Origin: an uncultured Actinomycetes bacterium
GTDB taxonomy: Bacteria; Actinomycetota; UBA4738; HRBIN12
DNA length: 64,000 nt
Direction of reading: 5' to 3'
Assembly (NCBI GenBank): GCA_963778545.1
Contig: CAVZUW010000015.1
Span: 115,825-179,824, forward strand
Shown here: positions 1-64,000 of the stretch, piece after piece
Layout: the number at the start of each line of letters is the position of its first letter
Numbering within the stretch: the stretch's first letter is position 1
Notes under the pieces: generated by a model
What the model was told of the DNA's origin: nothing
Database searches by the model: none
The model's input: the letters and a program-made list of their open reading frames with translations, nothing else
Translations under genes and position numbers: made by a program

Positions 1-2
1 GG

Positions 3-1015
3 ATGCATCTCGAGGGGCTCCGCTACGACGTCACGCCCGCCGGGATGCACTACCTGTTGATCCACTTCGACGTCCCGGAGGCGGATGAATGGTCGTGGAC
101 GCTCTCGATCGAGGGATCGGTGCGCGACCCGCTCGAACTGTCGATCGCCGACCTCAAGGCGAGGCCCGGGGCCAGCGTGACGACGACGGTGACGATGGAA
201 TGCGCGGGCAACGGTCGGGCCCGGCTCTCACCGCGGCCGATCTCGCAGCCGTGGCTGGGCGAGGCGGTCGGCACCGCCGACGTGGACCGGGACCCCCCTC
301 CGGCCGCTGCTCGAGGAGGCCGGGCCGCTCGACGAGGCGGTGGAGCTCGTGTTCGCCGGTGCCGATCGCGGGGATCCAGAGGGAGATCGAGCACGACTAC
401 GAGCGCAGCCTCCCGATCGCCGACGCGATGCGCGACGAGGTCCTGCTCGCGTACGAGATGAACGGCGCCCCGCTCCCTCCGCAGCACGGGTTCCCGCTCC
501 GCCTGGTCGTTCCCGGCTGGTACGGGATGACGAGCGTCAAATGGCTGACACGCATCACCGCCGTGCCCGAACCGTTCGAGGGCTTCCAGCAGTTGGCCTA
601 TCGGTACCGCCAGGAGCCCGAGGACGACGGGACACCCGTCACGCGGATGGATCCCCGCTCGCTCATGATCCCGCCCGGCATCCCGGACTTCCTGACGCGG
701 AGCCGCATCGTCGATGCAGGACACCACGTCCTGCGCGGCCGTGCATGGTCCGGATGGGGCCCGATCGAGCGGGTCGAGGTGAGCGCGGACGGGGGCTCGA
801 CCTGGACGACCGCGGAGCTCGGCGATGCGGTCTCGCCGCACGCGTGGCGTTCCTGGTCGTTCGACTGGGATGCCCGGCCCGGCAACGCCGAGCTCTGCTG
901 CCGGGCGGCGGACGCGGCGGGCAACGAGCAGCCGCTCGAGCCGTCGTGGAACCTCGGCGGGTTCTCGAACAACTCCGTCCAGCGCGTGCCGGTCGAGGTT
1001 CGCGCGCCCGCGTAA
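3..1015 (+). pseudogene. Sulfite-oxidase-family molybdopterin oxidoreductase; 5' end cut by the window edge, with two +1 frameshifts as sequenced
   Basis: Frame 3 reads ...TVTMECAGNGRARLSPRPISQPWLGEAVGTA. Frame 1 reads WTGTPLRPLLEEAGPLDEAVELVFAGADRG. Frame 2 reads IQREIEHDYERSLPIADAMRDEVLLAYEMNGAPLPPQHGFPLRLVVPGWYGMTSVKWL plus a Moco-dimerisation-like C-terminus. Frame switches lie near 280 and 371. Length is a multiple of 3 after removing 2 nt. Confidence 0.7.
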
Positions 1016-1017
1016 CG

Positions 1018-2211
1018 TCAGAGCAGCGAACGCAGCTCCTCGAAGCAGCGGTCGATGTCCTCCTCGGTGTTGAAGAAGTGCGGGCTGATCCGCAGGCCGT
1101 CGCCCCGGTAGTCGGTGCACACGTCGCGTTCGAGCAGCGCGTGGCAGATCTTGTCCGCCTCGGGGCCGACGCCGACGTTCACGACGCCGCCGCGCGCGGT
1201 CCGGTCCCGCGGCGTCCGCACCGGCAGGCCCTGCTCGTCCGCGCGCGCGATCACGTGGTCGCCGAGCTCGCCCTGGCGCGCCCGGATCCGTTCGGGCGTC
1301 ACCTCGGCGATCACGTCGAGGCCGCCCTGCGCGATGAAGAACACCGGGGCCGGCGGGGTGCCGTGCTCGAAGCGCCGGGCGGTCGGGTGGTACTCGAGGT
1401 GCTGGGTGTCGAACGAGAAGGGGTCGGCCGTCCCGAACCACCCGGTCACCGTCGGCTCGAGCGAGGGGATCAACCCCCGCCGCACGTACAGGAACGCGAG
1501 CCCGGGTCCGCCGCACAGCCACTTCAGGACCCCCGCCGCGTACGCGTCGCAGCCCACGTCGTGCAGGTCGAGCGGCACGATCCCGATCCCGTGGTAGTCG
1601 TCGAGGAAGGAGAGCGCGCCGCGCTCACGAGCGATCCGGCAGATCTCCTTGGCGTCGACGATCGCGCTCGAGCGGTAGAGCACCCGGTTCACCATCACGA
1701 CGGCGGTGCGTTCGTCGATCGCCCGGTCGTACTCCTCGAGCGGGATCGTCAGACCGTCGGGGGAGCGCAGCCACTCGATCTCGACGCCGCGCTTGGCGTG
1801 CGCGAGCCAGACGTGCCCGTCGGTCGGGAAGTCGAGCTCGGACATCACGATCTTGTTGCGTTCGCCGAAGTCCAGCGCCGAGGCGATCGTCGACATCGCG
1901 ATCGAGATGTTGGTCGTGATCGCGAGCTCGTCCGTGTCGCACCCGGCGAGGCGCGCGAACGACGCCTTCAGCGCCCGCATCCGAGGGAAGATGTCCTCGA
2001 ACCACACGTGGTCGGGGGCGCCCTTGGTCGCCCACGCGTCGAGGTACCCGTCGAGGTACCGCCGCGAGCGATCGGACACCGGTCCGAGGGACGCGCTGAT
2101 CAGGTACGCCTTGCGTTCGAGCACCGGGAACTCGGAACGGTAGGACCCGAGGTCGCGGTCAGTCGTCGGGATCCTCCTCGGACCCGCCGCGAGCTCCGAG
2201 ATCGGGAGCAT
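1018..2211 (-). CDS. Class V aminotransferase-fold PLP-dependent enzyme (kynureninase/cysteine-desulfurase-like)
   Basis: 397 aa counted from the internal ATG at 2211 (MLPISELAAG...). The N-terminus FPVLERKAYLISASLGP is typical of the family, and GVLKWLCGGPG looks like the PLP-lysine region. The longer ORF to 2292 would overlap the upstream gene even more. Confidence 0.65.
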   Translation of the reverse strand: MLPISELAAGPRRIPTTDRDLGSYRSEFPVLERKAYLISASLGPVSDRSRRYLDGYLDAWATKGAPDHVWFEDIFPRMRALKASFARLAGCDTDELAITTNISIAMSTIASALDFGERNKIVMSELDFPTDGHVWLAHAKRGVEIEWLRSPDGLTIPLEEYDRAIDERTAVVMVNRVLYRSSAIVDAKEICRIARERGALSFLDDYHGIGIVPLDLHDVGCDAYAAGVLKWLCGGPGLAFLYVRRGLIPSLEPTVTGWFGTADPFSFDTQHLEYHPTARRFEHGTPPAPVFFIAQGGLDVIAEVTPERIRARQGELGDHVIARADEQGLPVRTPRDRTARGGVVNVGVGPEADKICHALLERDVCTDYRGDGLRISPHFFNTEEDIDRCFEELRSLL

Positions 2212-2524
2212 CCGTCGCGTCCACGTCCTCGGGCTTCTCGTGCTCGACGAGGTAGTCGATGAACAGCGGCCGCAGGCCCTCGGCGAGGTCACCGCGGTCC
2301 GCGTCCACGAGGTCGTTCAGCAGCGCGAGCGGCCGCAGGATATCGATCTCGCTCCGATCCTCGTCGCCGACGGCGGCCCGGGCCTCCGGGATCGTGCTGA
2401 GCAGGTGCCACAGGAACCCGACGTCCAACCGCCGCCACGCGAGCCGCGTCGCGCGGTCGTGCAGCTCCTGCGCGGACAGGCCTTCGAGCGTCTCGCGTTC
2501 GGTCACGGGCCGAGCGTACCCCAC
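2159..2524 (-). CDS. Hypothetical acidic protein (121 aa)
   Basis: ORF with a GTG start 20 nt downstream of the chrA stop and an acidic tail ...GGSEEDPDD. No motif recognised. It overlaps the next gene by about 53 nt. Confidence 0.35.
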   Translation of the reverse strand: MGYARPVTERETLEGLSAQELHDRATRLAWRRLDVGFLWHLLSTIPEARAAVGDEDRSEIDILRPLALLNDLVDADRGDLAEGLRPLFIDYLVEHEKPEDVDATDAPDLGARGGSEEDPDD

Positions 2525-2543
2525 CGGGTGCCGCCCGAGATCG

Positions 2544-3884
2544 TCACGCGATCAACGCGTCGACGAGCCCGACGAGCCCGGCGGCCACGATCACCCACAC
2601 GACGTTGACGCGGAAGCGGCGGATCGCGACGAACGACCCGACGGCCACGCCGATCGCCAGCAGGTCGGCCGAACCCAGGACGGGGACCGCGACGTCATGG
2701 CCGAAGGGCGTCCGAACGTGGACCTCGTCGAACAGCACGCTGGTCGCGAACACCAGGGCGAGGTTCGCGATCACGCCGACGACGGACGCCGTGATCGCGG
2801 TCAGGGCGCCCGAGAGCCGCTCGTTGCCGCGGAGGCGCTCGACGGACGGGGCGCCGAGGAAGATCCACAGGAAGCTCGGGACGAACGTGGCCCAGGCGAC
2901 GACCAGGGCCCCGGAAACGCCCGCCGCCACCGGTGCCAGGGACGCCGGCTCGCGATAGGCGGCGAGGAACCCGACGAACACCACCACCATGATCAGGGGA
3001 CCCGGCGTGCTCTCGGCCAGGCTGAGGCCGACCGCCATCTCGGAGGCGCTGAGCCAGCCGAACCGGACCACCGCCGCCTGGTTCACGTACGCGAGCACCG
3101 CGTAGGCCCCGCCGAACGTGACCAGCGACGCGACCGTGAAGAAGACCGCCTCCTGCGCGAGCACGCTGCCCGACCCCGCCGCCAACGCCACCGCGGCGAG
3201 CGGCACGAGCCAGACGGCGAGCCCGATCGCCAGCACCCGGGCCGTCCGGCCCCACGAGGGTGGCACGCGCTCGGCCTGGCGGAGGTCGGTGGCGCCCGGC
3301 TTCGAGCCGGGGAGGCGGGTCCCGGCGATCAGGCCGACCGCCCCGGCGCCGAGCACCACGAGCGGGAACGGGACGCCGAAGACGAACAACGCCAGGAACG
3401 CGACCACCGCGAGGGTCACCAGGATCGCGTGGCCGAGCGCCCGGCCCGCGATCCGGAGCAGGGCGGCGGCGACGATCCCGACCACGGCCCACGCGAGGCC
3501 GTCGAAGACGCCCGCGATCCAGGTGACGTCGCCGTGGACGGCGTAGATCCACGAGAGCGCCACCATCAGCGCGAAGGCGGGGAGCAGGAAGAACACCCCG
3601 GCGGCGAGGGCCCCGGGCGTGCCGTTGAGCAGCCAGCCCACGTAGATCGCCAGCTGGTGGGCCTCCGGGCCGGGGAGCAGCATCGCGAAGTTCAGCGCGT
3701 GGAGGAAGCTCCCCTCGTCGATCCAGCGGCGCCGTTCGACCAGCTCGGTGTGCATGAGCGCGATCTGGCCCGTGGGCCCCCCGAAGTTCACGAACCCCAG
3801 CCACACCCAGAACCGGAACGCCTCGGCGAACGGCACCGCGGGGGACCCGGGCGGGTCGCGGCGCGCGGGGTCCGGCTGGGTCAC
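2544..3884 (-). CDS. chrA: Chromate ion transporter (CHR family)
   Basis: [52 protein letters not shown] and a second repeated half, with many TM helices. I chose the GTG start at 3884 because a TATGGT -10 lies 6 nt upstream and the longer ORF would run into the uvrA start. Confidence 0.75.
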
Positions 3885-3890
3885 CCGCGC

Positions 3891-3896
3891 ACCATA
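3891..3896 (-). promoter_or_regulatory. -10 hexamer TATGGT for a leaderless chrA transcript
   Basis: The plus strand reads accata. It ends 6 nt before GTG 3884, with no SD in between. Confidence 0.4.
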
Positions 3897-3924
3897 TCCC
3901 CGGCCGGGGGCCGCCTCGAAGCCT

Positions 3925-3945
3925 TGTCGGCGCCTTCGGTACGAT
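3925..3945 (+). promoter_or_regulatory. RecA-NDp-like (PafBC-type) promoter of uvrA: TGTCGG-N9-TACGAT
   Basis: The sequence is cTTGTCGGCgccttcggTACGATgcctccGTG. The -10 ends 6 nt before the uvrA GTG at 3952, so the transcript would be leaderless. Confidence 0.5.
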
Positions 3946-3951
3946 GCCTCC

Positions 3952-6816
<2,865 letters not shown>

Positions 6817-6874
6817 AGCCCACGGCCGGGTGCGCCGCTCCGTGCCCGTCACCTTGCTAGGATTGCGCCCGCTC

Positions 6875-8843
6875 ATGCCCCAGGCCCTCCGATGGAAGCT
6901 GCTGCCGCTGGCCTTCGTGCTCGCTCTGGGCGCGGCGGCCTGCGCCGAACCTCCGACGGCAACGGTCAACCTCGGATCCGGGGTCCGGTTCCTCCCCGAG
7001 GTCGGCGACTCGCTGAACGACGCGGGCCGGTACCCCTCGGTCGTGACGAACCCCGACGGCCTGCCCGTCGTCGCGTACTTCGCGTTCGAGGAGAAGCTCG
7101 AGGCCGGCGAGGTGCCGGTGACCCGACCGGTGGGCTCCCCGTCGATCCCGGGGGTCCTGCTCGCCACCGTGAGCGAGCAAGGGTTCTGGACGCGTGGCGC
7201 CATCGCGATGCAGGCGGAGATCCCCAACGTCTCGATCGCGTTCAACCCGGCGTTCGAGCCGTCGGTCGCCGACCTGACCCCCGAGAACGTGACCGGTCTC
7301 GCGATGGTCGCCGACGGCGATACCTACCACGCGGTCTGGGGCTCGGACGCCGGGCATCTACTACGGGACCGGCTCCCTCGATCCGGCGACCACGACGCAG
7401 GCCGTGGTCACGCAGGTGACGAAGACCCCCGGCTACGGCCTCTCGATCGGTCTCGCCGGTGGTGACCCGGCGATCGCCTTCTACACCTCGACCTCGTCCG
7501 ACGCCACGGTGCAGCTCGCCATGCCCGACGGCGACACGTGGTCGAACGACACGATCGCCGAGGGCGCGGGGTGCGACACGTGCCGGACCGCGGTGATCGG
7601 GGCGGACCCGCCGACGGTGGCCTACTCCGACGGCGGCGCCGGCGTCGAGGTGGCGTCCAACGACGGGGAGAACGGGTTCGTGAGCTTCGAGGTCTCGGCC
7701 ACCGGAGGCCAGGGGCTGTCGGGGGTCGCGATGGACGGGGGTCTCGCGCTGTCGTACTACGACGCCGCGAACGGCCAGGTCACGATCGCCACCCGCACCG
7801 GCGACGGGTCGGTCGACACGGTCGCCGCCGCCGAGGTCCCGGAGGGCAGCGCGGAGGGACCCGGCGCCAGGACCGGGATCGCGCTCGGCTCCGAGGGTTC
7901 GGTCGACGTCACGTGGTGGGACGCGGACGAGGGGGTCCGGTTCGCGACCGGCGACCCGGGGTCGCTGAAGGCCGTCGAAACGGGAACCTCGACGGTGGAC
8001 GGCGCGTTCCCGACGATCACCGTGACCGAGGACGGCTCGGTGACCTACCTCGCGTGGTACGCGACCACCGAGGCCGATCTGCTCGTCGGCGGATACGGCG
8101 ACTTCCAGGATGTGCCGTTCGCCGAGCCCAGCCCCACGCCGACCGGCCCGATCGCCCAACCGTCGTCTCCGACCACGGAATGCACCCCGCTCCTGAACGG
8201 GACGGTCAAGGTGGTTGCGCAAGGCATCGCGTTCACCGAGGGCGACTGCATCGAGGCCGCCGCCGGCGAGTCGTTCTCGATCGAGTTCGACAACCGCGAC
8301 GAGGGCACGCAGCACAACATCGAGATCTTCAGCGGTGAGGAGCCGACGGGGGACACCGTGTTCCAGGGGGACCTCGTCACCGGCCCGAACCAGGTGATCT
8401 TCGATGTCCCGGCCCTCGACGCGGGCACCCACGCGTTCAACTGCGTGGTGCACCCGACGATGGTCGGCAGCGTCGAGGTCTCCGAGGGGGGTGGGGGCGG
8501 CGCCGGAGGCGGCGGCCAAGCCGGTGGCGGTGGGGGCGGCCAGGGCGGCGGTGGAGCAGCGACCACGACCGTGACGGCCTCCGGGATCGCGTTCGATACG
8601 TCGACGATCGACCTGCCGGCGGACGAGGCGAGCACGATCCACTTCGTGAACGAGGACAGCGGGGTCCAGCACAACATCGCGATCTTCCCGAGCGCCGACG
8701 ACCTCGCGAACGCCCTGTTCCGCGGCGACCTGGTGACCGGGCCGGGTGAGGCCGACTACGCCATCGACCCCCTGGAGGCCGGCGAGTACTACTTCCATTG
8801 TGACGTCCACCCGACCATGAACGGAACGGTGAACGTCTCCTAA
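6875..8843 (+). pseudogene. Lipoprotein with a beta-propeller-like repeat region and two C-terminal type-1-copper cupredoxin domains; one +1 frameshift near 7353
   Basis: The signal/lipobox is MPQALRWKLLPLAFVLALGAAAC. About six repeats end in VAYF/IAFY/VAYS/LSYY/VTWW/LAWY. The two cupredoxin ligand sets are HNIEIF...HAFNCVVHPTM and HNIAIF...YFHCDVHPTM, separated by a poly-Gly linker. The frame changes at WGSDAG|IYYGTGS. Confidence 0.7.
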
Positions 8844-8886
8844 GACGCCGTAGGGCATCCAACCGGGTTCCCGCAGGTTGCCGCGC

Positions 8887-8892
8887 TACGAT
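8887..8892 (+). promoter_or_regulatory. -10 hexamer TACGAT upstream of uvrC (implies a leaderless start at GTG 8900)
   Basis: The hexamer overlaps ATG 8891. The in-frame GTG at 8900 lies 7 nt after the hexamer. Confidence 0.35.
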
Positions 8893-10768
8893 GGGTCGCG
8901 TGAGTTTCCTGCGACCCGATGCCTCGTCGATCCCCGACAGCCCGGGCGCGTACCTGTTCCGGGACGGCGACGGCCGGGTCGTCTACGTCGGCAAGGCCAG
9001 GTCCCTGCGCAAGCGGCTGGCCAACTACTGGGGACGCGACCTCCACCCCCGGACCGAGGCGATGGTGGCCGCCGCCGCCTCGGTCGAATGGATCATGGCC
9101 TCCACCGAGGTCGACGCCCTCCTGCTCGAGTACAACCTGATCCAGGAGCACCGGCCCCGGTTCAACGTCCGGTACCGCGACGACAAGTCCTACCCCTACC
9201 TCGCGCTGACGGTGGGGGAGCGCTGGCCGCGGGCCCAGGTCCTGCGGGGCGCCAAGCGCAAGAACGTCCGGTACTTCGGGCCGTTCGGGCACGCCTACGC
9301 GATCCGCGAGACCCTCGACGCCCTGACCCGCGTGTTCCCGGTCCGGACCTGCTCGAACTCCTTCTTCGACCAGCGCGCCCGGGCCCGCCGCCCGTGCCTG
9401 TACTACGACATCGGCCGCTGCTCGGGGCCGTGCGTGCCCGGAGCAGACGGGGGTCACCGAGGAGTCGTACCGGGCCGACGTCGATGCGCTCGGCGAGTTC
9501 CTGTCCGGCCACGAGCGCCCGATCATGGAGCGGCTCGAACGCGAGATGGAGGAGGCCGCCCGCCGCCAGGAGTACGAGCTCGCGGCCAAGCACCGTGACC
9601 AGCTCACCGCCGCCAGGCGGGCGCTCGAGAGCCAGGAGATGGTGCTCTCGCAGCCCGACGACCTCGACGTGGTCGGGCTCGCCGAGGACGACCTCGAGGC
9701 GGGGTTCCAGGTCTTCTTCGTCCGCCGAGGCCGGGTCATGGGCCGCAAGGGGTGGGTCGTCGACCGGGTCGAGGACCTCGACCGGGCCGGCCTCGTCGGG
9801 TCGTTCCTGCGCGAGCTGTACATGCAGCGACAGGACGTGCCGCCGAGGATCCTGGTGCCCGAGCTCCCGGCCGACGCCGAGGTGCTCGGGGCGTGGCTCG
9901 CGACCCGGCGGGACGGGCCGGTCCGGTTCGCCGTGCCCGAACGCGGGACCAAGCGCAAGCTGATGGAGACCGTGACCCAGAACGCGACCGAGCAGTTCCG
10001 CCGGCACAAGCTGCGGCGGGCCTCGGACTTCGGCGCCCGGTCCCGGGCCCTGGCCGAGCTCGGCCGGCGTCTCGAGCTCGAGCAGCCTCCGCTGCGGATC
10101 GAGTGCTACGACATCTCGAACCTCGGCCCGACGGACACCGTGGGCTCGATGGTCGTGTTCGAGGACGGCCTGCCCAAGCGGAGCGACTACCGCCGGTTCG
10201 AGATCAAGGGCGTGCCCGGACAGGACGATTTCGCAAGCATGGAGGAGATGCTCCGCCGCAGGCTGGCGCGCCTGGCCAAGGACCGGGAGCCCGGCGAGCG
10301 CCGCCGGTTCGCCTACCCGCCGGCGCTGATCGTGGTCGACGGCGGTCGCGGACAGCTCTCGAGCGCGACGAAGGCGCTCGCCGATGCGGACGTCCACATC
10401 CCGGCGATCGGGCTCGCCAAGCGGCTCGAGGAGGTCTACTTCCCCGACCGGCCCGACCCGCTCGTGATCCCCCGGGGCTCCGAGGCCCTGTTCGTGCTCC
10501 AACACCTGCGGGACGAGGCCCACCGGTTCGCGATCACGTACCACCGAGAGAAGCGCGGGAAGCGCGCGCTGGCCTCGCCGCTCGACGACGTCGCCGGGGT
10601 GGGGCCGTCCAGGAAGAAGGCGTTGCTGAAGCGGTTCGGCTCGGTGGCCCGTCTCGCGCGGGCGAGCGAGGACGAGATCGCCTCGACGCCGGGTGTCGGG
10701 GCCGACCTCGCGCGGGCGATCCACGATCGTCTGACCTCGTCCGAACCGGCCGGGGGGAGGCGCAGCGC

Positions 10769-10772
<4 letters not shown>
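8891..10772 (+). pseudogene. uvrC: Excinuclease ABC subunit C; one +1 frameshift near 9440 as sequenced (start may be GTG 8900)
   Basis: GIY-YIG N-terminus PGAYLFRDGDGRVVYVGKARSLRKRLANY. CSGPCVP is followed after a frame hop by QTGVTEESYRADVDALGEFLSG. The UVR domain (EYELAAKHRDQL), endonuclease domain and C-terminal HhH are present. Length is a multiple of 3 after removing 1 nt. Confidence 0.9.
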
Positions 10773-12842
<2,070 letters not shown>

Positions 12843-12848
12843 CCGCCG

Positions 12849-14060
12849 GTGCCCCTGCGAACGCTCGACGACCTCGGTGACCTCGCCGGCCGGCGCGTCT
12901 TCGTCCGGCTCGACCTCAACGTCCCGCTCGAGGACGGGGTCGTCACGGACGACGCGCGCATCCGAGCCAGCCTGCCGACGCTGACCGAGCTGCTCGAGCG
13001 CGGCGCCTCGATCGTCGCCGCCTCGCACCTCGGGCGGCCGAACGGCCGTGTCGATCGAGACGCTCCGGCTCGGCCCGGTCGCCGAGCTGCTCCGCGAGCT
13101 CGCTGGATCGCGTGGTCGAGTACGTCCCGACCGACGGCGTCCTCAGCCCCGAGGTCGAGCAGTCGTGCCAGGCCCTCGCGTTCGAGCCCGGCCGGATCGT
13201 CCTGCTCGAGAACCTGCGGTTCGATCCCGGCGAGGAGGCCAACGAACGGGCGTTCGCGCAGCGGCTCGCCGGCCTGGCCGACCTGTACGTCGACGACGCG
13301 TTCGGCGCGGTGCACCGCGCGCATGCGTCGGTGGTCGCGCTGCCGGAGGTCCACCGGAAGCAGGGCAGGGACACCGTCGCCGGACGTCTGCTCCAAGCGG
13401 GAGGTCGAGGCGCTGTCCCGGTTGGTCGGCGATCCGGCGCGTCCCTACGTCGCCGTGCTCGGCGGGGCCAAGGTCTCGGACAAGCTCGGCACGATCGGCG
13501 CGCTCGTCGAACGCGTCGACGCGCTCCTGATCGGTGGGGCGATGGCGTTCACGTTCCTCGCCGCCGACGGCGGCTCGATCGGGAACAGCCTGGTCGAGCC
13601 CGATCGGTTCGACGAGGTCCGCGCCGCTCGCGCCCGCGCGGACGAGCGCGGCGTCGTGCTGCAACTGCCCGAGGACGTGGTCGCCGCGCCGTCCAAGAGC
13701 CTGGACGCCCCCCGCCACACGGTGCCGAGCGCGCGGGTGCCGGCGGGCGAGCTCGGTCTCGACATCGGTCCGCGGGCGGTGGAGGAGTTCGCGAGGACGA
13801 TCGCCGACGCCAAGACGCATCGTGTGGAACGGCCCGATGGGGGTGTTCGAGCTCGAGCCGTTCAGCGCCGGGACCCGCGGGGTCGCCACGGCGATCGCCG
13901 GCGCGAGCGCCTACTCCGTCGTCGGCGGCGGCGACAGCCTCGCGGCCGTGAAGAGGTACGGGCTGGAGGAGCGGGTTCGACCACCTCTCGACCGGCGGGG
14001 GCGCCTCGCTCGAGTTCCTCGAGGGCCGCGAGCTGCCGGGCATCGAGGTCCTGGAGGTGA
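12849..14060 (+). pseudogene. pgk: Phosphoglycerate kinase; six +1 frameshifts as sequenced
   Basis: Conserved Pgk segments appear in successive frames: [12 protein letters not shown] / [19 protein letters not shown] / VEYVPTDG...[12 protein letters not shown]...[12 protein letters not shown] / [32 protein letters not shown] / [19 protein letters not shown] / [27 protein letters not shown]. Shifts lie near 13048, 13101, 13393, 13818, 13973 and 14057. Removing 6 nt from 1212 gives 402 codons. Confidence 0.9.
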
Positions 14061-14066
14061 CGCCTC

Positions 14067-14837
14067 GTGAGCGGACGCAAGCCGCTCATCGCGGCCAACT
14101 GGAAGATGCACAAGACGCACCTCGAGGCGATCCAGGCCGTGCAGAAGCTCTCCTACCTGCTGGACAAGGACGACGCCGAGCGCGTGGAGGTCGTGATCTG
14201 CCCGGCCGCCACGTCGCTGCGCTCGGTGCAGACGCTGATCGACAGCGACCGGCTCCCGTACGGCCTCGGCGCGCAGGACGTGCACTGGGAGGACGAGGGG
14301 GCGTTCACCGGCGAGGTCTCGCCCCCGATGCTCGTGGCGCTCAAGGTCGGCTACGTGATCGTCGGGCATTCGGAGCGCCGGGCGATGTTCGGCGAGACCG
14401 ACGAGACCGTGAACCGGAAGGTCCGTGCGGTGTTCGCGCACGGCATGACGCCGATCCTGTGCGTCGGCGAGACGCTGAAGGAGCGCGACGTCGGCGCCAC
14501 CGAGGATCGCGTGACCGCGCAGGTCCGAGCCGACCTCGCGGGCGTCCCGGCGTCCGACGCCGGGAAGCTGGTCGTCGCCTACGAGCCGATCTGGGCGATC
14601 GGCACCGGCCGCAACGCCGAGCCCTCCGACGCCGGGCAGGTGATCGGGTTGATCCGGCAGACGCTCGCGGAGCTGTACGACGGCGAGCTCGCGCAGGCGG
14701 TCCGGATCCAGTACGGGGGGAGCGTGAAGGCCGGGAACATCCGCGACTTCATGGCGCACCCCGAGATCGACGGGGCGCTCGTGGGCGGCGCGAGCCTGGA
14801 TCCCGAGGAGCTCGCCCTGATCGTCAAGTACCGGTGA
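14067..14837 (+). CDS. tpiA: Triosephosphate isomerase
   Basis: GTG start. Motifs are [32 protein letters not shown] and YGGSVK. Confidence 0.95.
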
Positions 14838-14841
14838 CGCG

Positions 14842-16105
14842 GTGAACCGGCTCCTGTACGTCTGCCTCGACGGCCTGGCCGACGACCCGATCCCGGAGCT
14901 CGACGGCCGCACGCCGCTGGAGGCGGCCGAGACGCCGTTCCTCGACGCGCTTGCACGGCAAGGAAGCACGGGGACGGTGACGACCGTGGGCGAGGGCATC
15001 GCGCCCGAGTCGGACATCGCGGTGTTCGCGATCTTGGGCTACGACCCGCGCGAGGAGCACCCCGGGCGAGGGGTCGTGGAGGCGCTCGGCGTCGGGATGG
15101 ACTTCCGCGACGGCGATCTCGCCTACCGCGTGAACTTCGCGACGGCGGAGTGGCCGAGGATCGTCGACCGCCGCGTCGGGCGCGATCTCACCTCCGACGA
15201 GGCGCGAGCGCTCGCCGACGAGGTGAACGAGCGAGCTCTCGCTCCCGGACGCCACGTTCGAGCTGCGCTCCACGGTGGAGCATCGGGGCGTCCTGGTGAT
15301 CCGCGCGGACGAGGGAGCGCTCTCGGCCGAGGTGTCGAACACCGACCCCGCGTACCGCAAGGACGGGCACCTCGGCGTGGCGCTCGAGACGTTCGAGCCC
15401 GAGGTGGTCCGGTGCGAACCGCTCGAGGACACGCCCGAGGCCCGACGCGCCGCCGAGCTCACCAACGCGTTCGTCGAGGGCGCCGCGAAGATCCTCGACG
15501 CCTCCGAGGTCAACGCGGCGCGGCGTCGGGCGGGCAAGCTGCCGGGGAACCTGATCCTGACGCGGGACGGCGGCGACCGCCGGCCGTCGCTGCAGCCGAT
15601 CGCCGAGCGGTTCGGGCCGTCGTGGGGGTGCTTCGTCGAGATGCCCGTGGAGCGGGGGATCGCCTTGATCCTGGGCATGGAGCCCGTGGACGCCCCGCGG
15701 CTGCTGGCCGAGGAGGACTACGCGACCTGGGCCCGCCTGGCGATCGAGGCGCTCGAGGGCTTCGACGCGCTGTACATCCACATCAAGGGTCCGGACGTGC
15801 CGGCCCACGACGGCCGCGCGGAGGACAAGCGGGACATCATCTCGCTGATCGACCGCGCGTTCTTCGGCGAGCTCCTCCCGGGGATCGACCCGGCCCGGAC
15901 GATCGTGGCCGTGACCGCGGACCACGCCACCTCGTGCGTCCGCAAGGCCCACACGGCGGAGCCCGTCCCCTGCTGGTGACCGGGCGGGCCGGTTCGTTCG
16001 GACGGAACCGAGGCGTTCGGCGAGCGTGCGTGCGCCGTCGGGAAGCTCGGTGCGCTGAAAGGCATCGAGATCCTCCCGCGGATCTCGGCGCTGCTCCGGG
16101 GCTGA
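14842..16105 (+). pseudogene. apgM: Archaeal-type cofactor-independent phosphoglycerate mutase (ApgM family); +1 frameshift near 15238 and a compensating -1/+1 pair near 15972/15995
   Basis: LLYVCLDGLADDP, VEHRGVLVIRADEG, YIHIKGPDVPAHDG and VTADHATS. HTAEPVP is followed by LLVTGRAG in another frame, then VRSDGTEAFGERAC...ILPRISALLRG. An in-frame TGA at 15977 lies inside the short shifted stretch. Confidence 0.8.
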
Positions 16106-16219
16106 CACCGCGCCTCGACGTTCGCTCGGCCGACCGCACGATCCCGCAACCCCCGAGATTTCGGAGCGGCGTATATTGGGTTTCCGGCGCATTGCCTGGT
16201 CACGGGCCCGAGGGCTAAG

Positions 16220-17261
16220 ATGCGCCGTTCCCGATCCGGGAAGGGGTACAGGCGCACCAGATGGCACGAGCCCACGTGGAGCACGCGCTCACCGACTGGG
16301 GGTCCCGACGGGCCCATCGATCCGGAAGCGACCAGCGTCGAGGTCTCCCAGCAGGTCGTCGGACGCTCTCCATGGGAGCTGTTCTGGCGCCGCTTCCGCA
16401 GGGACAAGTTCGCGCTCGGCGGCGCGTTCATCGTGATCATCATGTTCGCGATCGCGCTCCTGTCGCCCGTGCTCGCGAGCCTCACGCACGGACCCGAACG
16501 AGGTGCACCTGGACCCGCTCGACTCGTTCGGGATCCCGACGGGTCCGCAGACCGGGTTCCCGTTCGGCGTCGACACGGCCGGTCGCGACCTGATGGTCCG
16601 CGTCGCCTACGGCGCCCGCACGTCCCTGTTCATCGCGTTCTTCGCGACCGGGATCGCCACCGTGATCGGCGTGACCCTGGGGATGCTCGCCGGCTTCTAC
16701 CGCGGCAAGATCGACACCGTGATCTCCAGGACGATCGACATCGTCCTGTCCCTGCCGGTGCTGCTGCTGGCGCTCGGGCTCGTCTCGGCGTGCGGGCTCT
16801 CGCCCAACGGCTGTCTCGGCGGGATCATCAAGCCGGGACTGTTGCTCGTCAGCTACGTGATCGGCCTGTTCAGCTGGCCCTACATCGCCCGTATCGTGCG
16901 CGGGCAGGTGCTGTCCCTGCGCGAGAAGGAGTTCATCGAGTCGGCCCGTTCGCTGGGCTCGACCAACCGCCGGATCATGTTCCGCGAGGTGCTCCCGAAC
17001 GTGGCCGCGCCGATCATCGTCTACACGACGCTGATCATCCCGAACAACATCCTGTTCGAGGCGGCCCTGTCGTTCCTGGGGATCGGCGTCCCGCAGGAGA
17101 CGCCCTCCTGGGGGCGGCAGCTGTCCGACGCGGGCTCGATCTTCACGGTGGCCTGGTGGATGATGCTGTTCCCCGGGCTGTTCCTGTTCTTCACCACGCT
17201 CGCCTTCAACCTGGTCGGGGACGGGCTCCGAGACGCCCTCGATCCCAGGACGGGCGGCTGA
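16220..17261 (+). pseudogene. Peptide ABC transporter permease (OppC/DppC-like); +1 frameshift near 16494; start uncertain (ATG 16220, or ATG 16261 with a further shift)
   Basis: SPWELFWRRFRRDKFALGGAFIVIIMF...LTHGP is followed after a frame hop by NEVHLDPLDSFGIP...GRDLMVRVAYGARTSL. The EAA-like region SARSLGSTNRRIMFREVLPN is present. Confidence 0.75.
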
Positions 17262-17390
17262 CCGTATCTAGTCGGGAGGCAGCTTTCCTGAAAGGAGGGG
17301 GAAGGCCCGGCGTGCCTGAAGAGGGGTAGATGGACCGGGCTCGGCCCGGGAAACGGTTAGGGAAACTCAGGACAAGGAGAGGGGGGTTAC

Positions 17391-19275
17391 GTGAGGCGAT
17401 ATCTCAGCGTACTGGCGCTCGTCGCGGTACTCGGTCTGGTCGCCGCGGCATGCGGCGGCGACGACGGTGGTGGAACCGGGGCTTCCGGTGCCACGTCGGC
17501 GACCGGCGCGAGCGGCGAGCTCCAGCCTGGCGGCACCGTCGAGCTCGCGATGCTCGGCGACGTGAGTGCCGCGTTCGACCCGCAGAAGGAGTACTACTCG
17601 GTGACCTGGGAGTGGTACCGGTGCTGCTTGCTCCGGACGCTCCTGTCGTACAACGGTAGGACCACTGCCGAGGGCGGCGCCGACCTGCAGCCCGACATCG
17701 CGAGCGCGTTGCCGGAGATCTCGTCGGACGGCCTGACCTACACGTTCACGCTGAAGAGCGGCGTGGCGTATGGGGATCCGTTCGGGGACGTCAGCGTCAC
17801 GTCCGGGGACATCGTTCGCGCGCTCGAGCGCGAGTCCGACCCCGACGCGTCGGTGGGCGGCTACAACTTCTACTACAACGTCATCGACGGGTTCGCCGAC
17901 TTCGGCGCCGGGCAAGGCCGATTCGATCAAGGGCCTCGAGACGCCGGACGACAGCACCCTCGTGGTCACGCTGAGCGAGCCGGCCGGCTACCTGCCGTAC
18001 CTGTTCGCGATGGCCGCATCCGCTCCGATCCCGCCGAACGGCGACGCGCCGCTCGGAGCGGCGGAGGGGCACACGCGGGACTACGGCCGCTTCCTGGTGG
18101 CCACGGGGCCGTACCAGTTCCTCGGTTCGGAGAACATGGACTTCTCGGTGCCGGCCGACGAGCAGACGCCGGTCGCCGGGTACGAGCCCGGCAAGTCGAT
18201 CCAGCTCGTGCGCAACCCGAACTACGACCCGGCCACGGACGGGCTCCGTCCCGCCTACCCGGACGGGTTCAACATCTCGATCGGCGGCGACAACAACGAC
18301 CTGTACAACAAGGTGCAGGCCGGCGAGCTCGACGGCGTGGTCGACGGCATCGTGCCGCCGAATGTGCTGCGTTCGTACTCGACCGACCCGACGCTGCAGC
18401 CGCTGCTGCACATCAACCCGTCGGACGCGGTTCGGTACATCTCGTTCAACCTCGCGGAACCACCGTTCGACGACATCCACATCCGGAAGGCGGTCAACCT
18501 CGCGTTGGACAAGGCTGGGATGCGGACGTTCCGAGGCGGTGAGTCCGTCGGTGAGATCGCGGGTCACATCATGGTGAACTCGCTCGAGGACAACCTCCTC
18601 GCCGACTACGACCCCTACGCCACGCCGAACTCGGCGGGTGACGTCACGGCTGCTCAGGCGGAGATCGCCCAGTCGAAGTACGACACCGACGGCGATGGCG
18701 TGTGTGACGCGCCGGAGTGTTCGAACATCCTGGCTGCGACCGACGAGGCCGATCCCTACCCGGACCAGGCTGCGCTGATCCAGCAGAACATGGAGCCGCT
18801 CGGTCTGACGTTCGACGTGAAGTCCTTCGAGCGGACCACGATGTACGCCAAGTGCAACGAGCCCGAGGCGCACGTCGCGATCTGCCTGGCTCCCGCGTGG
18901 GGCAAGGACTTCCCGGACGGGTACACGTTCGCGGACCCGCTGTTCGGTTCGGCCGCCATCTTCCCGAGCTGCTGCAACTACCAGCTCCTCGGGGCGAGCG
19001 CGGACCTGCTGTCGAAGGCCGGCTACACCATCACGGATGTCCCGTCGGTCGACGACCAGATCAAGACCGCGAACCAGCAGACGGGTGACGCCCGGTTCCA
19101 GGGATGGGCGGACCTCGACACGACGCTGATGGAAGACGTGGTTCCATGGGCGCCGTACCTGTTCGACAACAACGTCGACATCACGTCGGCGCGGATCATC
19201 AACTACTCGTTCGACCAGTTCGCCGGCCTGGCCGCGTACGACCAGTACGCGATCTCGCCCGACGCCCAGTCATAG
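17391..19275 (+). pseudogene. Peptide ABC transporter substrate-binding lipoprotein (family 5); +1 frameshift near 17912
   Basis: An SD (AAGGAGAGGGG) precedes the start. The lipobox is LGLVAAAC. The frame hops at FADFGAG|KADSIKGLETPDDSTLVVTL. It has the typical length and layout of a family-5 SBP. Confidence 0.8.
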
Positions 19276-19341
19276 ACAAGGGCCGAGGGAGAGCACGGAG
19301 CAAGGGCAGGGAACCGCAAGAACGAGGCAGGATGACGAAGG

Positions 19342-19374
19342 GGGAGGGGCCGCTCCGCAGGAGCGGCCCCTCCC
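19342..19374 (+). terminator. Perfect 15-bp GC-rich stem-loop after the SBP gene (intra-operon attenuator or mRNA stabiliser)
   Basis: GGGAGGGGCCGCTCC-gca-GGAGCGGCCCCTCCC. There is no U-tract. A TAGACT hexamer at 19386-19391 follows, before the next gene. Confidence 0.5.
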
Positions 19375-19402
19375 ACCAGGTGGAGTAGACTCCGGGGGCG
19401 CG

Positions 19403-20374
19403 ATGGGCAGGTATCTGATCCGGCGGGTGCTGTTCATGATCCTGGTGCTGTTCGTCGTGTCCCTGATCACGTTCATCATCTTCGTGAAGCTCCCCGCCAG
19501 CGACCCGGCTCGCCGGGCGGCGGGCCGGCAGACGACCCCGGAGAACGTCGCGGCGGCCCGGCACGCGTTCGGGCTCGACCGCCCCCTCTACGTCCAGTAC
19601 GGACGGTTCGCCAAGGGACTGATCCCCTGGCCGGGGCTGTTCCTCAACGAGGACGTCTACTACTCGTACTCGAACTTCGTCCCGGTGAAGGAGGAGATCT
19701 TCAGCCGCCTGCCGGTCACGATCACGCTCGCCGTCGGGGCGGCCGTCACGTGGGTCCTGATCGGGATCCCGATCGGGATCATCTCGGCGGTCAAACGCGG
19801 GAGCGTCTGGGACCGGACGTCGATGGTGTTCGCGCTCATCGGGGTGTCGGCGCCGGTGTTCTGGCTCGCCTACCTGTTCCTGTACGTCTTCTGGTTCAAG
19901 TTAGGGTGGGCGCCGCCGTCGGGGATCCCGATCGGCGAATCGGTGATCCAGGCGGTGTTCTCGGGCGTCTTCATCCTCCCGTGGCTGGTCCTGTCGCTGA
20001 CGTTCGCGGCGTTCTACGCGCGGATGGTCCGCGGGAACCTGATCGAGACGATGGGTGAGGACTACATCCGGACCGCGCGCGCCAAGGGCCTGTCCGAGAA
20101 GCGCGTGATCTACAAGCACGGACTGCGCGCCGCGCTGACGCCGGTCGTCACGATGTTCGGTCTGGACCTCGCGACGCTGCTCGGGGGCGCGTTCATCACC
20201 GAGACCGTGTTCAACCTGCCGGGCATCGGCCAGTACGCGGTGCGGAGCATCTTCACCAACGACTTCCCCTCCGTGATGGGGGTCACCCTGTTCGGGGCGT
20301 TCTTCATCGCGCTCGCGAACCTGTGCGTGGACATCGCGTACGCGTTCCTCGACCCTCGGGTGAGGTACACGTAG
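19403..20374 (+). CDS. Peptide ABC transporter permease (OppB/DppB-like)
   Basis: 323 aa starting MGRYLIRRVLFMILVLFVVSLITFIIF. The EAA motif is YIRTARAKGLSEKRVIYKHGLRAALTP. Confidence 0.85.
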   Translation: MGRYLIRRVLFMILVLFVVSLITFIIFVKLPASDPARRAAGRQTTPENVAAARHAFGLDRPLYVQYGRFAKGLIPWPGLFLNEDVYYSYSNFVPVKEEIFSRLPVTITLAVGAAVTWVLIGIPIGIISAVKRGSVWDRTSMVFALIGVSAPVFWLAYLFLYVFWFKLGWAPPSGIPIGESVIQAVFSGVFILPWLVLSLTFAAFYARMVRGNLIETMGEDYIRTARAKGLSEKRVIYKHGLRAALTPVVTMFGLDLATLLGGAFITETVFNLPGIGQYAVRSIFTNDFPSVMGVTLFGAFFIALANLCVDIAYAFLDPRVRYT

Positions 20375-21390
20375 TGGCGGAACCGCTCCTCGAGGTCAAG
20401 AACCTCAGCGTCCACTTCCCGACCGACGACGGACTGGTGAAAGCCGTCGACGGCGTCTCGTTCTCGCTGCTCCCCGGCGAGACGCTCGGGGTCGTCGGGG
20501 AGTCGGGCTCCGGCAAGAGCGTCTCGTTCCTCACGGTGATGGGGCTCATCGACACCAAGCGGGCCATCATCGAGGGCGAGATCATCTTCCAGGGCCAGGA
20601 CCTGCTGACGCTCCCCCCCGACGAGATGCGCACGGTGCGCGGCGAGAAGATCTCGATGATCTTCCAGGACCCGATGACGTCGCTGCATCCCTACTACAAG
20701 GTCGGCGATCAGATCGCCGAGGCCGTCCGCGTCCACCAGCAGGTCTCGAAGCAGGAGGCGCACGAGCAGGCCGTCGAGATGCTCCGCCGGGTCGGGATCC
20801 CTCGCCCCGACGAACGCGCCGACCAGTACCCGCACGAGTTCTCCGGCGGCATGCGGCAGCGAGCGATGATCGCGATGGCGCTCTCGCTGAACCCGGACCT
20901 GCTGATCGCCGACGAGCCCACGACGGCGCTCGACGTGACGGTCCAGGCTCAGATCCTCGACCTGCTCGACCGGCTGAAGCAGGAGTTCAACGCGGCGATC
21001 GTGATCGTCACGCACGACCTCGGCGTGGTGGCCGAACACTGCGACCACATCCAGGTGATGTACGCGGGCAAGATCGTCGAGGCAGGCGACCGTCGCGACA
21101 TCTACTACGGGGCGCACCACCCCTACACCTGGGGCCTCCTGGCGTCGATCCCTCGGCTGAACGACAGCGACGTCAAGGAGCGGCTGGTCCCGATCCGTGG
21201 GCTCCCGCCCTCCCTGATCTTCGTCCCACCCGGCTGCGCCTTCCATCCGCGCTGCCCCCACGTGTTCGACCGGTGCCGAACGGAGGTCCCCGAGCTGCTC
21301 CCCGCGGACGGCCATCACGCGTCCCGGTGCCACCTGTCGCTCGCCGACAAGGAGCGCATCTTCCAGGAGGAGGTCATGGCCCGCTCGTGA
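20374..21390 (+). CDS. Peptide ABC transporter ATP-binding protein (OppD/DppD-like)
   Basis: The GTG start overlaps the upstream TAG (TAGTG). Motifs are [35 protein letters not shown], and the C-terminal oligopeptide domain CAFHPRC. Confidence 0.85.
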
Positions 21391-22463
21391 GCGTCGAGGT
21401 CACCGAACGATCGGAGCCCCAACCGGCGACCGAGCAGACCCCGCTCGTGCGCATCCGCGGCCTGCGCAAACTCTTCCCGATCACCCGCGGGATCCTGTTC
21501 CAGAAGCGGATCGGCGACGTGCACGCGGTCGACGGCGTGGATCTGGAGATCTTCAAGGGCGAGACGATGGGGCTGGTCGGGGAGACGGGGTGCGGGAAGT
21601 CGACGCTCGCCCGCGTCGTGATGCGCCTGTACGAGGCGACCGAAGGGACGATCGAGTTCGAGGGGCAGGACATCACGGACGCCAAGGGCGGCGATCTCCG
21701 GGACCTCCGCCGCGAGATGCAGATGATCTTCCAGGACCCGTTCGCCTCGCTGAACCCGCGCAAGACCGTGGGCTCGATCATCGGGGCCCCGTACCGGCTC
21801 CACAAGGTCGTGCCCCGCAACAAGATCAAGACCGAGGTCCAGCAGCTGATGGAGCTCGTGGGTCTGAACCCCGAGCACTTCAACCGGTACCCCCACGAGT
21901 TCTCGGGCGGCCAACGCCAGCGGATCGGAGTCGCGCGCGCGCTCGCCCTGCGACCCAAGCTGATCGTGTGCGACGAGCCGGTCTCGGCGCTCGACGTCTC
22001 GATCCAGGCCCAGGTGCTCAACCTGCTCGAGGACCTGCAGGAGGAGTTCAACCTCACGTACCTGTTCATCGCGCACGACCTGTCGGTCGTGAAGCACGTC
22101 TCGGACCGCGTCGCCGTGATGTACCTCGGCAAGATCGTCGAGATGGCCGTCGGGCAGACGCTCTACCGGAACCCCAAGCACCCGTACTCGGGCGCGCTGC
22201 TCTCGGCGGTTCCGATCGCGGACCCGGACCTCGCGGCCGCGAAGAAGCGCATCATCCTGGAAGGCGACGTCCCGAGCCCGATCGACCCGCCTTCGGGCTG
22301 CCGGTTCCACCCCCGGTGCCCGAACGCACAGTTCCCCAAGTGCAGCGAGGACGAGCCGGAGCTCCTGCCGCACCACCCCGGCCAGGTCGCGGCGTGCCAC
22401 TTCCCGCTCGAGGACCGCGCGATCATCGATACCTCGGCGGACGGCGTCGAGCCGGTAGACTGA
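21387..22463 (+). CDS. Peptide ABC transporter ATP-binding protein (OppF/DppF-like)
   Basis: GTGA overlap with the upstream gene. Motifs are GETGCGKST, FSGGQRQRIGVARAL, LIVCDEPVSALD and CRFHPRC. Confidence 0.85.
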   Translation: MSVEVTERSEPQPATEQTPLVRIRGLRKLFPITRGILFQKRIGDVHAVDGVDLEIFKGETMGLVGETGCGKSTLARVVMRLYEATEGTIEFEGQDITDAKGGDLRDLRREMQMIFQDPFASLNPRKTVGSIIGAPYRLHKVVPRNKIKTEVQQLMELVGLNPEHFNRYPHEFSGGQRQRIGVARALALRPKLIVCDEPVSALDVSIQAQVLNLLEDLQEEFNLTYLFIAHDLSVVKHVSDRVAVMYLGKIVEMAVGQTLYRNPKHPYSGALLSAVPIADPDLAAAKKRIILEGDVPSPIDPPSGCRFHPRCPNAQFPKCSEDEPELLPHHPGQVAACHFPLEDRAIIDTSADGVEPVD

Positions 22464-22469
22464 CGGGCC

Positions 22470-22697
22470 ATGTTCAACGTCATCGCACTCGTGCTCTGCG
22501 TGCTCTCGAGCCTGTTCCTGATCGTGTTCATCCTGTTGCACTCGGGCAAGGGGAGCGGCCTGTCGGACATGTTCGGCGGCACCTCCAGCCTGTCCGGGGG
22601 GACCGCCCTCGAGCGACGCCTCGACAAGATCACGGTGGTCACGGCCATCGTGTTCGGGCTGTCGACGTTCTGGCTCTCCTGGAAGTGGGGCGGCTGA
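22470..22697 (+). CDS. secG: Preprotein translocase subunit SecG
   Basis: 75 aa with two TM helices and the typical LLHSGKGSGLSDMFGG motif. Confidence 0.85.
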   Translation: MFNVIALVLCVLSSLFLIVFILLHSGKGSGLSDMFGGTSSLSGGTALERRLDKITVVTAIVFGLSTFWLSWKWGG

Positions 22698-22738
22698 CCG
22701 GTCCGCACCGGCCCGGTTGCTAGAATCGCCGGGCTCCC

Positions 22739-22825
22739 GTCGGAGTGGCGGAACTTGGTAGACGCGCTAGGTTGAGGGCCTAGTGACCTTCACGGGTCGT
22801 GGGGGTTCAAATCCCCCCTCCGACA
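22739..22825 (+). tRNA. tRNA-Leu (anticodon GAG), long variable arm, CCA not encoded
   Basis: Acceptor stem gtcggag/ctccgac plus discriminator a. D-arm gcggaacttggtagacgc. Anticodon stem ctagg/cctag with loop ttGAGgg. T-arm ggggg-ttcaaat-ccccc. Confidence 0.85.
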
Positions 22826-23019
22826 CTCAACTACCAGCAGAAACGCAACGAGCCCCGGAAGCCACTTCGGCCTCCGGGGCTTCACATTGCTGTCGTCTTC
22901 GCAGGTTAGAAGGACCTAAGGCCGACGGAGTTGACAATGTAGGTCATCTGGGGGAGGTTTCGGTTCCGTTCAACGGGTCGCGGAGGTCGTCGCGGCGCCC
23001 CCTCGAGGAGGAATCGCCG

Positions 23020-25263
23020 ATGAGAAGCTCCTGGGACCGCCGCCGATCGCTCAGCACCAAGATCCGTGTCGTCGCTACGGCGGCCGCCCTCGTCATACTT
23101 GCGGCCACCGCTGCGATCGCGGCTCCGGGCGTCACACCGTCCTCCGTGGAGACGACGCTCGCGGCCGGCGGATCGACGGTCGTCCCGAAGTCGGTCGAGA
23201 CGCCCACCATCTCGCCGCGTCCCGACATCATCTTCCTCGCCGACACGACGGGCTCGATGGGAGCCGCGATCGCCAACGTCAAGAGCCAGATCGGCAACAT
23301 CATCAGTCAGGTCCGGACGTCGCAGCCGGAGGCGCAGTTCGGCGCGGCGCAGTACAAGGACGAGGGTGACGTCTTCGTCTACCAGCTCGACGCAGCGCTC
23401 GGGAGCAGCGATGCCGCGGTGACCAGCGGCGTGAATTCGTGGGCGGCATCAGGCGGTGGCGATACACCCGAAGGTCAGATCTCTGCGCTTTACCACCTCG
23501 CGACCGACTCGAACGTCGGCTGGCGCGATGGCGCCAGCCACATCATCGTTCAGTTCGGGGACGCGCCCGGCCACGACCCCAGCGAGACGCGCACCCTGGC
23601 GCAGGTGATCGGACTGTTCACGGGCTCGCTCGACGTCCGCTACCTCGGGATCGACGTCGCTGCCTTGGACTCGACGGGTCAGGCGACCGCGCTCGCCAAC
23701 GAGACCGGTGGACTGGTCCTGCCGGCGAGCGGCGATGTCTCCGATGCGATCCTCGACGGGCTCCAGAGCATCGACGCGACCGTCACACCGACCACCAGCG
23801 TCGATACCTGTGACCCCGCGCTCACGATCTCGTGGGCCCCGCCGCAGGCCACGGTCGAGTCCGGCAGCACAGCGCTGTTCGACGAGACGATCGCCGTCTC
23901 TCCCGGCGCCACGCCCGGAGCCACCCTCACCTGCGAGGTCACCTTCCTCGTGAACGGTGGGTCCGACGCGGACTTCGTGGAGACGAACACGATCCACGTC
24001 GAGGGCAGTGGGCCGGGCGCGCCCACACTCGAGCAGGCGCTCGCCGGCAACCACGAGGTCGGACTCCGCTGGTCAGCGCCAGAGGGCGATGGTCCGATCA
24101 CGAAGTACACGGTGTACGCCGACCCCTGCCCGCCGGCGAACGGCGAAGGGCCATGCATCGTGCTCGACAACGTGTCGCCGAACCCGAACTCGGGGAGCAC
24201 GTTCAACTACGTCATCGGAGGACTCACCAACGGGGTGACGTACACGTTCACCGTGACGGCCTCGAACGGCGAGGCCGAGGGTCCTCCCTCGAACGAGCTC
24301 TCCGCAACCCCGACGGCCTCGGCGGACACCGACACCATCGGGGCCAATGGGAGGGGCACGGTCGACACGGGCTTCGCCGGCGGCGCGAACTCGAGCGGCC
24401 CCAGTTGTACGGATCCGTCGTCGCCCAACTGCAAGAACATCGTGGCCCGATACTCCCTTGTCGATCGGAAGAACGTCGGAGCGGTGATCGGCCTCGCCTC
24501 GGTCCCCAATGAACAGACGCCCGGCGGTCCGATCGCGTGCCTAGAGTTCATGTTCGCGATCAACAGGGTCGCTGCATCGCCTGACTGCGAGCCCGTCGCG
24601 GGCAAGGCCCTCCTGTCGATCTACCCGACCAATGTGACGACCCTGGCGAGACCGCACTTCGCCTTCGAGCAGGACGACGCAACCGTGACGACGATGGCGT
24701 TCGGAGCGCCCTGCTTGCAGCTGGTGACCAACGCGAACGGGACCCCCAAGGTCGCGACGAACGGCGACCCGATCTGCAAGAGTCCGAACTTCCCGAGCGT
24801 TTTTGGTCCGAGTCCCATCAAGACGAACATCTGCCCGGACGGCATCGGCTGGACGCCGACGAAGCCCTGCGCCCACGTGTACTACAAGGTCGAGAGGATC
24901 GACGGCTACGACCTCTCTCCCGCCGATTGCGCGGGCACGTGGCCGAACTGCACGTGGGGGACGCTGGCCAACCCGAAGGCGAGGCGGCCAGTGCAGTGCA
25001 CCTCCGGATCGACGTGTGGGAAAGAGGTCATCATCGGCTCATCGGTCGCGGCAGGCATCAAGCTGGCTTCGGGCCAATACGCCGTCCGGCCATGGTGCCA
25101 GGGTCCCCAACCCGGCGACGATGTCGTGGCTCCGTTCATCAAGTGGCTCCCGTGCGATCTTCTCGTCGTGTGGCTCAACGGCGTGAAGTCGACCAGCGTC
25201 CACTTCCGCGACGTGGTGTGGACGGACCTTGAGGTGAACGACCCAGGAGGGGCACGGCATTAA
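23020..25263 (+). CDS. Secreted VWA - fibronectin type III - Cys-rich C-terminal domain protein
   Basis: An SD (GAGGAGGA) precedes the start. The signal peptide is RVVATAAALVILAATAAIAAPG. The VWA MIDAS site is IIFLADTTGSMG, with GGGDTPEG and FGDAPGHD. The FN3 domain is EVGLRWSAPEGDGPITKYTVYADP...GVTYTFTVTASNGEAEGPPS. The last ~310 aa carry 14 Cys and no motif I recognise. Confidence 0.75.
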   Translation: MRSSWDRRRSLSTKIRVVATAAALVILAATAAIAAPGVTPSSVETTLAAGGSTVVPKSVETPTISPRPDIIFLADTTGSMGAAIANVKSQIGNIISQVRTSQPEAQFGAAQYKDEGDVFVYQLDAALGSSDAAVTSGVNSWAASGGGDTPEGQISALYHLATDSNVGWRDGASHIIVQFGDAPGHDPSETRTLAQVIGLFTGSLDVRYLGIDVAALDSTGQATALANETGGLVLPASGDVSDAILDGLQSIDATVTPTTSVDTCDPALTISWAPPQATVESGSTALFDETIAVSPGATPGATLTCEVTFLVNGGSDADFVETNTIHVEGSGPGAPTLEQALAGNHEVGLRWSAPEGDGPITKYTVYADPCPPANGEGPCIVLDNVSPNPNSGSTFNYVIGGLTNGVTYTFTVTASNGEAEGPPSNELSATPTASADTDTIGANGRGTVDTGFAGGANSSGPSCTDPSSPNCKNIVARYSLVDRKNVGAVIGLASVPNEQTPGGPIACLEFMFAINRVAASPDCEPVAGKALLSIYPTNVTTLARPHFAFEQDDATVTTMAFGAPCLQLVTNANGTPKVATNGDPICKSPNFPSVFGPSPIKTNICPDGIGWTPTKPCAHVYYKVERIDGYDLSPADCAGTWPNCTWGTLANPKARRPVQCTSGSTCGKEVIIGSSVAAGIKLASGQYAVRPWCQGPQPGDDVVAPFIKWLPCDLLVVWLNGVKSTSVHFRDVVWTDLEVNDPGGARH

Positions 25264-25491
25264 GCCCCGAACTGGGGCCTCGGATGATCGACCGGCCGGC
25301 CTGCGAGAAGGATGGCGCCGACTCCGCTTCGCAACGCGCGCGCACAGACGTTAGCTCCAGAATTCGCCGATCCGGTCGGCCCGCTCGAGGTCGGCTCTCC
25401 ACCGCCCGGCTCGCCGTGCGGTGCGGGCTCTCGGCGCGCCTCACGCAGCACCCCGACGAGGACAGCCCCGAGGGTGTGCAGAGTTCGGTCC

Positions 25492-26169
25492 TTACACCAA
25501 CGCCACGATGATCCGCTCCAGCAGGACGAACCCGAACGCCCCGACCACGCCGACGGCGGCCACGCCGAGGAGCGCGTTCAGTCGCCGGCCACGCTCCTTC
25601 ACGAACACCCACGCCAGCACGACGCCGCCGACGACGAGCGCTGCGGCCACGCCAACGTCGATCAGGCGATAGGGCTCGGCCCCGAAGTTCGTCCTCCAGA
25701 CCCTGCGGGTGTACAGCAGGAACAGCCCCTCCGCCACGAGCATCGCCCCGGGCAGGATGACTGCGACGAGCGGCGGGTGCTCCCGGCGCGTCGAGATCGC
25801 CGCACCGCACGCGCCCACGACGGGTCCGGCGACGAGCGCCACCACCGTCCACACGACCTTCAGCTCGCCGACGGCGTAGGCGCGGACTCCGGCGCCGGCG
25901 TAGTACGTCGCGACGCCCACGACGAGCGCGACCGCGCCGGCGAGCGCGCCTTGCCTCGGCGACGTCGCCCGGTACCCGACGACGAAAGCCGCGAGCGCCC
26001 ACGGCGCCGCGATGCTCCCCAGGAGCGTGAACAGCCGACCGGGCAGGGTCCCGTCCGCGAGCAATGAGAGGACACCGAGCGCGACCCCAACGACGACCGC
26101 GACAACGAGCACCCCTCGCCGCCTCGGGATCGGCGGGTCCTCCTTGCGTTCCGTCGTCCCGACCGTCAT
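25492..26169 (-). CDS. Hypothetical integral membrane protein (about 6 TM)
   Basis: 225 aa counted from the internal ATG at 26169 (MTVGTTERKEDPPIPRRRGVLVVAVVVG...). The upstream part of the longer ORF is Arg/Pro-rich junk. A TAGGCT hexamer lies 10 nt upstream. Confidence 0.6.
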   Translation of the reverse strand: MTVGTTERKEDPPIPRRRGVLVVAVVVGVALGVLSLLADGTLPGRLFTLLGSIAAPWALAAFVVGYRATSPRQGALAGAVALVVGVATYYAGAGVRAYAVGELKVVWTVVALVAGPVVGACGAAISTRREHPPLVAVILPGAMLVAEGLFLLYTRRVWRTNFGAEPYRLIDVGVAAALVVGGVVLAWVFVKERGRRLNALLGVAAVGVVGAFGFVLLERIIVALV

Positions 26170-26337
26170 CGCGCTTCCGAGCCTAACGCCCGCCAAGTGA
26201 CCGGGAGAGCTCATTCCGCCTGACGCAGCATCCCGACCAGCACCGGCCCGCAGCGGTCGGTGGCGGTCAGGCGCCGGCACGGTGGATGACCGTAGCCTCA
26301 TCGAGTGGCCAGAGCCTCGATCCGAAGGAGGGATCCG

Positions 26338-26895
26338 ATGGCACAGGAGCGAGCACCCGAGCGCGTACAGTCGCTGGTGGGCGAGGAGTCGGAGACGACC
26401 CCTTGGGAGATGGCACAAGAACGTCTTGCCGATCCTGAGCACGAGAGAACGAGCTGGCTTGCGACGACGCGACCGGACGGTCGGCCACACCTCATGCCCC
26501 TGATCGCCTTCTGGATCGACGGTGCGTTGCACATCGTCGTGGGGGAGGGAACTCGAAAGGCACGCAACCTCTCTGCGGACAGTCGCTGTGTCGTCGCCAC
26601 GACGAGCACGACGCTCCCATCTCTCGACATCGTCGTCGAGGGTCGAGCCGATCCGGTCATCGAGGAAGACGCGGTCCGACGCCTTGCGGGGACCCTCCGC
26701 GCGAACGGCTGGCCGCTCGAGGCCAAAGGCGACAAGGTCTACGGTCCGAACGCTCCAACGGCCGGCCCGCCGCCGTACACGATCTTCCGGATCGTCACGT
26801 CGAAGGTGTTCGGCCTTCCGGGCATGTACGGGATGGACCAGTTCGATCCGGCAGAACTACCCCGACCGACCCGCTGGGACTTCGGTAGCGCCTGA
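26338..26895 (+). CDS. Pyridoxamine 5'-phosphate oxidase-like FMN/F420-binding split-barrel protein
   Basis: An SD (AAGGAGGG) precedes the start. WLATTRPDGRPHLMPLIAFWIDGALHIVVGEGTRKARNL is typical of the PNPOx-like family. Confidence 0.7.
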   Translation: MAQERAPERVQSLVGEESETTPWEMAQERLADPEHERTSWLATTRPDGRPHLMPLIAFWIDGALHIVVGEGTRKARNLSADSRCVVATTSTTLPSLDIVVEGRADPVIEEDAVRRLAGTLRANGWPLEAKGDKVYGPNAPTAGPPPYTIFRIVTSKVFGLPGMYGMDQFDPAELPRPTRWDFGSA

Positions 26896-26981
26896 CCTCG
26901 ATCTCGGCGTGAATGAGTCGCCGAGAGCCAACGTGGACTTCGCAACATCCCGATCAGCAGGCCCGCAGGCTCTCGTTCGGG

Positions 26982-27122
26982 TCAGTAGATGCCGCCGGAA
27001 CCGCCTCCGGCGTTCGCGGCGATCAGGATCACCGCCACCACGACCACGATCCCGACGGCGATCGCGAGCCACGTCCTCCGGCTCCAACCCCCGCGCCGCT
27101 TCATCCCGCTCGAGCTGTCCAT
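26982..27122 (-). CDS. Possible 46-aa single-TM peptide (below the cutoff of the ORF track)
   Basis: MDSSSGMKRRGGWSRRTWLAIAVGIVVVVAVILIAANAGGGSGGIY. An SD (GGAGGAGG) lies 6 nt upstream of the ATG at 27122. Confidence 0.3.
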   Translation of the reverse strand: MDSSSGMKRRGGWSRRTWLAIAVGIVVVVAVILIAANAGGGSGGIY

Positions 27123-27281
27123 CTCGGACCTCCTCCGGCTCGTCCTTCGCGCGGATGCGCCTTGTCTTGCGATTCGTACCCACGCGACCGAGGGTTCCCA
27201 CGGCGACGGTGACGAACGTCACCTTCGTGCAGCGAGCCGAGGCGTGATCTGCGGCGAAGGGGACGGCTCGGAGGCGGGAGG

Positions 27282-28022
27282 CTAGAGCCAGTCGCCTTGG
27301 AAGCGGACGCGGAGAACCTCGTCGCCGTCCGCGTAGACGAGCGCGACGGGCAGGAACCCGTCGGTTCCGTCGATCGTGATCCAGCCCTTGATGCTCTGGT
27401 GGGCGGCGACGGCTCGGGTGTCGGCGATGAACCTCGTCGACGGGCTGCCGACCGGCGGCGTCGGGAACGCGGGCCTCGGCTTGCCGTTGGCGGGCTCGAC
27501 CGTGAAGCCATCGAGGTTCACGTAGACCCGTCCCTTGGAGTGGTTCGTGAGACGGACGAGGAAGAAGTAGCGGTCGAGGCCGGGCTCCTCCACGCAGCGG
27601 TGATGGAAGACCGTGAGGGTCTTGCCCCCCGCCCGCAGGCCCTGGGCCACGCACTCGGGCGGATGCGCGCCGAGCGCGATCACCTTGAGCTCCAGCCGCG
27701 TCCCGTCGACGCTCGAGGGGAACGTCGCGGCCACGGTGCCGGCCGGTGCGGGTGGCGCGTCGCCCGTCCCCAGCGATCCGGACGGACCCGTGACGGTCAG
27801 CGGTGGCCGGATCTGGCTCTGCGGTGCCTCGCCGCCGAGCACGGCGCCGAGGACCTTCCACAGGACGATCACGCCGAGCACCGCGGCACCGACGATGAGC
27901 CAGGTTCGAAGCGCCGGGTTCGACCCGCCACCCGAGCGAGCGGGAGCACCCCGCGAAGGGCGTTTCGAGGGCGTCGGTCGACGGACCGGCGCCTGACGGC
28001 TGCGTTGCGGCGCTCGGGACAT
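27282..28022 (-). CDS. Membrane-anchored protein with a DUF4352-like extracellular beta-sandwich domain
   Basis: A basic N-terminus is followed by the TM helix WLIVGAAVLGVIVLWKVLGAVLG and then a ~170-aa domain (YFFLVRLTNHSKGRVYVNLDGFTV...). The family assignment is from memory only. Confidence 0.5.
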   Translation of the reverse strand: MSRAPQRSRQAPVRRPTPSKRPSRGAPARSGGGSNPALRTWLIVGAAVLGVIVLWKVLGAVLGGEAPQSQIRPPLTVTGPSGSLGTGDAPPAPAGTVAATFPSSVDGTRLELKVIALGAHPPECVAQGLRAGGKTLTVFHHRCVEEPGLDRYFFLVRLTNHSKGRVYVNLDGFTVEPANGKPRPAFPTPPVGSPSTRFIADTRAVAAHQSIKGWITIDGTDGFLPVALVYADGDEVLRVRFQGDWL

Positions 28023-28060
28023 CTCTGTGCCGATATCGCCCCCGGGCGCACGTTCCTTTA

Positions 28061-28093
28061 GGGCCCCGACGCACGGATCGTGCGTGCCGGCCC
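28061..28093 (-). terminator. Stem-loop directly after the HAD gene stop
   Basis: gggccccgacgcacg-gat-cgtgcgtgccggccc gives 7 + 5 bp with a 3-nt internal mismatch. There is no U-tract. Confidence 0.4.
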
Positions 28094-28100
28094 GAAAGGG

Positions 28101-28769
28101 CTAGCGGACGCCGATCTCGTCGAGGTGGCGGAGGAGGTCGGCCGGGTCGTCGTAGACGCGGTAGGCGCCGGCGCGTTCGAGCTCCTCGAGGCCGTACCCG
28201 CCGGAGAGCACCCCGATCCCGAGGGATCGTGCCCGGCGAGCGGCGAGCAGGTCCCAGACGCTGTCGCCCACGACCACGCAGTTCTCGGCCGCCATGCCCA
28301 GCGCGTCGGCCGCGGCGAGGAACAGGTCGGGGTCGGGCTTGGCGCGTTCGACGAGATCGCGCGTGATGACGGGCACGTCCTCCGGGAGCCCGAGGAGCTC
28401 GAGCGTCGGGCCCGCCGACTCGCGGTAGCCGCTCGTCGCGATCGCCCACGGCACACCGATCGAGGTGAGATGCGTGAGGAGCTCGCGCGCGCCCGGCAGG
28501 GGACGGACCTCGGTCGAACGCTCGGCGTACGCCTCGGCGTGCAGGCGGCGGAGCTCGCCCGCCTGCTGGTCGGTCACCTCGCGGCCGGTCTCGCGCAGGA
28601 GGGCGTTCGCGAACAGGCCGCCGCTCATCCCCACCTTGCGGTGGATCCGCCAGACGGACAGGTCGATCCCCGCTCGGTCGAGCGCGATCCGCCACGCCAG
28701 GACGTGCTGGTACACGCTGTCGACGAGCGTCCCGTCGAGGTCGAAGAGGAACCCCTGGGCCCGATCCAC
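28101..28769 (-). CDS. HAD-superfamily hydrolase (phosphoglycolate phosphatase / beta-PGM-like subfamily IA)
   Basis: FLFDLDGTLVDS (motif I), ATSG (motif II), and KPDPDLF...VVVGDSVWDLLAA (motifs III/IV). GTG start. Confidence 0.8.
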   Translation of the reverse strand: MDRAQGFLFDLDGTLVDSVYQHVLAWRIALDRAGIDLSVWRIHRKVGMSGGLFANALLRETGREVTDQQAGELRRLHAEAYAERSTEVRPLPGARELLTHLTSIGVPWAIATSGYRESAGPTLELLGLPEDVPVITRDLVERAKPDPDLFLAAADALGMAAENCVVVGDSVWDLLAARRARSLGIGVLSGGYGLEELERAGAYRVYDDPADLLRHLDEIGVR

Positions 28770-28775
28770 GCGGCC

Positions 28776-28781
28776 ATGCTA
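28776..28781 (-). promoter_or_regulatory. -10 hexamer TAGCAT for a leaderless HAD transcript
   Basis: The plus strand reads atgcta. It lies 6 nt from GTG 28769. Confidence 0.4.
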
Positions 28782-28925
28782 CGGGCGAGGAGGAGCACCG
28801 CGCCGGTCGTTCCCTCGGGCCGGGCTCGTTGCTACACTCGCGGCGTGAGTTGAGGTCGATCTCCCGGGCACGACCTGCGCCGATCGGCGCTCGTTGACGC
28901 ACCTCTCACGCCAGGAGACGACCGC

Positions 28926-28970
28926 ATGTTCGATCGATCGACCCACCAGCAACCCCGGAGCCCTCGATGA
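28926..28970 (+). promoter_or_regulatory. 14-codon leader uORF (MFDRSTHQQPRSPR) whose TGA overlaps the ABC-F ATG
   Basis: AGGAGA lies 7 nt upstream of ATG 28926. The uORF stop and the ABC-F start share cgATGAgc. Two hairpins (28853-28876 and the palindrome GCGCCGATCGGCGC at 28877-28890) lie upstream in the leader. Confidence 0.3.
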
Positions 28971-30562
28971 GCGTGCTCGAGGTCACCGACCTTTCCGTCG
29001 AGGTCGCCGGGTCCCCGATCCTCGAAGGCCTGACGCTTTCCCTGCGCGCCGGCGACAAGACCGGCGTCGTCGGTCGCAACGGAGCCGGCAAGACGAGCCT
29101 GCTCAACGTGATCGCCGGCGACGAGCCGCCGCTCGCCGGGCGAGCCGTCGTCCGGGGTCGGCTCGGCTACCTGCGGCAGGAGCCGCGGGGACGCGAGACC
29201 GAGACGCACGCGGCCCTCGCGCACGTCCTCGAGGCCCGCGGGCTCCAGGAGATGGCCGAGCGCCTCGAGAAGTTCCGGCTCGCGATGGAGGAGCGCCCGA
29301 CCGAGACCAACGTCGCGCGCTTCACGCGCCTCGAGGAGCGGTACCGGGCGACCGGTGGGTATTCGGGCGAGGCCGAGGCGCGTCGCATCGCGGCGGGGCT
29401 CGGCCTGCCCGACGACCGGCTCGACCTGCCGGTCCGAGCGCTCTCCGGTGGCGAACGGCGGCGACTCGAGCTCACCCGGATCCTGTTCTCGGGCTCCGAC
29501 CTCCTGCTCCTGGACGAGCCGACGAACCACCTCGACAGCGACGCCAAGCACTGGCTGATGAGGTTCCTCGGGGGGTACCGCGGGGCGCTCGTCGTGGTCA
29601 GTCACGATCTCGGACTGCTCGACGGGGCGATCACCCGGATCCTGCACCTGGACCGCGACGGGGTCGTCCAGTACCGGGGGACCTACTCGGAGTACCGGGC
29701 CGCGCGCCGCGCCGACGAGGCGCGGTTGGGTGCGCTCGCCGGGCGGCAGCAGGCCGAGGTGAAGCGGCTGAAGACGCTCGCGGACTCGATGCGCGGGCAG
29801 ACGGTCAAGCGCGCCAAGAAGGCGAAGGCGCTCGACAGCCGCGTCCGCAAGCTCCAGGAGCGCGTCGTGAAGGCGCCGACCCACGAACGCGTCGTTCGGT
29901 ACCGGTTCCCCGAACCCCCGAGGGCGGGTGCGATCGTGCTGGAGGCCGAGGAGCTCGCGAAGGGGTACGGCGGCCCGCCGGTGTTCGAGGACATCGGGTT
30001 CCACGTCGCCAGGGGCGAGCGGTTGCTGATCATGGGGCTGAACGGGGCCGGCAAGACGAGCCTGCTCAAGATCCTCGCGGACGTCACCGCCGCGGACGCG
30101 GGGTCGTTCCGCCTGGGCCACGGCGTCTCGCTCGGGTACTACGCGCAGGAGCACGAGGGGATCCGCGACGGCGAGTCGGTGCTCGCGCACGTCCGCGCCG
30201 AGTCCGTCGACGCCTCGGATCAGGACCTGCGCGGGCTGCTCGGGATGTTCGGCCTCACCGGGCGGGTGTCGTTCCAGGACGCCGGCACGCTCTCGGGCGG
30301 GGAGAAGACGAAGCTCGCGCTCGCGCAGCTGGTGGCGGGCAGGCGGAACCTCCTCCTGCTCGACGAGCCGACCAACAACCTCGACCCGCCCTCGCGGACG
30401 GCGGTGGCCGAGGCGCTCGCGGGCTGGTCGGGTTCCATGGTGCTGGTGAGCCACGACGTCGGCTTCGTGCAGGCGCTCGCGCCGCACAAGGTCCTGATGA
30501 TGCCCGAGGGCGAGCTCGCGCTCTGGGACGACGAGCTGCTCGAGCTCGTCGCGCTCGCCTAG
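28967..30562 (+). CDS. ABC-F family ATPase (two NBDs, no TM domain; translation factor or ribosomal-protection type)
   Basis: 531 aa. Motifs are GRNGAGKTSLL / LSGGERRRL / LLLLDEPTNHLD and GLNGAGKTSLL / LSGGEKTKL / LLLLDEPTNNLD, with a basic interdomain linker QQAEVKRLKTLADSMRGQTVKRAKKAKALDSRVRKLQ. Confidence 0.85.
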   Translation: MSVLEVTDLSVEVAGSPILEGLTLSLRAGDKTGVVGRNGAGKTSLLNVIAGDEPPLAGRAVVRGRLGYLRQEPRGRETETHAALAHVLEARGLQEMAERLEKFRLAMEERPTETNVARFTRLEERYRATGGYSGEAEARRIAAGLGLPDDRLDLPVRALSGGERRRLELTRILFSGSDLLLLDEPTNHLDSDAKHWLMRFLGGYRGALVVVSHDLGLLDGAITRILHLDRDGVVQYRGTYSEYRAARRADEARLGALAGRQQAEVKRLKTLADSMRGQTVKRAKKAKALDSRVRKLQERVVKAPTHERVVRYRFPEPPRAGAIVLEAEELAKGYGGPPVFEDIGFHVARGERLLIMGLNGAGKTSLLKILADVTAADAGSFRLGHGVSLGYYAQEHEGIRDGESVLAHVRAESVDASDQDLRGLLGMFGLTGRVSFQDAGTLSGGEKTKLALAQLVAGRRNLLLLDEPTNNLDPPSRTAVAEALAGWSGSMVLVSHDVGFVQALAPHKVLMMPEGELALWDDELLELVALA

Positions 30563-32055
30563 CCGAGCACCCGGAAGGGCGCGGACCCCCGGCACCGGTA
30601 CGAGTCGTCGAGGCACAGCCGAACCTCGTAGCGACCGGCTCGCAGCGGCCACGGCGCGGAGCCGCGCGCGCCGGGCCCGATCGGCAGGCTCCCGTCGATG
30701 CGAGCCTCGGTGTATCGCCACGTCAGGTAGGGGTCCCCTTTCGCCGAGTGGCCGGCGCGGAAGACGGCCAGCCAGTCGAACTGGTTGCCCGGCGCGAACG
30801 CCCAGCTCACCTCGAGCCGCTGGTCGCCTTCGAGCGTGGGGTCGGCGACGGTGAGCTCGGGGAGCTGATCATCGGCGATCAGCACCACGGTGTCCCGCGA
30901 CAGCTCGGTGTCCGTCGCGTCCAGCAGGACGACGTCGTAGGCGCCCTGCTCCAGCTGGCGTCGTGTCGAACGCCACGGTCCCGTCCGGGGCCGAGCCGGT
31001 CGGGAGATCCGCGAGCGGCGTCGTCGAACCCGAGGCGGTCAGGATCACGTGGTCGCCCGGATCCTTCGGCGCGGAACCGGGCGCGGAGCGGCAGTCCGAG
31101 CCGGGCGCTCTCGCCTTCGGCCACGACCGAGACCGGCATCGGCGCCGGCGTGACGGTGAACGACGAGGCGACGGCGCGGTGGTCGGAGGGCCAGGGGCGG
31201 ATCGCGAGGTCCGCGTTCGCGCGCGACTCGCCGATGACCCGGGTCGCGTTCGTCTCGACCGGACCCGCGGCCCAGACGAAGTCGATCCGGTCGAACACCT
31301 CCCACGGGTACACGTACGGAGCCGGGTAGCCCGCGGTCCACGTGAACCCGGGGTCCGTGACCGGATCGGGATACACCTCGCGGTACGAATCCCGGAAGCC
31401 GGCCTCCTCCATCGCGAGCGAGACCGGCCAACGCATCGTGTACGGAAGCCCGCGCGCGCGAACCGCGGCGGAGGTCCAGTCGCGGTGGGAGGGGGCGTTG
31501 AAGTCGCCGGTGAAGAACGTCGGCACGCCGGCCGAGAGCAACGGCTCGAGCGCCGAGAGGTGGTCGCGGATCTGGTCAAGGCGCGTGCGCCGTTCCTGCG
31601 CCATGGCCTCGGCGCGGCCGAACCCGCGGTTCACGATCCGGTAGGGCGTGTACGGGCAGCAGGTGAGGTGCGTGTTCGCGATCGCCGCCACCTCGCCCGG
31701 CGCGAGCAGCAGGTAGGCCCAATCGCCGTTCGAGCCCGAGGGCTCCAGGATCGGGAACCTCGAGACCAGGTGCATCCGCGGCGAGGCGTGGAACCCGAGC
31801 GCCTTCGCGATCCTTCGGGTGCGCGCGTACGGCTCCTGGAGCCCGACGACGTCGGCGCCCGCCTCGCGGATCGCCCGGACGACCTCGTCGAGCCCGTGGG
31901 TGACGGTGGCGCCGTACCAGATGTTGAAGGTCATCACGGTGAGATCGACCGGTTGGAGCGCGGTCTGCCCCGACGCTCCCGAGGACGGCCACGACCGGCC
32001 CCATCGCCAGGGCGAGGCCCACCGCGCCCGCGCACAGCCTTCGTCTGCCCACCAT
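30559..32055 (-). pseudogene. Secreted endonuclease/exonuclease/phosphatase (EEP) family protein with C-terminal beta-sandwich-like extensions; three +1 frameshifts as sequenced
   Basis: The signal peptide MVGRRRLCAGAVGLALAMGPVVAVLGS is in one frame. TALQPVDLTVMTFNIWYG...GDFNAPSHRDW...PSDHRAV is in the next. PKDPGDHVILTASG... and QLEQGAYDVVLLDATD...RYEVRLCLDD are in two further frames. Removing 3 nt from 1497 gives 498 codons. Confidence 0.7.
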
Positions 32056-32064
32056 GGTCGGCGC

Positions 32065-32070
32065 AGCATA
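32065..32070 (-). promoter_or_regulatory. -10 hexamer TATGCT for the EEP gene (near-leaderless)
   Basis: The plus strand reads agcata. It lies 9 nt from ATG 32055. Confidence 0.35.
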
Positions 32071-32087
32071 GTCCTGGGGTAGGTCGC

Positions 32088-32093
32088 TATGCT
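32088..32093 (+). promoter_or_regulatory. Candidate -10 hexamer TATGCT for the amidohydrolase/demethylase gene string
   Basis: It lies 47 nt upstream of ATG 32141. The leader contains the GGGAGAGGAACGAGG SD region. Confidence 0.3.
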
Positions 32094-32140
32094 CTGCGCG
32101 CTCCGGCGTCCGACAGCACCGATCGGGAGAGGAACGAGGC

Positions 32141-33804
32141 ATGGCTCCGAACGGCACCGTCGACCTCGCGTTCGTCAACGGGCGCGTCGCCACGATGGAC
32201 GCCGCGCGGCGCTGGGCCGGCGCGGTCGCGGTCTCGCAGGGGCAGATCGTCGCGGTCGGGACCGACGGCGATGTGGGCGAGCTGATCGGCTCGGAGACCG
32301 AGGTGGTGGATCTCGCCGGGAGGCTGCTCGTGCCGGGGTTCCAGGATGCGCACGTCCACCCGCCGTCGAGTGGCCTCGAGATGCTGCGCTGCAACCTCTC
32401 CGAGGCCTACGACGCGCGCGAGTACGAGCGGATCGTCTCCGAGTACGCGTCGGCGAACCCGGAGGAACCGTGGGTCGTCGGCGGCGGGTGGTCGATGGAC
32501 ATCTTCCCGGGCGGCAACCCGCCGAAGGACGTCCTCGATCGTGTGGTGCCGGATCGGCCGGTGTTCCTGATGAGCCGGGACGGTCACAGCGCATGGGTGA
32601 ACTCCCGAGCACTCGAGATCGCAGGCGTGACGCGCGACACGCCCGACCCGGCGGACGGGTGGATCGTCCGGGACGCCGCGGGCGAACCCGCGGGCGCCGT
32701 GCACGAGGGCGCGTTCGTCCTGCGTCGAGCGGCACGTCCCCGAGGCGACGCCGTCGGATTGGGTCGACGGGCTCCTCGCCGCGCAGCGCCACCTGCATGC
32801 GCTCGGGATCACGGCGTGGCAGGACGCGATCGTCGGCGGCAGCTACCCGACCCTCGAGGCGTACCGGCAGGTCGCCGCGTCCGGGGAGCTCACCGCGCGG
32901 GTCGTGGGCGCGCTGTGGTGGGACCGGTACCGGGGGATCGAGCAGGTCCAGGACCTGGTCGCCGCGCGGGAGCGGGGCCGGGTCGGGCGGTTCGCGGCCA
33001 CGACGGTCAAGATCATGCAGGACGGCGTGATCGAGAACTTCACCGCCGCCGTCCTCGAGCCCTACCTGGACGCCGAGGGCCGGCTCACCGACAACCGGGG
33101 GAAGTCGTTCGTCGAGGCCGAGGAGCTGAAGACGGCCGTCACCCGACTGGACGCCGAGGGGTTCCAGGTGCACATCCACGCGATCGGGGAGCGCGCGGTC
33201 CGGGAGGCGCTCGATGCGTTCGAGTCGGCTCGCGCGGCGAACGGCTCGAACGACCATCGCCACCACATCGCACACATCCAGGTCGTGCACCCGGACGACG
33301 TCCCACGCTTCCGCGAGCTCGGCGTGGTCGCGAACGCCCAACCGTTGTGGGCGGTGAACGAGGGGCAGATGCTCCACCTCACGGTCCCGTTCCTGGGCCC
33401 GGAACGCTCGTCCTGGCAGTACCCGTTCGCGAGCCTCGTGCGTTCGGGGGCGGTGCTCGCGATGGGGAGCGACTGGTCGGTCTCGAGCGCGAACCCGCTG
33501 TGGGAGATGCACGTCGCCGTGAATCGCACCGCCCCGGACGCGTACGAGTACGGCGGCGGGACCGGCGAGCCGTTCCTGCCCCACGAACGCATCGACCTGC
33601 CGACCGCGCTCGCCGGGTTCACGATCAACAGCGCGTACGTGAACCACCTGGACCACCTCACCGGCTCGATCGAGGTCGGGAAACGGGCTGACCTCGCGGT
33701 CCTGGACCGGGACGTGTTCGCGAACCCCGTCGAGGAGATCGCCGACGCCTCCGTCGTGCTCACGTTCGTCGACGGCGAGCGCGTGTTCGACGGGCCGCGC
33801 GCTG
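32141..33804 (+). pseudogene. Metal-dependent amidohydrolase (YtcJ / amidohydrolase-3 family); +1 frameshift near 32723 and probably another just before the TGA at 33802
   Basis: LLVPGFQDAHVHP, FLMSRDGHSAWVNS, and after a frame hop VERHVPEATPSDW...KIMQDGVIENFTA...VHIHAIGERAV...GSDWSV...GKRADLAVLD. The sequenced frame has no stop until 34349, so the 3' end is inferred. Confidence 0.7.
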
Positions 33805-33909
33805 ACCAGCGGTCATGGGGGCTCGTTGCCAGGCCGGAAGGCCGGACGCACGATAGCCGCGGCCCCGACCGGGCCGAACGCACCCATCCGAGCCGAGGAG
33901 GTTTCCGTC

Positions 33910-35066
33910 ATGGCGTTCGACATGAGCCAGGTACAGCGCGGGGCGCGCAACCGCCGCACGCCGTACCACGAGGCGGCACAGAAGCACGACCCGAAGGGCT
34001 ACACCGTCTACAACCACATGTACTTCCCGATCCGGTTCGACTCGTTCGAGGCCGAGTTCGACACCCTCCTCAACGGGGTGACGCTGTGGGACGTCGCGGT
34101 CGAACGCTGCCTCGAGATCGGCGGCCCCGACGGGTTCCGGTTCGCCCAGCTGCTCACGCCGCGCGACCTGTCGACGTGCGCCGTCGGCCAGGCCAAGTAC
34201 GTCCTGATCTGCGACAGCGACGGCGGCATCATCAACGACCCGGTCATGACGCGGATGGACGAGAACACCTTCTGGTTCGCGCTCGCCTCCTCGGACGCGC
34301 TGCTGTTCGCGCGCGGCCTGAGGAACGCATACCCGGGACCTGGACGTGACGATCCGGGAGGCGGACGTCGCACCGCTCCAGGTCCAGGGGCCGAAGTCGA
34401 AGGACCTGATGGCCAAGCTCGATCGGCCCCGAGATCCTCGACCTGCGCTACTACTTCTGGACCGAGTCGAAGATCGCCGGCGCGCCGGTGGTGATCACGC
34501 GTACCGGCTGGACCTCCGAGGTCGGCTACGAGGTGTACCTCACCGACACGACCAAGGGCGTCGAGGTCTACGAGGCGATCATGGAGGCGGGGGACGAGTT
34601 CGGCGATCCGTCCCGACCGGCCCGAGCGACATCAGGCGGATCGAGGGCGCGATCTTCAACTGGGGCGCGGACATGACCTACGAGAACAACCCGATCGAGA
34701 TGGGTCTCGACCGCCTGATCGACTGGGACCTCGCGGACGATGCGAGTCATCTCGATGGCGGCCCTCCGCTCGATCCAGGAGCACGGCGTGCGCCGCCGGA
34801 TCAACGGCGTGGAGATGGACGGGGATCCGTTCCCGGAGCTCAACAACCTCAAGTGGCCGATCGTCGACGGGGGACAGGAGATCGGCAAGGTGACCTCGGC
34901 GATCTACTCGCCCAGGCTCGAGCGCAACATCGGGTTCGCGTGGCTCCCGGTCGAGCGCTCGACGCTCGGAGAGCGCGTCACGGTCGAGACCGAGTGGGGT
35001 GCCAGGACGGGGACCGTGGTCGAGATGCCGTTCGTCGATCCGAGCAAGCAGATCCCGGTCTCCTAG
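33910..35066 (+). pseudogene. GcvT/DmdA-family THF-dependent aminomethyl/methyl-transferase, paralog 1; five +1 frameshifts as sequenced
   Basis: An SD (GAGGAGG) precedes the start. Conserved segments are YTVYNHMYFP, TLWDVAVERCLEIGGPDGFRFAQLLTPRDLSTC, then (frame hops) DLDVTIREADVAPLQVQGPKS, GPEILDLRYYFW...VITRTGWTSEVGYEV, PTGPSDIRRIEGAIFNWGADM, and VISMAALRS...IYSPRLERNIGFAW. Removing 5 nt from 1157 gives 384 codons. Confidence 0.75.
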
Positions 35067-35146
35067 GACCACCGGCGCGAACCTGAAGCGCCGTTCAGCC
35101 GGTCGGGCGCGCTCGGGCCGCCCTGGCGGCTTGCGGCGGGGCGTGG

Positions 35147-35164
35147 TTTGAACGATGATTCAAA
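35147..35164. promoter_or_regulatory. AT-rich perfect inverted repeat TTTGAA-cgatga-TTCAAA (operator-like)
   Basis: It sits 46 nt upstream of the paralog-2 start, in the 143-bp gap between the two DmdA-like genes. 13 of its 18 positions are A/T in a ~70% GC context. Confidence 0.35.
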
Positions 35165-35209
35165 GTCCCGCCGGCGCCCGGCCGCGGGATCGAAGGGGGT
35201 CGTGCCCGG

Positions 35210-36388
35210 ATGGTGAACGAACGGCAGGAGATGCTCGAGCAGAGCGCGACGCTCTACTTCGGACCCTGGTACCGGCGATCCCCGTTCTTCGACGCGACGC
35301 GGCGGGCCGGCTGCACCGCCTACGACGTCTACAACCACATGCTCCTGCCCGCGTACTTCGACGACCCCGTGGTCGAGTACTGGGCGCTGCTCAACGACGT
35401 CACGGTGTGGGACGTCGCGGTCGAGCGCACGGTCGAGATCTCGGGGCCGGACGCGGATCGCTTCGTCGATTCGCTCACGTGTCGCGACCTCACGACCTGC
35501 GCGGTGAAGCAGGGCAAGTACATGATCGTCACCGCGCCGGACGGCGGGATCCTCAACGATCCGGTCTTGCTGCACGTCGGTGAGAACCGGTGGTGGATGC
35601 AGCTCGCGGACTCGGACGCCGGCCTCTACGCGCTCGGCGCCGCGTCCCAGTCGAACCTCGACGTCGAGGTGTCGTACCCGCACGCGTACCCGATGCAGGT
35701 CCAGGGCGCGAAGGCGGCGAAGACGCTGGAGAAGCTCGTGGGCCCCGCCGTGCTCGACCTCAAGTACTACTGGTGCGACTGGTTCGACGTCGGCGACATC
35801 CCGGTGCTGATCAGCCGCACGGGCTGGACCGCGGTCCAGGGGTTCGAGATCAACCTGCTCGACCCTTCCCGCGGTGACGATCTGTGGAACGCGGTGTTCA
35901 CGGCGGGGGAGGAGTTCGGGATCCGGCCGGTCGCGCCGGTCGAGGCGAGGCGGATCGAGGCCGGGATCATGAACTACAACTCGGACATGACCCACCAGGA
36001 CACCCCCCTGCACATCATGGGGCTCGAGCATCTCGTGGAGGACCAGCCGCAGGAGTACGTGGGCAAGGCGGCGCTCGAGGCCCTCAAGGCCAAGGGCGTC
36101 GATCGCAAGCTCGTCGGCATCGAGTGGTCCGGCGACGAGCTCAAGGCCGAGCTCTCGTGGTTCTGGCCGGTCGTTCGGGACGGTGAGCAGGTGGGCCGGG
36201 TCACCGACGCCGTGTGGTCCCCGAAGCTCGAGAAGAACATCGGGTATGCCTGGGTGCCGATCGATCTGGCCGAGCCCGGGACGAGCGTCGACGTGGAGTC
36301 CGAGCACGGGCCGATCACGGTCTCGACGGCCGCGATCCCGTTCATCGACGCCCGCAAGGAGGTCCCGGCGGCCTCCCTGCGCGGCTAG
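35210..36388 (+). CDS. GcvT/DmdA-family THF-dependent aminomethyl/methyl-transferase, paralog 2 (intact)
   Basis: 392 aa. Motifs are YDVYNHMLLP, TVWDVAVERTVEISGPDADRFVDSLTCRDLTTC, DGGILNDPVLL, LISRTGWTAVQGFEI, ARRIEAGIMNY and VWSPKLEKNIGYAW. Confidence 0.8.
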   Translation: MVNERQEMLEQSATLYFGPWYRRSPFFDATRRAGCTAYDVYNHMLLPAYFDDPVVEYWALLNDVTVWDVAVERTVEISGPDADRFVDSLTCRDLTTCAVKQGKYMIVTAPDGGILNDPVLLHVGENRWWMQLADSDAGLYALGAASQSNLDVEVSYPHAYPMQVQGAKAAKTLEKLVGPAVLDLKYYWCDWFDVGDIPVLISRTGWTAVQGFEINLLDPSRGDDLWNAVFTAGEEFGIRPVAPVEARRIEAGIMNYNSDMTHQDTPLHIMGLEHLVEDQPQEYVGKAALEALKAKGVDRKLVGIEWSGDELKAELSWFWPVVRDGEQVGRVTDAVWSPKLEKNIGYAWVPIDLAEPGTSVDVESEHGPITVSTAAIPFIDARKEVPAASLRG

Positions 36389-36421
36389 GTCCGCCGCCGG
36401 TCCGACCGAGGGGGCGTCGAG

Positions 36422-36853
36422 ATGCAGGGCACCAGGGTCGACCGCAGGCCGCCGGAGACCGCGCCCCCCGCCAAGGGCTTCCGGCGCGCGCTCCTGCTCG
36501 TCGAACGCGTCACGAAGGAGACCGTGTGGGACTGCCGCATGTGCGGGCAGTGCATCCTGCACTCGACGGGGCTCTCGTGCCCGATGCGTTGCCCGAAGAA
36601 CCTGCGGAACGGTCCCTGCGGCGGCACGCTGCAGGACGGCAGCTGCGAGGTGGTGCCCGAGATGAAGTGCGTCTGGGTCGCGGCGTGGGAGGGCTCGCGG
36701 CGCCTGCCGCTGTGGCGGGACCACATCCAGCACGTCGAGCCGCCGGTCGACTGGCGGCTCCAGGGAACCTCGTCGTGGGAGAACCTCGTGACGGGTCGCG
36801 ACCGGCAGGTGCCGGAGGGATGGTCGGGATCCGCGCACGGGTCCGGGTCGTGA
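36422..36853 (+). CDS. metV: MetV-like Cys-rich small subunit (MTHFR C-terminal-domain family)
   Basis: The hallmark is CRMCGQCILHSTGLSCPMRCPKNLRNGPCGG...CEVVPEMKCVW. It lies directly upstream of metF. Confidence 0.7.
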   Translation: MQGTRVDRRPPETAPPAKGFRRALLLVERVTKETVWDCRMCGQCILHSTGLSCPMRCPKNLRNGPCGGTLQDGSCEVVPEMKCVWVAAWEGSRRLPLWRDHIQHVEPPVDWRLQGTSSWENLVTGRDRQVPEGWSGSAHGSGS

Positions 36854-36863
36854 GACCCGCCCG

Positions 36864-37814
36864 ATGACGGAGGAGGCTCCGCGCAGCCACCTGCACCGCC
36901 TGTTGCGGGCGGGCGAGTTCGTCGTCACGGCCGAGCTCCAGACGAGCGACTCGGCCGACCCGGCGCGCATCGCCGAGCTGGCCGGGACCCTCCGGGGCAA
37001 GGTCGACGCGGTGAACTGCACGGACAACAGCGCCGCCCATGCGCACATCGCGGCGATGGCGGCCGCTCGCCTGCTCCTGGATCAGGGCGTCGAACCCGTG
37101 ATGCAGCTGGTCTGCCGCGACCGTAACCGGCTCGCCCTGCAGGCCGACCTCCTGGGTGCGGCCGCGCTGGGGGTTCGCAACATCGTCTGCATGACGGGCG
37201 ACGACGTCAGCGCCGGCGACCATCCCGAGACCAAGCCGATCTACGACCTCGACTCCGTCCAGTTGATCCGGACGGCGAAGATCATGCGGGACGAGGGCAC
37301 GTACCTCTCGGGCCGGGCCCTGTCCGACCCGCCGAGCCTGCTGATCGGCGCCGTCGAGAACCCGTTCGCGCCGCCGCTCGAGTTCCGGCCGATGCGGCTC
37401 GGGACGAAGATCGAGGCGGGGGCCGAGTTCGTCCAGACGCAGATCTGCTTCAACCTCGACAAGCTTCGGGTCTTCATGGCTCGGTGTGGCGAGCTCGGGC
37501 TGCTGGAGCACGTGAAGGTGCTGGCCGGGGTGTTCGTGCCGAGCTCGGCGGCGGGCGCACGCTACCTGCGCGATCAGGTACCGGGGCTCGACGTGCCCGA
37601 GCAGGTGATCGAGCGGATGGACGCGGTGCCCCGCGAGGCGCAGCGGGAGGAGGGGATCCGGCTCGCGCTCGAGATCGTCGAGGCGGTCCGGCAGATCCCC
37701 GGGGTCTCGGGCATCCACCTGATGACGATCAACCACGAGGAGGCGATCCCTCGCGTCGTCGAGGGCGCGGGGCTGCTGCCGCGTCCCCCCGCGGCGGATG
37801 TGGCGATCGCGTAG
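36864..37814 (+). CDS. metF: Methylenetetrahydrofolate reductase (MetF, MetVF type)
   Basis: 316 aa. EFVVTAELQTSDSADP, VDAVNCTDNSAAHAHI, MQLVCRDRNRLALQADLLGAAALGVRNIVCMTGDD and FVQTQICFN match the TIM-barrel MTHFR family. Confidence 0.8.
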   Translation: MTEEAPRSHLHRLLRAGEFVVTAELQTSDSADPARIAELAGTLRGKVDAVNCTDNSAAHAHIAAMAAARLLLDQGVEPVMQLVCRDRNRLALQADLLGAAALGVRNIVCMTGDDVSAGDHPETKPIYDLDSVQLIRTAKIMRDEGTYLSGRALSDPPSLLIGAVENPFAPPLEFRPMRLGTKIEAGAEFVQTQICFNLDKLRVFMARCGELGLLEHVKVLAGVFVPSSAAGARYLRDQVPGLDVPEQVIERMDAVPREAQREEGIRLALEIVEAVRQIPGVSGIHLMTINHEEAIPRVVEGAGLLPRPPAADVAIA

Positions 37815-37906
37815 CGATCGGGTACGTGCCGAACGCGTCTCCCGGCCTCGGGTGAACGCGCGGACGCCGGGTGTCGAATGGAGCCTGAACCCGACAGACT
37901 GGAGCC

Positions 37907-38995
37907 ATGACCATGAGGCGAGCCCTCCTCGCGCTCGGCGTCGTTGCGGCGCTGGCGTTCTCCGCGTGCACCACCGGAACCACCACCAACAACACCGCCG
38001 AGCCCAAGGCGGTCTTCCCGTCCAGCCAGCCGACCGTCGCCACGGGCCAGGGCGCCGTCATCCAGGTCGTGCGCAAGGTGCTCCCGGCGGTCGTGAACGT
38101 CGTGGCGGACAGCTCCGAGGGACAGGGCGAGGGGACCGGGTTCGTCGTGCGCTCGGACGGCATCGTCGTGACGAACTTCCACGTGGTGGAGGGCGCATCG
38201 AAGGTCACCGTGCTCAGCTCGGCCGATGAGCCGGTCCACTACGACGCCCGCGTGATCGGCGGCGACGAAGAGGCAGATCTCGCCGTCCTCCAGGTGGACG
38301 CGACCGATCTGCCGACGGTCGCGATGGGGAACTCCTCCGATCTGCAGCTCGGCCAGCAGGTGGTCGCGCTCGGCTACGCGCTCGGGTTGGCGGGCGGGCC
38401 GTCCGTCACGACCGGCGTCGTCTCGTCGCTCACGCGCAGGATCACGGTGCAGGACCCCCGGTGCACCGAATGCACCAACGGCGAGCGGGTCTACACGGAC
38501 GTGATCCAGACCGATGCCGCGATCAACCCCGGGAACTCCGGAGGACCCCTCCTGAACATGGCGGGGCAGGTCGTCGGGATCAACACCGCGGGGGCGAACC
38601 AAGCCGAGAACATCGGGTTCGCGATCCAGGTCGACTCGGTCAAGCCGACGATCTTCCAGGCCGCTGAGAACCCGTCGCAGCCGGTCGCGTTCATGGGGAT
38701 CTCCTCCGCGGACGCCTCGGACCCGTCGGTCCAGTTCGAGTTCAACCCGCAGGTGAACAGCGGTGCCGTGATCGTGGATCTCGTGAGCGGCGGACCGGCC
38801 GAGCAGGCCGGGATCCAGGTCGGCGACGTGGTCGTGCAGTTCGACGGCCAAGCGGTGGACTCGGCCGAACGGCTCGGCGAGCTGATCCGCGAGCACCGGC
38901 CCGGCGACCAGGTCGAGGTCGGCGTCGTCCACTCGGACGGGTCGCGGGACACGCTCAGCGTCACGCTGGGCGTGAACCCGGTCGCGACGACCTAG
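37907..38995 (+). CDS. HtrA/DegP-family serine protease (S1C) with one C-terminal PDZ domain; lipoprotein signal
   Basis: The lipobox is ALAFSAC. The catalytic residues sit in VVTNFHVV, EADLAVL and GNSGGPL. The PDZ domain includes GPAEQAGIQVGDVVVQFDGQAV. Confidence 0.85.
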   Translation: MTMRRALLALGVVAALAFSACTTGTTTNNTAEPKAVFPSSQPTVATGQGAVIQVVRKVLPAVVNVVADSSEGQGEGTGFVVRSDGIVVTNFHVVEGASKVTVLSSADEPVHYDARVIGGDEEADLAVLQVDATDLPTVAMGNSSDLQLGQQVVALGYALGLAGGPSVTTGVVSSLTRRITVQDPRCTECTNGERVYTDVIQTDAAINPGNSGGPLLNMAGQVVGINTAGANQAENIGFAIQVDSVKPTIFQAAENPSQPVAFMGISSADASDPSVQFEFNPQVNSGAVIVDLVSGGPAEQAGIQVGDVVVQFDGQAVDSAERLGELIREHRPGDQVEVGVVHSDGSRDTLSVTLGVNPVATT

Positions 38996-39035
38996 CTCGC
39001 AAGGCACGGGCGGGCTTCGAGCACCGGTGGTGCGC

Positions 39036-39041
39036 TAGCCT
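39036..39041 (+). promoter_or_regulatory. -10 hexamer TAGCCT for a leaderless thiS/ttuB-ttuA-trmI transcript
   Basis: It ends 7 nt before GTG 39049, with no SD. Confidence 0.4.
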
Positions 39042-39048
39042 GACCCGC

Positions 39049-40269
39049 GTGAAGGTGAGGCTCCGCAACCCCGACCGGGAGGTCGAGCTCGCCGGCGGTC
39101 GCAAGATCCACGACGTCCTGGGCGAACTCGGCATCAACCCCGACACCGTGCTCGTGATCCGTGAGCGCGAGCTGCTCACGCGCGAGGATCGGGTCGGCGA
39201 GGCCGACGTGATCGAGATCCGCCCGGTGATCAGCGGCGGCTCCGGCGGGAATCGGATGAAGTGCCGCCGATGCAAGGCGCCCGCGGTCGTCGAGATCCGC
39301 CGGCACAACGCGGCGTTCTGCGCCGACTGCTTCCTGCGCCACGTGCGCGAACAGGTCAGGCGGGCGATCGAGGGGCACGACATGTTCGAACCCTCGGACC
39401 GGATCCTGGTCGCGGTCTCGGGCGGCAAGGACTCCCTCGCGCTGTGGGACGTCCTGCTCGAGGCCGGCTACCACGCGGACGGGCTGTACCTCGGGCTCGG
39501 GATCGGCGAGTACTCGGAACGCTCGCATCGGATCGCGCGCGGGTTCGCCGACGAACGCGACGCGCGCCTCGTCGAGGTCGACCTTGCGCGCGACTACGGT
39601 TTCGACGTGCCGACCGCCGGCAAGAAGGGCTCGCGGTCGACCTGCGCGGTGTGTGGCCTGTCCAAGCGCTACGTCTTCAATCGCGCCGCGCGCGAGGGCG
39701 GGTACGACGTGATCGCGACCGGCCACAACCTGGACGACGAGGCCGCGACGTTGCTCGGCAACACGCTTCGGTGGCAGACGGACTACATCGCGCGCCAGTC
39801 CCCGGTGCTGCCGGCGGAGGAGGGGTTCGCGCGCAAGGTGAAGCCGCTGTACCGGCTCTCGGAGCTCGAGACCGCCGCGTTCGCGTTCCTGCGCGGGATC
39901 GACTACGTGGTGGAGGAGTGCCCGCTCGTGGGCGGGAACACGCAGCTCCGGTACAAGGACGCGATGAACCACCTCGAATCGACCTCGCCCGGCACCAAGG
40001 CGCAGTTCCTCTTCGGCTACCTGGACCGGGCCGCCCCGCTGTTCGCGACGCAGGACGAGGTCGAGCTCGTCGGGTGCGAGCGATGCGGCCAGCCCACGAC
40101 CGGCAGGTTCTGCGCGTTCTGCCGCGCGCAGGCGCAGATCCTGGGCGAGCGGCTCGGAGAGCCGCGGGCCGGGCGGGTTGAACCAGGCGAATCGAGCGAT
40201 CGCGAGACGGCCGAGGCCCTGTCCGACGAGGTCATGCCGGTGGAGATCTACGGGAGCGTGCCGCGATGA
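39049..40269 (+). CDS. ttuA: Fusion protein: N-terminal ThiS/MoaD/TtuB-like beta-grasp sulfur-carrier domain (ending ...VISGG at aa 64) joined to a TtuA/NcsA-type tRNA 2-thiolation PP-loop ATPase
   Basis: Residues 1-64 are MKVRLRNPDREVELAGG...EADVIEIRPVISGG, followed by the linker SGGNR. From M70 the TtuA module has CRRC...CADC, the PP-loop VAVSGGKDS, CAVCGLSKRY, GHNLDDE, ECP and CERCG...CAFC. It is one uninterrupted ORF of 406 aa. Confidence 0.75.
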   Translation: MKVRLRNPDREVELAGGRKIHDVLGELGINPDTVLVIRERELLTREDRVGEADVIEIRPVISGGSGGNRMKCRRCKAPAVVEIRRHNAAFCADCFLRHVREQVRRAIEGHDMFEPSDRILVAVSGGKDSLALWDVLLEAGYHADGLYLGLGIGEYSERSHRIARGFADERDARLVEVDLARDYGFDVPTAGKKGSRSTCAVCGLSKRYVFNRAAREGGYDVIATGHNLDDEAATLLGNTLRWQTDYIARQSPVLPAEEGFARKVKPLYRLSELETAAFAFLRGIDYVVEECPLVGGNTQLRYKDAMNHLESTSPGTKAQFLFGYLDRAAPLFATQDEVELVGCERCGQPTTGRFCAFCRAQAQILGERLGEPRAGRVEPGESSDRETAEALSDEVMPVEIYGSVPR

Positions 40270-41042
40270 TCGGGCCGTTCGAGGCGGGGGAGAGGATCCT
40301 GCTGGTGGACCAGCGCGACCGCCGGTACCTGCTCACGCTCCAGACGGGCGAGACCTGGCACTCCCACGGCGGCGGACTCTCGCACGACCTGCTGATCGGA
40401 TCGCCCGAGGGGACCCTGGTGCACTCGGCGACGGGGATGGCGTTCCGAGCGTTCCGACCGCGGCTGGCCGACTTCGTGCTCAAGATGCCGAGGGGCGCCC
40501 AGGTCGTCTACCCCAAGGACGTCGGCGCGATCCTGGTCGGGGCGGACGTCTTCCCGGGTGCCCGCGTCCTGGAGGCCGGGACGGGTTCGGGCTCGCTCAC
40601 GCTGGCCCTGTGCCGGGCCACCGGTCCCGAAGGCCGGGTGGTCTCCTACGACCTGCGGCCCGAGTTCCAGGAGGGGGCGGCCCGGAACATCGAGTCGTTC
40701 TTCGGGAAGGCGCCGGACTGGCTCGAGCTCCGCGATGGCGACGTCCGCGACGTCGCGGGGAGCGGCGAGATCTTCGACCGCGCGATCTTGGATCTCCCGG
40801 AGCCGTGGGAGGCGCTCGAGCCGCTCGCGACCGTGCTGCCACCGGGCGCGATCTTCTGCGGGTACCTGCCGACGACGAACCAGGTGCAGCAACTGGTGCT
40901 CGCCATGGAGCGGAGCGGATACGAGCACCTCGAGACGTTCGAGGTGCTCCACCGCTCGTGGCACGTGACCGCGCGGAGCGTCCGGCCGGACCAGCGGATG
41001 GTGGCGCACACCGGGTTCATCACGCTCGCGCGTCGCGTCTGA
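40266..41042 (+). CDS. trmI: tRNA (adenine58-N1)-methyltransferase
   Basis: ATGA overlap with the upstream gene. PRGAQVVYPKDVGAILVGADVFPGARVLEAGTGSGSLTLAL and RAILDLPEPWE match the Rv2118c/TrmI family. It occupies the conserved position upstream of mpa. Confidence 0.85.
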   Translation: MIGPFEAGERILLVDQRDRRYLLTLQTGETWHSHGGGLSHDLLIGSPEGTLVHSATGMAFRAFRPRLADFVLKMPRGAQVVYPKDVGAILVGADVFPGARVLEAGTGSGSLTLALCRATGPEGRVVSYDLRPEFQEGAARNIESFFGKAPDWLELRDGDVRDVAGSGEIFDRAILDLPEPWEALEPLATVLPPGAIFCGYLPTTNQVQQLVLAMERSGYEHLETFEVLHRSWHVTARSVRPDQRMVAHTGFITLARRV

Positions 41043-41178
41043 GCGATCAGCCCGCGGACGTCCGAGCGACAACCTTTGACCCGAGGAGGCGTTCAGTAAG
41101 GCGTATCCGCTGCCGAAAAGCGTATGGATAGGCCAAGAGACCTCCCCCGCCTTCATCGGTAAGGGGGAGGACCAGGGG

Positions 41179-41184
41179 TATGCT
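41179..41184 (+). promoter_or_regulatory. Candidate -10 hexamer TATGCT for mpa
   Basis: It lies 25 nt upstream of ATG 41210. The short leader would carry the GGGAGGTGAAGGAG SD. This argues for 41210 over ATG 41180, which sits inside the hexamer. Confidence 0.3.
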
Positions 41185-41209
41185 TCCGCACCGGCGGGAG
41201 GTGAAGGAG

Positions 41210-42961
41210 ATGCCGGAGCCCGATCCACGCGAACAGCAGGAACTGTTCGAGAAGAAGGTCCACGAGCTCCAGACGCAGGTCCGCTTCCTCGAGGACGAGG
41301 TCTCCCTCCTCCGACGCCGGCTCACGAACGCCCCTCGCCAGGTCAAGCTGCTCGAGGACAAGCTCCTCGAGGCACGTTCGGATCTCGCCCGCGCGCTCTC
41401 CCAGAACGAGAAGCTCGCCGGGACGCTCCATGCCGAGAAGGAGCGGATCGAGGGGCTCCGCGAGGAGGTCGAGAAGCTCAGCCAGCCTCCCGCATCGTTC
41501 GGCGTCTACCTCGGCACCAACGACGACGGCTCGGTCGACGTGTTCACCGCGGGTCGCAAGATGCGCGTGAACGTCTCCCCGGACGTCGAGACCGACCGCC
41601 TGCGCAAGGGCGCCGAGGTGATCCTCAACGAGGCGCTGAACGTCGTCGAGGTGCTCCTGCCCGACCGGGCGGGCGAGGTCGTCAAGGTCAAGGACCGGCT
41701 CGGCGACGACCGCGTGATCGTGATCGGACGGGGCGACGAGGAGCTCGTGGCCACGCTCGGCACCGCGCTGCTCGACGTGCAGATCCGCGCCGGCGACCCG
41801 TTGCTGATCGACCCGCGGTCCAACGTCGCGCTCGAGAAGCTGCCGAAGGAAGAGGTCGAGGAGCTCGTGCTCGAGGAGATCCCCGACGTGTCCTACGAGG
41901 ACATCGGCGGGCTCGAGGGGCAGATCGAGGCGATCCGCGACGCGGTCGAGCTGCCGTTCCTGTACGCGGAGCTGTTCCACGAGCACCAGCTCGAGGCGCC
42001 GAAGGGCGTCCTGCTCTACGGGCCCCCGGGCTGCGGGAAGACCCTGATCGCCAAGGCCGTGGCCAAGTCGCTCGCGGACAAGGTTCGCGAGCGCACCGGA
42101 CGCCAGGACGCGCACTCGTACTTCCTGAACATCAAGGGCCCGGAGCTGCTGAACAAGTACGTCGGCGAGACCGAGCGGCAGATCCGGCAGATCTTCCAGC
42201 GCGCGAAGGAGCGGAGCGAGGAGGGGCTGCCGGTCATCGTGTTCTTCGACGAGATGGACTCGATCTTCCGCACCCGCGGGACGGGGATCTCGAGCGACGT
42301 CGAGTCGACGATCGTGCCGCAGCTGCTGTCCGAGCTCGACGGCGTCGAGACCCTGAAGAACGTGATCGTGATCGGGGCGTCGAACCGCGAGGACCTGATC
42401 GACCCGGCGATCCTGCGACCCGGGCGGCTCGACGTGAAGATCAAGATCGAGCGCCCCGACGCCGCGCAGGCTGCCGACATCATGGCCAAGTACCTGAACC
42501 CGACCGTCCCGATCCACCCCGAGGACATCGCCCGAGCCAGCGGCGACGTCAAGGCCACGACCTCGCGGATGATCCAGTCGACGATCGACCGGATGTACTC
42601 GGAGGCCGAGGACAACCGGTTCCTCGAGGTCACGTACGCGAGCGGCGACAAGGAGATCCTGTACTTCAAGGACTTCAACTCGGGCGCGATGATCGAGAAC
42701 ATCGTGCGCCGCGCGAAGAAGGAGGCGATCAAGCGCTTCCTGTCGATGGGGGAAAAGGGCATCAAGGCCGAGGACCTGTCGCGCGCGATCCGCGACGAGT
42801 TCAAGGAGAACGAGGACCTGCCGAACACGACCAACCCGGACGACTGGGCGCGGATCTCGGGCAAGAAGGGCGAGCGCATCGTCTACGTGCGCACGCTGCT
42901 CGGCGATGGCGACAGCGAGGGCAGGCAGGTCGAGCGGGTCAGCGCCGGCCAGTACCTGTAA
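41210..42961 (+). CDS. mpa: Proteasome-associated AAA ATPase (Mpa/ARC)
   Basis: N-terminal coiled coil, the OB region [28 protein letters not shown], Walker [19 protein letters not shown], and the C-terminal [22 protein letters not shown] ... GQYL tail. Confidence 0.9.
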
Positions 42962-42964
42962 GGT
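42959..42964 (+). promoter_or_regulatory. -10 hexamer TAAGGT overlapping the mpa stop; leaderless dop start 6 nt downstream
   Basis: The sequence is ctgTAAGGTccccggATG. Confidence 0.3.
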
Positions 42965-42970
42965 CCCCGG

Positions 42971-44455
42971 ATGGCCATCCCCAAGGTCATCGGGACCGAG
43001 ACCGAGTACGGGATCTCCGCGGTCGGGTCGCCCGAGTTCAACCCGGTCATCTCCTCCTCCCTGCTGATCAGTACCTACGCGGGCGCGCTCCGACGGATCC
43101 GTTGGGACTACGAGCAGGAGTCACCGCTCCGCGATGCCCGCGGGTTCGAACCCGTCCAGCTGCGCGAACCTTCCGAGGAGGACCTGGGTCTCGCGAACGT
43201 GATCCTGCCCAACGGGGCCCGCTACTACGTCGACCACGCGCACCCCGAGTACTCCACGCCCGAGTGCGTGACGCCGCGCGACCTCGTGATCCACGACAAG
43301 GCGGGGGAGCGGGTGCTCGAACGGTCCCTCGAGGAGATCCAGCGCACGATGCCCGGCGCCCAGCGGCTCGCGGTCTACAAGAACAACAGCGACGGGAAGG
43401 GCAACTCGTACGGGACCCACGAGAACTACCTGGTCGACCGGCAGGTGCCGTTCGGCAACCTGGTCGCGGGGCTCACACCGTTCTTCGTGAGCCGTCAGAT
43501 CTTCTGCGGTGCCGGGAAGCTGGGCGGGGAGGCATCGTGGGACGAGCGGTCGCGGGACCGCTACCAGGTGACGCAACGTGCGGACTTCTTCGAGGCCGAG
43601 GTCGGTCTGGAGACCACCCTGAAGCGTCCGATCATCAACACCCGCGACGAGCCGCACGCCGACCCCGAGAAGTACCGCCGGCTGCACGTGATCGTCGGCG
43701 ACGCGAACCTGTGCGAGGTCGCGACCCTGCTGAAGCTCGGCACGACGTCGCTCGTCCTCAAGCTGATCGAGGACGGCGACGCGCCCGACCTCACGCTGGC
43801 GACGCCGGTGCCGTCGCTCCACGACGTGTCCCGCGACCTCACGTGCACGGCGCCGATCCGCCTGGCGGACGGCCGCAGGCTCACGGCGGTGCAGATGCAG
43901 TGGGAGTACCTCGAGCGGGCTCGGAAGTACGTCGAGCAGGAGGACACCACGGCGGACAACCTCGAGGTGCTCGAACGCTGGGAGGCGGTGCTCACCGGGC
44001 TGGAGGACGACCCGATGCAGCTCTCGCGTGAGCTCGACTGGGTCGCCAAGTACCGGCTGCTCGAGGGCTACCGGGAGCGGGACGAGCTCGAGTGGTCCGA
44101 CGCCAAGCTGCGGCTGATCGACCTGCAGTACCACGACGTGCGTCGGGACAAGGGGCTGTATCACCGGCTGGTCGCCACGGGACAGGTCGAGCGGCTCGTC
44201 TCGGACGAGGACGTCGAGCGGGCGATCATGGAGCCGCCCGAGGACACGCGGGCCTACTTCCGGGGCCGCTGCATCGCGCGCTACCCGGACGCGATCGCCG
44301 CGGCGTCGTGGGACTCGATCATCTTCGACACCGGGGCCGAGGCGCTCCAGCGGGTGCCGATGCGCGAGCCGCTGCGCGGCACGAAGGAGCACGTCGACGA
44401 GCTGTTCGAGCGGGCCGCCGACGCCGCCGCGCTCGTCCAGATGCTCCGCTCCTAG
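42971..44455 (+). CDS. dop: Pup deamidase/depupylase
   Basis: 494 aa. VIGTETEYGIS and ANVILPNGARYYVDHAHPEYSTPEC are present. It has the longer insert relative to PafA, and sits after mpa. Confidence 0.9.
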   Translation: MAIPKVIGTETEYGISAVGSPEFNPVISSSLLISTYAGALRRIRWDYEQESPLRDARGFEPVQLREPSEEDLGLANVILPNGARYYVDHAHPEYSTPECVTPRDLVIHDKAGERVLERSLEEIQRTMPGAQRLAVYKNNSDGKGNSYGTHENYLVDRQVPFGNLVAGLTPFFVSRQIFCGAGKLGGEASWDERSRDRYQVTQRADFFEAEVGLETTLKRPIINTRDEPHADPEKYRRLHVIVGDANLCEVATLLKLGTTSLVLKLIEDGDAPDLTLATPVPSLHDVSRDLTCTAPIRLADGRRLTAVQMQWEYLERARKYVEQEDTTADNLEVLERWEAVLTGLEDDPMQLSRELDWVAKYRLLEGYRERDELEWSDAKLRLIDLQYHDVRRDKGLYHRLVATGQVERLVSDEDVERAIMEPPEDTRAYFRGRCIARYPDAIAAASWDSIIFDTGAEALQRVPMREPLRGTKEHVDELFERAADAAALVQMLRS

Positions 44456-44530
44456 CCAACCGCGATCGCACCACGAGCGCCTGCAGGTCGGGTCCTCAAT
44501 CGGCCCGGAGCCCCGACCGATGCTCCTTCG

Positions 44531-45733
44531 GTGAACCCTCCACCGCGCCATGCGCAGCTCCACAAGGCGCCGTTCGGCTGGATGGACCTGGTGGTCGCGG
44601 TCGCGTTCGTGGTGATCGCGACCAGGTTCCACCTCCAGCCGTCCCGGTCGTTCGACCCATGGCTGCTCCTCGTCTTCTTCCCGCTGATCGTCCTCGTGCA
44701 CGAGGCGGGGCACGCCGTCGCCGCGCTGCTGGTGGGGCATCGGGTGCTCGAGGTCAAGGTCGGCGCGGGTCCGAAGGTGACCGCGTGGCACGGTCGGTGG
44801 CGTCTGGTGCTCGGGTTGTTCCCACTCGGCGGTCATGTGATGGCGGGTTCATCCGATCCTTCGGGCTACCGCGGGAAACGGCTCGCGATCACGGCCGCCG
44901 GTCCGGCGATGAACGCGTTGATGTTCGCATTCGCCCCGCTGATCGATGCGTCCTCGAGCACGCTGCGGGACTTCGCGATCGTCAACGCCTGCGTCCTCAT
45001 CTTCAACCTGTTCCCGTACAGCGTCCGAACCCCGTACGGCCCGCAGAGGACGGATGGGCTCGGACTGGTGCGCACGGTGTCCGACAGCGACTGGCAGCTC
45101 GCGGAGGAGCGGTCGGGTTTCGCGGTCGCGGGCGCGCAGCTGGCCGACCAGCGCGGGGATCGGGAGGAGGCGCGGCGCATCACCGACGAAGCGGCGGCGA
45201 TGAACCCTCGAAGCGTCGTCCTGCGCACGTGGCTGGGCTACCGTGCGATCAAGGACGAGGGCTACGCTTCGGGTCGAACGATCTTCCGGGAGCTCGTGGA
45301 CGAGGATCGACAGGTGCCGGCGGCCGGGCTCGGGCAGCGCGACGACGTGAGCCGGGGGATCCACCTGAACAACCTGGCCTGGTGCGATCTGATGCTCGAC
45401 GATCCGGCTCTCGTCGAGGAGGCGCTTTCGACCTCGGCCGCGGCGATCGACCTGCTGCCTGAGCATCCGGCCATCCGTGGGACGCGCGCGTTCGCACTGA
45501 TCCTCGGTGGGCGGCCCGGCGAGGGGATCGATCTCGGCCTCGCGGCGTACGCGAAGACCAAGGAGCCGCCCACGAAGGCGCTGCAGGCGTGCGTCCTCGC
45601 GATCGGGTACGCGCGCGACTGGCGGTTCGGTCAGGCCGCGCGATGGATCGACCTGGCGCGGAGGGCCGATCCGAGCTGCTCCCTGCTCGACCGGGCGTCG
45701 GGGGAGCTCGAAACTCTCCGGCCCGCGCGGTGA
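44531..45733 (+). CDS. Site-2-protease-like (M50) membrane metalloprotease with a C-terminal TPR-like soluble domain
   Basis: HEAGHAVAALLVGH sits in a hydrophobic helix. The second S2P motif is IFNLFPYSVRTPYGPQRTDGLGL. The C-terminal ~200 aa are helical repeats. The start is uncertain (GTG 44531 or ATG 44582). Confidence 0.6.
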   Translation: MNPPPRHAQLHKAPFGWMDLVVAVAFVVIATRFHLQPSRSFDPWLLLVFFPLIVLVHEAGHAVAALLVGHRVLEVKVGAGPKVTAWHGRWRLVLGLFPLGGHVMAGSSDPSGYRGKRLAITAAGPAMNALMFAFAPLIDASSSTLRDFAIVNACVLIFNLFPYSVRTPYGPQRTDGLGLVRTVSDSDWQLAEERSGFAVAGAQLADQRGDREEARRITDEAAAMNPRSVVLRTWLGYRAIKDEGYASGRTIFRELVDEDRQVPAAGLGQRDDVSRGIHLNNLAWCDLMLDDPALVEEALSTSAAAIDLLPEHPAIRGTRAFALILGGRPGEGIDLGLAAYAKTKEPPTKALQACVLAIGYARDWRFGQAARWIDLARRADPSCSLLDRASGELETLRPAR

Positions 45734-45755
45734 TGGTGCTGTCGCGGAGTCCGGA

Positions 45756-45761
45756 TAGAAT
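45756..45761 (+). promoter_or_regulatory. Candidate -10 hexamer TAGAAT for pup-prcB-prcA
   Basis: It lies 27 nt upstream of GTG 45789. The leader carries the GGAAGGAG SD. Confidence 0.4.
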
Positions 45762-45788
45762 CGGTCGTTCACGGGAAGGAGCTCGGCG

Positions 45789-45989
45789 GTGCCTCAAGAG
45801 CAGGAGCAGAAGAAGACCCAGAAGCGTTCCGGCGGCGGCTCGGACGACGAGGCCGGCCAGGTGACCTCCGCCTCCAAGGGCGAGAAGCTCAAGGAGGAGA
45901 TGGACGACATCCTGGACGAGATCGACTCGGTCCTGGAGGAGAACGCGGAGGAGTTCGTCAAGTCGTACGTCCAGAAGGGCGGCGAATGA
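45789..45989 (+). CDS. pup: Prokaryotic ubiquitin-like protein Pup, C-terminal GGE
   Basis: 66 aa. The sequence ends ...[37 protein letters not shown] start with an SD. Confidence 0.9.
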
Positions 45990-46795
45990 CCGAGGGTCCG
46001 CGGTTCCCGCCCGATCCCTCGGGCGGGCCGATCGGCGCGAACCCGAGCTTCGTCGATCTCGTGCGACGGAGCCGCCCCGAGACCCTCCCGGCCGCAACCG
46101 GCCTCACCCCCGACGTCGCGGGACCGCACGGGACGACGGTCGTGGCGCTGAAGTTCGCGGGCGGCGTCGTGTTCGGCGGGGACCGGCGGGCGACCGAGGG
46201 CTTCGCGATCGCCGACGAGAAGATGGAGAAGGTCTTCGCCGCGGACGACCTCTCGGTGATCGCGATCGCCGGGGCCGCCGGGCAGGCGATCGAGATCGTC
46301 AAGCTGTTCCAGCTCGAGCTCGAGCACTACGAGAAGATCACCGGCGACCGGCTCTCGCTCGAAGGCAAGGCGAACCGGCTCGCGCAGATGATCCGCGGCA
46401 ACCTGCCGATGGCGATCCAGGGGCTCGTCGTGGTGCCGCTCTTCGGTGGGTTCGACGAGCGCCGCGAGGAGGGCCGGATCTTCTACTACGACGCCACCGG
46501 CGGCCGGTGGGAGGAGGACGACTACCACTCCACGGGTTCGGGCGGCCGGCCGGCGAAGAGCTCGCTCAAGAAGCGGTGGCGCCCCGGGCTCGATCGGGAC
46601 GCCGCCCTGGAGGTCGCCGTGGAGGCCCTGGTCGACGCATCCCAGGAGGACGCGGCGACCGGTGGACCCGATCCCAACCGCGGCATCTTCCCGACGGTGA
46701 TCGTCGTGACCGCCGAGGGAGCGGAGAGCGTCGGCGGGGACGAGCTCCGCGGCGCGTACGAGCGCGTCGTCGGTCGGAGCGGGGGCGGCTCGTGA
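45986..46795 (+). CDS. prcB: 20S proteasome beta subunit
   Basis: ATGA overlap with pup. The propeptide ends at ...VAGPHG|[21 protein letters not shown]. Confidence 0.9.
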
Positions 46796-47478
46796 GCTTC
46801 ATGCCGTACGTGCCGCCCGAGCAGCGGATCAAGGACCTCTCGGACTTCGCGCACAAGGGGATCGCGCGCGGCAAGTCGGTGGTCGGGCTCGAGTACGCGG
46901 ACGGCGTCCTGTTCATCGCCGAGAACCCGAGCGCGACGCTGCACAAGATCAGCGAGATCTACGACCGGATCGCGTTCGCGGGCGTCGGCAAGTACAGCGA
47001 GTTCGAGGATCTTCGGATCAGCGGGGTTCGGCACGCGGACCTGCGCGGCTACTCCTACGGCCGTGACGACGTGCGTGCGCGCGACCTCGCCAACGCGTAC
47101 TCGCAGGCGCTGTCGACGATCTTCACGCAGCAGATGAAGCCCTACGAGGTCGAGATCCTGGTCGGCGAGGCCGGCGAGGACCCCGGCGGCAACGAGATCT
47201 ACCACGTGCTGTTCGACGGCACCGTCACCGACGAGCACGGCCACGTGGCGATCGGCGGGCACGCCGAGGAGCTGTCCAACGCGGTGCAGGAGGCCTACCA
47301 GTCCGGCTGGGACCTCGGCACGGCCGTTCGCGAGGCCGTCAAGGCGCTCTCGACGGCCGAGGGGCGCGAGATCGAGGCCGAGCAGGTCGAGGCGGGCGTG
47401 CTCGACCGCACGCGGCAGCAGCGACGGAAGTTCCGCCGCCTGGGCGAGGACGAGGTCGCGACGATCCTGGCCGGCTGA
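46792..47478 (+). CDS. prcA: 20S proteasome alpha subunit
   Basis: GTGA overlap with prc[36 protein letters not shown] matches the mycobacterial PrcA N-terminus. Confidence 0.9.
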
Positions 47479-47488
47479 GCCGGCGGCT

Positions 47489-47510
47489 CCCCGCCTTCGT
47501 TCGGGCGGGG
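47489..47510 (+). terminator. Small GC stem-loop between prcA and pafA
   Basis: CCCCGCC-ttcgttcg-GGCGGGG. It is immediately followed by the pafA -10. Confidence 0.3.
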
Positions 47511-47512
47511 CC

Positions 47513-47518
47513 TACACT
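47513..47518 (+). promoter_or_regulatory. -10 hexamer TACACT for a leaderless pafA transcript
   Basis: It ends 6 nt before GTG 47525. Confidence 0.45.
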
Positions 47519-47524
47519 CGACCC

Positions 47525-48883
47525 GTGGAGCGACGCATCTTCGGGCTCGAGAACGAATACGGCGTCACCTGCACGTTCCGGGGTCAGCGACGCCTCTCGC
47601 CCGACGAGGTCGCCCGCTACCTGTTCCGGCGCGTCGTGCACTGGGGACGCTCCTCGAACGTGTTCCTCGAGAACGGCGCCCGCCTGTACCTGGATGTCGG
47701 CTCGCACCCCGAGTACGCGACGCCCGAGTGTGACCAGATCTCGGACCTCGTCGCCCATGACAAGGCGGGGGAGCGGATCCTCGAGGCGCTGCTCGCCGCG
47801 GCCGAGGTCCGGTTGCACGAGGAGGGCATCAGCGGACAGGTCTACCTGTTCAAGAACAACACCGACTCGGCGGGCAACTCGTACGGGTGCCACGAGAACT
47901 ACCTCGTAGCCCGTCAGGGCGAGTTCGCGCGCATGGCCGACCTGCTGATCCCGTTCTTCGTGACGCGGCAGATCTGGTGCGGCGCGGGGAAGGTCCTGCA
48001 CGGGCCGCGTGGTGCCGTGTTCTGCATCGCCCAGCGCGCCGAGCACATCTGGGAAGGGGTCTCATCGGCGACCACGCGCTCGAGGCCGATCATCAACACG
48101 CGCGACGAACCGCATGCGGACGCCGAACGGTTCCGGAGGCTGCACGTCATCGTCGGCGACTCGAACATGTCGGAGTTCAGCTCGTGGATGAAGGTGGGCA
48201 TCACCGACCTGGTCCTTCGGATGGTCGAGGCGAACACGGTGATGCGCGACCTGTCGCTCGAGAACCCGATCCGAGCGATCCGCGAGATCAGCCACGACGT
48301 GACCTGCCGCAAGAAGGTTCGGCTGGCCAACGGGCGCGAGCTCTCGGCGATCGAGGTGCAGGAGGAGTACTACGAGCGCACCGAACGCTTCCTGGAGCGA
48401 CGTGGCCCGGATCCGCAGTCCAAGCAGCTGTTGCAGGAGTGGCGCGAGGCGCTGGACGCGTTGATCCTGCAGGAGCCGGAGCGGCTGGTCCGCAAGGTCG
48501 ACTGGGTCGCCAAGCAGAGCCTGATCGAGAGCTACCGCGAGCGCCACCAGCTGCCTCTCTCGCACCCGCGCGTCGCGCTGCTCGATCTCGCGTACCACGA
48601 CGTCAATCGCACGCGCGGCCTGTACTACGTGCTCGAACGCGCGGGCAAGATGGAGCGCGCCGTCGCGGAGAAGGAGATCCAGCGGGCGATGCGCGAGCCC
48701 CCGCAGACCACGCGGGCCAAGCTCCGCGGGGACTTCATCCGCCATGCCAAGCAGAAGCGTCGCGACTACACGGTCGATTGGGTGCACCTCAAGCTCAACG
48801 ATCAGGCTCAACGGACGGTGCTCTGCAAGGACCCGTTCCGCAGCGTGGACGAGCGCGTCGAACAGCTGATCGCCCACATGTAG
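47525..48883 (+). CDS. pafA: Pup--protein ligase
   Basis: 452 aa. [12 protein letters not shown] and [25 protein letters not shown] are present. It is shorter than Dop and sits downstream of prcA. Confidence 0.9.
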
Positions 48884-48886
48884 CGT

Positions 48887-48913
48887 GGTCCATCGGCCGA
48901 GCGCCGATGGACC
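48887..48913 (+). terminator. Perfect 10-bp stem-loop 4 nt after the pafA stop
   Basis: GGTCCATCGG-ccgagcg-CCGATGGACC. There is no U-tract, as is usual for high-GC actinobacteria. Confidence 0.5.
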
Positions 48914-48940
48914 GACACGACCGCGTCGGCGGGCTAGGTC

Positions 48941-49681
48941 GTGCGTCCGATTGCGGACACGGAGCGCGGCGTGGACCATGGACGACCCATGGCCACCACG
49001 ACCGCCAGGAAACCGAAGAAGCTGACACGCGCCGATCGCGAGAACGCGCGCAAGGCCGCCGCGTCCGCGAACGCCTCCCTGGATCTGGTCCGGGCGGGGA
49101 AGATCACGCTGACCGTCGTCGTGGTCGCGATCCTGGTGCTCGCGGTGATGGTCTTCGTCCCGCGCGGGAGTTCGTTGGGTGGGCCGCTCCAGGCGAGCCG
49201 GCTCGAGAGCGCCGCGACGCTCTCGGTCGTCCCCAAGACCAAGGGCCATCCGATCACCTTCGGACTGCCGGTGCCGTGGAACGCCGGCGCCGGCATCGTC
49301 GAGCTCGAGGCGCTCGTGCCCCTCGGGGCGGACGGGGTCGAGATGGTTCGGGCCGCCGTGGTCCCGCTCGGGTCCGCGCCGCTCCCGACCGCGAAGGGCT
49401 TCCCGCCGAAGGTGGGCGTCCTCGAACCGCTCGAGGACTTCCCGATCCCGCCCGGGACCAGTGACGTCGACGGGTTCCAGATCGTGGTCGGGCTGAAGGG
49501 GGCGGGCTCCGTCCCCGCGTTCGCGCTGGTCTACCGGATGGGCGGGGCCCGCTACGTCACCGTCATCGGTCACGGCGCGATGCTGTGCGCGAAGGCGTGC
49601 GAGGACCAGGACGCGGTCGAGGCCGCGCAGCGGTCCTACCTCGCCAAGCTCTCCCCGTTCGTCGCCGGCCCCGCGCGGTAA
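48941..49681 (+). CDS. Hypothetical single-pass membrane protein
   Basis: A basic N-terminus is followed by the TM helix ITLTVVVVAILVLAVMVFV and a ~170-aa C-terminal domain. The start is uncertain (GTG 48941 or ATG 48989). No motif recognised. Confidence 0.45.
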   Translation: MRPIADTERGVDHGRPMATTTARKPKKLTRADRENARKAAASANASLDLVRAGKITLTVVVVAILVLAVMVFVPRGSSLGGPLQASRLESAATLSVVPKTKGHPITFGLPVPWNAGAGIVELEALVPLGADGVEMVRAAVVPLGSAPLPTAKGFPPKVGVLEPLEDFPIPPGTSDVDGFQIVVGLKGAGSVPAFALVYRMGGARYVTVIGHGAMLCAKACEDQDAVEAAQRSYLAKLSPFVAGPAR

Positions 49682-49685
49682 CGGT

Positions 49686-50828
49686 TCACCCTGCGGTCTC
49701 GCGCCATCCCCTCGACCGGACCGCCATCCGGCCCGCGAGGATGCCCGCGGCACCGGCCCCGAGGAAGAACGCCGGGTCGTCCGACGCGGTGCGGCCCATC
49801 GAGTCGACCTCGACCCCCGAACGGTCGAGCAAATCGAGCGCCGGCCGTCCGTCCACCTCGACCAGCTGGTGTCGCTCCTCCAGATGTCGCTCGCGCAGGG
49901 TGTTCCACACGACGTCGCGTTCGGGTCCCTCCAGGACCGGGACGGCGACGTCGGTCGCCACCCGGCACACGCTGTCCAGGATCGTGATCGAGTGGTGCGA
50001 GACGCCGCGGTGGCGTTCGCGGCCGTCGGCGAAGGAGATCCGGAGCGGCGCCACGGGTCGCCCGCCGAGCGTCTCCGCCGCGTTCAGGGCGTGGCCGCTC
50101 GCGAGCGCGCTCACGCCCCACGTCGTGTCGGTGCCGAGGTTCCCCGGTCCGTCCGCCACGATCACCACCTCCGCGCCCACGAACTCGATCGCGGCGAGCA
50201 GCCCCGTCCAGATCGTCACGGCCTCGAGCTCGCCCCCGAAGGCCTGACCGCACGTCACGAACCCGTCTAGCAGGCCGGCCGCCCGCAGGCGAGGGACGAG
50301 CTCGGAGAGCCGCCCGGGCAGCGCCGCCCCGTCGGACATCACGTAGGCGATCCGTCCGGCGCCGGCGGCGCGTGCCCCGGCGGCGATCGGGCCGATCATC
50401 GAGTGCAGGGGCGCGCACACGACCGGCCGTCCGCCCAGGCCCGCCGAACGCTCGAGGGCATCGCGATCGGTCTCCTCCACGCTCAGCACCGCCGCCTGCA
50501 ACGGCGTGTAGCGCGCCTTCACGATCCGCCCGGGATGACCGAGCTCGGTCGGGGCCTGGTCGGACACCGCCACCACGAGGTGGAACCCTCCCGTGCCGAG
50601 CGCGAGCGCGACCGCCGTGGTGTTCACGAGGACGCGATCCCCCGGTTCCACCGGCCCCACGAGCTCGGTGAACGCCACCGCGCGCTCGGGCCCGGCCTGG
50701 GTCGCCGGATCGATCGGAGCGTCCGGCTCCTCCACGTCCACGTCGAGCTCGAGCACGCCCGGACGCTCGCTCCGGACGCTCCGGACGGTCGCGTGACGTA
50801 GACGCACCCCCACGAGGTCTGGCGACAT
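49686..50828 (-). CDS. Conserved hypothetical protein, DUF3866-like
   Basis: 380 aa, soluble, containing VNTTAVALALGTGGFHLVVAV...GRIVKARYTPLQ. The family assignment is from memory only. Confidence 0.55.
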   Translation of the reverse strand: MSPDLVGVRLRHATVRSVRSERPGVLELDVDVEEPDAPIDPATQAGPERAVAFTELVGPVEPGDRVLVNTTAVALALGTGGFHLVVAVSDQAPTELGHPGRIVKARYTPLQAAVLSVEETDRDALERSAGLGGRPVVCAPLHSMIGPIAAGARAAGAGRIAYVMSDGAALPGRLSELVPRLRAAGLLDGFVTCGQAFGGELEAVTIWTGLLAAIEFVGAEVVIVADGPGNLGTDTTWGVSALASGHALNAAETLGGRPVAPLRISFADGRERHRGVSHHSITILDSVCRVATDVAVPVLEGPERDVVWNTLRERHLEERHQLVEVDGRPALDLLDRSGVEVDSMGRTASDDPAFFLGAGAAGILAGRMAVRSRGWRETAG

Positions 50829-50836
50829 GCGGGAAG

Positions 50837-50842
50837 TATGAT
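50837..50842 (+). promoter_or_regulatory. -10 hexamer TATGAT for a (near-)leaderless pafBC transcript
   Basis: It ends 9 nt before ATG 50852, with no SD. Confidence 0.4.
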
Positions 50843-50851
50843 GCCGCGGCC

Positions 50852-52777
50852 ATGCACCCGCTCGAACGGCTGGTGAACCTCGTCGCCCTGCTGCTCGAGT
50901 CCCGGACGCCGCTCACGTTCGACCAGATACGGAGCAAGCTGTCCGAGGGGTACGGCCACCAGGACGCCTCCTCCGCCAAGCGGATGTTCGAGCGCGACAA
51001 GGACGTCCTGCGCGACATCGGAGTTCCGATCGAGGTGGTCTCCACGGATGCCTGGGACGTCGAGCACGGCTACACGATCGACAAGGACCGCTACTACCTC
51101 CCCGACATCGCGTTCACGCCGGAGGAGCTGTCGGCGTTGTTCGTCGCCGTCCGTTCGGCAGGCGACGTCTCGGCCGAGGAGGCCGTCCGCAAGCTGCTCT
51201 CGGGCGCCGACCGCGGGATCCTGGCGGGCCTGGGGCCGCCGGCGCTCGGCGGCGAGACCGACCCGAACCTGTCCCGTGCCGCCGAAGCCGTCGCCGAGGG
51301 ACGCCGCGTGCGGTTCGCCTACCGGACCTCGCGCGGCGAACGCTCGGACCGCTCGGTGGACGCGTTCGGGCTGGCCGTGCGCGGCGGCCACTGGTACCTC
51401 GTCGGCCTGGACCTCGACCGCGAGGAGATCCGATCGTTCCGGCTCTCGCGGATCTCGGACGACCTCGAGATCGTGGGGGAGGGGACCGAGCCTCCCGACG
51501 GCTTCCGCGCCGCCGAGCACGTCCAGGCGGGTCCCTGGGGCCCCGGCGACGCCGAGACCACCGCCACGATCGCGTTCTCGCCCGACGTGGCGTGGTGGGC
51601 GACCAAGGGAGTCGCGAGCGCGGAGACGGTCCGGACCCGGGAGGACGGGTGGATCGAGGTGCGCGTGCCCTGGTCGCCGGGGGAAGGCCTGGTCCCGTGG
51701 ATCCTGTCGTTCGGACCCGACGCGGAGGTCGTGGAGCCCCCCGAGCTCCGATCGGAGATCCTGGGCAGGCTGGAGGCGAGATCGTTGGCTCCTGAGGACG
51801 GTGGCCGCTCCGGCGCGGCCCGCAGGGCGCCCGAGAAGGCGTCCGAACGCCTCCGTCGACTGCTCACCGTGGTCCCGTACCTGGTGCGGAACCAGGGGAC
51901 GAGGGTCGCCGAAGCCGCGGACCTGTTCGGGATGTCCGAGCCCGAACTGCTGGCCGACCTCGACCTGCTGTTCGTCTCGGGGCTTCCGCCGTACGGGCCC
52001 GGCGACCTGATCGACGTGGACATCCAGGACGGTCGCATCTGGATCGGCATGGCCGACTACTTCGCCCGGCCCCTGCGACTCACGCGGAGCGAGGCGCTCG
52101 CGATCTACCTGCGGGCCACCGTGCTGGCCGGGGCCCCGGGCCTGGAGGAGGCGCCGGCCCTGTCCTCGGCGATCGGCAAGCTGGCCGAGGCGCTCGGCCC
52201 GGAGACGCTCGGCGAGCTCCCCGAGCGGGTGGACTCGGCCGGGGACGGTCGCACCCCGGACACGCTGGGCGAGCTCCGTCGCGCGGCCGCTGACCACGAG
52301 CGTCTCCGGATCGAGTACTACGCGGCCTCGGGTGCGGAGACCACCGACCGCGAGATCGACCCCGAGGAGGTCTTCTTCGCGATCGGGAACTGGTACGTGG
52401 CCGCGTGGGACCACCGTTCGGGGTCCGAGCGCCTGTTCCGGGCGGACCGGATCCACGCCGCGGCGGCGACGGGGGAGCGGTTCGAGCCGCGGGGGCTCCG
52501 GGGCGCCGGGAGGCCCCTGTACACGCCGAAGGAGGACGACGTCCGCGTGACCGTCCGCCTGCGGCCCGAGGCCCGGTGGGTGGCCGAGTACTACGAGACC
52601 TCGCGCGAGCAGGAGTTGGGGGACGGCCGTTTGGAGGTGGAGCTCCCCGCCGGAAGGCTGGAATGGCTCGAGCGCCTCCTGCTGCGCCTGTGGCCCGACG
52701 CCGAGGTCGTCGACCCTCCCGACCTGGGCGAACGGGTCCGCGAGCTTGCCGGCAGGACCCGGCAGCGGTACGGCTAG
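50852..52777 (+). CDS. pafBC: Fused PafB-PafC: two tandem HTH-WYL-WCX transcription-activator modules in one 641-aa polypeptide
   Basis: The first half has LERLVNLVALLLESRTPLTFDQI..., WYL-type HWYLVGLDLDREEIRSFRLSRI, and ends ...ILGRLEA. The second half has ERLRRLLTVVPYLVRNQGTRVAEAADLFGMSEPELLADLDLL..., NWYVAAWDHRSGSERLFRADRI, and ends ...RVRELA. Confidence 0.85.
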   Translation: MHPLERLVNLVALLLESRTPLTFDQIRSKLSEGYGHQDASSAKRMFERDKDVLRDIGVPIEVVSTDAWDVEHGYTIDKDRYYLPDIAFTPEELSALFVAVRSAGDVSAEEAVRKLLSGADRGILAGLGPPALGGETDPNLSRAAEAVAEGRRVRFAYRTSRGERSDRSVDAFGLAVRGGHWYLVGLDLDREEIRSFRLSRISDDLEIVGEGTEPPDGFRAAEHVQAGPWGPGDAETTATIAFSPDVAWWATKGVASAETVRTREDGWIEVRVPWSPGEGLVPWILSFGPDAEVVEPPELRSEILGRLEARSLAPEDGGRSGAARRAPEKASERLRRLLTVVPYLVRNQGTRVAEAADLFGMSEPELLADLDLLFVSGLPPYGPGDLIDVDIQDGRIWIGMADYFARPLRLTRSEALAIYLRATVLAGAPGLEEAPALSSAIGKLAEALGPETLGELPERVDSAGDGRTPDTLGELRRAAADHERLRIEYYAASGAETTDREIDPEEVFFAIGNWYVAAWDHRSGSERLFRADRIHAAAATGERFEPRGLRGAGRPLYTPKEDDVRVTVRLRPEARWVAEYYETSREQELGDGRLEVELPAGRLEWLERLLLRLWPDAEVVDPPDLGERVRELAGRTRQRYG

Positions 52778-52841
52778 GGTCGTCACGGTCTCGATCCGAG
52801 GGCTCAAGCGCGGAGCGCCGTTGTCCGATATTGCGGGTGTT

Positions 52842-53207
52842 ATGACGACGATCCGAACGACATGCCCCCGCTGCGGAGAGGTCGACATGGGCCCCGAGTC
52901 GATCCTGCTGCAGGTCATGCGGGGCGGACGCGAGGGCACGTACCGCTTCGAGTGTCCCACCTGCATGGAGTCCGTCGAGAAGCGTGCGGACCGCAAGATC
53001 GTGGCGCTGCTCGTCTCGGCCGGCGTCGACGTCTCGGGACGTTCCTCCGGCGGGACCTCGGAGATGTTCGAGCCCGACATGGACCTCCCCGAGGACCCGA
53101 GGGGACCGCTTCCCCCGGGACCCGCCTTCTCGATCGACGACGTGATCGACTTCCACTTCAAGCTCGAGGACGAGCGCTACATCGAGCAGTTCCTGGCCGC
53201 GCAGTAA
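52842..53207 (+). CDS. Hypothetical zinc-ribbon protein (CPRC...CPTC) with an acidic C-terminal half
   Basis: MTTIRTTCPRCGEVDMGPESILLQVMRGGREGTYRFECPTCMESVEKRAD... totals 121 aa. The start is taken at the internal ATG. Confidence 0.5.
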   Translation: MTTIRTTCPRCGEVDMGPESILLQVMRGGREGTYRFECPTCMESVEKRADRKIVALLVSAGVDVSGRSSGGTSEMFEPDMDLPEDPRGPLPPGPAFSIDDVIDFHFKLEDERYIEQFLAAQ

Positions 53208-53243
53208 CCCGCCGGCCCGCGCCTCCGCTAGCATCGACACCCG

Positions 53244-53465
53244 ATGACCACGACCGCGCTCGTCTGGCTCGTCGTCGGGCTCCTGTCGCTCGTCGCGGTG
53301 CTCGCCGTGCTGATCGCGCTGATCCGGCACCTGTTCGTGCTCGGCCGGGCGGCGGGCCGCTTCCAGGACGAGGTCGGGCCCCTGACGCGGGAGATCGGCG
53401 AGCTGGCGGACAGCGCCTCCGGCCGGTCGCGTCGCTCGCCCCGGGACCCGAGGTCCGGTCCCTGA
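53244..53465 (+). CDS. Hypothetical 73-aa single-TM protein
   Basis: MTTTALVWLVVGLLSLVAVLAVLIALIRHLF... A TAGCAT hexamer (53229-53234) lies 9 nt upstream. Confidence 0.4.
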   Translation: MTTTALVWLVVGLLSLVAVLAVLIALIRHLFVLGRAAGRFQDEVGPLTREIGELADSASGRSRRSPRDPRSGP

Positions 53466-53562
53466 ACCGAGGCGGCAGTACGATGGCCCTCACGAGGGCC
53501 TCCCGCCCCCGGATCGCCGACCTGGAGCGTCATCTGGAGCCCCATCGGGAGCGCAGAGCGAG

Positions 53563-54153
53563 ATGCTGAACATCGGTCCGCAGGAGCTCTTGATCATCCT
53601 CGTCATCGCCCTGATCGTCGTCGGGCCACAGCGACTCCCCTCCCTCGGGCGGTCGATCGGCAGGGGTCTGCGCGAGCTCCGCAAGGCTCAGGACGAGGTG
53701 AAGCGGACGATCCAGGTCAACCTCGACGACGAGCCCCCCAACGGAAGCTCGAGCACCCCCGCCCCGGGTCGCGGGGCGGGCACGGGCTCCGCCGACGGGC
53801 GCGCGTCGGATCCGACGTCGGCCGCGAGCGGGCCGGCGCCTCCCGACGCGACGCCCACCGCCTCCGAACCGCTGCCCGCGGATGAGATCCGGGACATCTC
53901 GCGTTCGCTCGGACGGAGCCTGGCCGAGCTCCGGCGCGCGAAGGAGGAGGTCCAGCGCTCGTTCCGGATCGACGTCGCGCCGACGACGAAGCCGTCCACC
54001 TCGAAGCGACCGCAACCCGCGACGTCGACACCCACGACGACGCCCGCCGACGCCGCAGAGCCGACGGAGGCGCCGGTAGAACACGACCCCGCGCCGACCC
54101 CCGAACCCTCGCCGGACGGACAGCCTGCGACGTCCGACCGGGCGACCGACTGA
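53563..54153 (+). CDS. tatA: Twin-arginine translocase TatA/TatB-family protein with a long Pro/Thr/Ser-rich tail and a duplicated amphipathic-helix segment
   Basis: MLNIGPQELLIILVIALIVVGPQRLPSLGRSIGRGLRELRKAQDEV is the canonical TM plus amphipathic helix. A second copy, SRSLGRSLAELRRAKEEVQRSF, begins about 90 aa further along the protein. Confidence 0.8.
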   Translation: MLNIGPQELLIILVIALIVVGPQRLPSLGRSIGRGLRELRKAQDEVKRTIQVNLDDEPPNGSSSTPAPGRGAGTGSADGRASDPTSAASGPAPPDATPTASEPLPADEIRDISRSLGRSLAELRRAKEEVQRSFRIDVAPTTKPSTSKRPQPATSTPTTTPADAAEPTEAPVEHDPAPTPEPSPDGQPATSDRATD

Positions 54154-54162
54154 CCCGGGGCG

Positions 54163-54945
54163 ATGAAGCTCATCCCGGAACGCCTCCGGCGGAGCTCCGA
54201 GCCGGAGCCCGACGGCACGATGACGCTCGTCGACCACCTGTCGGAGCTCCGGTACCGGTTGATCGTCACGATCTCGGCGATCGCGGTGGGCGGGATCTTC
54301 GGGTGGTTCCTGTTCGACCGCGTGATCGACCTGCTGCTCAACCCCTACTGCGACTACTGGCGGACGGTGCCCCTTCGCCTCCGGGCGACGCCCGACTGCG
54401 CCCTGTTCTTCTCCGGGGCGCTCGAGCCGTTGCTGATCAAGTTCAAGCTGGTCGCGTTCTTGGGGCTGTTCCTGGCGCTGCCGGTGGTCCTGTATCAGCT
54501 GTGGGCGTTCATCGTGCCCGGCCTGACCCGGCGCGAACGGAAGATGGCGATCCCGTTCGTCGTGTCCTCGGTGCTGCTGTTCGCGCTCGGGGCGCTGGTC
54601 GCGTACTGGACGCTCCCGAAGGCCCTGAACTTCCTCCTCGGCTTCGCCGGCCAGGGGTTCGCGCCCCTGCTCACGGGAGACCGGTACCTGACGTTCGTGA
54701 TGCTGGTCGCGCTGTCGTTCGGGCTCGCGTTCGAGTTCCCGATCGTACTGATCTTCCTGCTCCTGGCGGGAGCGGTGACCACGCGGCAGCTGCGGGACTG
54801 GCGGCGAGGGGCGATCCTCGGCATCGCGGTGTTCGCTGCGATCATCACGCCGAGCTCGGACCCCTACACGATGCTGGCGATGACGCTCCCCATGGTGCTG
54901 TTCTACGAAGCCGCTATCATCGTGGGCCGTCTCCTGAAGCGCTAG
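54163..54945 (+). CDS. tatC: Twin-arginine translocase subunit TatC
   Basis: 260 aa. MTLVDHLSELRYRLI is present, with six TM helices and LWAFIVPGLTRRERK. Confidence 0.9.
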   Translation: MKLIPERLRRSSEPEPDGTMTLVDHLSELRYRLIVTISAIAVGGIFGWFLFDRVIDLLLNPYCDYWRTVPLRLRATPDCALFFSGALEPLLIKFKLVAFLGLFLALPVVLYQLWAFIVPGLTRRERKMAIPFVVSSVLLFALGALVAYWTLPKALNFLLGFAGQGFAPLLTGDRYLTFVMLVALSFGLAFEFPIVLIFLLLAGAVTTRQLRDWRRGAILGIAVFAAIITPSSDPYTMLAMTLPMVLFYEAAIIVGRLLKR

Positions 54946-54956
54946 GTGGATCCAGC

Positions 54957-55703
54957 ATGGCGATCAAAGGCAAGAGCAAAGGGCGGAGCCCCAAGGCCGT
55001 CACCCGCGGGCCCAAGCCCGTCTACCAGCCTGTCAAGAAACGCTTGCTCGCCAAGCGCGAGTTCTGGCTGGTGATCCTCAGCATCCTGGGCGTCGCCCTG
55101 GTCGTCGGGCTCGTCGTCGGGTTCATCGCCGAACGCAACGCGAGCGCCCAGGACGACCTCGAGCAGCGGATGCGGGCCACGACGAGCTCGTTCCAGGGGC
55201 AGATCGAGCCCGTGCTCACGACGATCGGCCAGGCGAACCCGCCGGCCGGCTACACGGTGTTCACCGACCTCCAGACGGCCGTCGGAACCCTGGTGGCGGA
55301 GAAGCCCGACGCGCCCGCCGACTCGGAGGCGCTCAAGCAGACGGCGACCGACGCCGCGACCTCCGCCAAGACGGCATCGGAGGCCCTGCAGCAGATCGAT
55401 GAGACGGCGTTGATCCGGGGCAAGGGGTTCTCCGAGGAGTTCGTCCTGTACGTCATCAACGCGAAGGCGAACTTCGTCCAGGCGATGACCCTGTACGGCG
55501 AGGCCGCCAAGCTGCTGGAGCTCGCGGCCGACGCACAGGGTCCCGAGCGCGCCGAGCTGGCCGCCCGGACCCAGGCGATCGCGAATACCGCGACCGAGAC
55601 CTTCGATCGTGGCTACGCCGACTACGTCCAGGCGCAGACCAAGGCGGGCGTGTTCGCGCCGCCGCCGCCGCCAGGGCTCCCCGCACCGACCGGAACCCCA
55701 TGA
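54957..55703 (+). CDS. Hypothetical membrane-anchored helical protein with a Pro-rich C-terminus
   Basis: An SD (AGGTGGA) precedes the start. A basic N-terminus is followed by the TM helix FWLVILSILGVALVVGLVVGFIA and an Ala/Gln/Thr-rich helical region, ending PPPPPGLPAPTGTP. Confidence 0.5.
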   Translation: MAIKGKSKGRSPKAVTRGPKPVYQPVKKRLLAKREFWLVILSILGVALVVGLVVGFIAERNASAQDDLEQRMRATTSSFQGQIEPVLTTIGQANPPAGYTVFTDLQTAVGTLVAEKPDAPADSEALKQTATDAATSAKTASEALQQIDETALIRGKGFSEEFVLYVINAKANFVQAMTLYGEAAKLLELAADAQGPERAELAARTQAIANTATETFDRGYADYVQAQTKAGVFAPPPPPGLPAPTGTP

Positions 55704-56434
55704 CCGACGGTCTGCTGTTCCTCCATGCCTGGCCCATCGACGCTCGGATGTGGGAACCACAGATGGCCGCCCTCCCGGAAGGGCTCCCGGTTGCGGCGCC
55801 GAACCTCCCCGGCTTCGGGGGTTCGGAGCCGGCCGGCGACGTCCTGACGATGGGTCGGGCCGCCGACCGGGCGCTCGAAGCGCTGGGGGAGCGAGGCATC
55901 GACCGCGCGGTCGTGTGCGCTCTGTCGATGGGCGGCTACGTCGCCTTCGAGGTGTGGCGCCGCGCTCGTGACCGTGTGTTGGGGCTCGTCCTGGCGAACA
56001 CCCGGGCGGTCGCCGACAGCCCCGAGGCCGCCGCCGGCCGCCGCGCGCTCGCGGAGCGGCTGCGTTCGGAGGGCAACGTCCTGATGGCGGAGCCACCGGC
56101 GTTGCTCTCGGAGCACGCGCCGGAGGAGCTTCGGACGCGGGTCCATGGCTGGATCGCGGAACAGCCGCCCGAGGCGATCGCCGCGGCCCTGCTCGGGATG
56201 GCCGAGCGCCCCGACTCGACCCCCGACCTCGCGACGATCGACGTGCCGACCCTCGTGCTGACCTCGACCGAGGACCGGATGATCGCGCCCGAGATCTCGG
56301 CCGAGATGGCGGGGCTGATCCCGCAGGGACGCCTCGAGACGATCGAGGGTGTGGGGCACCTGTCGAACCTCGAGGGTGCCGAGGCGTTCGACGCGGCGCT
56401 GGTGGACCACCTGGCGGCCTGCGGACTCGGCTGA
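55700..56434 (+). CDS. Alpha/beta-fold hydrolase
   Basis: ATGA overlap with the upstream gene. The nucleophile elbow is ALSMGG, and the C-terminal His lies in EGVGHLSNLE. Confidence 0.75.
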   Translation: MTDGLLFLHAWPIDARMWEPQMAALPEGLPVAAPNLPGFGGSEPAGDVLTMGRAADRALEALGERGIDRAVVCALSMGGYVAFEVWRRARDRVLGLVLANTRAVADSPEAAAGRRALAERLRSEGNVLMAEPPALLSEHAPEELRTRVHGWIAEQPPEAIAAALLGMAERPDSTPDLATIDVPTLVLTSTEDRMIAPEISAEMAGLIPQGRLETIEGVGHLSNLEGAEAFDAALVDHLAACGLG

Positions 56435-56472
56435 CCCCGCCGGTTCGCCCATGGGTGGGGCGAGGCCGACCG

Positions 56473-56478
56473 TAGACT
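56473..56478 (+). promoter_or_regulatory. -10 hexamer TAGACT for a leaderless helY transcript
   Basis: It ends 7 nt before GTG 56486. Confidence 0.45.
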
Positions 56479-56485
56479 CGGTCCC

Positions 56486-59140
56486 GTGATCGACCCCGCC
56501 CGCTTCGCCGCCCGCTACCCGTTCGCGCTGGATACGTTCCAGATGCGGGCGATCGAGGCGCTCCACGTCGGCGAGTCCGTGCTGGTGGCCGCGCCGACCG
56601 GCTCGGGCAAGACCGTGGTGGCCGAGTTCGCGGTGGACCGGGCGCTCGACGCCGACAAGAAGTGCTTCTACACGACGCCGCTCAAGGCGCTCTCGAACCA
56701 GAAGTTCGGGGACCTGGTCGCTCGGCTCGGCGCGGCGAAGGTCGGGTTGCTCACCGGGGACAACGCGATCAACGGCGACGCTCCGGTCGTAGTGATGACG
56801 ACGGAGGTGCTGCGCAACATGCTCTACGAGCGCAGCGAGGCGCTCGACGGGCTCGCGACGGTCGTGATGGACGAGGTGCACTACCTCCAGGACCCGTACC
56901 GGGGCGGGGTGTGGGAGGAGGTGTTGATCCACCTGCCGCTGTCGATCTCGGTCGTGTGCCTGTCGGCCACGATCTCCAACGCGGAGGAGTTCGGCGAGTG
57001 GATCGGGACGCTCCGCGGCGTGACGCGCGTCGTGATCGAGGAGAGGCGCCCGGTCCCGCTCGAACACCACTACCTCGTCGGTCGCGATCTCCATCCGATG
57101 CACGTGGAACAGAACGGACATGCCGCGCCGAACCCCTACGTCGTCTCGCTCGACCGGGAGGAGGTCCGGTACAAGACGTACTACCGCCGGGGTTCGGGCA
57201 CGGCGCAGCACCAGCGGATCCCACGGCCGCGCGAAGGACATCGTCGCGTGTACGTGCCGCGGCGGGAGGAGGTCGCGGAGGTCCTCGCCGACCAGGGCCT
57301 GCTCCCGGCGATCTACTTCGTGTTCAGCCGGGCCGGCTGCGCCCGCAGCGTCGAGTGGCTCATGGGTGCCGGGATCCGGCTCACCACGAGCGAGGAAGCG
57401 GCCCGGATCCGCACGTTCGCCGAGATGCGCGTCGCGTGGATGGACGAGGAGGATCTGAAGACCCTCGGCTTCTTCGACTTCCAAGACGCCCTGGCAGCCG
57501 GGATCGCGGCGCACCACGCGGGGATGCTGCCGGTGTTCAAGGAGACGGTCGAGGAGCTGTTCGAGGCGGGGCTCGTGAAGATCGTGTTCGCCACCGAGAC
57601 CTTGTCGCTCGGGATCAACATGCCGGCCAGGTCGGTGGTGATCGAGGACCTGTGGAAGTTCCAGGGCGAGCGGCATGAGCTGCTCACCCCCGGCGAGTAC
57701 ACGCAGCTGACAGGGCGCGCGGGTCGTCGCGGGATCGACGAGCTCGGCCACGCGGTGGTCCTGGTCCAACGCAACGTCGCGTTCGAACGGGTGGCGTCGC
57801 TCGCGTCCACGCGGACCTACGAGCTCACCTCGTCGTTCCGGCCCTCGTACAACATGGCGGTGAACCTCGTGCGCAACTACACGCGCGACGAGGCGCACCA
57901 CCTGCTCAACTCGTCGTTCGCCCAGTTCCTCGCCGACCGGGGCGTCGTGACCCTCGAGCGCGAGCTCGAACGCGACCGGGCGCAGCTCGCGACGTTCCGC
58001 GAGCAGATGCGGTGTCACCTCGGCGACTTCGCCGAGTACTGGTCCCTCCGCGAGAAGGCGATGGGCGTCCGCGACGAGTTCCGCAAGGGCCGAGAACGCG
58101 CGCGCACCGACGCGATCCGGGAGGGGCTCGCGGCGCTGCGTCCCGGCGACGTGATCTTCGTCCCGCGCGCCCGCCGGCGCGGGCTCGCCGTGGTGCTGTC
58201 CGTCCGGGAGGGGAGGCCCACGGTCCTCGCGCAGGATCGCAAGTACTTCCGGCTGGGTATGCGGGACTTCCCGGAGCCGCCCACCGCCTTGACCAAGATC
58301 CCGCTGCCGCGGTCCGGGAGCGTTCGGAGCGCGAGGTACCGCCGCGATCTGGCGGCCAAGCTCGTCGCGCTGGACGTTCGCCCCCCGCGGAAGCCCCGCG
58401 GCGGGGTCGACGCGAAGGTCGAGCGCGAAGCGGCGAGGTACGAGCGCCTGGCGGAGGCCCACCCGTGCCACGGGTGCCCGGACCGGCCCGAGCACGAGCG
58501 CTGGGCCACCCGCGCCTCGCAGGTCGACCAGCAGATCCGTGGGCTCGATCGGCGGATCCGAACGCGAACCGAGACGCTCGCCCGGCAGTTCGACCGCGTC
58601 CTCGCGGTGCTCGAGGAGCTCGGGTACGTCCACGGGTTCGCGATCGAGCCGAAGGGCAGGACGCTGGCGCGGATCTACGGCGAGGGAGACATCCTGATGG
58701 CCGAGGCGCTCGCGGACGGGCTGCTCGACGGACTGCAACCCTCGGAGGTGGCCGCCGTGGTCTCGACGATCGTCTACGAGTCGCGCGAGCGCACGCCGCG
58801 CACCAGTGAGATGCCCACGTCCGCCTCGGTCGAGCGGTACCGGGCGTTCCAGGGGATCTGGCGGCGGGTGCGCGAGGCCGAGGATCGCCATCAGGTCGAG
58901 CTCTGCCGTGAGCTCGAGGACGGGTTCGCGGCGCCGATCCACCGCTGGGCCCAGGGGGAGTCGCTCGAGGACGTCCTGCGCGAGACCGACATGTCGCCGG
59001 GTGATTTCGTGCGCACCTGCAAGCAGCTCCTCGACCTGCTCCGACAGATCGAGGAGGTCGCCCCCGAGGGGGTGGCGGACCTGGTCCGTCGGGCGCGCGA
59101 GGCGGTCAACCGTGGGGTCGTGGCCTACACCGGTGTCTGA
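56486..59140 (+). CDS. helY: Ski2-like DEAD/DEAH-box ATP-dependent helicase HelY
   Basis: 884 aa. Motifs are AAPTGSGKT, VMDEVHYL, SATISN, HHAGMLP and TGRAGRRG, with a DSHCT-like C-terminus. It occupies the conserved position after tatC, as in mycobacteria. Confidence 0.85.
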   Translation: MIDPARFAARYPFALDTFQMRAIEALHVGESVLVAAPTGSGKTVVAEFAVDRALDADKKCFYTTPLKALSNQKFGDLVARLGAAKVGLLTGDNAINGDAPVVVMTTEVLRNMLYERSEALDGLATVVMDEVHYLQDPYRGGVWEEVLIHLPLSISVVCLSATISNAEEFGEWIGTLRGVTRVVIEERRPVPLEHHYLVGRDLHPMHVEQNGHAAPNPYVVSLDREEVRYKTYYRRGSGTAQHQRIPRPREGHRRVYVPRREEVAEVLADQGLLPAIYFVFSRAGCARSVEWLMGAGIRLTTSEEAARIRTFAEMRVAWMDEEDLKTLGFFDFQDALAAGIAAHHAGMLPVFKETVEELFEAGLVKIVFATETLSLGINMPARSVVIEDLWKFQGERHELLTPGEYTQLTGRAGRRGIDELGHAVVLVQRNVAFERVASLASTRTYELTSSFRPSYNMAVNLVRNYTRDEAHHLLNSSFAQFLADRGVVTLERELERDRAQLATFREQMRCHLGDFAEYWSLREKAMGVRDEFRKGRERARTDAIREGLAALRPGDVIFVPRARRRGLAVVLSVREGRPTVLAQDRKYFRLGMRDFPEPPTALTKIPLPRSGSVRSARYRRDLAAKLVALDVRPPRKPRGGVDAKVEREAARYERLAEAHPCHGCPDRPEHERWATRASQVDQQIRGLDRRIRTRTETLARQFDRVLAVLEELGYVHGFAIEPKGRTLARIYGEGDILMAEALADGLLDGLQPSEVAAVVSTIVYESRERTPRTSEMPTSASVERYRAFQGIWRRVREAEDRHQVELCRELEDGFAAPIHRWAQGESLEDVLRETDMSPGDFVRTCKQLLDLLRQIEEVAPEGVADLVRRAREAVNRGVVAYTGV

Positions 59141-59170
59141 TCCCGGCCTCGACGAACCGCGACCTCGAAG

Positions 59171-59176
59171 TAGGAT
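59171..59176 (+). promoter_or_regulatory. -10 hexamer TAGGAT for a leaderless lipid-kinase transcript
   Basis: It ends 7 nt before ATG 59184. The alternative ATG at 59175 lies inside the hexamer. Confidence 0.45.
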
Positions 59177-59183
59177 GCGCGCG

Positions 59184-60113
59184 ATGTCGAGTCCCTACGG
59201 CGAGCTCAACGTGATCGTGAACCCGCACGCGGGTCGCCGACGTGTGGGGGAGGAGATCCCCGAGCTCGAGCGCACGCTCCGCTCGCGAGGCCTCCCGTAC
59301 CGCTTGCACCGGACGGAGGGTCCCGGCGACGCGACCCGACTCGCCAGGGAAGCCCTCGAGGCCGGTGGGCGGTTCGTGGTCGCGGTGGGCGGGGACGGCA
59401 CGGTGAACGAGGTCGTGAACGGGATGATCGACGACGAGGGCAAACCGCTCGTGACCGACCCCGTCCTCGGGGTCGTGGCGGCCGGTAGCGGCTGTGACTT
59501 CGTCCGGACGTTCGGCCTGCCGGGCGATGCCACGCGCGCCGGCTACCACCTCGCGGGCGACAACACCTACCCGCTCGACGTCGGCAAGGTGACGTACACG
59601 ACGCCGGAGGGTGGGCGCGCGAGCCGCTATTTCGTGAACGTCGCCGAAGCCGGTCTCGGCGCGGCCGTCGCCGCGCGCGCCGGCCGGATGTCGCCCCGGC
59701 TCGGCCAGTCGAAGTACTTCCTCGGCTTCTGGCTCGTGCTGCCGAGGTTCAAGCTCGCGAAGGTGCGCATCCAGGCGGATCGGAAGACGTACGAGGGACC
59801 GGCGTTCCTCGTTGTGATCGGCAACGGGCAGTACTACGGGGGTGGGATGAAGATCTCGCCCCGTTCGTACCCGGGGGACGCGGTGCTCGACGTCTTGGTG
59901 TTCAAGGGGCCGAAGTCGGACTCGTTCACGATGATCCCGAAGATCTACCGGGGCGAGCACATCCCGCACGACCACGTCGAGGAGTACCGCGTCAAGCGCG
60001 AGCTCGTGATCGAGGCCGACCGTCCGCTCCCGATCGAATCCGACGGCGAGCTGCTCGGCACGACCCCGGCCACTGTCGAGATCCTCGCCCAACCGATCCA
60101 CATGAAGCTGTGA
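59184..60113 (+). CDS. Diacylglycerol/lipid kinase family protein (DAGK catalytic domain)
   Basis: LNVIVNPHAGRRR, VVAVGGDGTVNEVVNG and GNGQYYGGGMKISP. Confidence 0.8.
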   Translation: MSSPYGELNVIVNPHAGRRRVGEEIPELERTLRSRGLPYRLHRTEGPGDATRLAREALEAGGRFVVAVGGDGTVNEVVNGMIDDEGKPLVTDPVLGVVAAGSGCDFVRTFGLPGDATRAGYHLAGDNTYPLDVGKVTYTTPEGGRASRYFVNVAEAGLGAAVAARAGRMSPRLGQSKYFLGFWLVLPRFKLAKVRIQADRKTYEGPAFLVVIGNGQYYGGGMKISPRSYPGDAVLDVLVFKGPKSDSFTMIPKIYRGEHIPHDHVEEYRVKRELVIEADRPLPIESDGELLGTTPATVEILAQPIHMKL

Positions 60114-61210
60114 GCGGCGGCCGCTTCGCCGAGCGCCGCCGACGCGCCCTCGAGGGTGCGGAGGCCGCGGGCCTCGCCGGGATCCTCGTCTCGCCCGGGC
60201 CCGATCTGGCGTACCTCATGGCCTACGCGCCGCTGCCGCTGGAGCGCCTGACCCTGCTCGTGCTCTCCACGGGCACCGACCCGACGCTCGTGGTCCCGAC
60301 CCTCGAGCGCCCGCTGGCCGAACGGGCGGCCGGGGCGCCTGGCCTCACCCTGCGCGACTGGCGCGACGGACGCGACGACCCGTACGCGGTCGTCGCGGGG
60401 ATGCTCGGGTCGGGGCGGTACGCGGTGACCGACCGCACCTGGGCGTCGCACCTGCTCGCGCTCGAACGGGCGGGACCCGAACGGTCCTTCGTCGCGGCGG
60501 GCGAGGCGCTGCCGCTGCTGCGCGCGGTCAAGGACCCGGACGAGATCGAGCGGCTGCGTGTCGTGGCGCACGCGGCGGACGGGGCGTTCGCCGATGTGAT
60601 CTCCCTGCCGTTCGCCGGACGTGCCGAGGCCGAGGTGGCCGCCGAGCTCGACCGGCTGCTCCGCGAGCACGGTCACGAGCGCGTCGACTTCACGATCGTG
60701 GGTTCGGGTCCGAACGCGGCCTCGAGCCACCACGAGCCGGGGGAGCGAAGGATCGAACCGGGCGACGCCGTCGTGATGGACTTCGGCGGGATGCGCGACG
60801 ACTACTGCTCGGACATCACCAGGACCGTGTTCGTGGGCGAGCCCACGGACGAGGAACGCGAGGTGTACGCGATCGTCCGGGCGGCCCAGCAGGCGGCGTT
60901 CGACGCGGTGCGCCCGGGTGTCGCGGCTCAGGACGTCGACCGGGCCGCGCGGGCGGTCATCACCGACGCGGGGTACGGCGAGCGGTTCGTCCACCGGACG
61001 GGTCACGGGATCGGGCTCGAGGTCCACGAACCCCCCTACATCGTGGAGGGCAACGCGACGCCGCTCGAGCCCGGGATGACCTTCTCGGACGAGCCGGGGA
61101 TCTACCTGGAGGGGCGGTTCGGCGTCCGGATCGAGGACCAGGTCGCGGTGACGGCCGAGGGCGCCGAGCGGCTGAACGACGCCACCCGGGAGCTCACGAT
61201 CGTCGCCTGA
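60110..61210 (+). CDS. M24-family Xaa-Pro dipeptidase / aminopeptidase P-like
   Basis: GTGA overlap with the upstream gene. Metal ligands lie in VVMDFGG...YCSDITRT, HRTGHGIGLEVHEPP, GMTFSDEPGIY and VRIED. Confidence 0.8.
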   Translation: MSGGRFAERRRRALEGAEAAGLAGILVSPGPDLAYLMAYAPLPLERLTLLVLSTGTDPTLVVPTLERPLAERAAGAPGLTLRDWRDGRDDPYAVVAGMLGSGRYAVTDRTWASHLLALERAGPERSFVAAGEALPLLRAVKDPDEIERLRVVAHAADGAFADVISLPFAGRAEAEVAAELDRLLREHGHERVDFTIVGSGPNAASSHHEPGERRIEPGDAVVMDFGGMRDDYCSDITRTVFVGEPTDEEREVYAIVRAAQQAAFDAVRPGVAAQDVDRAARAVITDAGYGERFVHRTGHGIGLEVHEPPYIVEGNATPLEPGMTFSDEPGIYLEGRFGVRIEDQVAVTAEGAERLNDATRELTIVA

Positions 61211-61264
61211 GGACGCTCGGTCCGGATTGCCCGGCACGGCGAGGTTCGGTCATCCTTGTGGTCG

Positions 61265-62173
61265 ATGACTGCGAATCCCCTCGAGATGGAAGAGTTCGAC
61301 CTCGACCGGTACCTGCGCGCGTCCAAACGCGTCGACCTGTCCGGGGTGGCCTGGGACCGCGTCCGGAGCCATCCGCTCGGCGAGGCGGAGGCGCGGTGCC
61401 TCGCGTACATGATGGACATCGAGACGCACACCTCGATCTACCTTCGGGACCTGCTCGCGACGCCGGCGGCCTACGAACCCGACGTCACGGCGTTCCTGTC
61501 GTGCTGGGTCTACGAGGAGCTGTGGCACGGGGAGGCGTTCAGCCGCTTCCTCGGCGAGGCGGGCTGGGAGCTCGCGCCCGATCTCGAACGCGTGGCGGCC
61601 GACACCGCCTACCCGTCCCGGTTGGCGAGGAACCAGTGGATCCGGCGGCGGCTGGGCGGCGGCGGGCAACTCAGCCACGTCGGCACGATGCTGGGCTCGG
61701 CCGTGATGGACGACTTCGTCGCGCTCCACATGACCTGGGGGGCGGCCAACGAGCTCTCGACCCTGACGTCGTACCACCGCCTGATCGCGAACACCGAGCA
61801 CCCGGAGCTCGTCAACCTCCTGAACGCGATCATCAAGGACGAGCGCCGGCACTTCGCGTTCTACCGAGCCCAGGCCCGGCTGCGGCTCGCCCGCAGCGCC
61901 TGGGCGCGCCGGCTGACCCGGTGGGCGATGGAGCACCTCTGGGCGATCGTGGGCACGGGCGTTCGCCCGCAGACCGAGACCGACTTCGTCGTCCTGCAGC
62001 TGTTCGGCGACGAGGACGGCCGCGCCGCCGCGCTCGAGATGGATCGCACGATGGCGGAGCTCCCCGGCATGGGGGGATGCGCGATCTTCCGGCACGCGCG
62101 CGAGGAGGCACAGGGCAGGGCATCCGCGGTTCCCGAACGGGCGCCCGGGATGTGGAGCGCGGTTCCCGCCTGA
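61265..62173 (+). CDS. Ferritin-like di-iron carboxylate protein (acyl-ACP-desaturase-like fold)
   Basis: Two ExxH motifs are present: EELWHGEAF and KDERRHFAFY, plus MMDIETHT. The start could also be TTG 61256. Confidence 0.5.
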   Translation: MTANPLEMEEFDLDRYLRASKRVDLSGVAWDRVRSHPLGEAEARCLAYMMDIETHTSIYLRDLLATPAAYEPDVTAFLSCWVYEELWHGEAFSRFLGEAGWELAPDLERVAADTAYPSRLARNQWIRRRLGGGGQLSHVGTMLGSAVMDDFVALHMTWGAANELSTLTSYHRLIANTEHPELVNLLNAIIKDERRHFAFYRAQARLRLARSAWARRLTRWAMEHLWAIVGTGVRPQTETDFVVLQLFGDEDGRAAALEMDRTMAELPGMGGCAIFRHAREEAQGRASAVPERAPGMWSAVPA

Positions 62174-62268
62174 CGGGCGGGCGGGCCTGGACTCGCCGCG
62201 AGGGAGGTGCGGTGGCGCGGACCGGGTTCGGACCGTCCACCGAACGGTCGGGGTCGCGGCGAGACCCG

Positions 62269-63657
62269 CTAGGTCCGGCGGCGGATCTGCGTCCCGTCGG
62301 CGGAGTCCATGACCTCGAGCCCGAGGTCCTGCAGGCGCTCGCGGATCCGGTCGCTGGTCTCGAAGTCCTTGGCGGCGCGCGCCGCGTCGCGTTCGGCCAC
62401 GAGCGCGAGCATCTCCTCGGTCGGCTCGAACCCCTCGCGGGCGTCACGCTCGAGATCGAGCCCCAGGATCGCGTCCCACGACGCGAGGAGCCCGTACTTC
62501 TGGGCGTCGGGGATCGCTGAGCCGGCGGTCTCGTTGAGCACCACGAGCGCCCGGGGCAGGTCGAGGTCGTCGGCGACCGCCGCCCGGAAGCGATCGTCGA
62601 GTGCCTTCGCGTCGTCGGACCGTTCGTCGGTCCCGGGCGCCCAGGCGGCCATCCGCCGACGGAGGTCGCCGAGCCGCTTGTTCTGGCCCTCCAGCGCCTC
62701 CCAGCTGAAGTCCATCTCGCTCCGGTAGCGGGTGCCGAAGCACAGCAGCCGGTACGCGAGCGGATCGACCTGCTGCTCAGCGAGGTCGGTCACGCGGTAG
62801 ATGTTCTTCGCGGACTTCGCCATCTTCTGCCCGCTCATCTGGAGGAACCCCCCGTGCACCCAGGTCGAGACGACCTGGTGACCCACGGCCGCCTCCGACT
62901 GCGCGATCTCGTCCTCGTGGTGGGGGAACTTGTTGTCGTTGCCGCCCGTGTGGACATCGAAGCGGTCGCCGAGGTGCTTCATCGACATCGCCGAGCACTC
63001 GATGTGCCATCCGGGGTAGCCGTCGCCCCACGGGCTCGGCCACTTCAGGGCGCGGTTGGGGCCGGCCTTCTTCCACAGCGCGAAGTCCTCGGGGTGACGC
63101 TTGTTCGGGTCGACCGTCACCTCCTGCCGGTGTCCCGCGCGGAGCCGGTCGAGCGTGTTGCCCGAGAGCTTGCCGTAGCCCGGGAACGAGGTGACGTCGT
63201 AGTAGACGCTCCCGTCGACCTCGTACGCGTGGTCCTTCTCGAGCAGCGTCTGGATCAGCTTGATCATGTCGTCGATGTGTTCGGTGGCCCGCGGGTACAG
63301 GTCGGCACGCTCGATCCCCACCAGGTCCGAGTCCTCCAGGAACGCGTCCGTGTACTTCTGCGCGATCTCGACGGCCGAGAGCCCCTCGTCGGCCTCGGCG
63401 AGCTCCATCTTGTCGCGACCGGTGTCCGAGACCTCGTCCGTCATGTGCCCGACGTCGGTGATGTTCATGATCCACCGGACCTCGAGCCCCTCGAACCGGA
63501 GCGCCCGGCGGATCAGGTCGCCGAGCATGAACGAGCGCATGTTCCCGATGTGGATGTACCGGTAGACGGTCGGGCCGCACGAGTAGATCTTCACCGTCTC
63601 GCCGTCGACGGGCGCGACGTCGTGGAGCTCACGCGTGAGGGAGTCGTACAGACGCAC
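62269..63657 (-). CDS. cysS: Cysteine--tRNA ligase
   Basis: GTG start. Motifs are [17 protein letters not shown] (HIGN variant), [21 protein letters not shown] and KMAKS. 462 aa. Confidence 0.9.
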
Positions 63658-63659
63658 GG

Positions 63660-64000
63660 TCAGCCCAGCATATCGCCGGGGTCGGCGACGACGGCTCTAC
63701 GCCTGCGGCGGGGTGTCCGGAGGCGGTGGCGCCGGCCGGTGGCCGTTGCCGTCGCCCGGCCGCCCGTTGCCTTCGGGCCCGAACCCCCGGCTCCGTCGCC
63801 GTCGCCGGCGGCCGGCACCTCGATCGGCTCGCGTTCGCCGAGCTCGGCCATGAGCACCTCGATCTCGTCGCCGACGAGCTCCTCGCGCTCGAGCAGCGCG
63901 TCGCGGACGCCCTCGACGACGTGGCGCTTCTTGAGCAGGAGGTTCCGGACGTTGTCCCGGCAGTCGTTCAGGATCGCGTCGATCTCCTTGCGGCGTTCGC
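63660..64000 (-). CDS. ftsH: 3' end of an FtsH-like AAA metalloprotease gene (partial; continues beyond the window)
   Basis: The translation ERRKEIDAILNDCRDNVRNLLLKKRHVVEGVRDALLEREELVGDEIEVLMAE resembles the FtsH C-terminal helical region. The tail after ...GAGGSGP reads more naturally in another frame (PEGNGRPGDGNGHRPAPPPPDTPPQA-stop near 63700), so the true stop is uncertain. Confidence 0.5.
   Translation of the reverse strand, partial: ERRKEIDAILNDCRDNVRNLLLKKRHVVEGVRDALLEREELVGDEIEVLMAELGEREPIEVPAAGDGDGAGGSGPKATGGRATATATGRRHRLRTPRRRRRAVVADPGDMLG
63667..63672 (-). promoter_or_regulatory. -10 hexamer TATGCT for a (near-)leaderless cysS transcript, inside the ftsH 3' end
   Basis: The plus strand reads agcata. 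It lies 9 nt from GTG 63657. Confidence 0.35.

Follow-up and report, generated by a model that had tools for sequence, protein, structure and literature searches.

The stretch of DNA analysed here (the window; 64,000 nucleotides, G000:C15:115825-179824) belongs to the genome G000 of an uncultured Actinomycetes bacterium, a 3.0-Mb assembly of 19 contigs that is 84% complete and has a GC content of approximately 70%. In its first 35 kb lies a series of genes whose reading frames are interrupted by additional bases; all of them are on the forward strand, save the EEP-domain gene, which is on the reverse strand. The gene labelled sulfite-oxidase-like in a first-pass annotation (3..1015) has single extra bases at 281 and 373, both absent from the four relatives covering this place (4/4) and visible as frame hops in tblastn. 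The gene for a lipoprotein with a C-terminal cupredoxin domain (PF13473; 6892..8843) has one at 7350, where five of five relatives are one nucleotide shorter, and uvrC (8891..10772), the sole full-length copy found, has one at 9436, where the window reads GTGC and the relatives GTC or GTG. The most heavily affected gene is pgk (12849..14070), also the sole copy found, with single extra bases at 13054, 13095, 13395, 13818, and 13968 and two at 14059-14062. The gene of the apgM-type phosphoglycerate mutase (14842..16105) has extra bases at 15232 and 15985 and lacks one base in a C run at 15967. A non-coding extra base at 16228 lies upstream of the OppC-like permease gene (16261..17261), which itself has one each at 16296 and 16492, and the gene of an oligopeptide-type substrate-binding protein (17391..19275) has one at 17913 relative to five of five relatives. 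In the EEP-domain gene (PF03372; 30559..32132, the start being approximate) extra bases are found at 31986, 31061, and 30959, with G003, in which the gene is one open frame, as the single comparator. The amidohydrolase 3 gene (32141..33805) has one at 32723 and an ambiguous 3' end near 33793-33802, and the DmdA/GcvT-like gene 1 (33910..35066) has five, at 34338, 34422, 34605, 34608, and 34745, relative to four of four relatives.

Further downstream, pafB and pafC (50852..52777, forward strand) are read as a single open reading frame of 641 amino acids with WYL, WCX, and HTH_PafC domains, which passes through two extra bases at 51777-51780. Pup ligases and a proteasomal ATPase are encoded in the window in addition to PafC, a combination suggestive of an actinobacterium. 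A Peptidase M50-family gene (44531-45733), situated between a Pup-ligase-family gene and the proteasome region, is missing at the same place in the genomes G003, G007, G012, and G002. A tRNA-Leu(GAG) gene (22739-22826) is followed by approximately 4 kb (to 26970) that do not align to G003, which has approximately 12 kb of other DNA there. This segment (22739-26970) encodes a VWA plus fn3 protein (22783-25263), contains a PNPOx-like gene, and is likely a tRNA-linked variable island. Because the region around the ftsH tail (near 63787) is variable, this gene end was left out of the count of shifts.

The uvrC-apgM region of G000 was matched in twelve genomes of the same genus, the closest being G003 with 94% identity; none of the results depends on the unpublished genome G017. 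The whole window was aligned to five relatives and the individual sites to up to ten, and for pgk the comparison was based on 10 genomes, 21 metagenome loci, and tblastn of the genome itself. Neither the genomes of the same genus nor the metagenome contigs have the insertions. For example, when metagenome contigs were scanned with a pattern permitting one or two bases at 13818, one base was found in 21/21 matches and two bases in none. Among the covering loci (21 from metagenomes and 11 from genomes), 31/31 are one nucleotide shorter than the window at 13818, 21/22 at 13054, 26/28 at 13395, 25/30 at 13968, and 17/23 at 13095. It should be noted that the five exceptions at 13095 that are equal in length between narrow anchors include four that are one nucleotide shorter in wider windows; the fifth is L095. 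At 14059-14062, 15 of 28 covering loci are two nucleotides shorter and none has the length of the window; pgk of the relatives ends at a TGA overlapping the tpiA start (14068-70). At this stop/start overlap of pgk and tpiA a duplication-like insert of 23–24 nucleotides is present in 10/28 loci (L092-L109, L003, L006), several relatives carrying it being 88–90% identical.

Short-read (Logan) contigs of four studies were also compared. These represent related strains rather than the source sample, the best runs containing 35% of words. The extra base is absent in 10 of the 12 comparisons listed; among these, the whole depth lacks it at 13054, 13968, and 16296, part of the depth at 13095 and 13818, and only one of four runs at 7350 and 15230. 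Short-read depth that remains without a gap at the listed place may reflect an alternative placement of the gap.

The first-pass annotation, made from the letters of the window alone, had listed 25 shift events. The comparison with relatives recovers 23 of them, namely 22 single extra bases and the missing base at 15967, within approximately 20 nucleotides of where they had been put. It had taken 24 of the 25 to be single insertions, which does not hold for the sixth event in pgk with its two extra bases (14059-14062). A further single insertion had been placed just before 33802. There the window is 21 nucleotides shorter than three relatives between 33793 and 33805 and their stop codon is gone, so that an additional base concealing a new stop at 33803-33805 and a truly altered (deleted) end would fit the alignment equally well. 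The list was also not complete, since the extra bases at 16228 and 16296 had been overlooked. The statement that all extra bases that could be pinned down are G or C is correct only insofar as one of the two equally good deletions is always G or C; the alternative deletion is A or T at 13054, 13395, 31061, 34422, and 34745. The genes uvrA, gap, and tpiA are free of shifts as described, whereas the claim that there are none between 35.2 and 63.7 kb fails at 51777-51780, where the two extra bases private to the window take out the pafB stop.

Neither are the events confined to the first 35 kb, as had been thought; these are only part of one dense patch. In 267 kb of comparable coding DNA of contig C15, 76 insertions of one base, 8 of two, and 2 of four bases are private to G000, as are 6 deletions of one base, insertions thus exceeding deletions by approximately 12 to 1 (G002, with 78% identity and many indels from alignment noise, was left out of the ratio of single insertions to single deletions). 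The events are dense at contig positions of approximately 111–151 kb, which includes the first 35 kb of the window, and 289–302 kb. The latter, outside the window, is the densest patch of the contig and spans pilus assembly genes, aroE, alaS, and aspS. That the uneven distribution, with pgk hit six times and the genes next to it clean, calls for an explanation had rightly been pointed out: for 84 events on the contig the variance-to-mean ratio per 10 kb is 4.19, as compared with a null mean of 1.21, and none of 5000 shuffles reaches it.

For the whole genome we used a caller that does not require a reference and of which 50/65 calls were true and 51/98 known events were recovered; in the window its calls at 20684 and 38763 were regarded as false, there being no indel relative to relatives. 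It returned 454 single insertions versus 81 other calls in G000, the single insertions being found on 16 of the 19 contigs at approximately 15 calls per 100 kb. The same caller found 7.4, 9.6, and 8.9 single insertions per 100 kb in G003, G007, and G002, respectively, which consist of 9–10 contigs, and only 4 in 510 kb of six genomes of 70–430 contigs. The excess of single insertions thus tracks the type of assembly and not the lineage, the genomes with few contigs appearing, from their contig counts only, to be long-read assemblies. The private insertions of G003 are at other places than those of G000 (e.g., at the equivalent of 16.5–21.8 kb of the window), and dense private patches of single insertions are also seen in G007:C5 (equivalent to 204–212 kb of C15) and in G003:C1 (equivalent to 78–82 and 132–138 kb of C15), likewise away from those of G000.

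The apparent fusion of pafB and pafC deserves separate mention because natural PafBC fusions are known (PMC6789036). In 21/21 loci from 20 genomes of the genus the pafB stop is kept and the two genes are separate. At 51777-51780 the string of the window overlays the codons GCG and GAG, which are found in G003 and G007. Judged from these alignments, the fusion in the window is most likely the product of the same consensus artefact, resembling a real natural fusion.

That the frameshifts exist in the sequence as deposited and yet are an artefact of its assembly is very nearly certain, and the artefact probably has its source in merged alleles of different strains. The consensus of a genome with few contigs, presumably assembled from long reads, would have been drawn from reads of at least two close strains. 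Where these strains differ by a single nucleotide polymorphism (SNP) and are near parity in abundance, the consensus step might sometimes write both alleles in series, so that a difference of one base would yield one extra base and a difference of two bases two. Since the SNPs between strains in a genome of 70% GC would mostly be C/G at codon position 3, the extra bases would mostly be G or C; they would leave the peptide whole on either side, fall outside long homopolymers, and gather where the strains were collapsed. The predominance of single insertions, their G/C bias, and their patchiness are thus likely due to both alleles of a SNP having been written one after the other. The bias in base composition is further explained by the SNPs themselves: of the 9977 SNPs that distinguish the coding DNA of G000 from that of G003, 4707 are C/G. 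The concentration of six hits in pgk, with the adjoining genes clean, fits patches of two collapsed strains.

Many sites do resemble two overlaid codons, for example GTGC at 9436 (GTC and GTG), CCCG at 16492 (CCC and CCG), CTGC at 32723 (CTG and CTC), GGGC at 17913 (GGG and GGC), ACGC at 13818 (ACG and ACC), and GATC at 13054 (GTC and GAC). At the end of pgk the string of the window includes two natural variants as subsequences (that of L102 and that of L099 and G005). At 13395 the second allele is absent from every covering locus. For a quantitative comparison 66 of 79 events could be classified, the other 13 being without anchors, and G003 was excluded as reference. A synonymous pair, defined by the removal of either of two adjacent bases yielding synonymous codons, was present in 44 of the 66, a C/G pair in 29, and both alleles among relatives in 17; 37 were non-homopolymer. 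In simulations the proportions for these four measures in the same order were 77, 39, 17, and 55% when real SNPs were merged, 41, 17, 7, and 47% with random bases, 35, 28, 8, and 38% with random G or C, and 43, 21, 8, and 6% with base duplication. The log-likelihoods were −122, −137, −143, and −201, respectively. The merged-allele model is therefore the best by 14 log units, and the data do not depart from it on any of the four measures (p 0.06–0.9); the 22 events of 66 without a synonymous pair compare with approximately 23% expected from it. In this test the indels lie at polymorphic columns and follow the spectrum of the SNPs. Synonymous pairs are also found in 23/39 events of G003, 29/43 of G007, and 33/49 of G002.

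With a toy likelihood consensus applied to a mixture of two strains, both alleles were written in 7 of 21 settings, both dropped in 6, and neither occurred in 8. No merged alleles were obtained in the first four settings tried, and mergers always went along with deletions being likelier than insertions and with substitutions being rare. The toy consensus thus demonstrates a possible route, which need not be the actual one.

An artefact of another kind would be plain insertion errors from low coverage or base calling in a single strain, the patches then being coverage troughs. Poorly polished long-read metagenome-assembled genomes (MAGs) often keep uncorrected indels (PMC9426551), clustering and confinement to genomes with few contigs agree with such errors, and some events, such as the missing base in the C run at 15967, resemble them. 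Indeed, a minority of the events, including this one, are probably ordinary errors. For the bulk of the events we consider this explanation unlikely. Read errors are blind to codon position, whereas the synonymous pairs significantly exceed the random proportion (p 9e-5), and both alleles occur in relatives more often than the 7% expected (p 7e-6). The first-pass annotation had proposed to count the sequence contexts of the indels, and this count speaks against errors of homopolymer length: 37 of the 66 events cannot be homopolymer extensions, only 2 of 66 are in runs of four or more, and the duplication model is worse by 78 log units. Low coverage by itself leaves the preference for synonymous third positions unexplained.

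Consensus or base-calling error had already been favoured at first pass, and this is borne out by the insertions being private, by single-copy aminoacyl-tRNA synthetases being affected, by the absence of relaxed selection, and by the restriction to genomes with few contigs. A true recent inactivation in the G000 strain, either by pseudogenisation or by a mutator biased toward insertions, had been left possible and is not supported; we regard it as very improbable. Insertions private to G000 are what is expected of young mutations, and dispensable genes (the DmdA-like gene 1, which has paralogs, and the EEP-domain gene) could bear a few true lesions. The 53 shifted open frames that were scanned include several housekeeping genes. 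In ileS, thrS, tyrS, aspS, carA, pyrC, aroA, and trpB frame hops are present, and for none of them was a second copy found at the thresholds used (pheT and alaS were left out of the broken genes, tblastn spanning each in one piece). The proposed search for second intact copies gave none for pgk and for uvrC only a partial homolog of 35% (tblastn). With the genome 84% complete, second copies could be unassembled, but it is not plausible that those of four tRNA synthetases and pgk all fall in the missing part. The dN/dS relative to G003 is 0.141 in 36 shifted genes and 0.129 in 197 clean genes (per-gene p 0.15), and pN/pS is slightly but not significantly raised in the former (0.157, as against 0.134 in the latter). 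The shifted genes contain one in-frame stop in 14,542 codons, located in the cupredoxin gene. The relaxed purifying selection and the stops expected of pseudogene decay were thus not found, although very young lesions would show neither, and the deletion bias was not found either (76 single insertions vs. 6 single deletions). Slippage mutators would act in base runs, whereas the insertion bias of 76:6 lies outside homopolymers, and the signature goes with contig count across the genus. Less probable still, and hardly to be entertained, is that the cell copes with truly present extra bases, either bypassing them through programmed frameshifting or taking them out through RNA editing. The conservation of the peptide on either side of each shift would agree with this, but not one site is common to any relative, even at 94% identity, the set of G003 being a different one; no common slippery motif is recognisable in the 67 contexts listed, and 13818 is a single base in all metagenome matches.

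Indels arising from collapsed haplotypes are an already known class of error, and the frameshifts described here are almost certainly assembly errors and no new biology. Korlach et al. (2017) reported indels where haplotypes merged, the data not being shown (PMC5632298), Cosentino et al. (2021) traced indel errors to nearby allelic variants (PMC8445201), and a preprint on myloasm connects strain heterogeneity with polishing errors (PMC12424758). Leftover frameshifts in long-read assemblies have been described repeatedly (PMC9426551; PMC9262707; proovframe, 10.1101/2021.08.23.457338; VGP preprint, 10.1101/2020.05.22.110833). The collapsed haplotypes of PMC5632298 and PMC8445201 are those of diploid eukaryotes, whereas here they would be those of strains in a metagenome, and the passages concerned do not state that the two alleles follow one another at codon position 3, as specified here. 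In the mainly open literature, supplements aside, we found no description of this pattern in MAGs, which suggests at most that it has received little notice. The truncation of genes by frameshifts in long-read MAGs (of the IDEEL/POA90 type) is usually ascribed to homopolymer error and low coverage (PMC9262707), which differs from the predominantly non-homopolymer insertions in G000. With bacterial pseudogene decay the present case shares frameshifts in genes that are otherwise recognisable; unlike there, we see no deletion bias, an unrelaxed dN/dS, almost no stops, and essential genes among those affected.

For the organism, pgk, uvrC, and the other shifted genes are most likely intact. A true loss of pgk and four tRNA synthetases would be remarkable, and the chance of it is very slight. 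Split genes, missing stops, and fusions in G000 and its relatives with few contigs should be distrusted. It may be, and this we put forward tentatively, that merged alleles constitute a systematic and little-described class of error in long-read MAGs serving as species representatives, amounting to hundreds of extra bases per genome, each preserving the two alleles of a SNP within the sample, and recognisable by the codon pattern alone. If so, merged alleles could be used as a marker of strain mixture that requires no reads, and they would be behind a share of what public databases list as apparent pseudogenes and fused genes.

Follow-up and report, generated by a model that had tools for sequence, protein, structure and literature searches.

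A TtuB-type sulfur carrier fused in frame to its TtuA-type tRNA 2-thiolase recurs in Actinomycetota and probably depends on cleavage after an internal Gly-Gly

Ubiquitin can be made as an N-terminal fusion or precursor, as in Ub-L40, Ub-S27a, and the Rpn11-processed pro-ubiquitin of Caldiarchaeum, from which cleavage after Gly-Gly releases it in stoichiometric amounts with its partner. Carriers with shorter C-terminal extensions are trimmed by JAMM proteases encoded within the same operon, the known pairs being QbsE-CF/QbsD, HcyS-Ala/HcyD, and CysO-Cys/Mec+. To our knowledge, all known ThiS, MoaD, Urm1, and TtuB chemistry requires a free C-terminal carboxylate, and molybdopterin synthase (MoaD-MoaE, MoaX) has hitherto been the known bacterial case of a precursor in which a ubiquitin-like carrier is fused to its client enzyme. 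Such fusions (MoaX of Mycobacterium tuberculosis, DR2607 of Deinococcus, and archaeal proteins) have a ThiS/MoaD-type carrier as their N-terminal part, joined at its Gly-Gly to the enzyme that consumes the thiocarboxylate; they are inactive until cut, and the JAMM/MPN+ proteases DRJAMM, HvJAMM1, and PfJAMM1 cleave the Deinococcus and archaeal fusions (PMC8832034). In tRNA modification, the closest described system is the TtuA-TtuB pair of Thermus thermophilus, in which the cluster of TtuA is held by Cys130, Cys133, and Cys222 and the Fe-S enzyme is proposed to bind either thiocarboxylated carrier (TtuB-COSH) or bisulfide (PMC7025502). The 2-thiolation of nucleotide 54 has been described as a trait of thermophiles (PMC7025502, PMC7912444); in Thermus, its efficiency requires m1A58 (PMC7912444), and a JAMM mutant shows aberrant TtuB conjugates and thiouridine reduced by ~50% (PMC3980101).

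The stretch of DNA analyzed here (64 kb; "the window") encodes both Thermus partners in a single uninterrupted reading frame, a genuine and recurrent TtuB-TtuA fusion with the carrier at the N terminus of its cognate [4Fe-4S] tRNA 2-thiolase (Table 1). In a sequence-only reading, this ORF had been described as trmI-coupled, with a complete TtuA module following in frame on a TtuB-like beta-grasp domain whose Gly-Gly is internal. The ORF and all of its motifs (EIRPVISGG, SGGNR, CRRC...CADC, SGGKDS, CAVC, EECP, GHNLDDE, and CERC...CAFC) are in place in the ORF listing, the sequence, and the translation, and Pfam, PDB, and Foldseek matches bear out this anatomy, with family matches far above chance level.

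Table 1. Features of the fused ttuB-ttuA gene and its operon (window coordinates)
Feature	Position	Strand	Basis or remark
TAGCCT, -10-like box (TANNNT)	39036..39041	+	7 nt upstream of GTG start; conserved in clade
Fused ttuB-ttuA gene	39049..40269	+	406 aa, GTG start, TGA stop; domain identities and recurrence
TtuB/ThiS-type beta-grasp sulfur-carrier domain, aa 1-64, ends RPVISGG	39049..39240	+	Pfam, PDB, AF2, Foldseek
Gly63-Gly64 codons (GGC GGC), would-be carrier C terminus, predicted cleavage site	39235..39240	+	Conservation
Linker SGGNR, variable, predicted disordered	39241..39255	+	Alignment; AF2
Met70, ATG	39256	+	First codon of TtuA module
TtuA module, aa 70-361: PP-loop ATPase domain carrying [4Fe-4S] ligands, between N- and C-terminal zinc fingers	39256..40131	+	phmmer, Foldseek, alignment
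PP-loop SGGKDS, aa 124-129	39418..39435	+	Invariant S124-S129; aligned with Thermus TtuA motif
Cys199-x-x-Cys202, two of three [4Fe-4S] ligands	39643..39654	+	Aligned with CSAC of Thermus TtuA; invariant
Cys291, third [4Fe-4S] ligand	39919-39921	+	Aligned with EECP of Thermus TtuA; invariant
C-terminal tail, aa 362-406	40132..40266	+	Low model confidence (pLDDT <50 for 374-406)
Conserved EVMPVEIYG motif in C-terminal tail	40228-40251	+	Alignment of fused homologs
trmI (tRNA m1A58 methyltransferase, 258 aa)	40266..41042	+	Pfam, PDB match

The N-terminal domain matched Pfam ThiS at aa 9 to 64 (E = 4e-6 for this domain alone), with the match ending at column 76 of 76 on Gly64. In a PDB search, aa 1 to 64 aligned with T. 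thermophilus TtuB (5ZTB_E, E = 4e-12) up to the last residue of the chain, terminal Gly-Gly included, and the alignments to TtuB, SAMP2, and PF1061 all reach the last residues of those proteins. The AF2 model of the fusion, moderately reliable overall (mean pLDDT, 68), shows the carrier domain in beta-beta-alpha-beta-beta order; Foldseek superimposed this domain on TtuB chains with TM scores of 0.82 to 0.89 at ~50% identity (5ZTB_E, TM 0.89; 5GHA_F, root mean square deviation of 0.8 Å over 60 residues). The model and the structural search thus agree on the beta-grasp fold that had been proposed from the letters alone.

The remainder of the protein is equally clear in its affiliation. A phmmer search of the PDB matched aa 70 to 361 to residues 1 to 292 of T. 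thermophilus TtuA (5GHA_A, E = 1e-91, 311 bits), whereas NcsA gave a weaker match (E = 1e-24, 90 bits); the TtuB and TtuA matches are chains of one crystallized complex (5GHA/5ZTB). Foldseek aligned the module with Thermus TtuA at TM scores of 0.70 to 0.75 and ~47% identity in the structural alignment, and Pfam placed TtuA_LIM_N at aa 71 to 96 (E = 1e-10) and the PP-loop domain ATP_bind_3 at aa 119 to 289. The top NCBIfam model was Pyrococcus-type TtuA (aa 70 to 360, E = 2e-78), with 263 bits versus 115 for NcsA and 73 for TtcA, a score that lies under the equivalog cutoff of 450. Specificity for U54 is assigned from homology and operon context, and 2-thio-U54 is a putative product. C199, C202, and C291, which line up with the cluster cysteines in the PDB match to Thermus TtuA, are invariant in an alignment of 62 fused homologs, as are all zinc-finger cysteines (C72, C75, C91, and C94; C343, C346, C355, and C358); to judge by the PP-loop, the three Fe-S cysteines, and the two zinc fingers, the enzyme half is intact. 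Both halves show obvious purifying selection in the same alignment, and even the tail keeps invariant residues (E394, P397, and E399), with V395 and Y401 nearly so. The likeness to the Thermus pair extends to the catalytic, Fe-S, and zinc-binding residues, the carrier Gly-Gly, the adjacency of the two genes, and the presence of TrmI, the functional partner that forms m1A58. What differs is that carrier and enzyme are one polypeptide here, with the carrier N-terminal and its Gly-Gly in a peptide bond; that trmI belongs to the same operon; that no ttuC-like E1 gene was recognized nearby; and that related metagenome-assembled genomes (MAGs) are labeled by their record titles as coming from soil or other environmental samples rather than as thermophiles.

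In principle, the in-frame junction could stem from faulty sequencing or assembly, or from a mutation that recently inactivated the locus, with two genes separated by a stop codon as the real state. The junction is G-rich, a 1-nt indel there flips the state, Nanopore assemblies are among the related MAGs, and one of these (L070) has a frameshift inside the carrier gene. However, at least 240 protein clusters from JGI, ENA, NCBI, and Logan, representing hundreds of independent assemblies, show the fusion: at least 120 clusters hold full-length fused homologs with 73 to 97% identity, and at least 118 more hold a second, Nitriliruptoria-type fusion, that of the cultured Egibacter rhizosphaerae included. 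One fused cluster comprises 1078 member sequences. At the genome level, the fusion is present in 16 of 80 species-level genomes, assembled from Illumina as well as Nanopore reads, and fused contigs come from SPAdes (NODE_) and MEGAHIT (k141_) Illumina assemblies and from an isolate genome. Linker lengths differ by multiples of three, which preserves the frame, and both halves are under purifying selection. This recurrence across clusters, genomes, and an isolate refutes the error reading for the family, including the version in which the sequence-only reading had considered a one-off lost stop codon, and makes it scarcely credible for the window. The tree calls for at least two independent fusions plus reversals, so that by phylogeny the fusion arose at least twice, once in the window's uncultured Actinomycetota clade and once in the Nitriliruptoria. 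The latter, of which the sequence-only reading made no mention, is a second and older lineage, and the fusion is stable throughout a class-level clade.

Comparison with relatives in which the two genes are separate suggests how the fusion came about. At most split loci, the carrier stop codon overlaps the ttuA start by 4 nt (ATGA or GTGA), and ttuA starts at or just before the codon equivalent to Met70, with Shine-Dalgarno-like Gly-Gly codons upstream. The stop/start overlap at Met70, which had been read from the window as a footprint of two translationally coupled genes, is thus indeed found at this codon in split relatives, and the comparison indicates that separate ttuB and ttuA genes with an overlapping stop and start (A/GTGA) were the ancestral state. 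Junction DNA was compared for one closely related split/fused pair, loci L001 (split) and L002 (fused), which have identical synteny and are separated in state by a 1-nt indel; in this pair, the single-nucleotide change in the short G-rich junction brings the genes into frame. Switching between the split and fused states has evidently occurred several times.

Given this origin, one might suppose that TtuA is still made separately, by internal initiation at Met70, and that the full-length fusion is a minor or nonfunctional by-product of a recent frameshift. A GGCGGG stretch lies 7 nt upstream of the Met70 ATG, Met70 is at least 90% conserved in the window's clade, and the split relatives begin ttuA at this codon or just ahead of it. 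Nevertheless, a Met or other start codon is missing at this position from several members of the window's clade and from every Nitriliruptoria-type fusion (T, L, I, S, or AGPAR-C... instead), the carrier Gly-Gly would remain blocked, and a by-product would hardly fit a fusion that is stable over a whole class-level clade. In addition, Gly-Gly codons of the Shine-Dalgarno-like form GG[AG]GG are rarer in fused genes (4/18) than in split ones (35/64; Fisher P = 0.018, not corrected for phylogeny), suggesting that internal initiation has been relaxed. We regard internal initiation as a very improbable account of these genes.

The residues around the junction are those that bear most directly on how the fusion might work. 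Gly63-Gly64 is invariant in all 62 aligned fused homologs, present in 115 of the 120 N-domain matches listed, and kept at every genome locus with a readable carrier frame. Within the window's clade, no fused protein departs from RPVISGG; elsewhere S or T replaces a residue, and the Nitriliruptoria have R[PS]VISGG. In contrast, the linker that follows varies from 2 to 14 aa among fused homologs without sequence conservation, and the AF2 model has a pLDDT of <50 at residues 61 to 68. Yet Gly-Gly is not the C terminus of the translated product, since the frame runs for 342 further residues. Buried by the fusion in this way, it most likely has to be exposed by a cut before the protein can work.

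A similar situation is found in the relatives with a separate carrier gene, a feature that the sequence-only reading did not mention. A tabulation of the N-domain matches listed with a recognizable RPVISGG showed that none of the 115 ends in GG-stop; the close standalone carriers all extend 1 to 27 residues beyond Gly-Gly, usually 1 to 3, and those of Acidimicrobiia loci mostly 1 to 2. Six of seven nonactinobacterial relatives, on the other hand, do have GG-stop. By these counts, a masked Gly-Gly is the rule in this lineage. The tail looks like a side effect of translational coupling, in which the Gly-Gly codons serve as a Shine-Dalgarno sequence, the tail codons as a spacer, and the stop overlaps the start. 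Since standalone carriers already have residues after Gly-Gly, an activity that trims them must already exist; with such an activity present, full fusion would be selectively neutral, which would account for the frequent switching. Thus, actinobacterial TtuB carriers of both kinds, those with a tail and those in a fusion, would have to rely on a post-Gly-Gly peptidase, much as QbsE, HcyS, and CysO do, except that no JAMM gene was found nearby in the scanned ORFs of the window or in the flanks of 82 related loci.

Taken together, the chemistry of known carriers and the conservation of Gly-Gly lead us to favor, with fair confidence, a pro-carrier that is freed by a post-Gly-Gly peptidase and then serves as the sulfur source for U54 thiolation; of the three options that the sequence-only reading left side by side, processing after Gly64 is the best supported. 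The fusion polypeptide would be a precursor. Cleavage after Gly64 by a peptidase, most likely a JAMM/MPN+ enzyme, whose gene lies elsewhere in the genome would yield full-length TtuA and, in a 1:1 ratio, a carrier of 64 aa whose Gly-Gly carboxylate is free. A ThiF/MoeB-type E1 would adenylate and then thiocarboxylate the carrier, the thiocarboxylate would pass to the Fe-S site of TtuA, and TtuA would adenylate and thiolate U54 (or m5U54) of the T-loop, while TrmI from the same operon would form m1A58, which pairs with nucleotide 54. Among the ~45 GC3-selected ORFs of the window that were scanned, no JAMM/MPN, ThiF-type E1, or rhodanese gene was recognized, in line with the earlier remark that the window shows no JAMM gene, and ~1.4 Mb of sequence flanking the 82 related loci held no JAMM motif. 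One E1-like ORF was seen in these flanks, at a single distant locus (L060).

Alternatively, the fusion may stay uncut, with the TtuB domain acting in cis without a thiocarboxylate, either as a plug or regulator in the carrier groove or as a docking module for E1 or tRNA, and with TtuA drawing its sulfur from free sulfide or another carrier. Apart from the missing protease gene in the sequences scanned, linkers of only 2 to 5 aa occur and would keep the domain near the enzyme, and in Thermus TtuB covalently joins TtuA lysines near the active site, for which a regulatory role has been proposed (PMC3980101). The carrier may not even be strictly required, because Fe-S TtuA is thought able to use bisulfide sulfur too (PMC7025502). 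Against this, RPVISGG (R[PS]VISGG in Nitriliruptoria) has been retained between deeply diverged fusions whose following residues vary freely, as would be expected if the Gly-Gly has to end up as a free terminus. Moreover, the only operon-encoded carrier of the split relatives is the orthologue of the fused domain, so that an uncut fusion would amount to loss of the carrier; and both the free carboxylate wanted by known carrier chemistry and the inactivity of uncleaved MoaD-MoaE fusions point the same way. We therefore consider an uncut cis-acting carrier, also one of the sequence-only options, unlikely. Somewhat less probable again is a fusion that is never cleaved and whose peptide-bonded TtuB domain works on TtuA without any C-terminal thiocarboxylate, for example, as an intramolecular gate in the carrier channel controlling access of sulfide to the Fe-S cluster. 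If true, a ThiS-family domain would be acting in a novel way, and U54 thiolation in these Actinomycetota would depend on neither carrier nor E1.

Under the favored pro-carrier reading, TtuB-TtuA would extend the logic of carrier-client precursors to tRNA modification. Like precursors of the MoaD-MoaE type, it has its carrier at the N terminus, Gly-Gly where the two parts meet, and a nonconserved linker. It differs from MoaD-MoaE in serving tRNA thiolation by a PP-loop Fe-S thiolase rather than molybdopterin synthesis, and in that cleavage and protease are here what we infer; it differs from the ubiquitin fusions in its bacterial sulfur-carrier context, as opposed to protein tagging, and in joining the carrier to the very enzyme that it serves. 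These proposals are directly testable in Egibacter rhizosphaerae, which carries the fusion, is in culture, and has a complete genome.

The gene that follows extends the theme of the T-loop. TrmI matches Pfam TrmI-like_N (E = 2e-17) and GCD14 (E = 9e-30), and among solved structures it is closest to M. tuberculosis Rv2118c (1I9G; E = 5e-66 over the full length), of which it is an orthologue, with Thermus TrmI (2PWY) at E = 7e-44. The fusion ORF and trmI overlap by ATGA at positions 40266 to 40269, indicating translational coupling, and trmI follows ttuA in ~70 of 82 loci. The operon thereby links the enzymes for m1A58 and s2U54, nucleotides that pair with each other in the T-loop, and this fits the m1A58 dependence seen in Thermus. 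Intact ttuB-ttuA-trmI operons are widespread in Acidimicrobiia, Nitriliruptoria, and the uncultured Actinomycetota clade, and many of the MAGs that carry them bear soil or other environmental labels in their record titles. If these tRNAs carry s2U54 or m5s2U54, the role of the modification would be wider than heat adaptation.

Upstream of the fusion, the TAGCCT that had been proposed as a -10 element is conserved: all 19 loci of the window's clade have a TAGCCT or TACGCT box at a near-fixed distance of 12 to 17 nt before the start (12 to 14 nt in 17 of them), with unconserved flanks and no Shine-Dalgarno sequence, and Bacillota relatives have GGAGG in its place. A sigma-70 scan with an E. coli-type consensus found nothing, and the box is assigned by comparison across loci. 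Leaderless units are marked by TANNNT ~6 to 8 nt before the start and no Shine-Dalgarno sequence, and both marks are present here, which implies that the fused gene and trmI form a predicted leaderless or near-leaderless two-gene operon. The Pup-proteasome genes do lie directly alongside, as had been pointed out, but the functional link suggested by this adjacency found no support. The orthology of TrmI with Rv2118c (mpa is presumably Rv2115c in M. tuberculosis) and a promoter-like box and leader that seem to be arc's own point to inherited trmI-arc synteny, which probably explains the adjacency, trmI lying near arc/mpa in Actinobacteria generally.

The fused reading frame is not peculiar to the DNA studied here. 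A search with the whole protein returned at least 120 clusters (90% identity; assemblies from JGI, ENA, NCBI, and Logan) of full-length homologues that are 73 to 97% identical to the query at 99 to 100% coverage, and one fused cluster alone comprises 1,078 member sequences. The motif RPVISGG is present in every fused homologue that includes the N terminus, whereas between the Gly-Gly and the first cysteine of the zinc finger lie 2 to 14 residues, rich in A, G, S, and P, and some homologues have T, L, I, or S in place of Met70. When homologous loci were surveyed with one genome per species (GTDB), their state being called from the reading frames, 16 of the 80 loci were fused and 63 were split into separate ttuB and ttuA genes; the remaining locus (L070) is split, its carrier gene being interrupted by an internal frameshift. 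Both Illumina assemblies (NODE_ and k141_ contigs) and Nanopore metagenome-assembled genomes (MAGs) contain fused loci. A second type of fusion, usually with the linker AGPAR and without the methionine, was found in Nitriliruptoria, where a dedicated search yielded at least 118 further clusters at full coverage, including MAGs of Euzebyales and Egibacteraceae; the cultured Egibacter rhizosphaerae carries this type as well (protein P0510, 387 amino acids, on a 4.64-Mb contig). A one-off lost stop codon or sequencing error, which the sequence-only reading had kept as an option, is ruled out by hundreds of fused clusters and 16 species-level genomes, and we are close to certain that the fusion is genuine. 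It is clade-specific rather than a general property of TtuA, since almost all of the best TtuA relatives in a 50%-identity clustered library begin at query residue 70. The automatic JGI product name of the fusion, “TilS/MesJ/sulfur carrier protein ThiS,” indicates that annotation pipelines detect both domains. We found neither a TtuB-TtuA fusion nor a tailed TtuB described in the accessible TtuA/TtuB literature, including Makarova and Koonin (2010), Shigi (2014), and other reviews; as subscription journals lay outside this scope, the absence is not proof.

Both halves could be assigned, most decisively by comparison with PDB chains. The reading frame and motifs previously picked out from the sequence alone are all in place, the latter including CRRC...CADC, SGGKDS, CAVC, EECP, GHNLDDE, and CERC...CAFC. 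In Pfam, the 69-residue N-terminal piece alone matches ThiS at residues 9 to 64, reaching the final profile column (E = 4e-6), and the fusion protein matches TtuA_LIM_N at residues 71 to 96 and the PP-loop domain at residues 119 to 289. The best NCBIfam model is the Pyrococcus-type TtuA (residues 70 to 360, E = 2e-78), with a score of 263 bits that stays below the equivalog cutoff of 450. Against all PDB chains, residues 70 to 361 align with residues 1 to 292 of Thermus thermophilus TtuA (5GHA_A, 5ZTB; E = 1e-91, 311 bits), followed by Pyrococcus horikoshii TtuA (9e-70) and, at just 1e-24, the U34 thiolase NcsA. Residues 3 to 64 align with Thermus TtuB (5ZTB_E; E = 4e-12) through the final residue of that chain, ahead of SAMP2 (3e-6) and PF1061 (4.5e-6). 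Judging from these matches, the fusion protein corresponds to the two chains of one crystallized enzyme-carrier complex joined end to end. The AlphaFold2 model (62 homologues; mean pLDDT, 68; pTM, 0.64) gives the N-domain the strand order beta-beta-alpha-beta-beta and drops below a pLDDT of 50 at the Gly-Gly and linker (residues 61 to 68); in Foldseek it matches TtuA chains with TM scores of 0.70 to 0.75 and, in a separate alignment, TtuB chains (5ZTB_E, TM 0.89 and 49% identity; 5GHA_F, root mean square deviation of 0.8 Å over 60 residues), in agreement with the beta-grasp that had been proposed for this domain. The enzyme half is intact, given that the PP-loop (S124 to S129), the cysteines aligned with the Thermus [4Fe-4S] ligands (C199, C202, and C291), and both zinc fingers (C72, C75, C91, and C94; C343, C346, C355, and C358) are invariant in the 62-sequence alignment. 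By its sequence and structural features the protein qualifies as a TtuA, apart from the subthreshold NCBIfam score; it lacks, unless processed, the free Gly-Gly terminus that defines a mature sulfur carrier. The C-terminal tail of the TtuA part, of low model confidence and variable in other respects, ends in a conserved motif, EVMPVEIYG (40228-40251, residues 394 to 401), with E394, P397, and E399 invariant. Neither Thermus TtuA nor the Nitriliruptoria forms have this motif, which may be a docking peptide or may reflect a nucleotide constraint just upstream of the trmI start.

Features of the fusion operon and its surroundings (window coordinates)
Feature	Coordinates	Strand	Position or content	Basis
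Folate-linked cluster	34740-37814	+	GCV_T-type aminomethyltransferases, DUF5981, MTHFR; upstream of operon	
HtrA-type serine protease	37907-38995	+	Trypsin and PDZ domains; immediately upstream of operon	
TAGCCT box	39036-39041		7 nt before GTG at 39049	Sequence
Fusion ORF, uninterrupted	39049..40269	+	GTG start, 406 aa	ORF listing
Gly63-Gly64 of EIRPVISGG	39235-39240	+		Translation
Linker SGGNR		+	Between Gly64 and Met70	Translation
Met70, ATG	39256	+		Translation
TrmI gene	40266..41042		Overlaps fusion gene by ATGA	Pfam TrmI-like_N and GCD14
trmI-arc spacer, 137 nt	41043-41179		Conserved CGTAT-type box	
Hairpin in trmI-arc spacer	About 41141-41172		Inverted repeat CCTCCCCC...GGGGGAGG	
M50-family (site-2-protease-like) peptidase, 400 aa	44531-45733	+	Between dop and pup-prcB-prcA genes	
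641-aa regulator	50852-52777	+	Two WYL and two WCX domains, PafC-type HTH	

The Gly-Gly is masked in the unfused relatives as well. With residues 1 to 64 as the query, 882 proteins were found, the best 120 of which are mostly standalone carriers of 64 to 105 residues with 80 to 91% identity. After 5 fragments or sequences without the motif had been set aside from these 120, none of the remaining 115 ended in Gly-Gly followed by a stop codon; in all 115, RPVISGG is followed by 2 to 27 residues, most often GGR, AR, or GR. In these Actinomycetota, the carrier is therefore translated as a pro-form in fused and unfused loci alike.

To our knowledge, all known ThiS, MoaD, Urm1, and TtuB chemistry requires a free C-terminal glycine carboxylate, which is adenylated in the first step, so that the fusion protein would have to be cut after Gly64. 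We consider it fairly likely that the protein is such a precursor. The cut would yield equimolar TtuB and TtuA; a ThiF/MoeB-type E1 would then form the carrier thiocarboxylate, which TtuA would spend on thiolating U54 or m5U54. Across the fused homologues the Gly-Gly is invariant, in contrast to the drifting linker. The Thermus TtuA-TtuB system resembles this scheme in its way of working, and MoaD-MoaE and MoaX resemble the fusion in architecture. There is strong precedent, by analogy, for cutting such carrier-enzyme fusions: MoaD-MoaE fusions of Deinococcus and archaea become active only once JAMM/MPN+ proteases have cut them (PMC8832034), and a Thermus JAMM mutant shows aberrant TtuB conjugates and about half of the normal thiouridine (PMC3980101).

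The weak point of the precursor model is the lack of a nearby peptidase or E1. Pfam detected no ThiF, JAMM/MPN, or rhodanese domain among about 45 GC3-selected window ORFs (a set without small ORFs and several gaps), which is in line with the absence of a JAMM gene noted earlier. In 82 loci (about 1.4 Mb), a strict regular expression that divergent members could escape found no JAMM motif, and a scan for the E1 motif found one, in a Moorellaceae locus. The class-V aminotransferase at 1018-2292, considered as a cysteine desulfurase, is kynureninase-like instead. Two proteases lie close by. The HtrA-type protease, found at the same position in the related loci L001 (split) and L002 (fused), has a lipoprotein-like N terminus (LAFSAC, identified by eye) that suggests export; it is probably extracytoplasmic and thus unlikely to carry out the processing. 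In L001 (15426-16679), the M50 peptidase occupies the same place as in the window, but it is absent from L002, and this absence, together with its membership in a membrane-protease family, led us to reject it as a partner.

How the fusion may have arisen can be read from these same two loci, which show that fused and split loci are orthologous and share the full gene order of the window: two GCV_T genes, DUF5981, MTHFR, HtrA, carrier and ttuA, and trmI, continuing with arc, dop, pup, prcB, prcA, and pafA. In L001, a 67-residue carrier gene overlaps ttuA by 4 nt, and its junction DNA (GGGGGAGGCGGCCGGTGAACCGGATGAAG) is a single-base indel apart from that of L002 (GGGGGATCGGGGCCGGTCAACCGGATGAAG). 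The commonest arrangement among the 63 split loci is Gly-Gly, two codons, and a stop that shares an ATGA or GTGA with the ttuA start, precisely at the Met70-equivalent codon. The ATGA at Met70 is trivial on its own, as any Met-Lys pair yields it, and gains meaning only because the carrier stop of the split relatives sits exactly there; the overlap had been read as a footprint of translational coupling, and this reading proves right. The Gly-Gly codons take the form GG[AG]GG in 35 of 64 split genes versus 4 of 18 fused ones (Fisher P = 0.018, uncorrected for phylogeny), and in the split genes they lie, Shine-Dalgarno-like, 5 to 7 nt before the ttuA start. We infer from this that the short carrier tail may provide the spacing for a coupled translation start. 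In a neighbor-joining tree of the TtuA parts, six of the seven nonactinobacterial outgroups (Nitrospirota, Bacillota, Dehalococcoidia, and others) end the carrier in Gly-Gly-stop, the seventh (L030) having a 1-residue tail. All Acidimicrobiia are split, with tails mostly of 1 or 2 residues, and all eight Nitriliruptoria-type loci are fused. In the clade of the window, the basal loci are split, and the derived portion contains both fused (the window, L002 to L009, and L014) and split (L001, L010, and L011) loci. This distribution implies at least two independent fusions and several reversals. Such frequent switching would fit a trimming activity that, being already needed for tailed carriers, would render full fusion neutral.

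The predicted U54 specificity rests on homology, the fusion protein resembling TtuA much more strongly than NcsA or TtcA (NCBIfam, PDB chains), and on the operon context with trmI. The coupling of the two genes through an ATGA overlap, as previously described, was confirmed, and trmI follows ttuA in about 70 of the 82 loci; the window TrmI is the orthologue of Mycobacterium tuberculosis Rv2118c (1I9G, E = 5e-66). In Thermus, efficient 2-thiolation depends on m1A58, the pairing partner of nucleotide 54 (PMC7912444, PMC3980101). According to the literature, s2T54 is a feature of thermophiles (PMC7025502); many MAGs with this operon are labeled in their record titles as soil or other environmental samples, which are labels and not growth temperatures.

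The −10-like box reported upstream of the GTG is present and conserved: TAGCCT or TACGCT lies 12 to 17 nt upstream of the start codon in 19 of 19 loci of the window's clade (12 to 14 nt in 17 of them), set in otherwise unconserved DNA, and no Shine-Dalgarno sequence precedes the fusion or carrier start in these 19 loci. This combination argues for a transcript with no leader or almost none. A TANNNT-like or cANNNT-like box occupies the same place in many Acidimicrobiia, and Bacillota relatives have GGAGG. A promoter and terminator scan with E. coli-type models, uninformative for a high-GC actinobacterium, returned nothing. Downstream of trmI, a CGTAT(G/C)NAT box about 55 to 65 nt before the arc start shows broader conservation than the spacer hairpin, which is retained only in the nearest relatives (L003 to L006) and pairs the arc Shine-Dalgarno sequence with an upstream anti-Shine-Dalgarno (about −28 kcal/mol for a 75-nt stretch). 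Together, box and hairpin suggest that arc is probably transcribed from a separate promoter and that its leader is structured.

As had been pointed out, the operon sits beside the Pup-proteasome genes, an order common to L001 and L002. In the window, trmI is followed by arc, dop, the M50 peptidase, the pup region, prcB, and the prcA region (the pup and prcA regions lying outside the Pfam scan) and then by pafA, DUF3866, pafBC, tatC, and a helY-like gene. This run agrees with the classic actinobacterial arrangement. In M. tuberculosis, TrmI is Rv2118c and Mpa is Rv2115c, and no ttuA is known in that position; in Acidimicrobiia arc lies 1.5 to 5 kb further away; the adjacency of the two ubiquitin-like systems is thus probably inherited trmI synteny. 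By its domains, the 641-residue protein is a fused PafB-PafC regulator encoded by one gene instead of two. In the conserved folate-linked cluster, the small DUF5981 protein is annotated as an MTHFR C-terminal domain, and the first GCV_T copy of the window is only a 108-residue ORF holding the C-terminal barrel; in L001 and L002 both copies are full length (383 and 393 residues), and the short copy may be a truncation or a frameshift.

A few irregular frames were also encountered. In L070, a Nanopore-derived Acidimicrobiia MAG, an internal frameshift at about 9990-10200 breaks the carrier gene, leaving its N-terminal half in one frame and ...EIRPVMSGGARP-stop in another, probably through a homopolymer error or as a pseudogene. 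In two representatives from the 50%-clustered library, P0252 (560 residues) and P0241 (411 residues), TtuA may be joined to TrmI domains, and a third, P0310 (687 residues), is a possible ThiS-TtuA-TrmI single chain. Since the domain matches of all three are only partial, they may be frameshifted contigs; the ttuA-trmI junction is likewise an ATGA overlap, at which a 1-nt indel would fuse both genes.
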